In this document: positions 1-64,000 of the stretch, in pieces | Layout of the letters: every line of letters begins with the position of its first letter | Position numbering within the stretch: the stretch's first letter is position 1 | Source of the DNA: Mobula hypostoma | Lineage: Eukaryota | Assembly (NCBI RefSeq): GCF_963921235.1 | Contig: NC_086108.1 | Location: 6,262,001-6,326,000, forward strand | DNA: 64,000 nucleotides | Direction of reading: 5' to 3' | The notes under the pieces: generated by a model | What the model was told of the DNA's origin: nothing | The model's input: only the letters and a program-made list of their open reading frames with translations | Databases searched by the model: none | Program-made: the position numbers and the translations under genes

Positions 1-1321
1 GATCTTTTTTTTATTGGGTTCTTTCGGTTTCTTCCTTTGTGGCTGCCTGTAAGCAGACTAATTTCAAGTTGTATAACTTATACATTCTTTCATAATAAAT
101 GTGCTTTGAATACTTGAAAAAGAAAGTAAAATAATGAGGTAATGTTCATAGCTTCATGGGCCATACAGAAATCTGATGGTAGAGGGGAAGAAGATGTTCA
201 TAAAATGGTGAATGTGTGTCTTCAGACTCCTGTCCTCCCTGCTGATTGTAACATTGAGGGACAGAGCATGTCCTGGATGGTTCGGGTACTTAATGAACGA
301 TGCGACTTCTTGTGGCATCGCCTATTTAAGATGTCCTCAATGGTGGGGAGGTTCCAATGATATCTCCCTTCATTTCTGATAAATTTCAGGGAGATCAGAC
401 CCAGAGCCATCAAACACCACTCATACATTAACTCTATCATATCTGGTTCCTCAGATAGGCAACTTGCTGAGTCAGAATGGACAATTGGGCTTCTAATCTG
501 TATAACTCCAGGTTGCTATGGATAATTGAATAATTCCAGGATCTAGGATGAAGAAATCAGCTCCAATTCATTCAGTGGAGTTGGATCATTTTGCAAAACA
601 AAGCTGTCACTGCACTAAACCTCTGATACAATCTCCATTTCCATTAATGACTCTAACAGGATCAGAATTGGGTTTAATGTCTCAGAAGAAGGTTGTGAAT
701 TTGTTGTTTTGTGACAGCAGTACAGAGCAGGAGTCACAGTGCAGACAGTTATTAAACTGGCTTTGAATATGTTGATGACATTTCCTCCAGTTATCCAGAA
801 GACAGATTAAACATTCTATCAACCTGGCATCTACTCGATAAGGCAACATTATCAAATCAGAAACTCTCCTACTATAGGTAATATCTTCTCCAGGTCCATT
901 CCATCTAGGCCTTTCATTACATGGTAGATTTCATTTAGATCATAAGATATAGTAATAGACTCAGGCCATTCAGCCCATCGAGTCTGCTCTTCCACTCCAT
1001 CATGGCTGATTTATTTTACTTCTCAACTCCATTCTTTCGCTGTCTCACCATAACCTTTGACGTCCTTACTAATCAAGAACATATCACCCTCTGCTTTAAA
1101 TATTCCCAATGACTTGCCCTCCTCAGGTGTGTGTGGCAATGAATTCCATAGATTCACCTCGCTCCAGCTGAAGAAGAATGCCTCCTCATTTCTGTTCTAA
1201 AGGGACATCCTTGTGTTCAGAGTCAACCCTGTGCTGCCTTGCCTCTTCCATCCACACATCCTGGAGCTCCCAATTGGTTTGGGCAAAGATCACCCACAAT
1301 AACCTCCAGTTGTCTCCCTTT

Positions 1322-1890
1322 CGGTCTTCCGGTTTGGTCGCCAGCCACTGGACCATGGTTTTCGGTCAGGCGCCGGATGCTTGGAGACATTTGGTGGGGG
1401 GCGGTCGGCCGGGGGCCGTGGTCGAGTGGTCGGCGACTTGGGCCAACTCCCCCACTGGACTTAGTTTGGTGAGGAGGGTGTGAGGACACCCAGCAGGACT
1501 GAAAAAACAAGACCTGACAAAGGGTGGATGAGCTCCTTGTGAGCCAACGGCCATCTTCCGTGGAAGAGATTAAAGCCTCACCACATATCTGCGAATCGTA
1601 TGCTATGCACCTAATTAGAAGAGATATGATGAACTTGGGCGCTGCATCGTGTGCCTGGACCTACCCAAGGCCTCCGCCTAAGGAAGGGCCGAGCTCGAAG
1701 AAGCGGCCGCGGCTGGAGGCCGACACGGCCTCGGGCGCGAGTTCGGCAGGGGCGGCGATGGGCAGTGCCAAGGCGGCCAGCGAGAACAAACTGGAGGAGA
1801 GGCTGTACTCGGTGCTGTCCAAAGATGAAAGAAGATGGAGGTGCATAGCTGCCACCCCGGATTCAGTATGGCACCCACTGACTGACTGAC
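1322..1890 (+). mobile_element. Non-autonomous RTE-derived SINE-like retroposon inserted in the Gypsy integrase
   Basis: 11-bp target duplication TGTCTCCCTTT (1311-1321, 1891-1901); (ACTG)n 3' tail; RTE-like C-terminal remnant IRRDMMNLG...KDERRWRCIAA; GC-rich head. Confidence 0.7.
1641..1818 (+). pseudogene. CYHR1: Captured, circularly permuted fragment of the CYHR1/ZFTRAF1 N-terminal coding exon
   Basis: Joining 1677-1818 to 1641-1676 gives in-frame [59 protein letters not shown], matching the recalled CYHR1 motif [22 protein letters not shown]. Confidence 0.75.
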
Positions 1891-3427
1891 TGTCTCCCTT
1901 TGAATGCCAGAAGGGAGTCCAGCCCCCCATTTTCCCTGATCAGGAGATTGATGTAGAAGTTCCTGCTGCTGAACAGCTGATTCAGCGCTATAAGTGCAAA
2001 TGGAGACGAGCCAGGGCTTCTCTGCTGCAAGCCCAGAAACAGCATTCCCAGCAGACTGATCTACTCCGTCGACAGGTATGGCCATTCAAACCAGGAGAGG
2101 AGGTCTGGTTGACAGCAAGGGATTTTCCCCTGAAAGTCAAGAGCCACACATTGGCACGGTGCTACGTGGGACCGTTTGTGGTGGAAAAGGCTGTCAACAA
2201 GGTGTCGTATAGATTATGTCTACTAGTATCGCTAAAGATCCACCAGTATTCCATGTTTCCCAGCTCAAGCCAGTTACTATCTCTCCCCCAGCCGCAGTCA
2301 CCCCATCTCCCCCTCCTCCCTGCTTGGTAGATGGTTCCTTGGTCCATACGGTGCGGCACCTCCTGGCATCTCGCTGTGTGCATGGCATGGTCCAGAAGAA
2401 CGTACTTGGATCCCAGTGAAGGACACCTTGGACAAGTCGCTCATTCAGGACTTCCAGCGGACAGAGGTCTGTGGCGCCTCAGCGGCTTTGTCTAGAGAGG
2501 AGGGCCCTGTTACAAACATGGATTCAGCAGTGCAGCAGATACAACGATTGCGCTTGTGAATATGCATATGTCAGCTAATTATTATTAAATTGTGATACTA
2601 TTTAACTCCATTCTTTTCATCGTAGTGCTTGTTGAGACTTGAGCAAAGCACAGCAATGTTTCGCTGCCTGTTGCATTCAGCCTTGCCTGAGAAATTGGAC
2701 TGTCGAGTCGACTGACTCTGAAGACTAGCAGTATTCGTTTATATTTAGCTATTCCTTTAAGCTGGAGTGTTGGCTTTGTGTTCCATTTGAGAATTTTAGT
2801 TAACGGTCCTCTTTGGCCTAGTGTTTATTGTTTTTTTTCCCTCTAAGTGTTCGCATTAAAGTCTGTGAACTATCGACACGCTTCAGTGTCTCTCGCCCCA
2901 CTCTTGGGTGATATCGGAATGGAGTGACAGGTTTCAGTTAGATGCTCCCTCATTCTTCTAAACACCAATGAGTACAGGCCGGAGCCATCAAACAGGCTGC
3001 ATACATTATCATTTCATTTTCTCTTCCTTAGGTCGGCAACTTGCTGAGTCATCACGGACATTTTGGGCTTCCAATCTATATAACTCTAGGATACTATGGA
3101 TAATCCAACAATCCCAGGATCTAGGACGAGGAAATCAGCTAAAATTCATTCAGTGGAGTTGGATCACTGTACAAAACAAAACTGTCACCACACTAAACCC
3201 CGGACTCAATCTCCATTCCCATTAACGATTCTAACAGGATCAGAATCGGGTTTAATGTCACAGACGTACGTTGTGAAATTTGTTGTTCTGTGGCAGCAGC
3301 ACAGAGCAGGAGTCACAGTGCGGGCAGTTATAAACTGGCCTTAAACTTGCTGGTGGCATTTTCTCCAGTTACCCAGAACACAGATTAAACTATCAAACTG
3401 GCATCTCTTTGATAAAGCAAACACAAT

Positions 3428-4550
3428 CGGAATCAGGTTTAATATCACTGGCATAGGTCATGAAATTTGTTCTATGCTGCCGCAGTACATTGCAATACAT
3501 AATAAAAACTGTAAATTACAGTAAAAAGTCTATACATATATGCTAAAAACCTTACATTAAATAAGTAGTGCAAAAATAGAAATGGAAAGTAGTGAGGCAG
3601 TGTTCATGGGTTCAATGTCCATTCAGAAATTAGATGGCAGAGAGGAAGCAGCTGTTCCTGAATCGTTGAGTGTGTGTCTTCAGACTTCTGTTCCTCATTC
3701 CTGGCAATGAGAAGACGGACTGTCCTGGGAGACAGAGATTCTTGATGATGGATGCCGCCTCTCTGAGGCATCGCTCCTTGAAGATGTCCTGGATGTTATG
3801 GAGACTGGTACTTATGATGGATTGACTGAGTTTACAACTCTGCAGCTTTTTTCTGATCCTGTGCGATGCCCCACCCCACCATACCAGATGGTGATGTAGC
3901 CAGTGAGAAGGCTGTCCATGGTATATCTGTAGAAATTTGTGTGTATCTTTGGTGAGATGTCAAATACTCCTTGGACTCTTAATGAAATACAGATACAATC
4001 GTGCCGACTTTGTAATTGTATTGATATGTTGGGCCCTGGACAGATCTTCAGAGATATTGATCCCATGAACTTGAAATTGCTCCCTCTTTCCACTTTGATC
4101 CCTCTATGAGGACTGGTGTGCGTTACCTCGTCTTACCCTTTCTGAAGTCCAAAATCAAGTCTTCGTTCTTACTGACGTTGAGGACAAAGTTGTTACTGCA
4201 ACACCACTCAACGAGCTGATCCGTCTCACTCCTGTACGCCTCCTCGTCACCATCTGAGATTCTTCCAATGATAGTTGTGTTGTCAGCAAATTTATAGATG
4301 GTCTGGACAGGGTGGAGCAGTCGGTCAAACACACACCCCTGAAGTGCACCAGTGTTGATTGTCAGTGAGGCAGAGATGTTATTTCTGATCTGGCGAGAAA
4401 GTTGAGGATCCAGTTGCAGAGGCAGGTAGAGAGACCCAGTGTTTGAAGCCTTTTGATCAGAACTGTAGGAATGATTGTGTTAGATGTGAAGCTGGTAGTC
4501 AATGTACAGCGGCCTGACATAAATATTGGTATTGTTCTGGTGATCCAAGA
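3428..4550 (-). mobile_element. Rex1/Babar-type LINE 3' fragment
   Basis: YKFADNTTIIGRIS...WCCSNNFVLNVSKNEDLILDFRK and a (GATTCT)-type tail. Confidence 0.8.
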
Positions 4551-6224
4551 CCCCTACAGATGGCTTGGACAGAGTCCTGCTGTTGTGTAATCAGAAAACT
4601 GTCAACATGAATCCATAATCTGAATCAGAGTCAGAATCAATCTGTTATCAGGGACATACATCGTGAAATTTGTTTTGTGGCCGCAGTATAGAGCAATACA
4701 TAAAAAATTACTTTGTTACAGTAAGAATTATATAAGAATTTTTAAAATAGTGCAAAATAATGGCATTACCAAAGATGTGTGACAGATGACTGGTAAATCA
4801 CAAGCTGAGAGAGTGGATAAAAACATTACTTTTCAACTTTTCTGAAGCAAATCGTGATGAACTACCACCACAGACAGTGAGGAGGCAGGCAGAGGCGAGG
4901 CTGCTTCAGGTGTTAGCCGTGCTGGGGCATTGCGAGGCACAATATGTTTGAGCCACAGACAGAGACGGAGATGGAGTGAGTGATTTGGAGAGGAGTCGAT
5001 GCAGAAGAGCTTCGATGTCTGTCCATTTAACCTGGTTGTAAGGTTGGTGAGATCGAGAATATCTTCAGGCTGGGTGGCCCAAGTGTATTGGGGCATCGGG
5101 ATTCAGGTCCTAGAACATGGCACCACTCAGTGCTTGGACAATTTAAACTTTGGCCCAGATCGACTGGAAGCCTGAGGGTGGGATTGATTTCGCTCACTCT
5201 TCCGCAAATGTTTATGCCTTTCTCCGTGGCACTGAGGCTGTGAACTGCTCTAGCTGTGGTGCTTTCCTGCCCTGCTGGTGTGATGAACTGGGGATCAAGG
5301 CTTGGCTTGGGCCCACTCAGGCTGCTCTGCGAGTGGATCTGGGGCTCAGTCTGGTTCGGGATTCTATTGGCTTGCTTCTATTGTTTGCATGATGTGTATT
5401 TCTTTGAAACTCCATCTTATTCTGCACAGTGATTTATTGATCTTTTTTATTGGGTTATTCAGGTTTCTTGCTTTGAGGCTGACAAATTTCAAGTTGTATA
5501 CTATAACTTACACATTCTTTGATAATAAAAGTGCTGTGTATATTTGAAAAAGACAGGAAAATAGTGCGGTGATGTTCATAGATTCACGGGCCCTACAGAA
5601 ATCTGATGGAGGAGGGGAAGAAGATGTTCATAAAATGCTGAATGTGTGACTTCAGGCTTCTGTACCTCTCCCCTGATGATAACAAGGAGATAGCGATAGA
5701 GCATGTCCGGGATGCTAATGAAGGATGAGCCTTTTTGTGGCATCACCTATTTAAGATGTCCTCAACGGTGGGGAGGTTCCAGTGAGATCCCCCTTCATTC
5801 TTCTAAATTCCAGTGAGTTCACACCCAGAGCCATCAAACGCCACCCATACGTTAACCCTTTCATTTCCAGTTCCTCGGGTAGGCAACTTGCTGAGTCAGA
5901 ATGGACAAATTGGGCAATTATTAAACCGACCTTAAACTTGCTCATGGCATTGCCCTCGGTTACCCAGAACACAGATTAAACATCCTATTAATCTAGCATC
6001 TATTCGATGAGACAGTGTTGTTAAATGTGGTCTGGCTCTGCCAGAGTCCTGGTCTTGTGCAACTGGGGACAGCTAATCGTGGATCCAGAATCTGAATCAT
6101 AATCAGGTCTATTACCACTGACATACAGGATGTCGTGAGTTTTTTTTTAGCCAATACAGTACAGAGCAGTACATAAATAAATACTTTATTACAATAAAAA
6201 TATATATATATTTAATGTATATAT

Positions 6225-7065
6225 TGTCATGTGTGAAGCCAGGCAGAGCTGCAGAACGGATGCTGTTAATGAGAAACAACAGAGAGCCATTCAAAATGCT
6301 AATAAGAGAGAAGAGAGAGAGACATGTAATTCAGTATGTTGGCGTCTGCCACAGACAGTTTGCTTTGAACCTGATCTGTTCATTAACAATCCTGCTGAGA
6401 CAATAGGAAGTATGAAGTTTGATGGACAGGTGATACCCCATCAGGGGGATAAAAATAGCAGGTTTGCTAAGGCATGGGACACACATGCCATGAGACCCTG
6501 GAAAGAGCATTGTGCCCCACAAGTTGGTGGGAATTTGGAGGACCGATTCGCGGGAATCGGTCAGAGGCTCACAGGGTGTAAAGGTACGACCAGTGGGGAC
6601 CTGTTTTGTGTCTGCCCTTGCCTGGGTGCCGGGTTCACCACGGAAGAACGGTCGCATCCGGAATGGAGGGGTCACAGTCAGTGACCACAGCGGGATCAGA
6701 AGGCATCGAAAGGTTTGCTTGAAACCTCAACTGTATCTCTCTCTCTATCTCGCCCCCCCCACCCCACCCAATGGTACAACAACAGCGATTACTTCAAACT
6801 GTACTAAATTGAACTGAACTCTGCGTCACCTTAAGACTGATCATTTTACCCCTAGACTGCGATAGAGCTTGGTTGATTCCTATTACCCTATTTCTGTGTA
6901 CATGTGTATACTATCATTGCTAACCTGTTACATTTATATCCTTGTGGTTAGTGTACTGTATTACTCATTTTTGTTAATAAAACTTTATTAGTTTCTAGTA
7001 ATCACAGACTCCAACAAGTGTTCCATTTCTGCTGGTTTGACAACCCAGTTACGGGGTGTGTAACA
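6225..7065 (+). repeat. 5' LTR
   Basis: TGTCATGTGTGAAGCC...GTAACA; AATAAA near 6976; homologous to 11509-12313. Confidence 0.93.
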
Positions 7066-7069
7066 TAAA

Positions 7070-7089
7070 TGGGGATCTCGTCCCGGGAT
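7070..7089 (+). promoter_or_regulatory. Primer binding site, tRNA-Pro-like
   Basis: TGGGGATCTCGTCCCGGGAT just after the 5' LTR resembles the tRNA-Pro PBS TGGGGGCTCGTCCGGGAT. Confidence 0.7.
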
Positions 7090-7165
7090 TTTCAATGCCA
7101 AAAATTGGGACTGGTTAAATTGATTAGGTTAAATTCCTGAATAAAAAAAAGGGCAAACAGCAGAA

Positions 7166-8440
7166 ATGGCGATTGAGGAATTTCTAAAGGCGCCAACCTT
7201 GGAGGCACTGGAGGATGCCAAGAAAGCAGAATTGGCAGCTGTTGCAAAATGGTTGAATCTTTTGAAGGGGAAGCAGACAATGAGGAGAGCGGAGATGCAC
7301 AGAGCCATCGTTGAGTATTACGTATCTAAAGATGTGTTTCCCCACGGGGAGTTGGAGGTGGTGTCTATGAGCAGACCTGGTGGGGAGGTGGTGCAGCTGC
7401 AGATGGAAAGATTAAGGTTCGAGCATGAGTTCTGAGTGAAGCAGTTAGAACAAGAAGAGAGAATAAAGCAGCTGGAACGGGAAGAGAGAGACAGGCAGTT
7501 AGAACGGGAAGAGAGAATAAAGCAGCTAGAGCGAGAAGAGAGAGAGAAGCAGCTAGAAAGGGAGGAAAGAGAGAAAGAAAGGGAGGAAAGAGAGAAGGAA
7601 AGGGAGTTTGAGCTGGAGAAGTTAAAGATAATGCGAGAGGGGGGCCAAATGCTGGACCAAGGTGGAGGGTTCAGGGCGACCCAGGAGGTTAGGTTGGTTT
7701 CCCCATTTGAGGAGGCTAATGTTGATTGGTACTTTCCACATTTAAAAAAAGTTGCTGCAAGTCAGGACTGGCCGAGGGATAAGCGGGCTGTTCTACTCCA
7801 GAGTGTGCCTAAGGGGAAGGCTCAACAAGCTTACTCGGCCTTGTCAGCAGAAGATGCACAGAGGTATGATGTGGTGAAAGAGGCTATATTCAGGATTTAT
7901 GAGTTGGTCCCGGAGGCATACCGGCAAAGGTTCCGGAATGTGAGGAAGCAGTGGGGCCGCACATATTGAGAGTTTGCCCGTGATATGCAAATGTATGGTG
8001 AGTGTTGGTGCGCCTCGAAAGGGGTCACTGGGGATTATGACAAACTGCTACAGCTAATACTGATTGAGCAATTTAAAGGTTGTGTCCCTGAAGGTATGAG
8101 GCCCTATCTAGATGAGAAGGAGGCAGAAACCTTACCCGCAACTGCTAAGTTAGCGGATGAGTACGCGTTAACACACAAAGTTTACCCCGAGTAAGAGCTA
8201 CCATAAGGGTAGTCGAGAGGGTGGAGAAAGTCCGCCGGAAAAGCCAGAAAGTAAGCCGGGGACTAGTGAGAAGGATAAGGAAGACAGGAAGCAGTTTGGT
8301 AGGAAGTCTCCTCGTTTCGTATGCTATAATTGTGGGAAAGCCGATCACATTGTGTCCAGGTGTTTTGCCCCAAAGAAGGAGACGGGGAAAGGAAAAACGA
8401 CGACTCCGACTGGCTGTATTGAGCCGGCAAACAAACTGCT
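7166..8440 (+). pseudogene. Disrupted gag (E/R-rich coiled coil, SCAN-like capsid region, CCHC knuckle)
   Basis: KQLEREER repeats; YELVPEAYRQRFR...LILIEQFK; CYNCGKADHIVSRC; in-frame stops at 7433 and 7967, plus a frameshift. Confidence 0.85.
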
Positions 8441-8449
8441 AGAGAAGAA

Positions 8450-11386
8450 GAGGTCTGATAGAGTTCAGGAAGGGTGCGAGAAGTTTATTTTGGCCGGATT
8501 GGTGTCGGTAAAGGAGGGGTCAACCCCAGTTCCATTACGGATCTGGAGAGACACTGGGGCTTGTCAATCATTGATCTTAAGGAGGGTGTTAGAATTCAGT
8601 GCAGAGACCGAGACTGGGGAGGTCAGTGTGATAAAAGGCATTGAGAAGGGGACTGAAGCAGTACCTTTGCACCAGATATACCTGAAAAGTGACTTGGTCT
8701 CCGGACCAGTCACGATCGGGGTGAGGTCCGAATTACCGATGGAAGACGTGGAGGTCTTACTCGGTAACGACCTTGCAGGTGGAGATGTGTACCCAGCAGT
8801 AAAGCTGATGAGCAAGCCTGCCAGGACTGAGAACCTGCCCATGGACTCACAGGTTTAGCCCGCTTGCGCAGTAACTCGACGCATGTCGAGAAAGGCTGCC
8901 AAAGTGAATGTGGATTTAGCTGAGACGTTTTTACCAGCCTTGTACCAGGAGGGGTTAGAAAGTGAGAAGAAGGAGCATAGTGGCGTGAAAGGAAGTGAGG
9001 GACTTGAGGTAGACTTATCATTAGTGAGGAAGGAATTTATACACGCACAGGAACGAGACAAGGAGCTGATGGTTTTGACGGAGACAGCTCTCTCCGAGGC
9101 AGAATTAAAAAGGGAACCAGTGGACTATTATGTGAAGGAGAGAGTACTGATGAGGAAGTGGAGACCAAGTACCGTGCCTGCAGATGAGGAGTGGGGGGTG
9201 GTACCCCAGGTGGTAGTGCCGAAAATTTATAGGGACGAGATTTTTAACCTGGCCCACAAGATACCCCTTGGTGGACATTTTGGGGTGAGGAAAACAGTCA
9301 ATAGAATTATGAAAGAGTTTTACTGGCCGAACATGAGGAAGGATATTATTGGGTATTGTAGACGGTGTCACACCTGTCAGGTGGTAGGTAAGCCGAACCA
9401 GGTCCTACCTAAAGCACCCCTTCGACCGATACCCGCTTTCGGGGAACCTTTTTCCCGAATAATTGTGGATTTTGTCGGTTCCCTGCCCAGAACTGCGAGT
9501 GGGCGAGAGTATGTGATGACTATGATGTGCACCGCCACCAGGTTTCCGGAGGCTGTGCCCCTGGTAAGCGTCAAGGCTCCCGCAGTGGTAAAGGCGCTTG
9601 TGAAATTTTTCACTACGGTGGGGTTGCCAAGTGAAACCCAGTCTGATCAGGGGAGTGTCTTCACATCTCACACATTCCGACGGATGTTGGATGAGATGGG
9701 AGCAAAGCAGATTTTGGCCTCCACGTACCACCCGGAGTCTCAAAGGGTGTTGGAGAGATTCCACAGTCTGGACAAAGTGATTAAGAAGATAGACACTTTG
9801 AATTATGTTATTGAAACACCAGACAGACGTAAGCTGACACAATTAGTGCACATCAATATGCTAAAAGCTTACCACGATGAGAAAGCAGATCCAGTCGGTG
9901 CTTTCACAAAAATGAATGAGGATGTGGTGCCAAATGATAAGGGGAAAGCACGTCTTGAAAAGATAAATATGGTGCCGACCAGGTTGGAGAACTCTATTGT
10001 TTTGGCCAACTTTGCTGATAAGGTCTCTCACTTAACCCCTGAACAGAGCGAGCCGCTGATAAAGCTAATTAACCGGCATGCAGATGTATGTCCAGATGTC
10101 CCGAGGCGATGCAAGGGGACAGTACATGATGTTATTGTTACGTCAGATCAGCCTATTAAGCAACACCCCTATAGGATGAACTTGGAGAAGGGCAAGCTAG
10201 TGGAGAAAGAAACTCAACACATGCTAGCCACAGGTATTATTAGGCCATCCAAATCAGAATGAGCTTCTCCCTGTGTGGTTGTCCCAAAACCCGATGGGAG
10301 CATACGATTCTGTACAGATTACAGAAAGGTGAACGCCATCACCAAAACTGATGCTTACCCCATCCCAAGGGTAGACGATTGCATCGGTAAAGTGGGGAGG
10401 GCTAAGTACATCACAAAGATCGATTTGCTGAAAGGATACTGGTGTGTTCCTTTAACCGACCAGGCTAGAGAAATCTCAGCATTTGTCACTCCATCTGGGT
10501 TATACGAGTATAATGTTTTACCTTTTGGCATGAAGAACGCCCCAGGAACCTTCCAAAGGATGATTAATTCAGCGATAAAAGAGTTAAAAAACGCAGAAGC
10601 ATTTTGGTGGTCTGGAGTGACACGTGGGAGGAGCACATTGTGGAACTGTTTAAACAGCTGTCTGAAGCCAACCTGACAGCGAACCTCGCGAAAAGTGAGT
10701 TCAGCCACGCTAAGGTCACATATCTGGGGTATGAGGTAGGACAGGGGCAGCTGGCACCGATGCAGGCTAAGGTGCAGGCTATCCTTGAAGTTCCCATCCC
10801 GACGGACAAGAGGGCCCTGAGAAGGTTCTTGGGGATGGTGGGATACTATCGGAAGTTTTGTAAAAATTTTGCAGATATTACCCTCCCTCTTACTAAGCTC
10901 TTGCCGAAGAAAGAGAAGTTTGTGCGGAACGACCTTTGTCAACAAGCCTTCGAGAGTTTGAAGGTGATATTGTGTCACCACCCTGTATTGAATGCGCCTG
11001 ACTTTTCAAAACCCTTCTCCCTAGCAACAGATGCTAGCAACGAAGCAGCCGGGGCGATGCTGTTGCAGACAGACAAAGAGGGAATTGAACATCCAGTAGC
11101 TTATTTTTCTAAGAAGTTTAATGTCCATCAGAGAAATTATTCCACTGTGGAAAAGGAATTACTGACAATCATTTTGGCATTACAACATTTTGAGGTTTAT
11201 ATTTGTCCAGCACAGAAACCACTGATAGTTTACACTGATCACAATCCATTGGTGTTTTTGACCACAATGAAGGATAAAAACAAACGCTTGTTAAGTTGGA
11301 GTCTGGTATTACAGGAATTTGATATACAGATAAAACGTGTAAAAGGAATCGACAATGTGATTGCTGATTGTCTGTCCAGGTGTTAA
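8450..11386 (+). pseudogene. Disrupted pol: protease, integrase, reverse transcriptase, RNase H
   Basis: RDTGA protease; HKIPLGGHFGVRKT/CHTC plus IIVDFVG...SDQG integrase; FCTDYRKVN...LPFGMKNAP RT; TDAS...EKELL...TDH...NVIADCLSR RNase H. Confidence 0.92.
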
Positions 11387-11508
11387 AATTTAAAGTTCTC
11401 TGTATTAACCGAATAGTTGATAACTACCTGCATATTAGTGTATATTTTATAATGTGCATTCATACCTGTAATTCTTATCCCCGGTAAAAATTCTTTTAAG
11501 GGTGGGGG

Positions 11509-12313
11509 TGTCATGTGTGAAGCCAAGCAGAGCTGCAGAACGGATGCTGTTAATGAGAAACAACGGAGAGCCATTCAAAATGCTAATAAGAGAGAAGAGA
11601 GAGATAACGAGAGTGAGACACGTAATTCGGTATGTTGGCGTCTGCCACAGACAGTTTGCTTTGAATCTGAACTATTCATTAACAATCCTGCTGAGACAAT
11701 AGGAAGTGTGAAGTTTGATGGACAGGTGATACCCCATCATGGGGATAAAATAGCAGGTTTGCTAAGGCACAACACACACGCCACGAGAACCTGGAAAGAG
11801 CATTGTGCCCCACAAGTTGGTGGAAGTTTGGAGGACCGATTCACGGGAATCGGTCAGAGGCTCACAGGGTGTAAAGGTACGATCGGTGGGAACCTGGTGT
11901 GTGTCCACCCTTGCCTGAAGGCCGGGTTCACCACGGAAGAACGGTCGCATCCGGAACGGAGGGGTCACAGTCGGTCACTACAGCGGGATCAGAAGGCATC
12001 AAAAGGTTTGCCTGAAACCTCAACTGTCAACAGCGATTACTTCGAACTAAACTAGACTGAACTGAACTCTGCTTCACCTTAAGACTGATCATTTTACCCC
12101 TAGACTGCAATAGAGCTTGGTTGATTCCTATTACCCTATTTCTGTGTATATGTGTATACTATCATTGCTAATCTGTTACATTTACATCCTTGCAGTTAGT
12201 GTACTGTATTACTTATTTTTGTTAATAAAACTTTATTAGTTTCTCATAATCACAGATTCCAACGAGTGTTCCATTTCTGCTGGTTTGACAACCCAGTTAT
12301 GGGGTACGTAACA
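11509..12313 (+). repeat. 3' LTR preceded by PPT AAGGGTGGGGG (11498-11508)
   Basis: TGTCATGTGTGAAGCC...GTAACA, homologous to the 5' LTR. Confidence 0.93.
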
Positions 12314-12599
12314 ATATATATTAAAATAGTGCAAAAGAGAGTTAAAATTCTGAGGTAGGTTCAATGTCCTTTCAGAAATCAGATGGCAGAGGAGAAGAAG
12401 TTGTTCCTGGAACATAGTCTATGTATCATCAGGCTCTTGTACCTCCTCCCTGCTGCTGGCAATGAGAAGAGGGCACGGCCTGGATGGTGAGGGTCTTTAT
12501 GAAGCAGGCTGCCTTCTTGAGGCATCACCTATTTAACAATCCTCAGTGGTGGGGAGGTTTCAATGATATTCACAACCTCTGCAAGTCTTCTAAATTCCA

Positions 12600-13015
12600 G
12601 GGAGTTCAGGCTGAGAGTAGTTTAATGTTCCTTGTGAACATTCTCGTGAACCTCCTCTGGATCCTCTCCAATGTCAGCACATCCTTTCTAAGATAATAGG
12701 CCCCAAGCAGCTCACAGTACTCCAGGTGAGACCTCACCACTGCCTTATAAACACTCAGCATTACACCTTTACTCTTCTGTTCTAGACCTCACGAAATGAG
12801 TGCTAACATTGCATTTGCCTTCCTAACCACCGACTTGACGTGCAAGATAACCTTTAGGGAATCTTTAACGAGGACTCCTAAGCCCCTTCACATCCCCGAT
12901 TCCTGAATTTGCTCCCCATTTAGAATACTGTCTATGCCTTTATTTCTTCTACCAAGGCGCATGACCATGCACATCTCAACACTCTTTTCCATCAGCCAAT
13001 TCTTCACCCATTCTC
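12600..13015 (-). mobile_element. CR1 LINE fragment
   Basis: Reverse strand reads as degenerate YKALVRSHLEYCELLG CR1 ORF2 C-terminus. Confidence 0.7.
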
Positions 13016-13339
13016 CTAAAACCCTTCATCGGTACTGGAAAGAAGAAGGACAGAAGCTAGAATAAAAGGGCAGGAAAGTGGAGGGGCACGAGCTTGTTGA
13101 GTGAGAGGCAAACCTGGGAGGAAGGAGGTAGGCAGGTGAGGGAGAAAGGGAAAAGTGGAAATGATGTAATGAGCTGACAGGTAACAGGTGGAAGAGGGAA
13201 TGGGCTGGAAAAGATGGAATATGATTGCAGAGAACCATGGACCATGAAATACAGGGTAGGATGTGGGGCACAAGAGGGCAAGATGTAAGGATGATGGACC
13301 GAGGAGTGAGAGAAAGGGCCAGAGAGATAGGGTACACAA

Positions 13340-16300
13340 AGAGGGATGGATTTGAGGGAAAGAAAGGGGTGGTTGGGGTTGGGGGTAATAGAAGAGTGGT
13401 TGGTGGACGGATCAGAGTCACTGGTTGGTTTGGGTTGGGGGACAGAGAGAAGTGGTTCATTTGGAAGACAGATGAGTGGTTGGATCTGGGGGACAGAGAG
13501 GAGTGGTGAGGTTGGGGGTCAGAGGAAACTGGTTGGGTTTTGAGGACAGAGAGGAGTGGTGGGCAGTGAGGAGTTGGTGGGTATTGGGGACAGAGAGGAG
13601 TGGTTGGGATTGGAGGACAGTGAAGGAGGGTTGGGGACAGGGAAGATCAGTTGGGTTTAGGAGAGTTGGGGTAGGGAAGAGAGAGAAGTAGGAGGGGTTG
13701 AGGGACAGAGAAAAGTGGTTGGCGTTAGAGTACAGAGAGGAATGGCTGGGGTTGGTGGATGGAGAGTAGAGGTTGGGGTTGGGGACAGAGGGGAGTGGTT
13801 GGGTAAGTGGAACAGACAGGAGTGGTTGGGTTTGTGGGGCAGGGAGAAAGGGTTGGGGTAGCGGGACAGAGAGAAGGGGTTGGGGACAGAGAGTGTGGAT
13901 GGGGTTGGGGGGAGAGTGGAAGGGTTGGGTTTGGGTGACAGCGAGGAATGATTGGTGTTGTGGTACAGTGTGGAGTGGTTGGGGTTGAGAGACAGAGAGA
14001 AGGGGTTGGGGGACAGAGAAGATTGGTTGGGTTAAAGGTACAGAGAGAAGTAGTTGGTATTGGGGAAAAGGGAGCAGCGGTTGAACTTGGGGGACAGGAG
14101 AATTATTAGGGTTGGGGACAGAGAGGAGTGGTGGGGGTTGAGGGAGAGAGAGGAGTAGTTGGGTTTGGGAAACAGAGAGAGGTGATTGGGATTGGGGACA
14201 CAGGAGGGGTTGGAGTCAGTGGTTGGTACTGGGAACAGAAAAATGTTTGAAGATAGAGGACTGAGAGAAGTGTTTGCAGATGAAGGACAGAGAAGAGTGG
14301 TTAGATATGGGGGACAGAGAGAAGGGGTTGGTATAGGGGGTCAGAGAGAAGGGGTTGAGGGACAGAGAGAAGGGGTTAGGGGACAGAGGAATGGTTGGGG
14401 TTAGAGACAGTGAGAAGTGGTTGGGGTTGGAGCATCCAAGAGGAGCGGTTCGGAGCGGGTTCAGAGAGGAGAGGTTGTGAATGGGGGTCAGAGAGGAGAG
14501 GTTGTGAATGGGGGACAGAGAGGAGTGGTCGTGAATGGGGGTCAGAGAGGAGAGGTTGTGAATGGGGGTCAGAGAGGAGAGGTTGTGAATGGGGGACAGA
14601 GAGGTGTGGTTGTGAATGGGGGTCAGAGAGGAGAGGTTGTGAATGGGGGACAGAGAGGAGAGGTTGTGAATGGGGGACAGAGAGGAGAGGTTGTGAATGG
14701 GGGCATCAGAGAGGAGTGGTTGTGAAAGGGGGTCAGACAGAAGGTGTTGGCGATGGGGGACAGAGAGAAGGACATGGGGTAGGAGGACAGAGAGAAGGGG
14801 TTAGGAACAGAGAGAAGGGGTTAGGGGACAGTGAGAAATGGTTGTGGTTAGAGGATAGTACTATTGGGGTTGAGGACAGAGAGACGGGGTTGGAAGACAG
14901 AAAGGAGTGGTTGTGGATGAGGGACAGAGAGGAGTGGTTGGGAATGAGGGACAGAGAGGAGTGGTTGGGGATGAGGGACAGGGAGGAGTGGTTGTGGATG
15001 AGGGACAGAGAGAAGTGGTTGGGGATGAGGGACAGAGAGAAGTGGTTGGGGATGAGGGACAAGGAGGAGTGGTTGTGGATGAGGGACAGAGAGGAGTGGT
15101 TGGGAATGAGGGACAGAGAGGAGTGGTTGTGGATGAGGGACAGGGAGGAGTGGTTGTGGATGAGGGACAGAGAGAAGTGGTTGGGGATGAGGGACAGAGA
15201 GAAGTGGTTGGGGATGAGGGACAAGGAGGAGTGGTTGTGGATGAGGGACAGAGAGGAGTGGTTGGGAATGAGGGACAGAGAGGAGTGGTTGGGAATGAGG
15301 GACAGAGAGGAGTGGTTGGGGATGAGGAACAGGGAGGAGTGGTTGTGGATGAGGGACAGAGAGGAGTGATTGGGGATGAGGGACAGAGAGGAGTGGTTGT
15401 GGATGAGGGACAGAGAGGAGTGGTTGGGAATGAGGGACAGAGAGGAGTGGTTGTGGATGAGGGACAGAGAGGAGTGGTTGGGGATGAGGGACAAGGAGGA
15501 GTGGTTGTGGATGAGGGACAGAGAGGAGTGGTTGGGAATGAGGGACAGAGAGGAGTGGTTGGGGATGAGGAACAGGGAGGAGTGGTTGGGGATGAGGGAC
15601 AGAGAGGAGTGGTTGTGGATGAGGGACAGAGAGGAGTGGTTGGGAATGAGGGACAGAGAGGAGTGGTTGTGGATGAGGGACAGAGAGGAGTGGTTGGGGA
15701 TGAGGGACAAGAAGGAGTGGTTGTGGATGAGGGACAGAGAGGAGTGGTTGGGGATGAGGGACAAGAAGGAGTGGTTGTGGATGAGGGACAGAGAGGAGTG
15801 GTTGGGGATAAGGGACAGAAAGGAGTGGTTGGGGATGAAGGACAGGGAGGAGTGGTTGGGGATGAGGGACAGAGAGGAGTGGTTGGGGATGGGGAAAGAG
15901 AGGAAGGGTTATGTTTGGGGTACAGAGAAGAACGGTTGGTGTTGAGGGACAGAAGTGAGCAGTTGTGGTTGAGGGACAGAGAGGAGGGGTTGGGGTGGGG
16001 GAACAGAGAAGAGTGGTTTGAGATGGGGTCAGAGAGGAATGGTTGGGGTTTAGGTACACAGATGAGTCATTGGTATTGGGTGAAAGATTGGAAGGGTTGG
16101 GGTTGGGGGATAAAGAAGAATGGCTGGGGGACAGAGAGGAGTGGTTGGGTTTGGGGTACAGAGAGGTGGAAGGGATTGGGGAGAGAGAGAAATGGTTGTG
16201 GCTTGTCGACAGAGGAGTGATTGGAGTTGGGGAGAGAGGAGTAGTGGGGTTGGGGGAACAGAGAGAAAGGGTTAGGGGTCAGGGGAATAGTTGGGGTTGG

Positions 16301-18650
16301 GGAAAGAGAGGAAGGGTTGGCATTGAGGGACAAAGGGACAGAGAGGAGGGGTTGGGTGGGGACAGAGAGAAGTGGCTGCATTTGGAATATAGAGACAAAT
16401 GGTTTGTATTGGGGAAAGACTAGAACGGTTGGGGTTGGGGACAGATAAAAGTGGTTAAGGTTGGTGGATGGAGAGAAATGGTTGGGTATGTGGGACAGAG
16501 AGTAGTGGTTGGGATTGTAGGGCAGAGAGAAGGGGTTGGGGTTGTGGGCAGAGAGAAGGGGTTGGGTTAGGGGTCAGGAAAGAGGTTGGGTTAGGGGTCA
16601 GAGAGGAGTGAGTGGTGCTGGGTGAAAGAGAGGATGGGTTGGGGGACAGAGAAGAATGGTTGGCATTGAGGGACAGAGGGGAGTGGTTGGGTTTGGGGTA
16701 CAGAGAGAAGCACTTGATATTTGGTGAAAGAGAGGCGTGGTTGCGGTTGGGAGATAGAGAGAAGTGGTTGGGGCTGGGGAACAGAGAGGAGTGGCTGGGC
16801 TTGAGGGACAGCGAGGATGAGTTGGGGTGTGGACAGATATTAATGGTTGGGTTTGGGGTACAGAAAGAAGTGGTTGAGGTTGGGAACAGAAAGGAATGGT
16901 TGGGGTGAGGACCCTGAGGAATGGTTGCGGCTGGGCGACAGAGAGGAGTGGTTGGGGTTGGGGAACAGAGAGGAGTGATTGGGGTAGAGAGACAGACAAA
17001 AACAGGTTGGGGGACAGAGAACAGAAGTTTGAGGCCAGAGGAATGGTTGGGATTGGGGACAGAGAGGAGTATTTGGGGTTGGCATTCAGTGAGAAGTGTT
17101 TGGAGTTGGGGGACTGAGGATTGGATAGGGTTGGGGGAAAGAGAGGAAGGGTTGGTATTGGGAGATAGAGAAGAGTGGTTGGTTTTGGGGGTCAGAGAGG
17201 AGAGGTTGGAGGATAGAGAGAAGTGGTTTGGATCAGGACAGAGAGGAGTGTTTGCGGATTTGGAGGACAGGGAAGTGGTTGGGTTTGGGACAGAGAAGAG
17301 TTGTTGGTTTTGGTGGAATGAGGGGGGGGGGGTCGGAGAACTGAGAGGAGTACTTGGATGTGTGCAACAAAGAAGAGTGGTTGTGGTTGAGGACAGAGAA
17401 AGTGGTTGTGGTTGAGGGACAGAGAGTTGTGGTTGGGACTGAAGGACAGTGAGAAGTGGTTGGGTTATATACTGATGTACAGACAGGAGTGCTTGGGTTT
17501 GGCAGACAGAGAGGATTGGTGTGGGTTTGGGACAGCATAGGGTGGTTGGGGTTGGGGACAGAGAGGATTGGTAGTTGTTGGGGTACAGAGAGGAGTGGGT
17601 GGGAACAGAGTGGGTTGGTTGGGGTGGGGGACAGAGAGGAGCAGTTCTGGTTGGGAGAAAGAGAGGAAGGGCTGGGTTGGAGGACTGAGACAAGTCAGTA
17701 GGGTTGGGCCACAGAGAGGAGTGGTTGGGTTTGGAGGACAGAGAATAGGGGTTGTGGTTGGGGACAGAGAGTAGCGGCTGGGTTTGTGGTATAGAGAGGA
17801 GTAGTTAGGTTGGGGATCAGGGAAGAGTGGTTGGTGTTGGAGGACCGAGAACAGTGTTGGGTTTTATACTGGGGTTCAGAGAGGAGTGGTTGGGTTTGGG
17901 GGACTGAGAGCAGTGTTGGGCTTGGTGGACAGATCGGATAGGTTGGTGTTGGGGAACAGAGATGAATGGCTGGGGTAGGAGGACAGAAAGGAGGCGTTGG
18001 GGTTGGGGGCAGGGAGGAGTAGTTGGGTTTGGAGCACTGAAAAGAGGGGTTGGGAGTCTGAGAGGAGTATTTGGTTTGGGGGACTGAGAGAATCATTTAG
18101 GTTTAGGGGACAGAGAGAAGTGGTTTGTGTTGGGGCACAGAGAACAGTGGTTGGGGTTTGGGGAACAGAGAGGATTGATTGGGGTTGAGTACAGAGAATG
18201 TTGGTTGGGTTGGAGGGCAGTGAGAAGTGGTTGGCTTTAGCGGTGGGGTACAAAGAAGAGTAGTTGTGTTTGGGGAACAGAGAGGAGTCATTGGTGTTGG
18301 GTAAGAGAACATTGGTTGGGGTTTGGGTGACCAGAGAGGAGTGGTTTGATTTTGGGGACAGAGAGAATTGTTTGGTGTTGGGGGTCAGAGAGGAGTGGTT
18401 GGCATGTTGGGGGTCAGAGAGGCATTGTTGGGGTTGGGGACAGAGAGGCATTGTTGGGGTTGGGGACAGAGTAGAGGGGTTGGGTTTTGGCAAACAGAGG
18501 AATGGTTGGTGTTTTGGGACAGGGAGCAGTGGTTGGGGTTCAGACACAGAGGGGATTGGTTGAGATTGTGGGACAGAGAGTAGTGGTTTGGGTTTGAGAG
18601 ATAGAGAGGATTGACTGGGGTTGGGAGACAGAGAGATGTGGTTCCCGGAA
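13340..18650. repeat. G/A-rich 27-bp minisatellite (consensus GAGGGACAGAGAGGAGTGGTTGGGGAT) with a homogeneous core at ~14900-15890
   Basis: 9-aa periodic ORFs (MRDREEWLG, GGQRGEVVN); degenerate flanks built from the same unit. Confidence 0.95.
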
Positions 18651-19999
18651 GTCAGAGAAATCAACTTTTTTTTAATTTAGAGATTCAGCATGCCCTTTGA
18701 GCCGATTTTACCCTAGCTTAATCAGAAAAGTTAACTTTACAATGACCAATTAACCTACTCATCGGTAGGTCTTTGTACCATGGGAGGACACTGGAGCACC
18801 TGGAGGAAACCCATGCGCTCATGGAAAGGAACGTACGAAAACCTGCTTACAGAGGACGCTGGTATTGAACAAGCATCAATGCTGTAATACTCTCGCTGTA
18901 ACTGCTACACCACCGTGGTGCTCATTGACGTTGTCAGCTTGGAAACTGCACCAATATAAAGTGTTGTTTCTCTGATCTGTGTCTAGCTTCTTGGCAAGCA
19001 AGGAGGTCCCAGATACGATACCCAATATCTCAGGTCCCATATTCTCACTGCTGCTATAAAGAGTTTGTATTCTCCCCATGACTGCATGGGTTTCCTCTGG
19101 GTGCTCTAGTTTCTCTCCACAGTCTAAAATTTACCCATGCTTAGGCTAGGATTAAATTGGGGGATAGCTAGGCTCGAGGAGGTGGAAGGGCCCACTCCAT
19201 GTTGTATCTCAATAAATAAATAAATAAACAAACAAACAAACTATTTTGATTGGATTTATGTTTTTGGATAATTATTTCAGAGTTAAAGTGAGCCTCTTAA
19301 AAGCATTCTGAATTGGAGATTATGTGGGGTTAAGTAAAAAATACTGGCATATCTACATCAGAATCAAAATCAGGTTTAATATCACTAGCATATATCGTGA
19401 AACTTGTTATCTTTATGGCAGCAGAACAATGCAATACATAATAATGCAGAGAAGAGGCTATGAATTACCATATGAATGTATACAGAAGTTTTCATGCTTT
19501 GTTGTCTTTCAAAATTAAATCACAGTAGATATAATTTTGGATTATTTGACACTGATCAACAGAAAAAGGCTCTTTCACGTCAAAGTGAACACAGGTCTCT
19601 ACATTGATCTAAATTAATTACAAATATAAAACACAAAATAATTGGTTGCATAAGTATTCACCCTCTTTAAGTCAGTATTTAATAGATGCACCTTTGGCAG
19701 CAATTACAGCCTTGAGTCTGTGTGGATAGGTCTCTATCAGCTTTGCACATCTGGACACTGCAATTTTCCCCATTCTTCTTTCTTCTTTACGAAACTGCTC
19801 AAGCTCTGTCAGTTTGCATGGGGATAATGAGTGAACAGTCCTTTTCAAGTCCACACACAAATTCACAATTGCATTGAGGTCTGGACTCTGACTTGGTCAC
19901 TCCAGGACATTAACTTTGTTGTTTTTAAGCCATTCCTGTGTAGCTTTAGCTTTATGCTTGGGGTCATTGTCTTGCTGGAAAACAAATCTTCTCCCAAGT

Positions 20000-21279
20000 C
20001 ATAGAAACATAGAAACATAGAAAATAGGTGCAGGAGTAGGCCATTCGGCCCTTCGAGCCTGCACTGCCATTTATTATGATCATGGCTGATCATCCAACTC
20101 AGAACCCCGCCCCAGCCTTCCCTCCATATCCCCTGACCCCCGTAGCCACAAGGGCCATATCTAACTCCCTCTTAAACATAGCCAATGAACTGGCCTCAAC
20201 AGTTTGCTGTGGCAGAGAATTCCACAGATTCACCACTCTCTGTGTGAAGAAGTTTTTCCTAATCTCGGTCCTAAAAGGCTTCCCCTCTATCCTCAAACTG
20301 TGACCCCTCGTTCTGGACTTCCCCAACATCGGGAACAATCTTCCCGCATCTAGCCTGTCCAATCCCTTTAGGATCTTATACGTTTCAATCAGATCCCCCC
20401 CTCAATCTACTAAATTCCAACGAGTACAAGCCCAGTTCATCCAGTCTTTCTTCATATGAAAGACCTGCCATCCCAGGAATCAATCTGGTGAACCTTCTTT
20501 GTACTCCCTCTATGGCAAAGATGTCTTTCCTCAGATTAGGGGACCAAAACTGCACACAATACTCCAGGTGTGGTCTCACCAAGGCCTTGTACAACTGCAG
20601 TAGTACCTCCCTGCTCCTGTACTCGAATCCTCTCGCTATAAATGCCAGCATACCGTTCGCCTTTTTCACCGCCTGCTGCACCTGCATGCCCACTTTCAAT
20701 GACTGGTGTATAATGATGCCCAGGTCTCGTTGCACCTCCCCTTTTCCTAATCGGCCACCATTCAGATAATAATCTGTTTTCCTATTTTTGCCACCAAAGT
20801 GGATAACTTCACAGTTATCCACATTAAATTGCATCTGCCATGAGTTTGCCCACTCACCCAACCTATCCAAGTCACCCTGCATCCTCTTAGCATCCTCCTC
20901 ACTGCTAACACTGCCACCCAGCTTCGTGTCATCCGCAAACTTGGAGATGCTGCATTTAATTCCCTCATCCAAGTCATTAATATATATTGTAAACAACTGG
21001 GGTCCCAGCACTGAGCCTTGCGGTACCCCACTAGTTACCGCCTGCCATTCTGAAAAGGTCCCGTTTATTCCCACTCTTTGCTTCCTGTCTGCTAACCAAT
21101 TCTCCACCCACACCAATACCTTACCCCCAATACCGTGTGCTTTAAGTTTGCATACTAATCTCCTGTGTGGGACCTTGTCAAAAGCCTTTTGAAAATCCAA
21201 ATATACCACATCCACTGGTTCTCCCCTATCCACTCTACTAGTTACATCCTCAAAAAATTCTATGAGATTCGTCAGACAT
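20000..21279 (-). mobile_element. Young 5'-truncated CR1 LINE
   Basis: [13 protein letters not shown]...SKFADDTK; (CATAGAAA)n tail; short duplicated AGTCA in the Tc1 target. Confidence 0.92.
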
Positions 21280-21979
21280 GAGTCACAGTTCTCTTGCAGA
21301 TTGCATCAGGTTTTCTTCCAGGATTTCCCTGTATTTTGCTGCATTCATTTTACCCTCTACCTTCACAAGCCTTCCAGGGCCTGTTGCAGTGAAGCATCCC
21401 CACAGCATGATGCAGCGACCACCATGCTTCACGGGTGTGTTTTTGGTGATGTGCAGTGTTTGGCTTATATGAAACATAGCATTTAGTCTGATAGCCAAAA
21501 TGCTCAATTTTGGTTTCAGACCATAGAACCTTGTTCCAGTTGACTTCAGAGTCTTCCACATCCCTTCTGGCAAGCTCTAGCCAAGATTTCATGTGAGATT
21601 TTTTCAACAGTGGCTTTCTCTTTGCCACTCTTCCATGAAGCTGTGACTGGTGAAGCACACGGACAACAGTTGTATGTGCAGTCTCTCCCTTCTTGCACGG
21701 TCACTCAGTTTTTGAGGACAGCCTGCTCTAGGTAGATTTACAGCTGTGCCATATTCTTGTCTTTTTTGATGATTGACTTAACTGTACTCCAGGGGATATT
21801 CAGTGACTTGGAAATTTTCTTGTATCCATCTCCCGACTTGTGCTTTTCAATAACCTTTCTGCGGAGTTGCTTGAAGTGGTTATTTTGTCTTTATGGTATA
21901 GTTTTTGCCAGGATTCTAACTCACCAGCAGTTGGACCTTCCAGATACAGGTGTACTTTTACCACAATCACCTTGACTGC

Positions 21980-23012
21980 TTCTTCTTCTTCTTCTTTTTT
22001 GTTTTACGGCGGTTGACAACTAGTTTTTAGTGCATTACTGCCACCTGCTAGACTTGTGGTGTTCCAACCAAATATGTCCTGGAGTTCTCTACTTTAGACA
22101 ATCTAGTTCAGCCTGCAGTTCTCTATTAGCATCACTCTGTAGTTGCAATTCCTCGTGACTGCTTAATGCTCTCATTAGATAATGCCGCAAACTGCTATTC
22201 TTCCCTAATTTTGTCACGTTTTCGTGTAGTTGCATTACCTCAATTACATTGATTTCATCTACATCACTTGTAAGACTAAAATCAACTTGTTAAAGAATAG
22301 TAATTATTGCACGTTATACTTTTAAGTCTATCTGCTTTTTCAGGTTTTCCTTTTCTTGGATCGTAGCCTGCAGTTGTTTACTGAGACCTCGGAGTTCTTC
22401 TTCATTTGCTTCCATGTTTTCATTTTACAATCTGAATGTAGATAATTCACTTTGCAACAAATTCCTTTTCCTTTTGTATCCTTGTAATAATTTCCTCCAC
22501 TTTCCAATCTCTTTCCAACTCACCGTTGTTCTTGTCGGGTACTTCTATTTGCTGTTGGAGTTCTGCACATTTACCCTGGGCTTCAACCATAAAATATGAG
22601 TATCTTCTTTCAGTTCTGAAACATTTCTTAAATTCTTGACCATTTGCGATAAACATACTGCCATTAACATTCCATCTCCCCTGCCTGTGAACTGTTGGAT
22701 CCTCTATTCAGCGTTTCTTTGACTTCTTCCCACCTAATCCCTTTAATACCAAGATACTTTTCCGCAGACTTGACAATAATTTTAATTTTCTCAGTTCTTT
22801 TGCTCATTTGCGCTGAACAATTAATTGCATCCACCGTAAAAAGCACGAAATCCTTTCTACTCATTAATAGTGTATCCTTATTTTTCATATTTCAGCTCTC
22901 ACAATTCACCAGTTTATTATTCCCTGTACTTGTTTGCTTGACAGCCTTTTTTTCATCAAATTCTTTTACTGTCTCTGCATAACTGATTCCTTGAGTTACT
23001 TTTACATATTGT
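21980..23012 (-). mobile_element. Internally deleted Nimb/I-clade-like LINE
   Basis: 14-bp TSD ATCACCTTGACTGC (21966-21979, 23013-23026); (GAA)n tail; ORF1 end INCSAQ...EKIKIIVKSAEKYLG; ORF2 start IANGQEFKK. Confidence 0.7.
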
Positions 23013-23959
23013 ATCACCTTGACTGCACACAGATGATCTTCATTTAAGTAATTCTGTGACTTCTGAAACAAATTGGCTGCACCAGTGATAATTTGGTGCG
23101 TCTTATTAAAAGGGTTAAACCCTTATGCGATCAATTATTTTGTGTTTTATAATTAATTTCGATCACTTCACTTTGACATGAAAGAGTCTTTTTCTGTTGA
23201 TCAGTGTCAAAAAAGCCAAGTTAAATTCACTGCGATTCAGTAGTGTAAAACGATAAAACATGAAAACTTCCAAGGGAGGGGGAGGAGTGAATACTTTTTA
23301 TAGCTACTGCATGTATATTTAAAATGTTAAATTAAATAAATAGTGCAAAAAGAAAAAAAAAGTAGTGAGGTAGTGTTCATGGGTTCAATGTCCGTTCAGA
23401 AATCGGATGGCAGAGGGGAAGAAGCTGTTCCTGAATCACTGAGTGTGGGTCTTCGGGCTTCGGTATCTCCTCCCTGATGGTAGCAATGAGAACAAGGTAT
23501 GTCCTGGGTGATGGGGCTCCTTGATGATGGACACATTTTTTGAGGTATCATTTGGATATCTACATGGAGGATTCAGATGTAGCTGAATATGCATTGCTAA
23601 CTCCTCTGCACAGTTAATGGTGTGTGATTCCTGTTAGTTCATCCATATTCATGCATTACACATCCCATTGTCTGTAAACCCAAGGGCAATCTCCTTCTGT
23701 TTGTGCTTTTAAATGAGTTGTTAGACTCATAACAACTGTTACTTAAGGCAATCCCACCAGATGGGATTTTAAACTCATTACCTATTCTGCTGAGCCACTG
23801 AAATACACATTTCCCATCTTGCATGTACCAGAAATATCTCCAAACTGGAATTTTAACTGTCTGCTGTTATCTAATAACACATTACCTAATGTCGCATTTC
23901 AATGTATTGATTTTACAATTCATATCATGTTCTTGATATTTAATGCTTATTATATTGCA

Positions 23960-24545
23960 CTTTATTTTTTCTCAGCTCAGACTGGTAAAACCTGAGATAG
24001 GGACATAGCCAAGCACACACATTTCTCAGTTGCTAAGAACTTTTGGACTATTCCAATGGCGTTTTGTATTGTGGCTTTCTGAAGATTTACATAAATATTG
24101 CTGTGTTGGGCTAATGCTATTGTGTAGTGCTTTTGTGTTAATACCAGTTGTAGATTAGACCATAAGATAAGGGAGCACAATTAGGTCATTTGGCCCTTCG
24201 AGTCTCCTCTGCTATTCATCATGGATGATCCATTTTCCTTCTCAGCCAAAATCTCCTGCCTTATTCCCCGTATCCCTTCATGCTCTGAATAATCAAGAAT
24301 CTGTCAACCTCTGACTTAAATATACCCAACAACTTGGGTGTGATAATAAATATTACTATTAAGCCTTTCAATTTCCTCTTTTAACTCAGCATTTTCTGGT
24401 GTTTTCCACTTAGTGCTTTCTGTTTGTTGTGTGTGTTTACAATGGCTGTATCTATTAAGTAAGATGTTCTTGCTTGTTTATCCTGGGTTATTATATCCAG
24501 TTGGTTATTATGAATTGTCCTAACTATAATAACCGATGTCATACA
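23960..24545 (-). mobile_element. R4/Dong-like non-LTR element remnant (REL endonuclease), interrupted by a CR1 tail
   Basis: TIHNNQLDIITQDKQARTSYLIDTAI...KHQK and NLQKATI...IVQKFL resemble the PD-(D/E)xK REL C-terminus. Confidence 0.6.
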
Positions 24546-24784
24546 GATTATTATTATTATTATTTTGTTTCTTAGCATTTATTGTGTCCTCCGCCCCCCC
24601 CCCACACACACACACACACTCTACAGCACAGTGCTGGGATCTGAAAGAGCCACGGGGCTGGAGAGACCCAGAGTTTCCTCTTCAAAGATAGATTGTATCC
24701 TTAACAAAAAAGATTATACAAAACCCTGCATTCCTAGTGTCATTTGGTGAATTCATCCAGAATTAGAATCACTGACATAACACC

Positions 24785-26430
24785 ATAAGATATAGGAAGA
24801 GAATTAGGTCATTTGGCTCATCAAGTCTGCTCTGCCATTTCATCAAGGCTGATCCATTTCCCTCTCAGCCCCAATCTCCTGCCTTTTCCCCATATCCCTT
24901 CATGCCCCGACCAATCAAGAATCTAAATCAGGCTTAAATATACCCAGTGACTTGGCCTCCAGAGCCACCTGTGGCAACAAATTCCACAGATTCACCACTC
25001 TCTGGCTAAATAAATTCCTTCCCATCTCCACTTTAAAGGGAATTCCCTCTATTCTGAGGTTGTGACCTCTGGTCTCTGGAAACATCCTCTCCACATCCAC
25101 TCTCTCCAGGCCTTTCAACATTCAATAGGTTTCAATAAGATCCCCCCTCATTTTCTGAATTCCAGTGAGTACAGGCCCAGATTTATCCAACGCTCCTTTT
25201 CACTCCCAGACTCATTTTCATGGGCCTCCTCTGTACCCTTTCCAATGTCCACACATCCCTGTTTAGATAAGGGGCCCAAACTGGTCACGGTGCTCTGAGG
25301 TGAGACCTCACCAGCGCTTTATAAAGCCTCAGCTTTACATCCTTATTTTTATATTCTAGCCCTCTCAAAATGACATGGAATTTGTTGTTTTGTGACAGCA
25401 GTGCAGTGAAAAGATGTAAAATCCCTATGAATTTCAAAAAAATGGCAAAAAGAAAGCAATAGTGAGATAGTTCATAGGTTCAATGCCCATTCAGAAATCT
25501 GATGGCAGAGGAAAAGAAGTTGTTCCTGAATCGTAGAGGGAGGTTCTTCCCCATACTCAAAGAAGGCACAACAGCGACTATACTTCGTTAGGAGGTAGAG
25601 GAGATTTGATAAGTCACCAAAAACCCTCACAACTTTCTACAGAAGTACTGTGGAGAGGATTCTAACTGGCTGCATCACCGTCTGGTATGGGGGGGGGCGG
25701 GCACTACACAGGATGGAAGTAAGCTGCAGAGAGTTGTAGACTTAAGTCAGCTCCATCAGGGGTTATAGGCTCCCCGGTATCGAGGACATCTTTAAAAGGC
25801 GATGTCTCAAAAAGGTGGTGTGTGTGTGTGTGTATATATATATTTACTGTAATTCACATTTTTTCTCTATTATTATGTGCTGCAATGTTCTGCTGCTGCA
25901 AAACGACAAATTTCACAACATATGCCGGTGCATTAAACCTGATTCTGATTCCTGTACTTCTTTTCTGATGGTGCTTGGTCGGGGTGTTGAGGATCCTTCA
26001 TGATGGATGCTGCCTGTGGAAAATGTCTTCCATGGTGTCATAGAGTCACAAAAAGAGCACAGCATAGAAACAGACCGCTCAGCCCATGCCAAACCATTTA
26101 AATTGTCTAGTCCTATCAACCTGCACTGGGTCCACAGCCCTCCATATCCCTCCAATTCATACACCTATCCAAACTTCTCTTAAATGTTAAAATCAACCTT
26201 GCATGCACCATTTGCACTGGCAGCTCATTACACACTATCACCACCCTCTGAGTGAAGAAGTTTCCCTTCATGTTCCCCTTTAACTTTTCACCTTTCACCC
26301 TTAACCCATGACCTCTGGTTGAAGTCCCACCCAGCCTCAGTGGAAAAAGCCCATTTGCATTTACCCTATCTATACCCCTCTTAATTTTGTACACCTCTTA
26401 TCAAATCTCCTAATCTTCTACATTCCAAGT
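24785..26430. mobile_element. Cluster of CR1 3' fragments (24785-25370 -, 26040-26430 -) and a Rex1/Babar fragment (25550-25950 +)
   Basis: TRGHNLRI...FSQRVVNLWN motifs; ILTGCITVWYG motif. Confidence 0.75.
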
Positions 26431-26789
26431 AAGGGTGGGAAGGGATTGCTCGTGATGGGACTAGGCAGAGTAACAGTTAAGCATGGACTAGATGGGTTGA
26501 AGGGCCTGTTTCTGTGCTGTCATGCTCTATGACTAATGTAAACGAGCAGGTGATACCAGTTACCAGTTAATAGATGATTTGCCGTTTGTGGTGACAACTC
26601 AATGCCTGTGAAGTACTGAGGCGAGGTAAATTATGCTTTATTGTCAAACACTCAACAGACTGCATTAATTATTCCCACTGTAGGATGTGTTTGGAAAGCT
26701 AGGGTCTTCGCCGTAACTTCAAGGGGACAAACGTGATGTGCTCCAAAATAAATGATTCTGGAATTGAAAGCCTTGTCATATGAGGAGTA

Positions 26790-27600
26790 TTAGATGTCAG
26801 CAAAATCAAGGTACTGATTATGGACCAGGAGAGGGAAACCAGAGGTCCATGAACCGGTCCTCATCGGATGATCAGAGGTTGGGAGAGACAGCACTTTAAA
26901 TTCCTATCTCCTAGGTGTGTCCTGGGCCAGCACTTAAGTGCAATTGCGAAGAAAGCACTTCCTTAGAAGTCAGCATGGCATTTAAAACTTGACAAGCTTC
27001 TATAGATGTGTCATGAACAGTATACTAACTGGCTGCATCGCATCATGGAATCACCACTGCCTTTGAATGGAAAATCCTACGAAAGTTAGTGGATTCAGCC
27101 CCAAGAGGACTTTACGTCACGGGTCAAGTCCTCCCAACCACTGAGTATATCTACATAAAATGCTGTCGCAGGAAAGCAGCATCCATCATCAGAGATCCCC
27201 ACCACCCAGGCCATGCTCTCTTCTCACTGCTGCCATCTGGAAGAAGGTATAAGAGCCTCAGGACATACACCAGGTTCAGGAACAGTTACTATCCCTCAAC
27301 CATCAGGCTCTTGAACAAAAGGGGATAACGACACTCACTTGCCCCATCATTGAAATGTTTCCACAATCAATTATCTCACTTTAATGACTCTATTTCATTA
27401 TCTCACGTTCTTGTTATGTATTCATATTTGAATTTGCACAGTTTGTTGTCTTCTGCACTCTGGTTGATCTTTCATTGATCCTGTTATAGTTACTGTTCTA
27501 TAGACTTGCTAGTTAGCCCACAGGAAAATGAATCTGAGGGTTGTATGTGGTGACATACATGAACATTTATAATGAAATTTACATTGAACTTTTAACATGC
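26790..27600 (+). mobile_element. Rex1/Babar-type LINE 3' fragment
   Basis: [31 protein letters not shown]...FRNSYYPSTIRLLN. Confidence 0.8.
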
Positions 27601-28109
27601 AGTTAAATTCAATTGATTAAAAGAAATCATTTTTTGTGTGTGTTACTCTGGATCTCCAGCAGCTACAGACTCTCGTGTTTATAATCCTGAGAACATGAGT
27701 TGTAAAGAATCCTTGAAAGTAAGTCTGTAGTTTGTAGAATTGGTTCAGAGTTGTGATGAATGAAGTTATCCAGGAGTTGGTTTCACCACCCCTCCCCTCC
27801 CCACCCCCACCCTCGCTGTCATTCTCGCTCTTTTCCGAGCTGATTGAGTTGAAGGCAGTTCTGAATGCAAAAGGCCCAAGGGGTTGCAGTGTTAAGGGCA
27901 GAATCTGACGCCTCTTCTCGTCATCTCACCTTGCTAGACTCCCCACTGAACACCTTTCATAGGATCCACACCCTGCTGGCATTCTGTGTCAGACAGATCA
28001 CTGCTTAAAAGTATACAAGGCCAAGTTATAGTGTCTCAGCACATCCATAATAATTATATTAAAGGGCAGCCTGACAGTATTGCAATTAGTGTAACACTTG
28101 GTAGCACCA

Positions 28110-29400
28110 GTATCAGAATCAGGTTAAATATTACCGGCGTATGTCGTGAAATGTGTTGTTTTGTGGCAGCAGTACAGTGCAATACATAATAATAGAGTAA
28201 ATACTGTGAACTGCAATAAGTATAGAGTTAAATAAGTACTGCATAATAAAAATTTTAAATAAAGTAGTGAGGTTGTTCTCATGGGTTCAATGTCCATTCT
28301 GAAATCGGATGGCAGAGGGGAAGAAGCCGTTCCTGAATGGTTGAGTGTGTGTCTTCAGGCTCCTGTACCTCCTCCCTGATGGTAGCGATGAGAAGAGGGC
28401 ATGTCCTGGATGATGGGGTCCTTAATGATGGACGCTGCCTTTTTGAGGCATTGCTCCTTGAAGATGTCCCGGATACTATGGAGGCTGGTGTCCACAATGG
28501 AGCTGACTGAGTTTACAACCCTCTGCAGCTTATTTCGATCCTGTGCAGTAGCCACCCACCACCCCCGCCCATACCAGGTGGTGATGCAGCCAGTCAGAAT
28601 GCTCTCCACCGTACATCTGTAGAAATCATCAGTCAGGGTTCAATTCCTGCATCTGTCTCTAAAAAGTTTCTGCGTTCTCCCCATGACCTCGAGGGTATCC
28701 TTTTTGTGCCCCAGCTTCTTCGCACATTCCAAAGATCTATGGGTTAAACATAAACTGTGGGCTTGCTATGTTGGTGCCAAAAGAGCACGGCTACATTTGT
28801 GGGCTGCGCCCAGTGCATCCTCGCAGATTTGATTTGACAGGAGTGATGCATTGCAGTCTTTATTTCAATGTGCATTTATTCAGTTGTTGAGATAAAGCGA
28901 GGAATAGCCCCTCCGGCCATCGAGCCACACCGCCCAGTAATCACCTGATTTAATGTTAGCCTAACCACAGGACAATTTACAATGACAAGTTAACTGTCTT
29001 TTGACTGGGGAAGGAAACCGGAGCACCCGGAATAAACCTGTGCCATCACGGGGAGAATGTACAAACTCCTTATAGGCAGCGCAGGGATGGTACCCGGGCC
29101 GCTGGCACTGTAGAACATTGTGCCGAGCACTGAGCTACCACTCTGCCCCAACCCAGTCCTCTGCAACCGTTCAGAATGTAGTGATCCTTGAAAGATCATT
29201 ACTAATGACTCCACAGTCTCTTCAGCTACCAAACCCCAGTGGCTGTATGTCACGGTCGTTTAATGGTTAGCACGACACTTCACAGTGCCAGTGTTCAGAA
29301 GATCCCGGTTCAATTCCTGCCACTGTGTATAAAGAGTTTGTCTGCCCTCCCTGTGACCATGTGGGTTTCCTCCACACCCCAGTAAATCAGGCCCAATATC
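28110..29400. mobile_element. Rex1/Babar fragment (28110-28625 -) followed by tRNA-derived V-SINE-like copies
   Basis: ESILTGCITTWYG...[13 protein letters not shown] pieces with GGTTCAATTCC B-box and a V-domain-like GTGGGTTTCCTCC/CACAGTCCAAAGAC core. Confidence 0.7.
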
Positions 29401-30219
29401 ACTGACGTCTCTCATCAAATTTGTCGTATACAATACAATATGTAAAAAACCTATAAATTACTATAAGAAATATACAGTATATTGTTCATTATGTGCCATG
29501 CTCTATGATGTGGGTGATAATGGTCTCGACCATGATTGTTCTTGACAAATTTTTCTACAGAAGTGGCCTGCCATTGCCCTCTTCTGGGCAGTGTCTATTG
29601 GAGATGGGAGGAATACCTTTAGCTAGAGGATGATGAAGCTGTAGAGTCTGTGGAGGCCAGGTCGCTGAGTGCATTAGCACAGAAGTTGGTAGGTTCTTGA
29701 TTAGACAGGGCATGAAAAGTTATGAGGAGAATGGGGTTGAGACAGAAATGGGTCAACTATGACAGAATGGCGGAGCAGATTCAACAAGTCAAATAGCCTA
29801 ATTCTGCTCCTTTGTCTTATGGTCTTAATGACCTCAACCACTATCAATACTCTTCAGATATTGTCCACCTGGCATCAGTGGTCGCATAACCAGGACTTGC
29901 AATATGCACCAGATGCTCATACGACCATCCACCACCTGCTCCCATGGCTTCACGTTACCCCGACTGGGGAGGGGACTAAGCAGATGCTACACCTTGCCCA
30001 AGGGCGACCTGCAAGCTAGTGGAGGGAAGGAGCGTCTTACGTCTCCTTTGGTAGTTGTGGGCATGCTAACTTGTCGGCTACTCCCCGAACATCCTCGGAC
30101 TGTGCTGATTGTTGACAGCAAAATGATGCATTTCACAGTATGTTTCAATGTTTCAGTGTGAGAAATAAAGCTGACCTCTCTCTTTATATCTTTTCCTGTT
30201 TATGTGACAAACTCCAAGA

Positions 30220-30625
30220 TGCCCACAACCTTGTTGTTGGGTTTGGAGGCTTGTGTGCCCCAATAACCTGGAGAACTATGTTGGCTGGAGTCAGGGCTTT
30301 ATACTTTGGCTCTTGGTAGGGTCACCCATGCTAAAGAGGTCAAAGGGTAGAGGTCAGACTGAGAGAGGTCCACTGGTCCTCCTGGTTAGGAGGTTCAGCT
30401 CAGGGCTAACAACCCTGACTGGTAAAACAAAATTGTTACGGAAACAGCAATGAAGAATCCTTCTACATCTGAGTGTGAGGGTATTCCTGAGTCTCCACCT
30501 CAGACTTGTATGACTGACAGGAGTGAAAACCGAGAGGAAGCTACTGACACAATGAAGGAAGCCCTGAGCACCGGCAGAGATGGAGGATCTTCATTGCTGC
30601 CCTAAACACCAGCGATGTAATAGTC
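30220..30625 (+). mobile_element. Non-autonomous RTE-derived element
   Basis: RTE-like 5' UTR motifs (GGTAGGGTCACCCATGC, GGGCTAACAACCC) joined directly to an RTE-like 3' end (AGATGGAGG...GCTGCCCTA). Confidence 0.55.
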
Positions 30626-31119
30626 AGAATAGGATTGGGAATGTGACAAGAGAATGAAACACTGTGATTCCATCCCAATCAGCTGCCCTCAAAGATAAAA
30701 GAACAAGTGAGTTTCCATTACAAAGAAGGCACGACAGCAACTATATTTCATTGGGAGTTTGAGGAGATTTGGTATGCCACCAAAGACCCTTGTAAATTTC
30801 TATAGATGTACCGTGGAAAGCTTTCTAACTGGCTGCATCCCCATCTGGTATGGGTGCGGGGGGGCACTGCACAGGGTCAAAATCAGCTGCAGAAAGTTGT
30901 GAACTCAGTCAGCTCCATCACGGGCACTAGTCTCCCCGGCATCCAGGGCATCTTCAAGAAGCAATACCTCAAAAAGGCAGCATCCATCATTAAGGACCCC
31001 CACCACCCAGGACGTGCCCTCTTCTCATTGCTACCATCAGGGAGGAGGTACAGGAGCCTGAAGGCACACACTCAGTGATTCAGGAACAAATTTTTCCCCT
31101 CCGCCATCTGACTGCTGAA

Positions 31120-33122
31120 TCTCAGCAGTTGATTGGAAAGCTGAAACTACTGGGCCTGAACACCTCCCTCTGCAACTGGATCCTAGACTTCCTGACTGGG
31201 AGACCTCAGTCAGTCCGGATCAGGAGCAGCATCTCCAACACCATCACACTGAGCACGGGGGCCCGCCAGGGCTGTGTGCTCAGTCCACTGCTGTTCACTC
31301 TGCTGACCCACGACTGTGCTGCAACACACAGCTCAAACCACATCATCAAGTTCACCGATGACACGGCCGTGGTGGGTCTCATCAGCAAGAACGAGGAGTC
31401 AGCATACAGAGAGGAGGTGCAGCTGCTAAGAGACTGGTGCAGAGCCAACAACCTGTCTCTGAATGTGAACAAAACAAAAGAGCTGGTTGTTGACTTCAGG
31501 AGGACATGGAGCGACCACTCTCCGCTGAACATCGATGACTCCTTCGTAGAGATCGTAAAGAGCACCAAATTTCTTGGTGTTCACCTGGCAGAGAATTTCA
31601 CCTGGTCCCTCAACACCAGCTCCATAGCAAAGAAAGCCCAGCAGCGTCTCTACTTTCTGCGAAGGCTGAGAAAAGTCCATCTCCCACCACCCCATCCTCA
31701 CCACATTCTACAGAGATTGTACTGAGAGCATCCTGAGCATCTGCATCACTGCCTGGTTTGGAAATTGCACCATCTCGGATCGCAAGACCCTGCAGTGGAT
31801 AGTGAAGTCAACTGAGAAGATCATCGGGGTCTCTCTTCCCACCATTACAGCCATTTACACCACACACTGCACCCGTAAAGCCAACAGCATTGTGAAGGAC
31901 CCCACACACCCCTCATACAAACTCTTCTCCCTCCTGCCATCTGGCAAAAGGTACCGAAGCATTCAGGCTCTCACGACCAGACTGTGCAACAGTTTCTTCC
32001 CCCAAGCCATTAGACTCCTTAATACCCTGAGTCTAGACTGACATCTACATCATTTACTATTATATTGTAATTTGTCCTCTACTGTGCCTATTGTCTTGTT
32101 TAACATAGACATAGAACATCGAATAGTACAGCACAGTACAGGCCCTTCAGCCCACAATGTTGTGCCAACCCCCAAACCCTGACTCCCATATAACCCCCCA
32201 CCTTAAATTCCTCTACATACCTGTCTAGTAGTCTCTTAAACTTCACTAGTGTATCTGCCTCCACCACTGACTCAGGCAGTGCATTCCACGCACCAACCAC
32301 TCTCTGAGTAAAAAACCTTCCTCTAATATCCCCCTTGAACTTCCCACCCCTTACCTTAAAGCCATGTCCTCTTGTATTGAGCAGTGGTGCCCTGGGGAAG
32401 AGGCGCTGGCTATCCATTCTATCTATTCCTCTTATTATCTTGTATAAAGAGTAAAGCCCTAGCTCCCTTAATCTCTGATCATAATCCATACTCTCTAAAC
32501 CAGGCAGCATCCTGGTAAATCTCCTCGGTACCCTTTCCAATTCTTCCACATCCTTCCTATAGTGAGGCGACCAGAACTGGACGCAGTACTCCAAGTGTGG
32601 CCTAGCCAGAGTTTTATAGAGCTGCATCATTACATCGCGACTCTTAAACTCTATCCCTCGACTTATGAAAGCTAACACCCCATAAACTTTCTTAACTACC
32701 CTATCCACCTGTGAGGCAACTTTCAGGGATCTGTGGACATGTACCCCGAGATCCCTCTGCTCCTCCACACTACCAAGTACCCTGCCATTTACTTTGTACT
32801 CTGCCTTGGAGTTTGTCCTTCCAAAGTGTACCACCTCACACTTCTCCAGGTTGAACTCCATCTGCCACTTCTCAGCCCACTTCTGCATCCTATCAATTAT
32901 TATTTATTATTTATTGTACTGCCCTGCACTGTTTTGTGCACTTTATGCAGTCCTGTGTAGGTTTGTAGTCTAGTGTAGCCTTGTGTTGTCTCACTTAGTC
33001 TAGTGTAGTTTTGTGTTGTTTCATGTAGCACCATGGTCCCAGAGGAACGTTGTTTCATTTTTACTGTGTACTGCACCAGCAGCTTATGGTCGAAATGACA
33101 ATAAAAAGCGACTTGACTTGAC
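31120..33122 (+). mobile_element. Rex1/Babar-type LINE 3' part, split by a CR1 insertion
   Basis: [14 protein letters not shown]...[10 protein letters not shown]...KFTDDT...[14 protein letters not shown]; (GACTT)n tail at ~33110. Confidence 0.88.
32103..32895 (-). mobile_element. CR1 LINE 3' fragment, nearly identical to the 3' end of 55640-59607
   Basis: [16 protein letters not shown]...RPHLEYCVQFWSP...FFTQRVVGAWN. Confidence 0.92.
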
Positions 33123-33619
33123 ATTGACCCCATTAACACTACCCCCTGATGAACAGTCTCATCCTCAAACATTGATTGTTTTACTCCTTTCCATAGACTT
33201 TACCTGGCCCGCTGAATTTCCCCAGCATTTTGCGTGTGCCTCTTGGATTCCCAGCATCTGCAGATTTTCTCACTTTAACACTACCTCACTAATTTTTATG
33301 TCTACTTTTGCACTTCTTATTTAACTATTTAATTGCTTGCTGTAATTCTTGTTTTTTTTCTATTACTCTGCATTGCATTATACTGCTTTATTTAACTTTA
33401 TATATTTCATACTGTAATTCACAGTTTTCATTTGTATGTATTGCACAGATTTCTCAACCTATGCTGGTGATATTAAACCTGATTCTGAAAGTGAAAGAAA
33501 CAATCCCACAAACGTTCATTCTGGTGTCTTGTCTAATCTGTGTAAAGAATATATGCAGATCCCTGAATAATAGATCACTTGCTAATTATGTTATAAAGCA
33601 AAAGCTGGTGATTTGCAAC

Positions 33620-33820
33620 CTACCCTTTGTCCAAAGGTGAGCAGGATTATTGGATTCCCTAATTGCTTCTAAATTAGGTATCCTCACTTTAAATACACAT
33701 ACACTTACCCAACAATGGGCTGTCACTGTTAGAAGCGTCTGATTTGACTGAGGAATGTGAATACACAGGACATCCCTGAGATAAGTGATGCAGGTCCCAG
33801 CCCAAGGAGTATAAATCCTG
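33620..33820 (+). promoter_or_regulatory. Proximal promoter of the homeobox gene (TATA, two FoxH1 sites, Smad, TCF-like, Sox, K50 site)
   Basis: TATAAA 33810-33815; AATACACA 33692-33699 and 33760-33767; GTCT between them; CCTTTG-TC-CAAAGG 33624-33637; AACAATG 33711-33717; GGATTA 33644-33649. Non-repetitive sequence directly upstream of the ATG. Confidence 0.55.
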
Positions 33821-33901
33821 GGAGAGCACTGGGAGTGACGGTACTACTGTCCGGGTAACTGCCAGCTGCTGGAGATCGGTAGAGGAACATTGCACCTCCC
33901 A

Positions 33902-34181
33902 ATGTCTGACTTCAGCATCGACACCATCCTCTCCAGGAGGGCGGACAGATATGTTTCCAATCCCTTGTCCTGCCCCTGTCAGCCTTTCCTGCTCTATTCT
34001 GCAGGCGGTTTTGTGCCCAGCCACTGTAGCGTCAGTTACATCGGACTCCACCCGGACCCCGTTTCTGCGCCGGCTGCAGGTGCCGTGACTGGCGAGGGTT
34101 TCCACTTCGGCCACAGAGTGGGTTCACGTTGTCCCCATCGGGCCCACCAGCCCCAGCACCACTTCTGCCCAGGACAAACAG
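33902..34181 (+). CDS. Exon 1 of goosecoid-related (Gsc/dharma-like) PRD-class homeobox gene; eh1 repressor motif
   Basis: ATG 33902 opens MSDFSIDTILSRR (eh1 FSIDxIL). Reading frame is open to CAG|GTAGGT at 34181/34182 (280 nt, phase 1). TATAAA lies at 33810. Confidence 0.85.
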
Positions 34182-34927
34182 GTAGGTCAAATATGATGGC
34201 AGAGTATAGCATTAATGGTAAGACTCTTGGCAGTGTGGAGGATCAGAGGGATCTTGGGGTCCGAGTCCATAGGACACCCAAAGCTGCTGCGCAGGTTGAC
34301 TCTGTGGTTAAGAAGGCCTTCATCAGCCGTGGTATTGAGTTTGGGAGCCGAGAGGTAATGTTATAGCTATATAGAACCCTGGTCAGACCCCACTTGGAGT
34401 ACTGTGCTCAGTTCTGGTCGCCTCACTACAGGAAGGACGTGGAAACCATAGAAAGGGTGCAGAGATTTACAAGGATGTTGCCTGGATTGGGGAGCATGCC
34501 TTATGAGAATAGGTTGAGTGAACTCGGCCTTTTCTCCTTGGAGCGACGGAGGATGAGAGGTGACCTGATAGAGGAGTACAAGATGATGAGAGACATTGAT
34601 CATGTGGATAGTCAGAGGCTTTTTCCCAGGGCTGAAATGGCTAGCACGAGAGGGCATAGTTTCAAGGTGCTTGGAAGTAGGTACAGAGGGGATGTCAGGG
34701 GGATGTTTTCACACAGAGAGTGGTGAGTGTGTGGAATGCACTGCCGGCGGCGGTGGTGGAGGCGGAAACAATAGGGTCTTTTAAGAGACACCTGGATGGA
34801 TACATGGAGCTTAGAAAAATAGAGGGGTATGGGTAAGCCTAGGTAGTTCTAAGGTAAGGACATGTTCAGCACAGCTTTGTGGGCCGAAGGGCCTGTATTG
34901 TGCTGTAGGTTTTCTATGTTTCTATGT
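34182..34927 (+). mobile_element. 5'-truncated CR1 LINE inserted at the exon 1 splice donor
   Basis: GRSNMMAEYSINGKTLGSVEDQRDLGV...EYCAQFWSP; (TTCTATGT)n tail ending ~34927. Confidence 0.9.
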
Positions 34928-35219
34928 AATGATCGCGGCCTTTCACTGTGTACCTGCATGGACATCTTTCCAAAGAGATTCTGGGAGGTTACTAATCTTA
35001 CTTGTAAGACCTTTCTTTCTTTTTCCAATATTTTTATTGATTTTGATTTCTATATATAGAATATAGAGTTCAAGAGAATAGATATTATAAAACAAAAGAC
35101 AAAATATAATAATACCAGATAGAGTATATTGAATCACATTAACAAACTCCTTACTCTATATTCATATGGATTAGATTAGTTTGTATATTAGAATATAAAC
35201 AATTTATATTCTTAACCAT

Positions 35220-35745
35220 AATACCATAAGGTATAGGAGCAGAATTAGGCCATTTGGCCCATCGAGTCTGTTGTGCCGTTTCATCATGGCTAATCCATTT
35301 TTGTCTCAGCTCCAGTCTTCTGCCTTCTCCTTGTACTCCTTCATGCCCTGACTAATCAAGAACTTATCAACCTCTGTGTTAAACATACCCAATGACTTGG
35401 CCTCCACAGCCACCAGTGGCAATGAATTCCACAGATTCACCACTCCCTGGCTAAAGAAATTCCTCCTCATCTTTGTTCTAAATGGACGTCCCTCTATTCT
35501 GAAGCTGTGTCCTCTAGTCTTAGACTCCCTCACCATAGAAAACATCCTCTCCACATCCACTCTATCAAGGCCTTTCTCCATTCGACAAAGGTCACCCCTC
35601 ATTCTTCTGAATACCAGTGAGCAGAGGCCCAGAACCATCAAACACTCCTCGCATGATAAGCCTTTCATTCCCAGAATCATTCTCCTGAATCTCCTTTGAA
35701 CCCTTTCCAACGTCAGCAGATCCTTTCTTAGGTAAGGGGCCTTTT
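35220..35745 (-). mobile_element. CR1 LINE 3' fragment
   Basis: ERVQRRF...TRGHSFRI...FFSQGVVNLWNSLP; CCATAAGA-type tail. Confidence 0.85.
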
Positions 35746-36170
35746 TAGTTGTTGTAGAGGGAGCCCATATGCCTTTGGAATGTGGGAGGAAATTGGAACA
35801 CAGAAGAAACCCACACGGTCACAGGGAGAACGTACAAACAGCGGTGGGAATTGAACCCCCACTGGTGACTGCTGGTGGTGCAACCACTATTCTATCGTGC
35901 CGCCCTACCTGTTGGTCAGGGCTGCTCTGTCAATCCAATCTTTTGATCAGTCAAGACTTTAATCATTCAGCCATTGGTGCCCATGGCTCCAAGTTCTGGA
36001 ATTCCTTCCCTCATCCTCTCCACATCTCTTCTGAGAAACACCCAATACTGGAGCATAGGAAAATGAGGGGAGATTTGACGTATACAAAATTATGAGGGGT
36101 ATAGATAGGATGTTGTAGTTTCAGTGTGTTGTAGCCTAGGGTGGAAATGGGGATAAGCTCCCGCTAACTA

Positions 36171-37436
36171 CAAGTGTCTATGAAAAGTATTCACCCCCTC
36201 CCGCCACCCATGGAAGTTTTCATGTTTTATTGTTTTACAACATTGAATCACAGTGGATTTAATTTGGCTTTTTTTGACAATGATCAGCAGAGATAGAATC
36301 TTTCATGTCAAAGTGAAAACAGATCTCTACAAAGTGATCTAAATGTATTACAAATATAAAACACCAAGTAACTGACTGGATAAGTATTCACCCCCTTCAA
36401 GTCAGTATTTAGTAGATGCACCTTTGGCAGCAGTTACAGCCTCGAGTCTGTGTGGATAGGTCTCTATCAGCTTTTCACATCTGGACACTACAATTTTTCC
36501 CCTTTCTTCTTTACAAAACTGCTCAAGCTCTGTCAGATTGCATGGGGTCGTGAGTGAACAGCCCCTGTCAGGTCCAGCCATGGGTGTGTTTTTGATGATG
36601 TGCAGTGTCTGGCTAATGCTACACGTAGCGTATAGTTTCATGGCCAAAAATCTGAATTTTGGTTTCATCAGACCATAGAACCTTCTTCCAGCTGACTTCA
36701 GAGTCTCCCACATGACTTCTGGCAAACTCCAGCCGAGATTTCATGTGTTTTTTTCAACAGTGTCTTTCTCTTTGTCACTCTCCCATAAAGCTACAACTGG
36801 CGAAGCACCCAGGCAATGGTTGTTTTATACGCAGCCTCTCCCTTCTTGTACAATCACTCAGTTTTTGAGGACGGCCTGCTCTAGGGAGATTTACAGCTGT
36901 GCCATATTCTTGTCTTTTTTGATGATTGACTTAACTGTACTCCAGGGGATATTCAGTGACTTGGAAATTTTCTTGTATCCATCTCCTGACTTGTGCTTTT
37001 CAATAACCTTTTTATGGAGTTGCTTGGAGTGTTTTTTTGTCTTCATGGTGTAGTTTTTGCCAGGATACTGACTCACCAGCAGTTGGACCTTCCACATACA
37101 GGTGTATTTTTACTACAATCAATTGAAACACCTTGACTGCACACAGGTCTCCAAAACATCTTCACTTAACTAATTATGTAATTTCTAAAACGAATTTGCT
37201 GCACCACTGATGAATTGTTGTGTTATATTAAAGAGGGTGAATGCTTATACAATCAATTATTGTGTTTTATATTTGTAATTAATTTAGATCACTCTGTACA
37301 GACCTGTTTTCACTTTGACACGAATGAGTCTTTTCCTGTTGATCAATGTCAAAAAATGTCAAATTAAATCCACTTAGATTCAACGTTATAAAACATGAAA
37401 ACTTTCTCAGGGGGTGAGTACTTTTCACAGGCACTG
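36171..37436 (-). mobile_element. Internally deleted Tc1 transposon flanked by TA
   Basis: TIRs CAAGTGTCTATGAAAAGTATTCACCCC / GGGGTGAGTACTTTTCACAGGCACTG; MKTKKHSKQL...GYKKISKSLNIPWSTVKSII. Confidence 0.88.
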
Positions 37437-38364
37437 TATTAAATGCTCCCCATGGCATGTTCCTCAAATAGCCTCTGACAACTAGCTCCTGGCCATCACG
37501 TGTGGCTTAGGTACTAGACCCAATGGAACCATTTCTACGGACAATAAAAGGGTCAAAGGCAGGTTACTGGCATCTTAAAACCATTCGCTTCAGATGGGGC
37601 TTGTCAGCTGTGGTTAGGAGAAGGAAGACGCTGATCTCAAATCTCTGCTGCCTTGCGGGTATACTCGCTCATGGGGGGGTGGCTTCGAGAGTAAACTCCG
37701 AGGGAAAATCCACTGCCGGAATCCCTAAGGACTATGTTAGCTGACTGGCAATTTCTGCGATGGTGCTGGTGCTGAACTGTATCGGTGTCTGCCGTTCCTT
37801 TGGGTTCACTAGTTGCACGGGGGCGGGGGGAGCCCACTGCATGGGCAACAGCTCGCTCTCCCTATTGTACCACCCTGGCTTGCATATCTAGACAGCTTGG
37901 ATGCAACATCAATGGCCAACGGCAGCCTCAACTTAGATAGGATAAATGCAAGCAGGGTCTTCCCACTGAGTCTGGCTGAGAGGTCATGGGTTAAGGGTGA
38001 AAGGTGAAATGCTTTAGGGGAGGAAGAGGAGAACTTCTTCATTCAGGGCGATGAGAGTGTGCAACAAGCGGCGAGCAGAAGTGGTGGATGGGGGTTTGAT
38101 TTCGACATTTAAGAGAAATTTAGATAGGTAATGGATGGAAGGGGTATGGAGGACTTTGGTCATGGTGCAGGTCAATGGGAGTAGGCAGAATAATAGTTCA
38201 GCATAGACTAGATGGGCCAAAGGGCCTGCTTCTGTGTTGTAGTGTTCTATGGCTCTAGTACTTGTTCACTTGCCCCAGTCGCTACTCAGCTTTGTTCTTT
38301 CATGCTCCTTTTGCCGAATCCCTTGGTCTTGCTGACGTGAGCTGTTTCTGGGCCCCAGCACCAG

Positions 38365-38567
38365 GTATTCTGAGTCCAGCCCCTATGGGTCAGCTGAGAC
38401 TTCACTCCCTGGCCCAGAAGGGGAAGAGGAGACGGAGGCATAGAACAGTTTTCACACAGCAGCAGTTGGAATATCTGGAAAACCTCTTCAACACATCAAG
38501 TTACCCAGATAGCAGCACCAGGGAGAAGCTGGCCAGGAAAACCCATCTCTCCGAGGAGACCATCAAG
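38365..38567 (+). CDS. Exon 2 of goosecoid-related homeobox gene (homeodomain residues 1-46)
   Basis: Encodes ...KGKRRRRHRTVFTQQQLEYLENLFNTSSYPDSSTREKLARKTHLSEETIK. Phase-1 acceptor CCAG| at 38364 (alternative AG at 38358), CTGAC branch-like motif at 38332. Donor AAG|GTACGT sits at the PRD-class codon 46/47 intron position. Confidence 0.92.
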
Positions 38568-38669
38568 GTACGTGACTTCCAGTCAAAAGACAACATCTGC
38601 AGGCAGAAACCAAATGGATGAATACCTGCATGATTGTAGCACCTGTTGCATTTCCTTTCACAGCATAGA

Positions 38670-39255
38670 ACATCGAACAGTATAGCATACAGTACAGTCC
38701 CTTCGGCCCACAAGGTTGTGATAACTTTTTAACCTATTCTAAGATCAACCTAACAATTCCCTCCTACATAACCCTCCGTTTTTCTATCATCCAGGTGCCT
38801 AATTAGTTTCTTAAATGCCCCTAATGTATCTGCCTCTACCATCACCCTGGCAAGACGTTCCATGTTCCCACCACTCTCTGCGTAGAAAAAACCACCTCTG
38901 ACATCCTCACACCCCCCACATACTTTCCTCCAATCACCTTAAAATTATGCTTCCTCATATTTGCAATTTCTGTCTGTCTGTCCACTCCATCTATGCCTCT
39001 TATCATCTTGTACACCTCTATCAAGTCACCTCTCATCCTCCTTTGCTCCAAAGAGGAAAGCCCTAGCTCACTCATAAGACATGCTCTCTGATCCAGGCAG
39101 CGTCCTGGTAAATCTCCGCTGCATCCTCCTTAAAGCTTCCGCATCCTTCCTAAAACGTGGCGACCAGAGCTGAACACAATATTCCAAGTGTGGTCTAACC
39201 AGGGTTTTATAGAGCTGCAACGTTACCTTGTGGTTCTTGTACTCAGTCCCCTGAC
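38670..39255 (-). mobile_element. CR1 LINE 3' fragment
   Basis: LYKTLVRPHLEYCVQLWSP...RMRGDLIEVYK. Confidence 0.85.
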
Positions 39256-39261
39256 CAAAGG

Positions 39262-39545
39262 TAGAGTAGTGGTTAGCACAACGCTTCACAGTATAGGTGA
39301 TCTGGATTCAATTCCTGCTCTTGCCTGTACGGAATTTGTACGTTCTCTCTGTGTAATACGTGGGTTTTCTCCAAGTGCTCTGGTTTCCTCCCACAGTCCA
39401 AAGACGTACCGGTTGGTAGGTTAATTGGTCATTGTAAGTTGTCCTGTGATTGGGCGAGGGTTAACTCAGGTGGTGCGGCTTGAGATGCCAGAATGGCCTA
39501 TTCTGCGCTGTATCTCAATAAAAAATGAACGGATAAATAAATAAA
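39262..39545 (+). mobile_element. tRNA-derived V-SINE-like element (HE1/SINE2 type)
   Basis: A-box-like GTAGTGGTTAG, B-box GATTCAATTCC, V-domain GGTTTCCTCCCACAGTCCAAAGAC, AATAAA-rich tail. Related copies at 18680-18915 (-), 19050-19240 (+) and 35760-35910 (-). Confidence 0.7.
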
Positions 39546-40591
39546 TATTAATGAACACATCACCAAGTCTGCACATAGCAAGATCCATTAAATGACAATG
39601 TGACCAACTACTTTTGCCATGTTGATTGATGGATTGTATTGTAGATTACTGCAAGTCTGGTTTTGTTTGCCTGTATTCATAAGACCATAAGATGTAGGAG
39701 CAGAATTCACCCATTTAGTCCACCATTTCATTGCTGATCCATGTGTATGGCTGAATGACAATTAAACTTGAATTTAGTCCAAAGACACCCCTACTTATCC
39801 TAGGTGTAATAGTAATTAAATCATTTATATCCACCTCAGATAGTGATAGGACCCAAAAAGGGGAATTGGAGAAGTATGAGGGAAAATAGGAATAAATTAG
39901 GGCCAGGGTTTTATGTAGAGGTTTAGACTTTGAACCATAAATCCTAGTTTGATATCTCTTCCAAAAGACGGTGTCTCCAACCCTCTTAGGACTGTGCTGG
40001 GAAACATTTATCCACGACATCGTCATGGAGTGATGCCTCTAGGGCCAACGGGCACAGCCTCAGAATAGAAGAATGTCCCTTTAGAATGGAGAAGAGGAGG
40101 AATTTCTTTAATTAAAGAGTGGTGAATCTGTGGAATCCATTGCCACAGATAGTTGTGGAGGCCAAGCCATTGGTATATAGGTAAAGTAGAGGTTGATGGA
40201 TTCTTCACTTGTAAGGGTGTTAGAGGTGACGGGGAGAAGGCAGGTGAAAGGGATTGAGAGAGATAATAAATCAGCCATGATGAAATGCTGGAGAAGATGT
40301 GATGGGCCGAATGGCTTCATTCTGCTCCTATGTCTTATGGCCTGTAGTTGTTAAACAAATTCACCCTCATAGTAAATGACCTGGAAACAAGGGGAACATA
40401 AATCATCCCAGTTGTCCATTTCTTGGTTTGTTCACTTACAGAGAAGGTAAGAAGACACGACTGGAGTTAGTTGTGATTCCACCACAACTAACGATGACAC
40501 AGCCAGTTAGAATGCTCACCACAGTACATCTGTGGAAATTTGCAAGTGTTTTTGGTGACATACCAAATCTCCACGAACTCCTAATGAAATA

Positions 40592-42228
40592 CAATGCCTA
40601 CAAAAAATATTCACCCCCCCCCCCCCAGTGGAAGTTTTCACGTTTTATTGTTGTACAACATTGAATCACAGTGGATTTAATTTGGCTTTTTTGACACTGA
40701 TCAACAGAAAAGGACTCTTTCACGTCAAAGTGAAAACAGATCTCTCCAAAGTGATCTAATTTAATTACAAATATAAATTACAAAATAATTGATTGTACGA
40801 GTATTCACTCCCTTCAAGTCAGTATTTAGTAGATGCACCTTTGGCAGCAATTACAGCCCTGAGTCTGTGTGGATAGGTCTCTATCAGCTTTGCACATCTG
40901 GACACTGCAATTTTCCCCTTCTTCTTTACAAAACTGCTCAAGCTCTGTCAGATTGCATGGGGATCGTGAGTGAACAGCCCTTTTCAAGTCCAGCCACAAA
41001 TTCTCAATTGGATTGAGGTTTGGACTTTGACTTGGCCACTCCAGGACAATAACTTCATTGTTTTTAAACCATTCCTGTGTAGCTTTGGCTTTATGCTTGG
41101 GGTCATTGTCTTGCTGGAAAACGAATCTTCTCCCAAGTCACAGTCCTCTTGTAGATTGCATCAGGTTTTCCTCCAGGATTTCCCTGTATTTTGCTGCATT
41201 CATCTTACCCTCTACCTTCACAAGCCTTCCAGGGCCTGCTGCAGTGAAGCATCCCCACAGCATGATGCAGCCACCACCATGCTTCACAGTAGCAATGGTG
41301 TGTTTTTGATTATGTGTGGTGTTTGGTTTACGCCAAACAAAGTGTAAGTTGGCAAAAAAGCTCAATTTTGGTTTCATCAGACCATAGAAACTTCTTCCAA
41401 TTGACTTCAGAATCTCCCACATGCCTTCTGGCAAACTCTCGCCATGATTTCATGTGAGTTTTTTTTCACCTTTTTTGCCACTCTCCTATGAAGCTGTGAT
41501 TGGCGAAGCACCCAGGCAACAGTTGTATGTGCAGTCTCTCCCATCTCAGCCACTGAAGCTTGTAACTCCTCCAGAGTTGTCATAGGTCTCTTGGTGGCCT
41601 CTCTCACTCGTCCCCTTCTTGCACGGTCACTCAGTTTTTGAGGACGGCCTGCTCTAGGCAGATTTACAGCTGTGCCATATTCTTTCCATTTCCTGATGAT
41701 TGATTTAACTGTACTCCAGGGGATATTCAGTGACTTGGAAATTTTCTTGTATCCATCTCTTGACTTGTGTTTTTCCATAACCTTTTTGCAGAGTTGCTTG
41801 GAGTGCTCTTTTGTCTACGTGGAGTAGTTTTAGCCAGGATACTGGCTGACCAGCAGTTGGGCCTTCCAGATACAGGTGTATTTTTACTAAGATCAATTGA
41901 AACACCTTGATTTGCACACAGGTTTCCAAAAACAGATTTCCATTTAACTAATTATGTGACTTCTAAAACCAATTGGCTGCACCAGTGATGATTTGGTATG
42001 TCATTTTAAAGTGTTGGTGAATACTGATGCAATCAATTATTTTGTGTTTTATAATTAATTTAGATCACTTTGTAGAGATTTGTTTTCACTTTGACATGAA
42101 AGAGTCTTTTTCTGTTGATGAGTGTCAAAAAAAGCCAAATTAAATCCACTGTGAATCAATATTGTAAAACAACAAAACATGAAAACTTCCAAGGGCAGGG
42201 GAGGAGTGAGTACTTTTTATAGGCACTG
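40592..42228 (-). mobile_element. Near full-length Tc1 transposon (inactive)
   Basis: Long inverted repeats; frameshifted transposase with paired-like HTH (GYKKISKSLNIPWSTV, GRPQKLS) and [13 protein letters not shown]. Confidence 0.92.
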
Positions 42229-42239
42229 CGTATCTATTT

Positions 42240-45200
42240 AAAATGTAAATTAAATAAGTAGTGCAAAAAAGAAAAAAAAATAGTGAGGTACTGTTCAGGA
42301 GTTCATTGTCCATTCAGAAATCGGATGGCAGAGGGGAAGAAGCTGTTCCTGAATCATTGAGTGTGGGTCTTCAGGCTCCTGTACCTCCTCCCTGATGGTA
42401 ACAGAGAGAAGAGGGCATGTCCTGGGTGATGAGGGTCCTTAATGATCAGATGCCACCTTTTTGAGGTATCACTCCTTGAAGATTTCCAGTATGCTGGGGA
42501 GACATGGAGCTAAGTTTACAACTTTATGCAGCTTATTTCGATTCTGTGCAGTGCCCCCAACACCCATACCAGATGGTGTTGGAGCCAATTAGAATGCTCT
42601 GTACAGTATATCTGTAGAAATCTGCAAGTGACAAACCAAGTCACCTCAAACTCTGAATGAAATATAGCCACTGTTGTGCCTTCATCAATATGTTGGCCCA
42701 GGATAGATCCTCAGAGATATTGATACCCAGGGACATGAAAGTACTCACCCTTTCCACCTGATGAAGACTGGTGTGTGTTTCGCTTGTCTTACCCTTTCTG
42801 AAGTCCACAATCAATTCTTTGGTCTTACTGTCAATTAGTGCAGGGTTGTTGCTGCAACACCTCTCAACCAGCAGATCTATCTTGCTCCTGGATGCCCTCT
42901 CGTCACCATCTGAAATTCTGCCAACAATAGCTGTGCCATCATCAAATTTTTAGATGGCATTTGAGCTATGCCCAGCCACACAGCCATAGGTGTAGAGAGA
43001 GTAGAGCAGAGGGCTAAGCACGCATCCCTGAGGTGCGCCAGTGTTGATTATCAGCGAGGTGGAGGTGCTATTTCCGATCCGCACAGACTGCGGTCTCCCG
43101 GTGAGGAAACCGAGGATCCAGTTGCAGAGGGAGGTACAGAAGCCCAGGCTTTGGAGCTTTTCGATCAGAACTGTTGGCATGATTGTGTTAAAATACTGAG
43201 CTGTAGTCAATAAACAGCAGCCTGATGTATTAGTAGCAGAATGCCATGGCGTGATTTTAAAGGGAACCGGGGTGGGGGGGGGGGTGCTAAAAATTCCACA
43301 GATTCATCACCCTCTGATTCATGATCCTCTGGCCTTAGGCTCCCCCACCATAGAAAACATTGTCTCAACATCCACTCTTTCAAGGCCTTTCACCATTTGA
43401 TAGGTTTCAAAGAGGTCACCCCTCATTCTTCTGAATTCCAGTGAGTACAGGGCCAGAGATACCAAACATTCTTCATATGACAAGCCATTCAATACTGGAA
43501 TCATTTTTGTGAACTTCCTTTGAACCCTCTCCAATGCAAGCACATCCTTTCTCAGATAAGGGGCCAAAACTGCTCACAATACCCAAGTGAGGCCTCAACA
43601 GTGCCTTAGAAAGATTCAGCGTTATACCTTTGCTTTTATATTCTAGTCCTCTCAAAATGAATGCTAACATCGCATTTGCTTTCCTCACCACTGACTTCAC
43701 TTGCAAACTAACCTTTAGGGAATCCCACACGAGAACTCCCAAGGCCTCAGATTTTTGAATTTTCTCTCCCTTTAGAAAATAGTCTATACTTTCATTTCTT
43801 CTACCAAAGTGCATGACCATACACTTCCTGACACTGTATTCAGTCTGCCACTTCCTTGCCCATTCTCCCAATCTGTCTAAGTCCCTCTTTAGCCTCTCTA
43901 CTTACTCAAAACTACCTGTCCCTCCACCTGTGTTCTTATTGTCCACAAACTTTACAAACGATACATTTCACTGAATGTTTTGATGTTTCCATGCACTTGT
44001 GACAAATAAAAGTGATCTCTAATCTCTAAATTTATCTCACAGACAAGTTACTTAAAAAAAAAATCAGTTCACAAAGTGTTAGGGCATTCAGTACATGTGC
44101 AAGATGTGGTATTTTGGGAAGTACCCAAACCCAAGGCACAAACAAAATGCTGGAGGATCTCAGTAGATCAGGCAGCATCTAACGAGGGGAAAAGCAGCCA
44201 ATGTTTCTGACCAAGACCCTTCATCGGGATGTGACTCAGAGAACAGCAGGGCTGTGGGGGAGTGTTGTGGATCAGAAGAATGGATGATTACAACTACATG
44301 ATTCCCAGAAGTGAATGCTCAGGAAGACAGCGGGGGCGGGGGGGGTGAAGCTGGTGTTTTAACATAGAGTATAGTTCAGGCCTAGGATGGCGGAGTAGAG
44401 TTGTAGGGAGAGATTGGGCAGACTTTATTCCCTGGAGTGTAGGAGACTGGGAGGTGAACTTCAGAATCAGGATCAGGTTTAATATCACTGGCACATGTCG
44501 TGAAATTTGTTAACTTTGTGGTAGCAATACAACGCAATACATGATAAATACAGAAATAAACTGAATACATATACATGTATGTCAAATAGTTAACTTAAAA
44601 TAAGTCATGCAAAAAACAAAATTTAGAAAACTGATGGCAGGGGAGTGAACCTGTTCCTGAATCATTGAGTGTGTGCCTTCAGGTTCCTGTACCTCCTCCC
44701 TGATGGTAGCAATGAGAAGAGGGCATGTCCTGGGTGATGAGGGTCCTCAATGATGGATGCCGTCTTTCTGAGGCAGCACTCCTTGAAGATGTCTTGGATA
44801 CAATGGATGCTAGTGCCCATGATGGATCTGACTAAGTTTACAAGTTTCTGCAACTTACTTCAATCTTATGCAGTAGCCACCCCACCCCCATACCAGACAG
44901 TGATGCAGCCAGTCAGAATGCTCCCCACAGTACATCTGTACAAGTTTTCAAGTTTTGTAGGTGATAAACCAAATCTCCTCGAACTCCTAATGAGATATAG
45001 CCATTATGCTGCCTTCTTTATAGCTGCATCGATATGTTGGGACCAGGTTAGTTCCCCAGAGATGTTGATACCCAGGAATCTGGAGTTGCTCATTCTCTCC
45101 ACTTCAGATTCCCCTGTGAAGTCTGGTGTGTTTTCCCTTGTGTTTCGGAAGTCCACAATCAGTTCTTTGGTCTTACTGACGTTGAGTGCAGGGTTGTTGC

Positions 45201-45270
45201 TGCGACAACACTCAACCAGCTGACATATCTCACTCCTGTACACCATCTCGATACCAGCTGAGATTCCGCC
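42240..45270 (-). mobile_element. Rex1/Babar fragments (42240-43230, 44460-45270) and a CR1 fragment (43300-43950)
   Basis: [14 protein letters not shown]...[31 protein letters not shown]1 WARKWQ...RPHL. Confidence 0.8.
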
Positions 45271-45714
45271 AACTACTCATGGGAGTGTTTAAAAAACATG
45301 GAGGCAAATGTTTCCAATCTTTTCCCCAGGGAAAGAGAATCAAAAACTAGAGAGCAGAGGTTTAGGATGAGAGGGGAAAGACCTGAGGGACAACTTCTTC
45401 CTGCAGAGGGTGGTGGGTGTATAGAACGAGCTGCCAGAGGTTGTGGTTGGAGCAGGTACATCAGCAACATTTAAACTACAGTGGGACCGATACAATGGAT
45501 TCTGTTTAGTCGGGACAGCTCATCCATGACTTTGGATTTCCAGCATCTGAAGACTTTCTTGTGTTTATCAGAAAAAACAAAAACTAAATCAAGAAAATAA
45601 ATACAAAATAACCTGCAGATGCTGGGATCAAAGCAACAATCACAGTACGCTGGAGGAACTCAGCAGGTCCGGCAGCATCAGTGGAAACGATGAGTCGACA
45701 TTTCGGGCTGGAAT

Positions 45715-47145
45715 CATAGAAACATAGAAACATAGAAAATAGGTGCAGGAGTAGGCCATTCGGCCCTTCGAGCCTGCACCGCCATTCAGTATGATCATGG
45801 CTGATCATCCAACTCAGAACCCTGGACCAGCCTTCCCTCCATACCCCCCATACCCCCTGATCCCTTTAGCCACAAGGGCCATATCTAACTCCCTCTTAAA
45901 TATAGCCAATGAACTGGCCTCAACTGTTTCCTGTGGCAGAGAATTCCACAGATTCACCACTCTCTGTGCGAAGAAGTTTTTCCTAATCTCAGTCCTAAAA
46001 GGCTTCCCCTTTATCCTCAAACTGTGATCCCTCGTTCTGGACTTCCCCAACATCGGGAACAATCTTCCTGCATCTAGCCTGTCCAATCCCTTTAGGATTT
46101 TATATGTTTCAATAAGATCCCCCCTCAATCTTCTAAATTCCAACAAGTATAAGCCTAGTCAATCCAGTCTTTCATCATATGAAAGTCCTGCCATCCCAGG
46201 AATCAATCTGGTGAACCTTCTTTGTACTCCCTCTATGGCAAGGATATCTTCCCTCAGATTAGGGGACCAAAACTGCACACAATACTCCAGGTGTGGTCTC
46301 ACCAAGGCCTTGTACAACTGCAGTAGTACCTCCCCGTTCCTGTACTCGAATCCTCTCGCTATAAATGCCAGCATACCATTCGTCTTTTTCACCACCTGCT
46401 GTACCTGCATGCCCACTTTCAATGACTGGTGTATAATGACACCCAGGTCTCATTGCACCTCCCCTTTTCCTAATCGGCCACCATTCAGATAATAATCTGT
46501 TTTCCTATTTTTGCCACCAAAGTGGATAACTTCACATTTATCCACATTAAATTGCATCTGCCATGAATTTGCCCACTCACCTAACCTATCCAAGTCACCC
46601 TGCATCCTCTTAGCATCCTCCTCACAGCTAACATTGTCGCCCAGCTTCGTGTCATCCGCAAACTTGGAGATGCTGCATTTAATTCCCTCATCTAAGTCAT
46701 TAATATATATTGTAAACAACTGGGGTCCCAGCACTGAGCCTTGCGGTACCCCACTAGTCACTGCCTGCCATTCTGAAAAGGTCCCGTTTATTCCCACTCT
46801 TTGCTTCCTGTCTGCCAGCCAATTCTCTATCCACATCAATACCTTACCTCCAATACTGTGTACTTTAAGTTTGCACACTAATCTCCTGTGTGGGACCTTG
46901 TCAAAAGCATTTTGAAAATCCAAATATACCACATCCACTGGTTCTCCCCTATCCACTCTACTAGTTACATCCACAAAAAATTCTATGAGATTCGTCAGAC
47001 ATGATTTTCCTTTCACAAATCCATGCTGATTTTGTCCGATGATTTCACCACTTTCCAAATGTGCTGTTATCACTGACTCTAGCATTTTCCCCACCACCGA
47101 TGTTAGGCTAACCGGTCTATAATTCCTCGGTTTCTCTCTCCCTCC
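45715..47145 (-). mobile_element. Young CR1 LINE (same subfamily as 20000-21279)
   Basis: [13 protein letters not shown]...FADDTK; (CATAGAAA)n tail; near-identical to the copy at 20 kb. Confidence 0.92.
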
Positions 47146-48718
47146 TGAACAAAGAAGGAGGGGGAAGGATTTGAAGAATGCTTGTAGGTTCAGTTGAAAG
47201 ACCAGTAATTTGAAAGACAAAGGGGTGGGGGAGGGGAAGCAGGGACGTCATAGGCAAGAAAACAATGGGTAGTAGTAGAAGGAGGCAGAACCATGAGGGA
47301 GGTGATAGGCAGCTGGAGGAGGGGGCAGAGTGAAATAGGGATAGAGGAGGGAGGGGGAGGGGGAGGGAATTACCAGAAGTTGGAGAATTCTATGTTCATA
47401 CCAAGGGGCTGGAGACTACCTAGACGGTATATGAGGTGTTGCTCCTCCAACCTGAGTTTAGCCTCATCATGGCAGTAGAGGAGGCCATGTATGGACATAT
47501 CTGAATGGGAATGGGAAGCAGAGTTGAAGTGGGTGGCTACTGGGAGATCCTGTCTGTTGTGGCAGACGGAGCGGAGGTGCTCGACGAAGCGGTCCCCCAA
47601 TCTGTTTCACCGATGTAGAGGAGGCCGCACTGGGAGTACCGGATGCAATAGATGACCCCAACAGACTCACAAGTGAAGTGTTGTCTCACCTGGAAGGACT
47701 GTCTGGGGCTCTGAATGGTGGCAAGAGAGGAGGTGTAGGGACAGGTGTAGCACTTACACTTACAGGGATAAGTGCCGGGTGGGAGTTCAGTGGGGATGGA
47801 CTTGCGGATAAGGGAGTGGCGGAGGGACCGATCCCTGCAGAAAGCAGAGAAGGGTGGAGAGGGAAAGATGTGCTTAGTGGTGGGGTCCTGTTGAAGGTGG
47901 TGGAAGTTGCGGAGGATAATGTGCTGGATCCGGAGGCTGGTGGGGTGGTAGGTGAGGACAAGGGAAACTCTGTCCCTGTTGTGGTGGTGGGAGGATGGGG
48001 TGAGGGCCAAAGTGTGGGAAATGAAGGAGATGCGGGTGAGGGCATCATTGATGACGGTAGAAGGGAAACAACGATCCTTAAAGAAAGAGGACATTTGAGA
48101 TGTCCTGGAACGAAAAGTCTCATCCTGGGAGCAGATGCGGTGAGACGGAGGAACTGGGAATAGGGAATGGCATTTTTGCATGTGGTGGGGTGGGAAGAGG
48201 TATAGTCGAGGTAGTTATGAGAGTCAGTGGGCTTGTAGAAGATGTCAGTGGACAGTCTGTCTCCAGAGATGGAGACTGAGAGATCGAGAAAGGTGAGAGA
48301 AGTGTCCGAGATAGCCCAAGTGAATTTGAGGGCTGGGTGGAAGTTTGAAGTAAAGCCGATGAAATTGATAAGCTCAGCATGGGTGCAGGAAGCAGCACCA
48401 ATATAGTCATCAATGTACTGAAGGAAAAGTTGGGGAGCAGTACCAGAATAGGTTTGGAGCACAGACTGTTCCACATAACCAACGAAGAGGCAGGCATAGC
48501 TGGGTCCCATGCGAGTTCCCATAGCTACACCCTAGTCTGAAGAAAGTGGGAAGAGCCAAAAGAGAAGTTATTGAGTGTGAGAACCAGTTCCGCCAACCGG
48601 AGGGTAGTGGTGGTGGGGAACTGGTGAGGTCTGTTATCCAGGAAGTAGCGGCGGGCTTTGAGCCCTTCTTGATGGGGAATGGAGGTGTATAAGGATTGGA
48701 CATCCATAGTAAAAATCA
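47146..48718 (-). mobile_element. Penelope-like element (RT plus GIY-YIG), disrupted; 3' end continues at ~45590-45712
   Basis: TMDVQSLYTSIPH, MGTRMGPSYACLF, YIDD, FYKPTDSH, FTCESVGVIYCI...YIGET, RFVEHL. Confidence 0.9.
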
Positions 48719-49262
48719 AGAAAATAGGCAGGATTCCCTTTGTTTATTTGGGACAACATGCTGCTTAATTGGGGCAGGAGGTTGTTGCTGAATAGCTTCT
48801 AACTAGCATCAGTTGTGTGCACTTCTGTGGCTGTTAGAAATTACTCCATACTTTGAGTAGCAACATACGCAACTGATTTAACACTGTTTGCTCTAAAAGC
48901 AGTGAATTTTGTCACTAATAGTTGGTGAGAAATAAGCAGTGAGACAATTTGAACTGTTTTACTCACTGTGGTTTCAAGCGTTCAGGCTTGGAGATGTCAG
49001 AGTTGGCTGGGAGTGAAAGTGAAACAATTTCACTACTTCAACAAGTTAGAAACTATGAGGGTATCGACGATTATCTTGAATGTTACAATAAAAATGAAGA
49101 TTTGGAGGATGTAATCATTTAAAACATTGTATGTAGGCAGTCCATTATCTACTTTAGGTGTCTGCTGATATTGTTCATTTACAGTCAATTAAAAGAATGC
49201 AGCAGATGAATTCCTCCGTTGATAACTATTAGGAACTAATACACAGATTTATAATACTGTGG

Positions 49263-51400
49263 TAGACCATAAGAATTAGGCCATTCGGCCCATTGAGTCT
49301 GCTCTGCCATTCCATCATGGCTGATCCCGGATCTCACTCAACCTCATACACCTGCCTTCTCGCCTTATCCTTTGAGGCCCTAACCAATCAGAAAATTATC
49401 AACTTCTGCCTTAAATGTACCCACAGACTTGGCCTCCACCGCAGTCTGTGGCAGAGCATTCCACAGATTCACTATTCTTTGGCTAAAAAAAATCCTCCTT
49501 ACCTCTTCTAAAAGATCGCCACTCAATAGCCATAACTGTTGACAATATTCCAAATGCAGTTTGACTAGTGCCTAATAAAGGATCAGCATTATCTCCTTGC
49601 TTTTATATTCTATTCCCCTCGAAATAAATGTCAATTTGCCGCCTTTACCACAAACTCAACCTGTAAATTAACCTTCTGGGGAAGTCCCTCTGCACCTCTG
49701 ATATTTGAACCTTCCCCCCATTTAGATAATAGTCTGCACTATTGTTCCTTTTACCAAAATGCATTATCGTACATTTCCCAGCACAGTATTCCATCTGCCA
49801 ATTTTTTTGTCCATTCTTTCAATTGTCTAAGTCCTGCTGCAATTGCATTGCTTCCTCAGCACTACCTACCCCCCACCTATCTTCATATCATCTGCAAACT
49901 TTGCCACAAAGCCATCAATTCCATTGTCCAAAACGTTGACAAACAATGTGAAAAGTAGCGGTCCCAATACTGTCCCCTGAGGAACACCACTAGTCACCAG
50001 CAGACAACCAGAAAAGGTCTCTTTTATTCCCACTCGCTGCCTCCTGGCTGTCAGCCTTTCGTCTATCCATGCCAGTATCTTTCCTGCAATTCCATAGGAT
50101 TTTATCTTGTTAAGCAACCTCATATGCTGCAGCTTAATAAATGTCGTCTGAAAATCCAAGTATATGAAATCCACTACCTCTTCTTTGTCCACCCTGCTTG
50201 TTACTTCCTCGAAGAAACTCCAACAGATTTGTCAGGCAAGGTTTCCCTTTACAGAAACCATGCTGACTTTGACTTATTTAATCATTAATCTCCAAGTACC
50301 CTGAAACCTCATCCTTAATAATAGACTCCAACACTTTTCCAACCACTGAGGTTAGGCCAACTGGCCCATAATTCCTTTCTTTTACCTTCTTCCCTTCTTA
50401 AAGAGCGGAGTGATATTTGCAATCTTACAGTCCTCCGGGATCATGCCAGCATCAAGTGATTCTTGAAAGATCTTGACCAATGCATCAGTTATCTCTTCAG
50501 CAACCTCTCTCAGGACTCTGGGATGTCATCCATCTTGTCCAGGTGACTTATCCACCTGAAGACCTTTGAGTTTGCCTGGCACTTTTTCCGTTGTAACAGC
50601 AATGGCACTCACTCCTGCTCCCTGACACTCTGGCACACTGCTAGTGTCTTCCACAATGAAGACTGGTGCAAAGTACCCATTAAGTTCATCCATTACTATC
50701 TCACCAGCATCATTTTCCAGTGGTCCAATATCAACTCTCACCTCCCTCTTACTCTTTATATAACTGAACAACTTTTAGATTCTTGTATTATATTATTGGC
50801 AAGTTTCCCCTCATATTTCATCTTTCCCCTTCTTATAGCTTTTTTTGTTGCTTTTCGTTGGATTTTAAAAGCTTCCCAATTATCCAACTTCCCACTCACT
50901 TTTGCTACCTTATATGCCCTTTCCCTGGCTTTTATGCAGTCCTTAACTCTCTGTGTCAGCCATGGTTGCCTAGCCCTGCCATTTGAGAAATTCTTCTTCT
51001 GTAGGACATACCGAACCTGCACCATTCCAATACTGATACATGTGACTTCTGCTTCTCCTTCTCAAACTGCAGTATGAATTCAATCATATTATGATCACCA
51101 TCTCCTAAGGGTTCCTTTACATTAAGCTCCCTAATAAGATCTGGGTTATTACACAACACTCAGTTTAAGATAGACTTTTCCCAAGTAGGCTCAAGCACAA
51201 GCTGCTCTAGAAAGCCATCTTGTAGGCATTCAACAAATTCCCTCTCCTACAATCTGACACCAATCTGATTTTCCCAATCCCTATGCATATTGAAGTTCCC
51301 CATTACAATTGTGTAATTACCCTTATTACATGCCTTTTCCAGCTCCCTTTGCAATCTCAACCCTACATCCTGGCTACTATTTGGAGGCCTATATATGATT
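49263..51400 (-). mobile_element. Degenerate CR1 LINE (endonuclease end through RT)
   Basis: EPLGDGDHNMIEF, KSPGQDG, YLDFQ...VPQGTVLGP...FADD. Confidence 0.85.
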
Positions 51401-51829
51401 ATTGTACTATAGTAGTATATGATTTTATATATGATTATATATAGTAGTGTTGGTAGTGTTCTAATTTGTTCTGTATTTTATTTAGATACATAATTTGTTA
51501 TTCAGTTAAACAGTAGTTAATATTTTTTCATTTTAACTATTTCCATGATATTTTGGCTAATTGGTGCAGCCGCTAAATTGGGCCAAAATGCACTGGTCCC
51601 AGTGTGTCCCAATTAACCAGAATCCACTGTATATGGATAGGAAAGGTTTAGGGCAGGGGTTCCCAACCTGGGGTCCATAGACTCCTCAATTAATTGTAGG
51701 GATCCATGGCATAAAAGATGTTTAGGGGGATATGGGCCAAACATGGGCAAATGGAACCAGCGTAGATGGGCCAACATGGAAGGGTTGGACAGAGGAACAG
51801 ATTCTGTGTTGTACCAGTCGTTAACCCAG

Positions 51830-52530
51830 ATAAATGTGAGCTGTTGCACCTCGGTAGGTCAAATACAAGAAGACAGTTCACTGTTAAAGGCAAGATCCTT
51901 AACAGTGATGCTGAGCAGAGAGATCTTGGGTTCCAAGTTCATAGCTCCTAGAAAGTGGCTACACGGGTCGATGAGGTGGTTAAGGCAGCTTATAGAATGC
52001 TTTTATTAGTCGAGGCATTGAGTTCAAAAGTCAAGAGGTTACGTTGTAACTTTATAAAACTTTGGTTGGGCCACATCTGGAGTGTTGCATACAGTTCTGG
52101 TTGCCCCACTATAGGAAGGATGTTGAGGCTTTGGAGAGGGTGCAGAAGAGGTTTACCAGGATGCTGCCTGGTTTAGAGGGCATGTGCTATCATGAGAAGC
52201 TGGATAAACTTGGGTTGTTTTCTCTAGAGCACCAGAGGACATGCATTGAAGGTGTGAGGGGGAAGGTTCCAGGGGGATGAGAGGAAGTTTTTTACTCAGA
52301 GAGTGGTGGATGTCTGGAATGCGCTGCCTGGTACAGTAGTAGAGGCAAGTACATTCGAGGCTTTTAAGAGACGTTCGGATAGACACATGGATGTGAGGAA
52401 GATGGAGGGATGTGGACACGGTGTAGGTAGGAGGGATTAGTGTTTTGCTGTTTTTGATTTACTTTTTAGCTGGTTCAGCACAACACTGTGAGCCGAAGGG
52501 TCTGTTCCTGTGCTGTACTCTTCTAGGTTC
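51830..52530 (+). mobile_element. CR1 LINE 3' fragment
   Basis: NPDKCELLHLGRSN...PHLECCIQFWLPHYRKD. Confidence 0.85.
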
Positions 52531-53622
52531 TGTGCTGGTTATAGCTCTGCTGTTGTGTGTGAGTTTGCTGGATAGAAGGACCAGAGGGCACAGCATCAGA
52601 ATTCAAAAATGTCCCTTTAGAACAGAGATTAGGAGGAATTTCTTTAGCCAGAGGGGGATGAATCCGTGGAATTCATTACACAGATAGCTTGGAGGCCAAG
52701 TCACTGGGTGTATTTAAAGCAGAGGTTGTTAGGTTCTTGGTTATTCAGGGCATCAAAAGTTATGGGGAGAAGGTTGAGGCCCTTCATTGGTTGGAGTCAA
52801 CTAAGGATGTTGCGTCTAGCGCCTTTGTTGCCAGGGCAGAGCAATATGGAGAGCAGGCTGTTGCCCATGCAGCAGCCCCCCCTCTCCACATAGCTGATGA
52901 ATCCAAAGGAACAGCAGAGACCAAAACTGTTTGGTACCACCAGCATTGCAGGAGTTGCCAGTCAGCGTTAAGCTCAACATTGGACTGCCTTAGGACTCCA
53001 GCTTTGGATTTTTCCCTTGGGATTTACTCCCGAAGCCTTCCCCGTGAGTGGGTATAGCCGCAAGGCAGTGGAGGCTTGAGATCAGTGCTTTCCTTCTCCC
53101 TGATGAGCTGCCAACCATCCGCTCGAAGTAACCAGTAAGCCGCCTTTGCCCCGCTCCTAGAAACAGTTCCGCTGGGCTTAGTAGCTAAGCCACATGTGAA
53201 GGCCCGGAGCTGGACTTGATTGTCAGAGGCTATTTGAGGTGCACTCCATTGGGAGCATTTAATAGGTAGTAGGAGCTTGTCCCCATTACCACCCTCCATG
53301 GCTATAATAACTAAGGAACTGAATGGGGTTGAGCAGTATAATAAATCCCCCATGATGGGATGGTGAAGCAGACTCCAGACTCCATAGACCAAATGGCCTA
53401 ATTCTGCTTCTATGTCTTGTGGTATTACAACTGTGACTTCATTGCCCATGAAGTGCTTTGGGAAACCACAGATGACGGAGAGGGTGGGCAAACTCTCAGG
53501 TAAGACCCCACCTGAAACCTGACAATCCGTCACAGTGCTGCGCTGCCTAGCCCAGTGAGACTTCAGTGCCCCCTAAACCATTGCCGTGCCCTTCTTCCTA
53601 AACTCTCCTCGTTTCCACGTAG

Positions 53623-53757
53623 GTCTGGTTCAAAAACCGACGGGCCAAGTCAAGGAAACAGAAGACGCCCCTCCAAGGGAGGGTGAGCAGTTCGAGTATG
53701 TGTGACACCGTGGAGGACGCGGGCAAGGTCTCAGTCCATTCCAGTACGAAGTCATGA
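53623..53757 (+). CDS. Exon 3 of goosecoid-related homeobox gene (helix 3 with K50, C-terminus, stop)
   Basis: Pyrimidine tract then TAG|GTCTGGTTCAAAAACCGA, giving [44 protein letters not shown]. Phase 0 matches exon 2. ATTAAA at 53903 is a possible polyA signal. Confidence 0.9.
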   Translation, partial: [44 protein letters not shown]

Positions 53758-54230
53758 TGCATCAGAATTGAGCGGCTCTTGGTGTTACACCCAAACGCTC
53801 CCAGTTTCTGGGTCCCAATCTGGCCTGGATTTTGTTAAACAGCAAAACATGGAAGTTTACTTAGAAAAGAGTCCCTGGAAGGAAAATGCTCGACATCCCC
53901 TGATTAAAGTGAACAAGAGAAAATATGCAGATGCTGGAAATCCAAGCAACACACACAAAATGCTGGAGGAACTCAGCAGCATCTAGGAAAAGAGTACAGC
54001 CAACATTTCGGGCAAAGACCCTTAATTTTACTTTAACCATTCACTTTAATCATTTATATGTGACCACTTGCTGTGTCAAGGGCATTGTCACAACAAATGC
54101 TTCAATCCAAACTTTGAACTCACACCAACTGGGTTTTTTTCCACGTTTTGACTCGTCTAACCTCTGCGGATCCCAATCTGAATTACTGCAGACCAGCTCT
54201 GCAAAGATTCTCCAAACCTCTCAAAAAATC

Positions 54231-54315
54231 ATGGCTCGAATCTCGATGGTGAATGGTGCTTGCTTTGCACAAAGCCTGGTACTTATTTGTGGTTTGATGA
54301 TTTACTCTTCTGCTG
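54231..54315 (+). CDS. Candidate signal-peptide first exon of an unidentified downstream gene
   Basis: Kozak AAAATCATGG; MARISMVNGACFAQSLVLICGLMIYSSA has a hydrophobic core and small-residue end, followed by phase-1 donor G|GTGAG. Sequence is unique. No matching second exon found. Confidence 0.4.
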
Positions 54316-54704
54316 GTGAGCTGGCAGTGGTGAAAGAAATCAGATACAGTTGTAGTGTGATTAATTACAGAGTAGTATCGAGATGCTAGACTGGAGCGAC
54401 TAGAGTTCAAATCCTGCTACAGTAGCTTGGGATTTTAAATTAAATTAAGTCAACTTGGAATGAGAAGGTAGTCTCAGTAATGGTGAACATGATGTAAACA
54501 CCTACCTGCTGACAAGTATCCTTGAAAAGAGGAAATCTGTGGTCTTTAACCAGTTTGGTCTTTTGTGACTCCAGGCCAAACAGTGAAGTCGAACTTTATT
54601 GAGGAAGAATTAAACTTTATTGGTCAACTTTGCCACTAAATATCAGTCCTGTGAATGGATAATAACCAACAGTTAAAAACTTTATCTGCTCTGGGAGATT
54701 GTGA

Positions 54705-55400
54705 AGTGTGTGTGCGCGTGCGTGTGCGAGAGAGAGAGATTGGGAGAGAGGGGAAAGGAAGAGAGAGAGAGGGAGGAAAAAATGAGAAAGAGGAGGGGAA
54801 AGAAGGGGAAATGAGGAGGGACAAGGGGAGAGAGGTTGGGAGAGGGAGATGGAGGGGGGGAAGGGGGAAGAGGGAGAGAGGAAGACAGAGAGATGGAGGG
54901 AGAGGGGAGAGAAAGAGAAGAGGAGTGAGGGGCAGAGATGGGAGAGAGAAGGGGAAGAGGGGAGAGAGTGGAGAGAAGCGGGGAGAGGGAGAGAGATTGA
55001 GAGGGAGAAGAGGGGTGAAGAGGAAGGGGAGAGAGGGTGTGAGTCATAGGGAGAGGGGGAGGGAAGGAGGAGAGTGAGGGGGAGAGAAAGAGGAGGAGAG
55101 TGAGGGAGATAGGAGAGAGAAGGGGTAAAAGGGCAGGGGGAGAGAGGGGAGAGTGAGAGAAGATTGAGAAAGGGGGAGAGTGGGTGGAAGACATGGGGAA
55201 GAGGGAGAGAGGAAGTCAGGGAGGGAGAGTTTGGGGAGAGATGAAAGAGGGGGGAGAAAAAGAGGAGGAGAGATGGGAGAGAGAAGGGTTAAGAGGGCGT
55301 GGAGAGAGAGACTGGGAGAAAGGGGGAGAGAAGGGAGAGGGAGAAAGATTGAGGGGGGAGAGAGAAAGAGGGAAGGAGAAAGGGGAGGAGAGAGAGAGAA
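54705..55400. repeat. Polypurine (GA-rich) low-complexity tract
   Basis: Almost exclusively G/A on the + strand. Confidence 0.9.
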
Positions 55401-55639
55401 AAAAATATATATTTATCTGTGTGCACATGAGTGCATGTATGCTTGTGAGAGAGTATGTATGTTTTTGCCAGGGTGATGCATGTTTCTCTGTTCTACTGTA
55501 AATCCCCACAAGGAATTGAATCTTAGGGTTGTATATGGTGACAATAATAAACTTTGATAATAAATTTTCTTTGAACTTTGTTTTTGTGTGTTTCTATATG
55601 TAAGTTTGTACCTGCTTGTATTCTATGTGTGTGTGCATT

Positions 55640-58600
55640 TCCTGTGGAAAGCGGCCAGTGAAGGAGTGGAGCTTTGAGGCTTCGACGAGAAGAGGCGGAG
55701 GACGAGCTTGTTCCCAGTTAGTTTTTACAATGTCTCCTGAGACGGTGATGTGCCTATAATGTGAGATGTGGCAGTCTTGGGGGAACGCCCCTCTCCCGCA
55801 GAGTCACATCTGCCAGCAGTGCATACGGCTGGGCGATCTGGAAGACCGTGTGAGGAATCTGGAGCAGCAGCTGGTTGACCTTCGACTCATAAGGGAGAAT
55901 GAGGCAGTCATAGATGAGAGCTACAGGGAGGTAGTCACACCTAGGCTGCCGGAAGCAGGTCGTTGGGTGACAGTCAGAGGGGGGAAAGCGAAGGTGTGTA
56001 GACAGGTAGTGCAGAGCACCCCTGTAGCCGTTCCCCTGGATACTGTTGGCGGGGACGACCGACCAGGTGTGAGCCACGGTGGCAGGGCCTCCGGCACTGA
56101 GTCTGACCCTGTGGTGCAAAAGGGTGGGACAGAGAAGAGGAGAGCTGTCGTCATTAGGGACTCTATAGTCGGGGGAGCAGACAGGAGATTTTGTGGACGT
56201 GAGAAGGACACCCGCATGGTTTGTTGCCTCCCGGGTGCCAGGGTCCAGGATGTCTCTGACCGGGTGCACGACATCCTGGTATGAGAGAGAAAGCAACCAG
56301 AAGTCGTGATACATGTTGGCACCAATGACATAGGCAGGAAGAGGGATGGGGTCCTGAAGTGTGAGTTTCGGGAACTAGGCAGAAGGCTGAAGAACAGGAC
56401 CTCAAGGGTGGCGTTCTCAGGATTGCTGCCAGTGCTACGTGACAGTGATGGTAAGAATTGGAGGAGATGGCAGTTGAATGCGTGGCTGAGGAGTTGGTGC
56501 AGGGGGCAGGGATTTAGATTTTTGGATCATTGGGATCTCTTCTGGGGAAGGTGAAACCTGTACAGATTGGATGGGTTGAACCTGAATTCGAGGGTGAGCA
56601 ATATCCTTGCAGGTAGGTTTGCTAGCATGGTTCGGGAGGGTTTAAACTGATTTGCGAGGGGGATGGGACCCGGAGCAATAGAGCAATGAAAGAAGTGCAT
56701 GGAGTAAAGCCAGATCTAACATATAGAGAGGCTTTGAGAAAAGAGTAGCAGAATAAAGGGTGTAAAGGTAGTAAGGTAGAAGGGCTAAAGTGCGTGTACT
56801 TCAATGTAAGAAGCATCAGGAACAAAGGTGATGAACTGAGAGCTTGCATACAGACATGGAATTATGATGTAGTGGCCATTACAGAGACTTGGCTGGCACT
56901 AGGGCAGGAATGGATTCTCAATATTCCTGGATTTCAGTGCTTTAAAAGGGATGGGGTGGGGGAAGGGGAGGAGGGGTAGCATTACTGGTCAGGGATACTA
57001 TTACAGCTACAGGAAGGGTGAATGTAACAGGATCCTCTTTTGAGTCAGTATGGGTGGAAGTCAGGAACAGGAAGGGAGCAGTTACTCTATTGGGGGTATT
57101 CTATAGGTCCCCTGGTAGCAGCAGAGATACCGAGGAGCAGATTGGGAGGCAGATTTTGGAAAGGTGCAAAACTAACAGGGTTGTTATCATGGGTGACTTT
57201 AACTTCCCTAATATTAATTGGCACCTAATTAGTTCCAAGGGCTTAGATGGGGCAGAGTTTGTTAAGTGTGTCCAGGACGGATTCCTGTCACAGTATGTTG
57301 ACAGGCCGACTAGGGGGAATGCCATACTAGATCTAGTATTAGGTAACGAACCAGGTCAGGTCACAGATCTCTCAGTGGGTGAGCATCTGGGGGACAGTGA
57401 CCACCACTCCCTGGCCTTTAGCATTATCATGGAAAAGGATAGAATCAGAGAGGACAGGAAAATTTTTAATTGGGCAAGGGCAAATTATGAGGCTATAAGG
57501 CTAGAACTTGCAGGTGTGAATTGGGATGATTTTTGCAGGGAAATGTACTATGGACATGTGGTTGATGTTTAGGGCTCTCTTGCAGGATGTTAGGGATAAA
57601 TTTGTCCCGGTGAGGAAGATAAAGAATGGTAGGGTGAAGGAACCATGGGTGACAAGTGAGGTGGAAAATCTAGTCGGGTGGAAGAAGGCAGTATACATGA
57701 GGTTTAGGAAGCAAGGATCAGATGGGTCTATTGAGGAATATAGGGTAGCAAGAAAGGAGCTTAAGAAGGGGGCATGAGAAGGCCTTGGCGAGTAGGGTAA
57801 AGGAAAACCCCAAGGCATTCTTCAATGATGTGAAGAACAAAAGGTTGACAGGAGTGAAGGTAGGACCGATTAGAGATAAAGGTGGGAAGATGTGCTTGGA
57901 GGCTGTGGAAGTGAGTGAGGTCCTCAATGAATACTTTTCTTTGGTATTCACCAATGAGAGGGAACTTGATGATGGTGAGGACAATATGAGTGAGGTTGAT
58001 GTTCTGGAGCATGTAGATATTAAGGGAGAGGAGGTGTTGGAGTTGTTAAAATACATTAGGATGGGTAAGTCCCCGGGGCCTGACAGAATATTCCCCAGGC
58101 TGCTCCACGAGGCGAGGGAAGAGATTGCTGAGCCTCTGGCTAGGATCTTTATGTCCTCGTTGTCCATAGGAATGGTACCAGGGATTGGAGGGAGGCGAAT
58201 GTTGTCCCCTTGTTCAAAAAAGGTAGTAGGGATAGTCCAGATAATTATAGACCAGTAAGCCTTACGTCTGTGGTGGGAAAGCTATTGGAAAAAATTCTTA
58301 GAGATAGGATCTATGGGCATTTAGAGAATCATGGTCTGATCAGGGACCATCAGCATGGCTTTGTGAAGGGCAGATCATGTCTAACAAGCCTGATAGAGTT
58401 CTTTGAGGAGGTGACCAGGCATATAGATGAGGGTAGTGCAGTGGATGTGATCTACATGGATTTTAGTAAGGCATTTGACAAGGTTCCACATGGTAGGCTT
58501 ATTCAGAAAGTCAGAAGGCATGGGAGCCAGGGATGTTTGGCCAGGTGGATTCAGAATTGGCTTGCCTGCAGAAGGCAGAGGGTCGTGGTGGAAGGAGTAC

Positions 58601-59607
58601 ATTCAGATTGGAGTGTTGTGACTAGTGGTGTCCCACAAGAATCTGTTCTGGGACCTCTACTCTTCGTGATTTTTATTAACGACCTGGATGTTGGGGTAGA
58701 AGGGTGGGTTGGCAAGTTTGCAGATGACACAAAGGTTGGTGGTGTTGTAGATAGTGTAGAGGATTGTCAAAGATTGCAGAGAGACATTGATAGGTTGCAG
58801 AAGTGGCTGAGAAGTGGCAGATGGAGTTCAACCCGGAGAAGTGTGAGGTGGTACACTTTGGAAGGACAAACTCCAAGGCAGAGTACAAAGTAAATGGCAG
58901 GATACTTGGTAGTGTGGAGGAGCAGAGGGATCTGGGGGTACATGTCCACAAATCCATGAAAGTTGCCTCACAGGTAGATAGGGTAGTTAAGAAAGTTTAT
59001 GGGGTGTTTGCTTTCATAGGTCGAGGGATAGAGTTTAAGAGTCGAGATGTAATGATGCAGCTCTATAAAATTCTGGTTAGGCCACACTTGGAGTACTGTG
59101 TCCAGTTCTGGTCGCCTCACTATAGGAAGGATGTGGAAGCATTGGAAAGGGTACAGAAGAGATTTACCAGGATGCTGCCTGGTTTAGAAAGTATGCATTA
59201 TGATCAGAGATTAAGGGAGCTAGGGCTTTACTCTTTGGAGAGAAGGAGGATGAGAGGAGACATGATCGAGGTGTACAAGATATTAAGAGGAATAGATAGA
59301 GTGGATAGCCAGCGCCTCTTCCCCAGGCACCGCTGCTCAATACAGGAGGACATGGCTTTAAGATAAGGGGTGGGAAGTTCAAGGGGGATATTAGAGGAAG
59401 GTTTTTTGCTCAGAGAGTGGTTGGTGCGTGGAATGCACTGCCTGAGTCAGTGGTGGAGGCAGATACACTAGTGAAATTTAAGAGACTATTTGACAGGTAT
59501 ATGGAGGAATTTAAGGTGGGGCATTATATGGGAGGCAGGGTTTGAGGGTCAGCACAAAATTGGGCCGAAGTGCCTGTAATGTGCTGTACTATTCTATGTT
59601 CTATGTA
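55640..59607 (+). mobile_element. Near full-length CR1 LINE: ORF1 (zinc finger, coiled coil, SGNH esterase) and ORF2 (APE plus RT), frameshifted
   Basis: HICQQC...LEQQL; RAVVIRDSIV...CCLPGARV...HVGTNDIG; YFNVRSIRNK...ITETWL...MGDFN...[14 protein letters not shown]...FADDTK; (TTCTATG)n tail. Confidence 0.93.
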
Positions 59608-60399
59608 CATATCTGTGTGCGTGTGTGTGTATCTGTCTGCCTGGAGCACAGGGGACGTGCCCACGGGTTATTTGAAGGTAGCTGACCCACATGCCAGCTC
59701 TGTCCACAGTCACAATCTGTCGACACTCAGAAAATGAACAGTTGCCATCGCCTACTGCCTCATCAGCCCGTCCCACAGAACACAATCGTGATAGTTTACA
59801 GTACCAGCCACTAGGCCCATTGTGGCTCTCCCTACCAATCTAGGCTAAATCCACTCCCCAGCTCCCAGTGCTGCAGATTCATCGCCCTATCAGGTAAATT
59901 GTTTTTTTAACTGCTGTCCTCTGGCAGGGAACATTTTCCCTCATTCCACCCCTATCACCCTCATTGCTCCCCCATCTGGGCAACATTTTATTACCAGGTC
60001 AATTACACCTCCCTTCAGCCTTCCAAAAGAACTCACTCACAGCCTCACCACAGTCCACTGCACAAGGTCAGTGGATCTACACTCCAAGCCAAATAACACT
60101 TTAAACCACCCTCGGATGCTGTGTGAAAAGATCGCAAAATTATCATTATTTACCATTGAGGAGAATTGCCTTCCGGAATGGCCACAAAGCTTGAAACGAG
60201 CTCCCCCTGGTGTCTACAGGAGACAAGTACAGAGCCGCCGAACTTTCAAACATGAGGTGCTGGAAATCCAGAGTCTTCTTCTCAAGCTAATCATCCCTGC
60301 TGGGACGAAGGCCACTGACAGGATCTCTCCAGACACCTCTGTCCTCGACCAGTCCTTCAAGATTTCTCCAGGTAAAGCCCATCTTCAAAGATCCTTTAT

Positions 60400-62120
60400 A
60401 TCAACCTCTGGCTTAATTATACCCAATGACTTGGCCTCCATAGTGACAAATTTCACAGATTCACCACTCCCTGACTAAAGAATTCCTTCTCATATCCATT
60501 CTAAATGGAAGTCCCTCCATTCTGAGGCTGTGTCCTCTAGTCCTAGACTCCCCCACCATAGGAAACATCCTCTCCACATCCACTCTATCAATGCTTTCCA
60601 ACATTTGATAGGTTTAAAAGAGATCTCCCCTCATTCTTCTGAATTCCAGTGAGTACAGTCCAAGAGCCATCAAATACTCTTCGTATGATGAGCCTTTCAT
60701 TCCCAGAATAATTTTTGTGAACCTCCTTCGAACCCTTTCCAATGTCAGCACATCCTTTCTCGGATGAAAGGCCCAAAACTGCCCACAATACTCCAAGTGA
60801 GGCCTCACCAGTGCCTTATAAAGCCTCAACATTACATCCTTGCTTTTATATTCTACTCCTCTTGAAATGAATGCTCACATCGCATTTGCCTTCCTCACCA
60901 CTGATTCAACCTGCAAATTAACCTTCAGAAAATCCAGCATGAAGACTCCCAAGTCCCTTCAGGTTTTTTGAATTTTACGGGATGTGGCCGCTAGCCCCAA
61001 GCCCAACCCTCCTACTTTTGGAGCTAGACTTGGGACCGTCCATGGTGGAACTGGAAACCCAGAGTATCACAAAATGTCAGAGGAACTCATCAGGTCAGGC
61101 AGGAATAAACAATTGATGTTTATGGCCAAGTCCCTTCATCGGGACTGTCCCCCTACCCCCCCAATTGTTGACTGTTTATTCATTTCCACAGATGCTGCCT
61201 GACCTGAGTTCCTCCAGTATTTTGTAGATGTTACCATACAAAGCCTTAACCCCTGGGGTCCGAGACATACTCAAGTCTGTAACCAGTCCCAGGAGCTTGT
61301 TGACAGCTTCTGGCCAATAACTCATCACTGGTAGGTGCTCATCCTTAAAGTACGTGGATAAAATCAGGTCCACAGATTGCTTTGTATTTCTACAGCACCT
61401 TTCACGGCCTTGGAATGTCCCAAAGTTGTGAATCTGTGGAATTCGTTACCACAGGCTACTGTGGAGGCCAGGTCATTGGGAGTATTTAAGGCAAAGATTG
61501 ATAGATTCTTTATTAGTCAGGGCATGAAGGGATTCAGTGAGAAGGCAAGAGTCATAGGATCATAGAAAAGCACAACTCATGAACCAGGCCCTTTGGCCCA
61601 TCTAGTCCATGCCAAACAATCTAAACTGCCTATCTCATCGCATGCACCCGAGACCATAGCCCTCCATGTACCTATCCAAACTTCTCTCAAACATTGAAAT
61701 TGAGGTAGCATGCACCACTTGTGCTGACAGCTCATTCCACACTCCTACAACTCTCTGAGTGAAGAAGGTTCCCCTCACGTTCCCCTTAAACTTTTCATCT
61801 TTCACCCTGAACCCATGACCTCTGGTTGTAGTCCAATTCAACCTCCGTGGGAAAAACCTGTTTGTATTTATCCTATCTATACCCCTCATAATTTTGTATA
61901 CCTCTATTAAATCTTCTCTCAATCTTTTATGTTCCAAGGAATAAAGTCCTACCCTATTCAATCTTTCCTTATAACTTAGGTCCTCCAGACCTGGCAACAT
62001 TCTTGGAAATTTTCTCTGCACTCTTTCAACCCTATTTACGTCTTTCCTGTAGGTAGGTGACCAGAACTGCACACAATACTCCAAATTAGGCCTCACCAAT
62101 GTCTTATACAACTTCACCTT
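60400..62120 (-). mobile_element. CR1 3' fragments (60400-60980, 61560-62120)
   Basis: YKALVRPHLEYCGQFW; LYKTLVRPNLEYCVQFWSP...FFTQRVVGVWN. Confidence 0.85.
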
Positions 62121-62689
62121 AACAGAATGGGGTAGAGCAGGAAATGGATCAGCCATGATGGAATGGTGGAGCAGACTCGATGGGCTGAATGGCCTAATTC
62201 TGCCTCTCTATCTTATGGTCTCATGGTCCCAAAGGTGAGTTACTTTTAAGATACAGGCACGATTGGAATGGAGGGAATGCAGTAATTCCTACACAGAGAG
62301 CTCCTGCAAACTCCAGTGAGATCCGTGATGGCAGTTCTAACTGAAGAATGGCATCAAACGGGGACTTTTCTGGTCGCCTCATTACAGGAAGGATGTGGAA
62401 GCTCTAGAGAGGGTGCAGAGGGGATTTACCAGGATGCTGCCTGGATTAGAGAGCATGTCTTATGGGGATAGTTTGAGCAAGCTAGAGCTCTCCTCTCTGG
62501 AGTGAAGGGGACTTGATAGATGATCAGAGGCATAGATCAAATGGACAGCCAGAGACTTTTTCCCACATAGTCCTCCTAAATACACTCCTCCAGTCCACAA
62601 CATTGTGCCAACCTCTTAACCGACTCTAAAATCAATGTAACAATTCCCTCCTACATAACCCTCCATTTTACTATCATCCATTGGAGAAA

Positions 62690-63150
62690 GGGAAGGAGGA
62701 GGGGACCCAGAGGGAGGTAATGGGCAGATGAGGAGAAGGGATGAGAGGAACCTAAATCAGGAATGGAAAGGGGGGGGCGCTGTAGAAACTATCAGGTTAG
62801 ATAATCAGGTATTTCCATCAGATTGGAGGTGACCTACAAGGAAGATGAGATGTTGCTCCTCCAGCCTGAGTTTGGCCTCATTATGGCAGTAGAGGAGACC
62901 ACGGACAGGCATGCCAGAAGGGGAAGTCAGATTGAAATGGGAGGTCACTGTGAGATCCTGCACTAACTTGCGGCAGACAGAGCGAAGATGTTCCCCTGTC
63001 TACGTCGGGTCTGTACTGAGTCTATACAGGGACCATACTGGGAGCACCAGACGCAGTAGGCAACCCCGACAGACTCTCAGGTGAAGTGTTGCCTCACCTG
63101 GAAGAACTGTTTGAGGTCTTGAATGGTGGTAAGAGAGAAGGTGTAAGGGA
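62690..63150 (-). mobile_element. Penelope-like GIY-YIG 3' fragment
   Basis: Homologous to 47300-47740 (FQVRQHFT*ESVG...AKLRLEEQHLIF). Confidence 0.75.
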
Positions 63151-64000
63151 ACTCTTTTTGGAGTTTTGGCTTCATACTGAACCAGAAATTTTGTCAAAAA
63201 GGCTACTAACTATTAAATATCAAGTACACTTACTGAATAAGTTGATTTCTGGTTCTCTAATGTGTAACTTTCATCAATGTTTTTGGCAAAGCACAGTACT
63301 GTGGTAATTTTATGTATTGTGCTGTACTGTCGACACGAAAAAGACTAATTTCATGACGTATACGAGTGATGATAAACCTGATTCTGATCTGGGTCTCTAT
63401 TGTGGACTGAGAGTGGGAAGGGGGCCAGGAGAGGGGGATCATGTTTGGGAAAGGGGGAAGGGAGAGGGGAGGAAGCAGGAAGCACCAGAGAGACATCCTG
63501 TAATCAATAAAACAATTGTTTGGAATCAAGTGACCGTGCCTGGTGTCTCAGGGTTGGGTGTGTCTGCACCCACACCACCCCATGTCCCTGGCACTCCTTC
63601 TCTGCCACCTGTCCCACACCCCTCCCGCAGCACTCCACCCTCACCATTCCGCACATCCTTTGCTCCTCGAGTTTACAAACACGTTCACTGCCCCACGTTA
63701 CTGTACTGTGTAAAAGTCTTAGGCACATAGCTACAGGTACCTAAGACTTTTGCACAGTGCTGTAAAATCTATAACTGGCAAACATTTCTCTATGGAAATT
63801 AAAAAATACAAAACCATTTCAACACGAATGAAGTTTCACTAAAATGCAATCAATCTTAACAGAACCAAAATTCAAACTGCAGTTTTGGGTCTAATGAAAG
63901 CATTTCTGTAAAAGGCTACAGGATATTTTCCTTACTGAAGGTGCCATAGAAATACTTGTTGTTGTACTAGAAGAGATTTATAATTTGAATAGATAGTGAA

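Follow-up and report, generated by a model that had tools for sequence, protein, structure and literature searches.

A circularly permuted host exon inside a non-autonomous family of RTE-type LINE derivatives in Mobula hypostoma

Non-autonomous retroelements can be assembled from the two ends of one parent LINE. Such a layout, with both ends of a single LINE, a deleted interior and no small-RNA head, is described for the bipartite RTE derivatives Bov-A, RTESINE1/2, WALLSI3 and MAR4_MD (Kojima 2018, PMC5786205, in excerpt) and for the R2 SIDEs (PMC3414825, in excerpt), whose LINE tail, target duplications and 5′ truncation recur in the family reported here. Further sequence can be joined on during LINE reverse transcription: template jumps of non-LTR reverse transcriptases (RTs) to cellular RNAs occur in vivo according to the excerpted text of PMC3414825, and double template jumps yield tripartite LINE chimeras, in which three pieces are fused between target duplications (Gogvadze et al. 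2007, PMC2104539, in excerpt). Non-colinear exon order, retrotransposition and the lack of poly(A), all found here, characterize the circRNA-derived pseudogenes, of which the circRFWD2 group counts 33 high-confidence copies; RT passing across a structured linear RNA can mimic them (Dong et al. 2016, PMC4897178, in excerpt). At the DNA level, eccDNA-mediated duplications show swapped donor segments, as in the present case (Takahashi and Innan 2020, PMC7188851, in excerpt), and microDNA resembles the insert discussed below in size, GC content and CpG-island origin (PMC9527254, in excerpt). Finally, LTR elements edited by APOBEC carry clusters of one substitution type (G>A) in a known direction, fixed by reverse transcription (PMC4866542 and PMC2873906, in excerpt), and a comparable cluster of another type is found here.

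The window, that is, the whole stretch of DNA analysed, comprises 64,000 nucleotides of the Mobula hypostoma genome (assembly GCF_963921235.1, contig NC_086108.1, positions 6,262,001 to 6,326,000); coordinates refer to its forward (+) strand unless stated otherwise. Positions 1641–1818 are an exact rotation of 178 bp from exon 1 of zftraf1 (cyhr1). A sequence-only reading of the window had proposed that this segment is the footprint of an integrated DNA circle inside a SINE-like, RTE-derived retroposon.

Anatomy of the element and its family

The element is near-full-length and occupies 1322–1890, bounded by an identical 11-bp target-site duplication at 1311–1321 and 1891–1901; the extent shared with 29 other loci is about 1326–1892. 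It represents both ends of an RTE-type LINE of about 3.3 kb, as the sequence-only reading had recognized in naming an RTE-derived host, and what the insert has displaced is 2901 bp of LINE interior (as measured in locus L105) rather than part of a 3′ remnant. Upstream of the insert, a hairpin head (1329–1446) is followed at 1447–1640 by the rest of the LINE 5′ UTR and the first codons of the open reading frame, which align to 14 LINE 5′ ends with three substitutions; relative to the consensus of these 14 ends, the family has deletions of 98 nt, in the head, and of 7 and 10 nt, in 1447–1640. Downstream, 1819–1890 contains the last LINE codons, the stop and an (ACTG)n tail, and the same tail is found in five LINE 3′ ends (L034, L039, L044, L049 and L058). 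Together with L105 and L112, which contain both LINE ends, these loci show that the element's tail is the tail of the LINE that supplied its 5′ part, and five of the 30 loci retrieved with the tail run upstream into RT-coding sequence and not into the insert.

Open stretches of the parent LINE encode endonuclease and RT domains within the 3.3 kb, and its full-length relatives are about 1000 aa long, three of them labelled craniofacial development protein 2. This domain layout and this label, which we take to mark RTE, lead us to call the parent RTE-type, a provisional call based on these features. The element has neither endonuclease nor RT of its own. No Rfam match near the gathering score was obtained for the head in the two copies searched, and a host-gene origin of the head was rejected after no match was found in about 125 kb around zftraf1. 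A strict SINE was likewise rejected, the head being an inverted duplication of LINE 5′ UTR and not a tRNA, 7SL or 5S sequence carrying a Pol III promoter; we class the element instead among the bipartite, non-autonomous derivatives of LINEs.

The two LINE ends are predicted to pair with each other through an 11-bp long-range helix, formed by 1602–1612 and its perfect complement at 1839–1849, so that the outer junctions of the insert lie 28 nt (left) and 20 nt (right) from it. The pair probability in the consensus is 0.93–1.0, and 5 of 200 shuffles reach such a helix. The helix exists in the parent LINE with one G-U pair and is fully Watson–Crick in 76 of 98 family copies, and it could serve RTE mobility as a cis element.

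The window site is one ordinary copy of a non-autonomous family of about 570 bp, with at least 434 copies in the genome and probably 650–1000. A pattern across the LINE–insert junction gave 425 exact matches on both strands and none in the reversed control, and a variant junction pattern gave nine more, all nine with the insert. The value of about 650 is a low estimate, derived from the recovery of 65 of 98 sampled copies by the junction pattern; own-genome searches returned between 954 and 1141 first-look candidates, with LINE-derived queries also catching LINEs. All 30 loci retrieved with the head query were family members. The 98 sampled copies are distinct loci spanning insert and tail, from which LINEs and heavily truncated loci were filtered out, and close copies are over-represented in the sample. 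All 98 share the three junctions of the insert, indicating a single origin and capture before amplification, as had been anticipated; other copies do carry the insert, and no insert-free form was seen among the matches. Divergence from the consensus is 3.1% at non-CpG sites (1.3–6.9%) and 18.6% at CpG sites. The copies are variably truncated at the 5′ end, with a fixed 3′ tail ending in (ACTG)n, and 41 of the 98 are flanked by target duplications of at least 7 bp, compared with a mean of 2.8 copies (maximum 7) in 200 shuffled pairings.

Intermediates were sought in the same genome. All nine matches bearing the family's 10-nt deletion keep the insert, so that no insert-free or LINE-continuing form was found within a search that forms lacking the deletion would escape, and a search for copies with one to six extra bases at the circle junction found none. 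Two organisms, A and B, have the family head in their public runs. Run X23 gave no contigs with the family and run X21, of which about 1% was read, gave 13 reads of the LINE-like part only, neither result proving absence; the sole run labelled as possible RNA was flagged as probably DNA. No description of the family came up among the papers listed by literature searches outside Repbase and Dfam, and it may already be deposited in repeat databases.

Several further observations concern individual loci and neighbouring repeats. Loci L181 and L182 (G000:C12) lie about 100 kb apart on opposite strands with an identical small deletion at the insert start and equal identity to the consensus, and probably arose by local duplication. 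Later deletions inside the insert are present in L094, L123 and L146, and L140 has an insertion of about 840 bp. At 16 of 30 loci (L148, L150–L153, L156, L158–L161, L163, L168–L170, L174 and L176, around 1440–1800), a core of about 170 nt of LINE 5′ UTR at about 80% identity is joined to another 5′ end and another continuation; this second family is probably another RTE-type element or derivative. The window copy sits in a decayed Ty3/Gypsy-like remnant (1890–2930), with a Pfam SH3_Tf2-1 match in the open stretch 1890–2327 (E = 8e-08), followed by frameshifts and stops; an LTR may be present at about 2508–2928, judged by eye only. A different repeat, in two copies that are 82% alike, borders this Gypsy-like region at 401–846 and 2979–3420.

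The rotated exon, the 5′ hairpin and the chimeric frame

The insert consists of two pieces of zftraf1 exon 1 in swapped order. Piece A (1681–1818, 138 bp) matches native exon 1 at G000:C5:228091183-228091046 with 95% identity, and piece B (1641–1680, 40 bp) matches the adjoining 40 bp (228091045-228091006) with 92.5% identity, close to the exon's 3′ end. The pieces are thus contiguous in the native gene, whose own order is normal, and the proposed circular permutation of a 178-bp exon segment stands. When all 178 rotations of the native segment were tried, one fitted the 98-copy consensus with differences at 3 of 178 sites, the runner-up having 103 mismatches; the window copy differs from the correct rotation at 10 sites. 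At the point where the exon was opened, no base is lost and none doubled, and the three junctions of the insert are all blunt. The new junction, placed by the sequence-only reading at 1676/1677 (TCCG|CCTAAG), is moved to 1680|1681 because three further bases match the native exon past one substitution, and it falls 4 nt before the splice donor of exon 1.

The assignment to CYHR1/ZFTRAF1 is supported by the 47-aa translation of 1677–1817, which matches ZFTRAF1/CYHR1 of three batoids, Pristis, Leucoraja and Amblyraja (3 matches among 79 candidates). An isoleucine read in the encoded motif is private to a few copies, the native residue being Thr (CTVC). The insert has 71% GC and its donor lies inside a CpG island of about 600–700 bp; it runs in the sense direction of the LINE as well as of the mRNA and contains coding exon only. 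Exon 1 is located about 91 kb upstream of exon 2, for which there is a single match in the 3.48-Gb genome.

In the head of the element, the first 55 nt repeat LINE 5′ UTR in reverse complement, forming a hairpin of about 50 bp (fold z = −8.07 in copy L134, reached by 0 of 200 shuffles). The 5′ arm (1329–1382) is an inverted duplication that spans the 98-nt deletion junction, and the duplication must therefore be later than the deletion. The loop and 3′ arm (1383–1446; the window copy has lost about 11 nt of the arm) show a substitution bias relative to the LINE: 13 of 19 LINE As have become G, compared with 0 of 56 in the next 190 nt (Fisher p = 2.1e-10). One of the 13 sites is confounded with CpG, probably through CpG decay in the LINE consensus, and without it the count is 12 of 18. 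Since T still stands opposite the changed As, the 5′ arm was copied before the A>G change. The 5′ arm has three firm A>G changes of its own; a fourth mirrors the CpG site, and a further three differences are of other types. A duplex with sense-strand A>G changes on both arms bears the signature of ADAR. The cluster is likely to be RNA editing fixed in the DNA of the founder, with ADAR the likely enzyme, as judged from the pattern of substitutions and in keeping with the signature as given in the excerpted text of PMC2873906. Among 30 of the 33 matches to the LINE-type motif, none had the 98-nt deletion, so that an unedited intermediate was not found in this set. Nor did an ADAR-edited LINE founder come up among the papers listed by the literature searches.

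A 93-codon frame (1605–1886) that starts at a LINE AUG, crosses the insert and finishes at the LINE stop is open in both the consensus and the window copy, and it keeps the basic ZFTRAF1 motif KKRPR in its native frame. Such a frame through the insert is expected by chance in one of three frames. In 85 copies it is open in 33, frameshifted in 38 and interrupted by stops in 14, and the nonsynonymous/synonymous rate, uncorrected and from a sample biased to close copies, is 0.69 (transitions) and 0.84 (transversions). No clear selection on the frame was seen in these 85 copies.

Route of capture

With moderate confidence, we favour a single capture of the insert from exon-1 RNA through template jumping by the LINE RT. 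For the template itself, divided here by judgement, a nicked or looped linear RNA is quite possible and a circular RNA is the more doubtful candidate. In the suggested course of events, the LINE RT would copy the last ~70 nt of the LINE RNA and then jump to exon-1 RNA nicked at a hairpin loop, which could have been a small circle or a pair of fragments kept together by the hairpin. One full turn would be copied, across the junction beside the splice donor, up to a halt at the nick, and the RT would then jump back to the LINE 5′ region, kept near by the 11-bp helix. In the same founder lineage, the 98-nt deletion and then a fold-back duplication would have created the 5′ hairpin, ADAR would have edited it, reverse transcription would have fixed the edits, and the LINE machinery would have spread the element in trans. 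Here the RNA template, the nick, the role of ADAR and the timing of capture relative to the hairpin are what we infer; the sequences themselves show the anatomy, the single origin, the marks of retrotransposition and the A>G cluster with its direction.

An exact rotation requires a circle, or two fragments of one cut that were held together. Several features point to RNA: the insert is in sense orientation and wholly exonic, it ends 4 nt from the donor, it opens in a hairpin loop, and a helix lies beside its outer junctions. The exon was opened midway along the 6-nt loop of a hairpin with six perfect closing pairs, one of two such hairpins in the 178 nt, and in the linear exon RNA this point is predicted to be unpaired with a probability of 0.89 (rank 13 of 177 bonds). 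The founder also bears other marks expected of events at an RNA stage. However, the choice of the donor, loop and helix tests was post hoc, made with the data in view, and each is modest; the position of the helix beside the junctions may reflect its retention for mobility; and editing reports the founder's passage through RNA, not the insert's route of entry. The stem of the opening hairpin has a probability of 0.18 in a 178-nt RNA circle, where it mostly fails, and of 0.67 in a 180-nt circle, and the same hairpin forms in a single-stranded DNA circle (0.75, rank 4 of 177). Folding did not bring the circle ends close in the linear exon (rank 178 of 292), and pairing of the insert start with the insert end in the element RNA has a probability of 0.01. 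Clean back-splicing predicts two more junction bases, which are carried by none of the copies, and the would-be acceptor has a weak context with 40% pyrimidines upstream; a later 2-nt deletion in the founder could possibly account for the missing bases. No single test decisively separates an RNA from a DNA origin, and for the R2 SIDEs DNA recombination is the preferred origin in the excerpted text of PMC3414825.

The integrated DNA circle put forward by the sequence-only reading is consistent with the rotation, whereas the positional clues and the marks in the founder lean towards the RNA template that the same reading had listed as its alternative. According to this rival account, the zftraf1 CpG island gave rise to a nucleosome-sized microDNA that, after a single opening, was joined by ligation into a genomic LINE at a 2.9-kb deletion or was copied as single-stranded DNA, and the product founded the family. 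An exact rotation would be the default result of opening a circle, and the length of 178 bp, the 71% GC and the CpG-island location fit the reviewed properties of microDNA (100–400 bp; 5′ UTRs, exons and CpG islands; PMC9527254, in excerpt). Circle-mediated duplications are reported at the kilobase scale, with smaller ones predicted (PMC7188851, in excerpt), and the single-stranded form would retain the hairpin at the opening point. Yet a double-stranded circle offers no reason for a cut at the loop apex, and chance would have to account for the end near the donor (about 9 of 440 positions, by a rough count), for the sense orientation and for the exclusively exonic content. Microhomology at the circle junction, suggested as a check, is absent from the flanks when the segment is read as 178 bp, even though the excerpted text of PMC9527254 says that microDNA levels are MMEJ-dependent; a 3-nt repeat at the circle ends appears only if two bases were later lost. 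We regard the DNA circle as rather unlikely. Two adjacent DNA fragments around one break in exon 1 could also have been end-joined in swapped order into a broken LINE, with neither circle nor RT jump. End joining permits three blunt junctions such as these, but the process would need three cuts, the same orientation of both fragments and a shared cut at which nothing was lost, and we consider this improbable. An assembly artefact, a chance match or a private insertion at the window site has a negligible chance of being correct: hundreds of copies in the genome, with 425 exact junction matches on both strands compared with none in the reversed control, the target duplications and the presence of the head in public runs of two organisms refute all three.

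Returning to the favoured capture from RNA, a more specific and tentative version, which we hold to be doubtful, is that the RTE RT copied a tiny first-exon circular RNA exactly once to make the retroposon core, that ADAR hyper-edited the hairpin, with edits possibly favoured for weakening the duplex, and that the frame was kept because its translation helps mobility.

Significance and comparison with known systems

The interest lies in the founder, with its exact single turn of a host exon and its probable frozen record of editing, the window locus itself being ordinary. The founder provides a base-exact germline record of the entry of a circular or looped host sequence of about 180 nt into a genome. 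If the source was DNA, the insert would represent a microDNA that reintegrated and became heritable, at a size far below that of the circle-mediated duplications described in the excerpted text of PMC7188851; if it was RNA, a LINE would have written in an RNA circle or a nicked RNA. Should the reading with an RNA circle and editing be true, the germline would have recorded, and then multiplied, two transient states of RNA. As the fixed A>G cluster suggests, ADAR can influence the sequence from which a non-LTR family is founded. Since one genome contains the parent LINE together with the donor exon and hundreds of copies, the founder is reconstructable and testable. In practice, annotation of zftraf1 exon 1 and the mapping of reads to it will be misled by the copies, which can also look like a back-splice.

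The family fits the bipartite non-autonomous RTE elements, with the clade placed from features other than a tree. Compared with those elements and the R2 SIDEs as described in the excerpts of PMC5786205 and PMC3414825, it has a rotated host coding exon as its interior, an inverted-duplication 5′ end with fixed A>G changes and an open frame from LINE AUG to LINE stop, none of which is mentioned in those excerpts. The junction of a circRNA-derived pseudogene is an exact exon–exon back-splice (PMC4897178, in excerpt), whereas the junction here is internal to one exon; judged by an exact join of donor to upstream acceptor, the insert falls two bases short of the predicted product. It also differs from the pseudogenes in that excerpt in comprising exactly one turn and in being carried by a LINE derivative with hundreds of copies. 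The eccDNA-mediated duplications reported in the excerpted text of PMC7188851 measure 20–130 kb and are not amplified by a retrotransposon, and the present insert is only putatively derived from DNA. The tripartite chimeras are single copies of colinear pieces (PMC2104539, in excerpt), whereas here four pieces, one of them rotated, became a family. Compared with the APOBEC-edited LTR elements (PMC4866542 and PMC2873906, in excerpt), the changes here are sense-strand A>G of the ADAR type within a double-stranded hairpin, made in the founder of a non-LTR family and inherited by its members.

What the first reader, a model, noticed from the sequence alone, without database searches (positions are those of the whole stretch)
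33902..53757. Divergent goosecoid-family K50 homeobox gene, possibly a third Gsc paralog or a chondrichthyan dharma/bozozok ortholog
Seen: three phase-compatible exons spanning ~20 kb of TE-filled introns give an intact ~205-aa protein. It has an N-terminal eh1 motif (FSIDTIL) and the homeodomain [60 protein letters not shown]. The ORF track misses exon 3. Known: eh1 + K50 + intron at HD 46/47 + phase-1 first intron is the goosecoid architecture, and true Gsc homeodomains are nearly invariant across jawed vertebrates. By my manual comparison with the recalled Gsc HD this one matches about 41/60 and lacks W56. Its [15 protein letters not shown] segment resembles the recalled zebrafish Dharma/Bozozok [15 protein letters not shown]. 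Inference: this may be a fast-evolving organizer repressor linking gsc and dharma (usually described as teleost-restricted) in a cartilaginous fish.
Basis: partly seen in the sequence, partly recalled or inferred. Interest (0 to 1): 0.85.

Follow-up and report, generated by a model that had tools for sequence, protein, structure and literature searches.

The report
Third goosecoid-family gene, dharma-like, in rays
This stingray-like genome holds an intact, conserved third goosecoid-type homeobox gene whose closest relative is dharma/bozozok, the bony-fish organizer gene, so that gene lineage is probably much older than teleost fishes.

Summary
Three exons with canonical splice sites (33902-34181, 38359-38567, 53623-53757) give a 207-aa protein. 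It has an N-terminal eh1 motif and a K50 paired-type homeodomain split at position 46/47. The introns are full of transposon fragments. Nine other elasmobranchs carry orthologues, all labelled only 'goosecoid-like'. The homeodomain is strongly constrained: 46/46 identical to Hypanus over positions 1-46, against 89/113 in the N-terminus.

The same genome has a true Gsc on another contig. No separate Gsc2 was found. In trees the elasmobranch genes join sturgeon and teleost Dharma with 100/100 support, inside the vertebrate Gsc family. Support stays at 97/98 after the shared recognition-helix motif is removed. AU tests reject exclusive grouping with Gsc2 (p 0.012) or with Gsc (p 0.0017).

The gene lies between an Otx and a Six/Nop53 locus. 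Gsc sits with another Otx and three Six genes, which fits origin as a whole-genome-duplication paralogue.

Shared synteny with zebrafish dharma was not found. One-to-one orthology therefore cannot be told from sister paralogues with reciprocal loss. Expression and function are untested. The protein is predicted to be a Groucho-dependent repressor acting at TAATCC-type sites.

The parts
33810..33815 (+). TATAAA box 92 nt upstream of the ATG (putative core promoter)
   Evidence: Read directly. Function not tested.
33902..34181 (+). Coding exon 1 (93 codons + 1 nt, phase 1). It includes the eh1 motif FSIDTIL at 33911-33931.
   Evidence: The start MSDFSIDTIL is identical to the Hypanus model P0001. 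The eh1 columns are invariant or near-invariant in 6 orthologues.
34182..38358 (+). Intron 1 (4,177 bp, gt..ag), repeat-rich
   Evidence: Contigs of other runs pile up here at very high depth, as on repeats.
38359..38567 (+). Coding exon 2. It holds the conserved pre-homeodomain motif and homeodomain residues 1-46 (38430-38567).
   Evidence: Pfam Homeodomain 3.5e-14; 97% identity to the Hypanus protein; 46/46 identical to Hypanus.
38568..53622 (+). Intron 2 (15,055 bp, gt..ag) at homeodomain position 46/47. It holds a Tc1/mariner-type transposase remnant (40829-41814, minus strand) and reverse-transcriptase fragments (42953-43303, 46453-47247, 49869-50231, minus strand).
53623..53757 (+). Coding exon 3: homeodomain residues 47-60 (53623-53664; K50 codon 53632-53634), a 30-aa C-terminal tail, and stop TGA at 53755-53757.
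   Evidence: Homeodomain 47-60 is 14/14 identical to Rhinoraja and Narcine and 13/14 to Pristiophorus.
33643..33680 (+). Cluster of homeodomain-type sites about 230-260 nt upstream of the ATG (one GGATTA, the reverse of TAATCC; TAATTG; TAAATTAG)
   Evidence: TAATCC/GGATTA occurs 12 times in the 64 kb, so one copy here is not significant. This is a lead only.

Best explanation
The locus is a functional, single-copy gene for a 207-aa transcription factor of the goosecoid family. It is a third jawed-vertebrate paralogue beside Gsc and Gsc2. Its position suggests origin in the early vertebrate genome duplications: it lies in an Otx-Six neighbourhood that mirrors the Otx-Six neighbourhood of Gsc. 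By sequence its closest relatives are the Dharma/Bozozok proteins of ray-finned fishes. It is therefore either the slowly evolving elasmobranch orthologue of dharma, or dharma's sister paralogue kept in elasmobranchs while the other copy was kept in ray-finned fishes.

Inferred mechanism:
- The K50 homeodomain binds bicoid-type TAATCC sites.
- The N-terminal eh1 motif recruits Groucho/TLE co-repressors.
- The protein would thus act as a sequence-specific repressor, as Gsc and Dharma do (established knowledge of those proteins, recalled).
- A role in early axis or organizer patterning is a guess by analogy and is not shown.
For: Gene reality and constraint:
- Canonical splice sites and an intact frame.
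- Orthologues in 9 other elasmobranchs, covering sharks, a skate, an electric ray and a stingray.
- Against Hypanus, homeodomain 1-46 is 46/46 identical while the N-terminus is 89/113.
- It is single-copy in this genome: the next best hit to exon 2 is Gsc at 60%.

Family placement:
- Clade with Gsc, Gsc2 and invertebrate Gsc 95/94; vertebrate Gsc-family clade 100/99.
- A profile search of 1.84 billion representatives ranks true Gsc highest among single-homeodomain hits (about 117 bits), then Gsc2 (about 97-104).
- The N-terminus aligns to the Gsc N-terminus over 62 columns, probability 88%.

Not Gsc or Gsc2:
- A true Gsc lies at C1:29.12 Mb.
- AU p = 0.0017 against a clade with Gsc and 0.012 against a clade with Gsc2.
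- Gsc2 is monophyletic without it (89/90 to 99/95).

Dharma link:
- Clade with 15 Dharma sequences 100/100.
- Clade with the 3 sturgeon sequences alone 100/100.
- 97/98 after deleting homeodomain positions 41-46 and 56.
- Each group alone enters the vertebrate Gsc family, outside Gsc and Gsc2.
- Shared derived states are absent from all 31 Gsc, Gsc2, cyclostome and invertebrate rows: R1, V7, S41, T44, I45 (I45 shared with sturgeon Dharma only; teleost Dharma has V45 like Gsc). Also shared are a basic residue at 46 where the others have E, and loss of W56.
- Two very long outgroup branches did not join Dharma.
- Sturgeon has both a Gsc2-like protein (P0372) and Dharma-like proteins (P0010, P0011, P0015). 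Dharma is therefore not a renamed Gsc2.

Paralogon:
- On C50 the order is SNAP/NAPA-like 3.03-3.08 Mb, Otx 3.75, this gene 6.30, Six 8.72, Nop53 8.90-8.92.
- On C1 lie Gsc 29.12, three Six genes 37.29-37.47 and Otx 55.88.
- On C22 lie two Six genes and an Otx.
Against: - Raw similarity is higher to Gsc (41/60) and Gsc2 (37-39/60) than to Dharma (30-36/60). Dharma proteins fall below the top 150 of the profile search, except one at 97.9 bits.
- The tree rests on 76 columns. Both lineages sit on long branches and the program flags 'long branches meet'. The AU test shares that bias.
- Synteny with zebrafish dharma was not found. In ATAC-peak order its nearest listed neighbours are nova2, blmh, si:ch211-137a8.4 and capns1b.
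- In the ray, bleomycin hydrolase is on C71. Markers of the human NOVA2-side block (Symplekin, PPP5, a Meis gene) are on C40, not C50.
- The zebrafish counterparts of the ray gene's block (napaa/selenow1, napab/ehd2b) carry peak numbers far from dharma's.
- Outside the homeodomain and the motif just before it, only the eh1 motif aligns between the elasmobranch and Dharma proteins (11-12 columns).
- The window shows no excess of Tcf/Lef-type sites (46 found, 55.6 expected).
- Human gene positions, and the naming of the ray Otx/Six/Meis copies by linkage, are recalled or inferred, not computed.
Confidence: 0.65

Rival explanations
1. It is an independent ancient Gsc-family paralogue, kept only in elasmobranchs, with no special tie to Dharma. 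The Dharma grouping would then be long-branch attraction plus convergence in the first turn of the recognition helix.
For: The program warns that long branches meet. The alignment has only 76 columns. No synteny with zebrafish dharma was found. The N-terminus resembles Gsc, not Dharma. Overall similarity is highest to Gsc.
Against: The clade keeps 97/98 support after the shared motif is removed, and 100/100 with only the less divergent sturgeon sequences. Other long branches (Pax4, tick Drgx) do not join Dharma. V7 and R1 are shared outside the helix-3 motif, and the A-Q pair before the homeodomain is shared with sturgeon.
Confidence: 0.2
2. It is the elasmobranch orthologue of Gsc2, relocated and divergent. 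No other Gsc2 is found in this genome.
For: A lungfish Gsc2 query finds only Gsc (58%) and this gene (52%) as Gsc-like hits. The 200 kb around ESS2, which is Gsc2's neighbour in human (recalled), holds no homeobox. No chondrichthyan Gsc2 appears among the 120 best of 1,420 Gsc2-like proteins.
Against: AU rejects an exclusive clade with Gsc2 (p 0.012). Gsc2 is monophyletic without it. The gene is on C50 while ESS2 is on C2. It shares no 'Gsc2-only' homeodomain state in the column table.
Confidence: 0.07
3. It is a recent, elasmobranch-specific duplicate of Gsc that diverged quickly.
For: Gsc is the best single-homeodomain hit of the profile search. The N-terminal similarity to Gsc runs over 62 columns.
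Against: AU rejects a clade with Gsc (p 0.0017). Its place in an Otx-Six neighbourhood paralogous to that of Gsc points to duplication of a whole chromosome, not of one gene.
Confidence: 0.05
4. It is a decaying or non-functional locus whose open frame is fortuitous.
For: No RNA evidence could be obtained here. The introns are swamped by transposons. The Hypanus gene model is truncated.
Against: Intact frames occur in 10 species that span sharks and rays. The homeodomain core and eh1 motif are invariant. The contrast of 46/46 against 89/113 with Hypanus shows purifying selection.
Confidence: 0.03

Closest known systems
Dharma / Bozozok / Nieuwkoid (zebrafish and other teleosts; unnamed counterparts in sturgeons)
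   Same: Both have an eh1 motif near the N-terminus, a K50 paired-type homeodomain, and a small size (about 180-230 aa). A mis-predicted Dharma protein (P0102) implies the same intron at homeodomain 46/47. Shared derived residues are V7, S41, T44, a basic residue at 46 and no W56. The two groups form a 100/100 clade.
   Different: The elasmobranch protein keeps the ancestral Gsc-like states H4, L13, D27, E32, H39, K55 and R57, and a Gsc-like N-terminus. It evolves several times more slowly. It does not share zebrafish dharma's neighbours. Dharma's induction by maternal beta-catenin and its organizer function (review PMC4744249, passage seen) are untested here.
Goosecoid (Gsc)
   Same: It belongs to the same family clade. 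It shares the eh1 motif, K50, the homeodomain 46/47 intron, N-terminal similarity over 62 columns, and the motif just before the homeodomain. Homeodomain identity is 41/60.
   Different: Gsc homeodomains are almost invariant: the ray's own Gsc differs from the primate one at 1 of 46 positions. This gene differs at 19 of 60, lacks W56 and has SEETIK where Gsc has REEKVE. It lies on a different chromosome (C50, against C1).
Goosecoid-2 (Gsc2/GSCL)
   Same: It is a Gsc-family K50 protein of similar length.
   Different: An exclusive clade is rejected (p 0.012). It lacks the T1 and the N23-Q24 pair typical of the Gsc2 rows. It is not beside ESS2.
Siamois/Twin (Xenopus)
   Same: According to the review passage seen, these are the functional equivalents of Bozozok in frogs. 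If the elasmobranch gene acts early, it would belong to the same functional class.
   Different: Not compared here: no Siamois sequence was obtained from a tool. [quoted passage not shown]

Membership tests
Goosecoid family (PRD class, K50) | Paired-type homeodomain with lysine at position 50 | tested here: met
   Pfam Homeodomain E = 3.5e-14. The fourth codon of exon 3 is AAA, giving K50.
Goosecoid family (PRD class, K50) | N-terminal eh1/GEH repressor motif | tested here: met
   FSIDTIL at residues 4-10. The motif is conserved in 6 of 6 aligned full-length orthologues. Groucho binding itself was not tested.
Goosecoid family (PRD class, K50) | Groups with Gsc-family sequences in a homeodomain phylogeny that includes other K50 PRD genes | tested here: met
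   Gsc-family clade 95/94 and vertebrate subclade 100/99. The ray's own Otx, Pitx and Dmbx-like genes fall outside.
Goosecoid family (PRD class, K50) | Intron at homeodomain 46/47 and a phase-1 first intron | tested here: inconclusive
Both are present in this gene. The 46/47 intron is common to many PRD genes: all 29 homeobox exon hits in this genome end at or about position 46.
Gsc proper (orthologue) | Near-invariant Gsc homeodomain with W56; exclusive clade with Gsc | tested here: not met
   41/60 identity, S56. A separate true Gsc lies on C1. AU p = 0.0017.
Gsc2 (orthologue) | Exclusive clade with Gsc2; position beside ESS2/DGCR14 | tested here: not met
   AU p = 0.012. ESS2 is on C2, with no homeobox in the 200 kb fetched around it (142 kb upstream, 58 kb downstream). 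The ESS2-GSC2 adjacency is recalled from the human genome.
Dharma/Bozozok lineage | Exclusive clade with Dharma proteins and shared derived homeodomain residues | tested here: met
   Support is 100/100, 100/100 with sturgeon only and 97/98 without positions 41-46 and 56. Shared derived states are listed. The long-branch caveat applies.
Dharma/Bozozok lineage | Conserved gene neighbourhood with dharma | tested here: not met
   Neighbours of zebrafish dharma, from ATAC-peak order in supplement file 8 of PMC8831532, do not map to ray C50 where testable. Markers of the ray block lie elsewhere in zebrafish. Only zebrafish could be examined. Its region is a mosaic, so this is weak evidence.
Dharma/Bozozok lineage | Early dorsal expression under maternal beta-catenin; organizer-inducing repressor activity | not testable with these tools
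   No RNA holder was listed and no exon joints were seen. The count of Tcf/Lef-type sites is not above chance.

The most novel reading that the evidence does not exclude
Dharma/Bozozok is not a teleost invention. On this reading it is the fast-evolving ray-finned-fish form of an ancient third goosecoid paralogue, a 'Gsc3' born in the vertebrate genome duplications beside Otx5/Crx and a Six gene. Sharks and rays preserve it in near-ancestral form, and lobe-finned vertebrates lost it. If the elasmobranch gene is also switched on early at the future organizer side, a beta-catenin to Dharma-type repressor step would be ancestral to jawed vertebrates and not a teleost peculiarity.
Probability: 0.3. 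Interest if true: 0.85.

Novelty: new member of a known kind. Interest (0 to 1): 0.62.

Why it matters
Dharma/bozozok is the first zygotic target of maternal beta-catenin in zebrafish and is needed to form the organizer. The papers I could read say there is no clear homologue in amphibians, birds or mammals (PMC3162930 and PMC7373230, passages seen). They also call frog Siamois only a functional equivalent (PMC4744249, passage seen).

A conserved cartilaginous-fish gene that links Dharma to the goosecoid family does three things:
- It gives Dharma a family and an approximate age.
- It offers a slowly evolving stand-in for reconstructing what the ancestral protein looked like.
- It makes the question 'how old is the beta-catenin to Dharma organizer switch?' testable in catshark or skate embryos.

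It also corrects database labels. The genes are filed only as 'goosecoid-like', and the Hypanus model lacks its last exon. Ten searches of the held full-text library found no paper that describes such a gene. Subscription journals are not covered.

Tried and rejected
- **RNA evidence.** No RNA holder was listed for exon 2. Laying four runs on 33860-53800 gave only repeat-derived contig matches. It showed no joint at 34181/38359 or 38567/53623. Run X6 holds DNA-like contigs across exons 1 and 2 with about 38-43 differences, probably from a relative.
- **Neighbour genes in the window.** 141 of the 179 ORFs of at least 88 aa were scanned against Pfam. The 38 left out lie in the minisatellite or in the repeat-rich 54-57 kb stretch. 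Only the homeobox exon and transposon domains matched.
- **Tcf/Lef sites.** CTTTGWW occurs 46 times against 55.6 expected, with none in the 1 kb before the ATG.
- **C-terminal tails.** No profile similarity between the elasmobranch, Dharma, Gsc or Gsc2 tails.
- **Zebrafish coordinates.** PMC11075544 has no readable supplements. The PMC3726443 supplement has no coordinates. PMC6711879 has nothing on otx5 linkage. Only peak order from PMC8831532 was usable.
- **The KH_1 search meant to locate Nova2.** It gave a paired pattern on C1 and C40 that I could not verify as Nova1/Nova2.
- **PEN-2**, used as a stand-in for the CAPNS1 region, is on C23.
- **Earlier scan notes.** Nothing relevant.
- **ESM Atlas.** Nearest clusters are Goosecoid 0.96, dharma 0.95 and goosecoid-2 0.92. 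This fits an intermediate position but does not discriminate.
- **Rows left out of the trees.** Hypanus P0001 (truncated model) and Nothobranchius P0266 (no match to my homeodomain pattern). Only 15 of the many teleost Dharma proteins listed were used.

Full report
**1. What is in the sequence**

The plus strand carries three coding exons.
- Exon 1 runs from an ATG at 33902 to 34181, with donor CAG|gtaggt. It ends one base into a codon.
- Exon 2 is 38359-38567, with acceptor ...gggccccag| and donor AAG|gtacgt. It ends exactly after homeodomain residue 46.
- Exon 3 is 53623-53757, with acceptor ...ccacgtag| and stop TGA.

Joined by coordinates in a script, they give 624 nt, or 207 aa.
- The protein starts MSDFSIDTIL, so the eh1 motif FSIDTIL is at residues 4-10.
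- The homeodomain occupies residues 118-177.
- The fourth codon of exon 3 is AAA (K50), and position 56 is serine.
- Pfam finds Homeodomain positions 1-45 in exon 2 (E = 3.5e-14) and positions 46-57 in exon 3.
- A TATAAA box lies 92 nt before the ATG.

The introns are 4.2 kb and 15.1 kb. They contain a Tc1/mariner-type transposase remnant and three reverse-transcriptase fragments. Nothing else in the 141 ORFs scanned matched a host-gene family.

**2. It is a real, constrained gene**

Exon 2 finds a 97% identical protein of Hypanus sabinus, plus proteins of Pristiophorus, Rhinoraja and Stegostoma. The Pristiophorus protein adds Heptranchias, Heterodontus, Cetorhinus and Mustelus. A fragment from Narcine turned up in the representative search. 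All are named only 'homeobox protein goosecoid-like'.
- Of the six aligned full-length proteins, five are 201-212 aa; the Rhinoraja model (247 aa) carries a 45-residue N-terminal extension. All six share the eh1 motif, a motif just before the homeodomain and an almost invariant homeodomain.
- The Hypanus model reads from exon 2 into the intron and lacks exon 3.
- Exon 3 of the window matches Rhinoraja and Narcine 14/14 over homeodomain 47-60.
- Against Hypanus, the N-terminus is 89/113 identical but homeodomain 1-46 is 46/46. That is the signature of purifying selection on the DNA-binding domain.
- In the window's own 3.48-Gb assembly the gene is single-copy. The next best hit to exon 2 is 60% identical.

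**3. What it is not**

The 60% hit, at C1:29.12 Mb, is the true Gsc. Its exon differs from the primate Gsc homeodomain at 1 of 46 positions.

A lungfish Gsc2 query returns only Gsc (58%) and the window gene (52%) as Gsc-like matches. The Es2 family gene is Gsc2's immediate neighbour in human, by my recollection. In the ray it lies at C2:159.02 Mb, and 200 kb around it holds no homeobox. So this ray has Gsc plus the window gene, and no recognisable Gsc2.

That made 'divergent Gsc2' the main rival. It does not hold.
- An exclusive clade with 11 Gsc2 proteins is rejected (AU p = 0.012).
- An exclusive clade with Gsc is rejected (p = 0.0017).
- Gsc2 is monophyletic without the elasmobranch genes in every tree.

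**4. What it is closest to**

After its orthologues, the word-indexed search listed one true Gsc (111 bits), three sturgeon 'goosecoid-like' proteins (76-92 bits), and then dozens of teleost Dharma proteins.

The exhaustive profile search ranks differently. True Gsc comes first (about 117 bits), then cyclostome and invertebrate Gsc, then Gsc2. Only one Dharma entry (Nothobranchius, 97.9 bits) is in the top 150. Raw similarity therefore favours Gsc.

I built maximum-likelihood trees (LG+C20+F+G4) on 76 columns: 14 residues before the homeodomain, the 60 homeodomain residues, and 2 after. The 68 rows were:
- the window protein and 8 elasmobranch orthologues;
- 15 Dharma proteins (3 sturgeon, 12 teleost);
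- 5 Gsc proteins plus the ray's own Gsc;
- 11 Gsc2, 3 hagfish and 9 invertebrate Gsc proteins;
- the ray's own Otx, Pitx, Dmbx-like and other PRD exons;
- 3 outgroups.

Results:
- The Gsc family is recovered (95/94), and so is its vertebrate part (100/99).
- The elasmobranch genes join Dharma with 100/100 support.

Controls:
- Without Dharma, the elasmobranch genes form their own lineage in the vertebrate Gsc polytomy.
- Without the elasmobranch genes, Dharma also enters the vertebrate Gsc family (100/100), on a branch of 7.9 changes per site.
- With sturgeon Dharma only, the joint clade stays at 100/100.
- With homeodomain positions 41-46 and 56 deleted, it stays at 97/98.
- The very long Pax4 and tick Drgx branches did not join Dharma.

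Column by column, the two groups share R1, V7, S41, T44, I45 (with sturgeon), a basic residue at 46 where all others have E, and loss of W56. The elasmobranch genes also keep ancestral Gsc-like states that Dharma has lost: H4, L13, D27, E32, H39, K55 and R57.

Outside the homeodomain, the elasmobranch N-terminus aligns with Gsc over 62 columns (probability 88%). With Dharma it aligns only over the eh1 motif.

The picture is a slowly evolving member of the Dharma branch that still looks much like the common Gsc-type ancestor. Sturgeon has a Gsc2-like protein as well as Dharma-like ones. Ray-finned fishes thus carry three family members.

**5. Genomic position**

Family searches that return coordinates only gave the following.
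- C50: a SNAP/NAPA-like gene at 3.03-3.08 Mb, an Otx gene at 3.75 Mb, the window gene at 6.30 Mb, a Six gene at 8.72 Mb, and Nop53 at 8.90-8.92 Mb.
- C1: Gsc at 29.12 Mb, three Six genes at 37.29-37.47 Mb, and an Otx gene at 55.88 Mb.
- C22: two Six genes and an Otx gene.

Meis-type genes lie on C1, C22 and C40. PPP5 and Symplekin are also on C40.

By my recollection of the human map:
- OTX2, SIX1/4/6 and GSC are on 14q;
- OTX1 and SIX2/3 are on 2p;
- CRX, NOP53, NAPA and SIX5 are on 19q13.3.

These look like paralogous chromosomes from the early vertebrate genome duplications. The window gene occupies the Otx5/Crx-side copy of the neighbourhood in which Gsc sits. This favours an ancient paralogue made by whole-genome duplication over a recent duplicate or a translocated Gsc2. 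The paralogue names of the ray genes are inferred from linkage, not from trees.

**6. Synteny with dharma**

The only dharma context I could reach was zebrafish, through the order of ATAC peak numbers in supplement file 8 of PMC8831532.

| Gene(s) | Peak numbers |
|---|---|
| dharma | 77551-77557 |
| nova2, blmh | 77453-77458 |
| slc6a4a | 77434-77442 |
| si:ch211-137a8.4, capns1b | 77576-77595 |
| gdpd5b, serpinh1b | 77655-77659 |
| sae1 | about 76190 |
| napaa, selenow1 | about 249750 |
| napab, ehd2b | about 118130 |

The napa, selenow and ehd2 genes are counterparts of the ray gene's block, and they are evidently elsewhere in the zebrafish genome.

In the ray, bleomycin hydrolase is on C71. 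The markers I take to flank NOVA2 in human are on C40. So no shared neighbourhood was found.

The zebrafish region is a mosaic of pieces that map to at least three ray chromosomes, and the table lists only zygotically expressed genes. This is therefore weak evidence. It still leaves room for a second reading: Dharma and the elasmobranch gene may be sister paralogues from the second duplication round, each lost in the other lineage.

**7. Mechanism**

Shown:
- an eh1 motif;
- an intact homeodomain with W48, F49, K50, N51 and R53;
- strong constraint on the homeodomain.

Inferred from what is established for Gsc and Dharma (recalled; a passage on boz repressing bmp2b was seen):
- binding to TAATCC-type sites through K50;
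- repression through Groucho/TLE.

The distinct first turn of the recognition helix is shared with Dharma. There a basic residue replaces the glutamate of all other Gsc-family proteins at position 46. This may alter DNA or partner contacts, but that is speculation.

Nothing is known of when or where the gene is expressed.
- No RNA holder was listed.
- The laid contigs showed only repeats.
- Tcf/Lef-type sites are not enriched.
- A small cluster of homeodomain-type sites lies about 230-260 nt upstream of the ATG. It is a lead only.

**8. Novelty and verdict**

The gene exists in public annotation as 'goosecoid-like'. In ten full-text searches I found no paper that describes a cartilaginous-fish or sturgeon counterpart of dharma, or that places dharma in the goosecoid family.

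The passages I read say there is no clear Bozozok homologue in amphibians, birds or mammals. They also say Siamois is only a functional equivalent. Subscription journals and HomeoDB itself were not searchable.

I rate this as a new member of a known kind: a third goosecoid-family paralogue on the Dharma branch.

| Reading | Confidence |
|---|---|
| Dharma branch in the wide sense (orthologue or sister paralogue) | about 0.65 |
| Strict orthology | about 0.4 |
| Organizer role | unknown |

Noticed in passing
window 13665-18643: A 5-kb minisatellite of about 187 copies of a 27-bp G-rich unit (69% matches). It coincides with extreme GC skew (up to 0.83) and gives long spurious ORFs in several frames.
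   Followed up: partly
window 8172-11383 (+): An LTR-retroelement-like stretch whose domains run zinc knuckle, integrase (H2C2, rve, p58_C), reverse transcriptase, RNase H. Integrase thus lies upstream of RT although the domains are of the Ty3/gypsy type. It is either an unusual gene order or two nested pieces.
   Followed up: no
window 54000-60000: A second region of strong positive GC skew (0.25-0.47). Part of it is a LINE with endonuclease (56946-57569) and RT (58144-58890). The rest is unexplained, and TRF found no array there at score 200 or more.
   Followed up: no
protein P0001 (Hypanus sabinus RefSeq model), compared with window 38568-38621: The public Hypanus model of this gene runs from exon 2 into the intron and ends after 17 intron-encoded residues. 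It therefore lacks the last 14 homeodomain residues, including K50. This is a misannotation that hides the gene's nature.
   Followed up: yes
own genome C2:158.88-159.08 Mb (L032-L051) and whole genome: No Gsc2 gene was found in this assembly, either beside the Es2-family gene or anywhere else with a lungfish Gsc2 query. This suggests loss of Gsc2 in this ray, or in elasmobranchs generally.
   Followed up: partly
own genome C1, C22, C40, C50: Otx, Six, Meis and SNAP family genes are distributed as if these four contigs were paralogous products of the vertebrate genome duplications. Genes that are contiguous on human 19q13.3 (recalled) are split between C40 and C50.
   Followed up: partly
proteins P0010, P0011, P0015 (Acipenser): Sturgeon proteins labelled 'goosecoid-like' or 'goosecoid isoform A' are clearly Dharma-type. 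They are sister to teleost Dharma at 100/97-100 support and share the [15 protein letters not shown] helix. Dharma is therefore at least as old as ray-finned fishes.
   Followed up: yes
window 33643-33680: A tight group of homeodomain-type sites sits about 230-260 nt upstream of the start codon, including one GGATTA. It could be an auto- or cross-regulatory element, but it is statistically unremarkable.
   Followed up: partly
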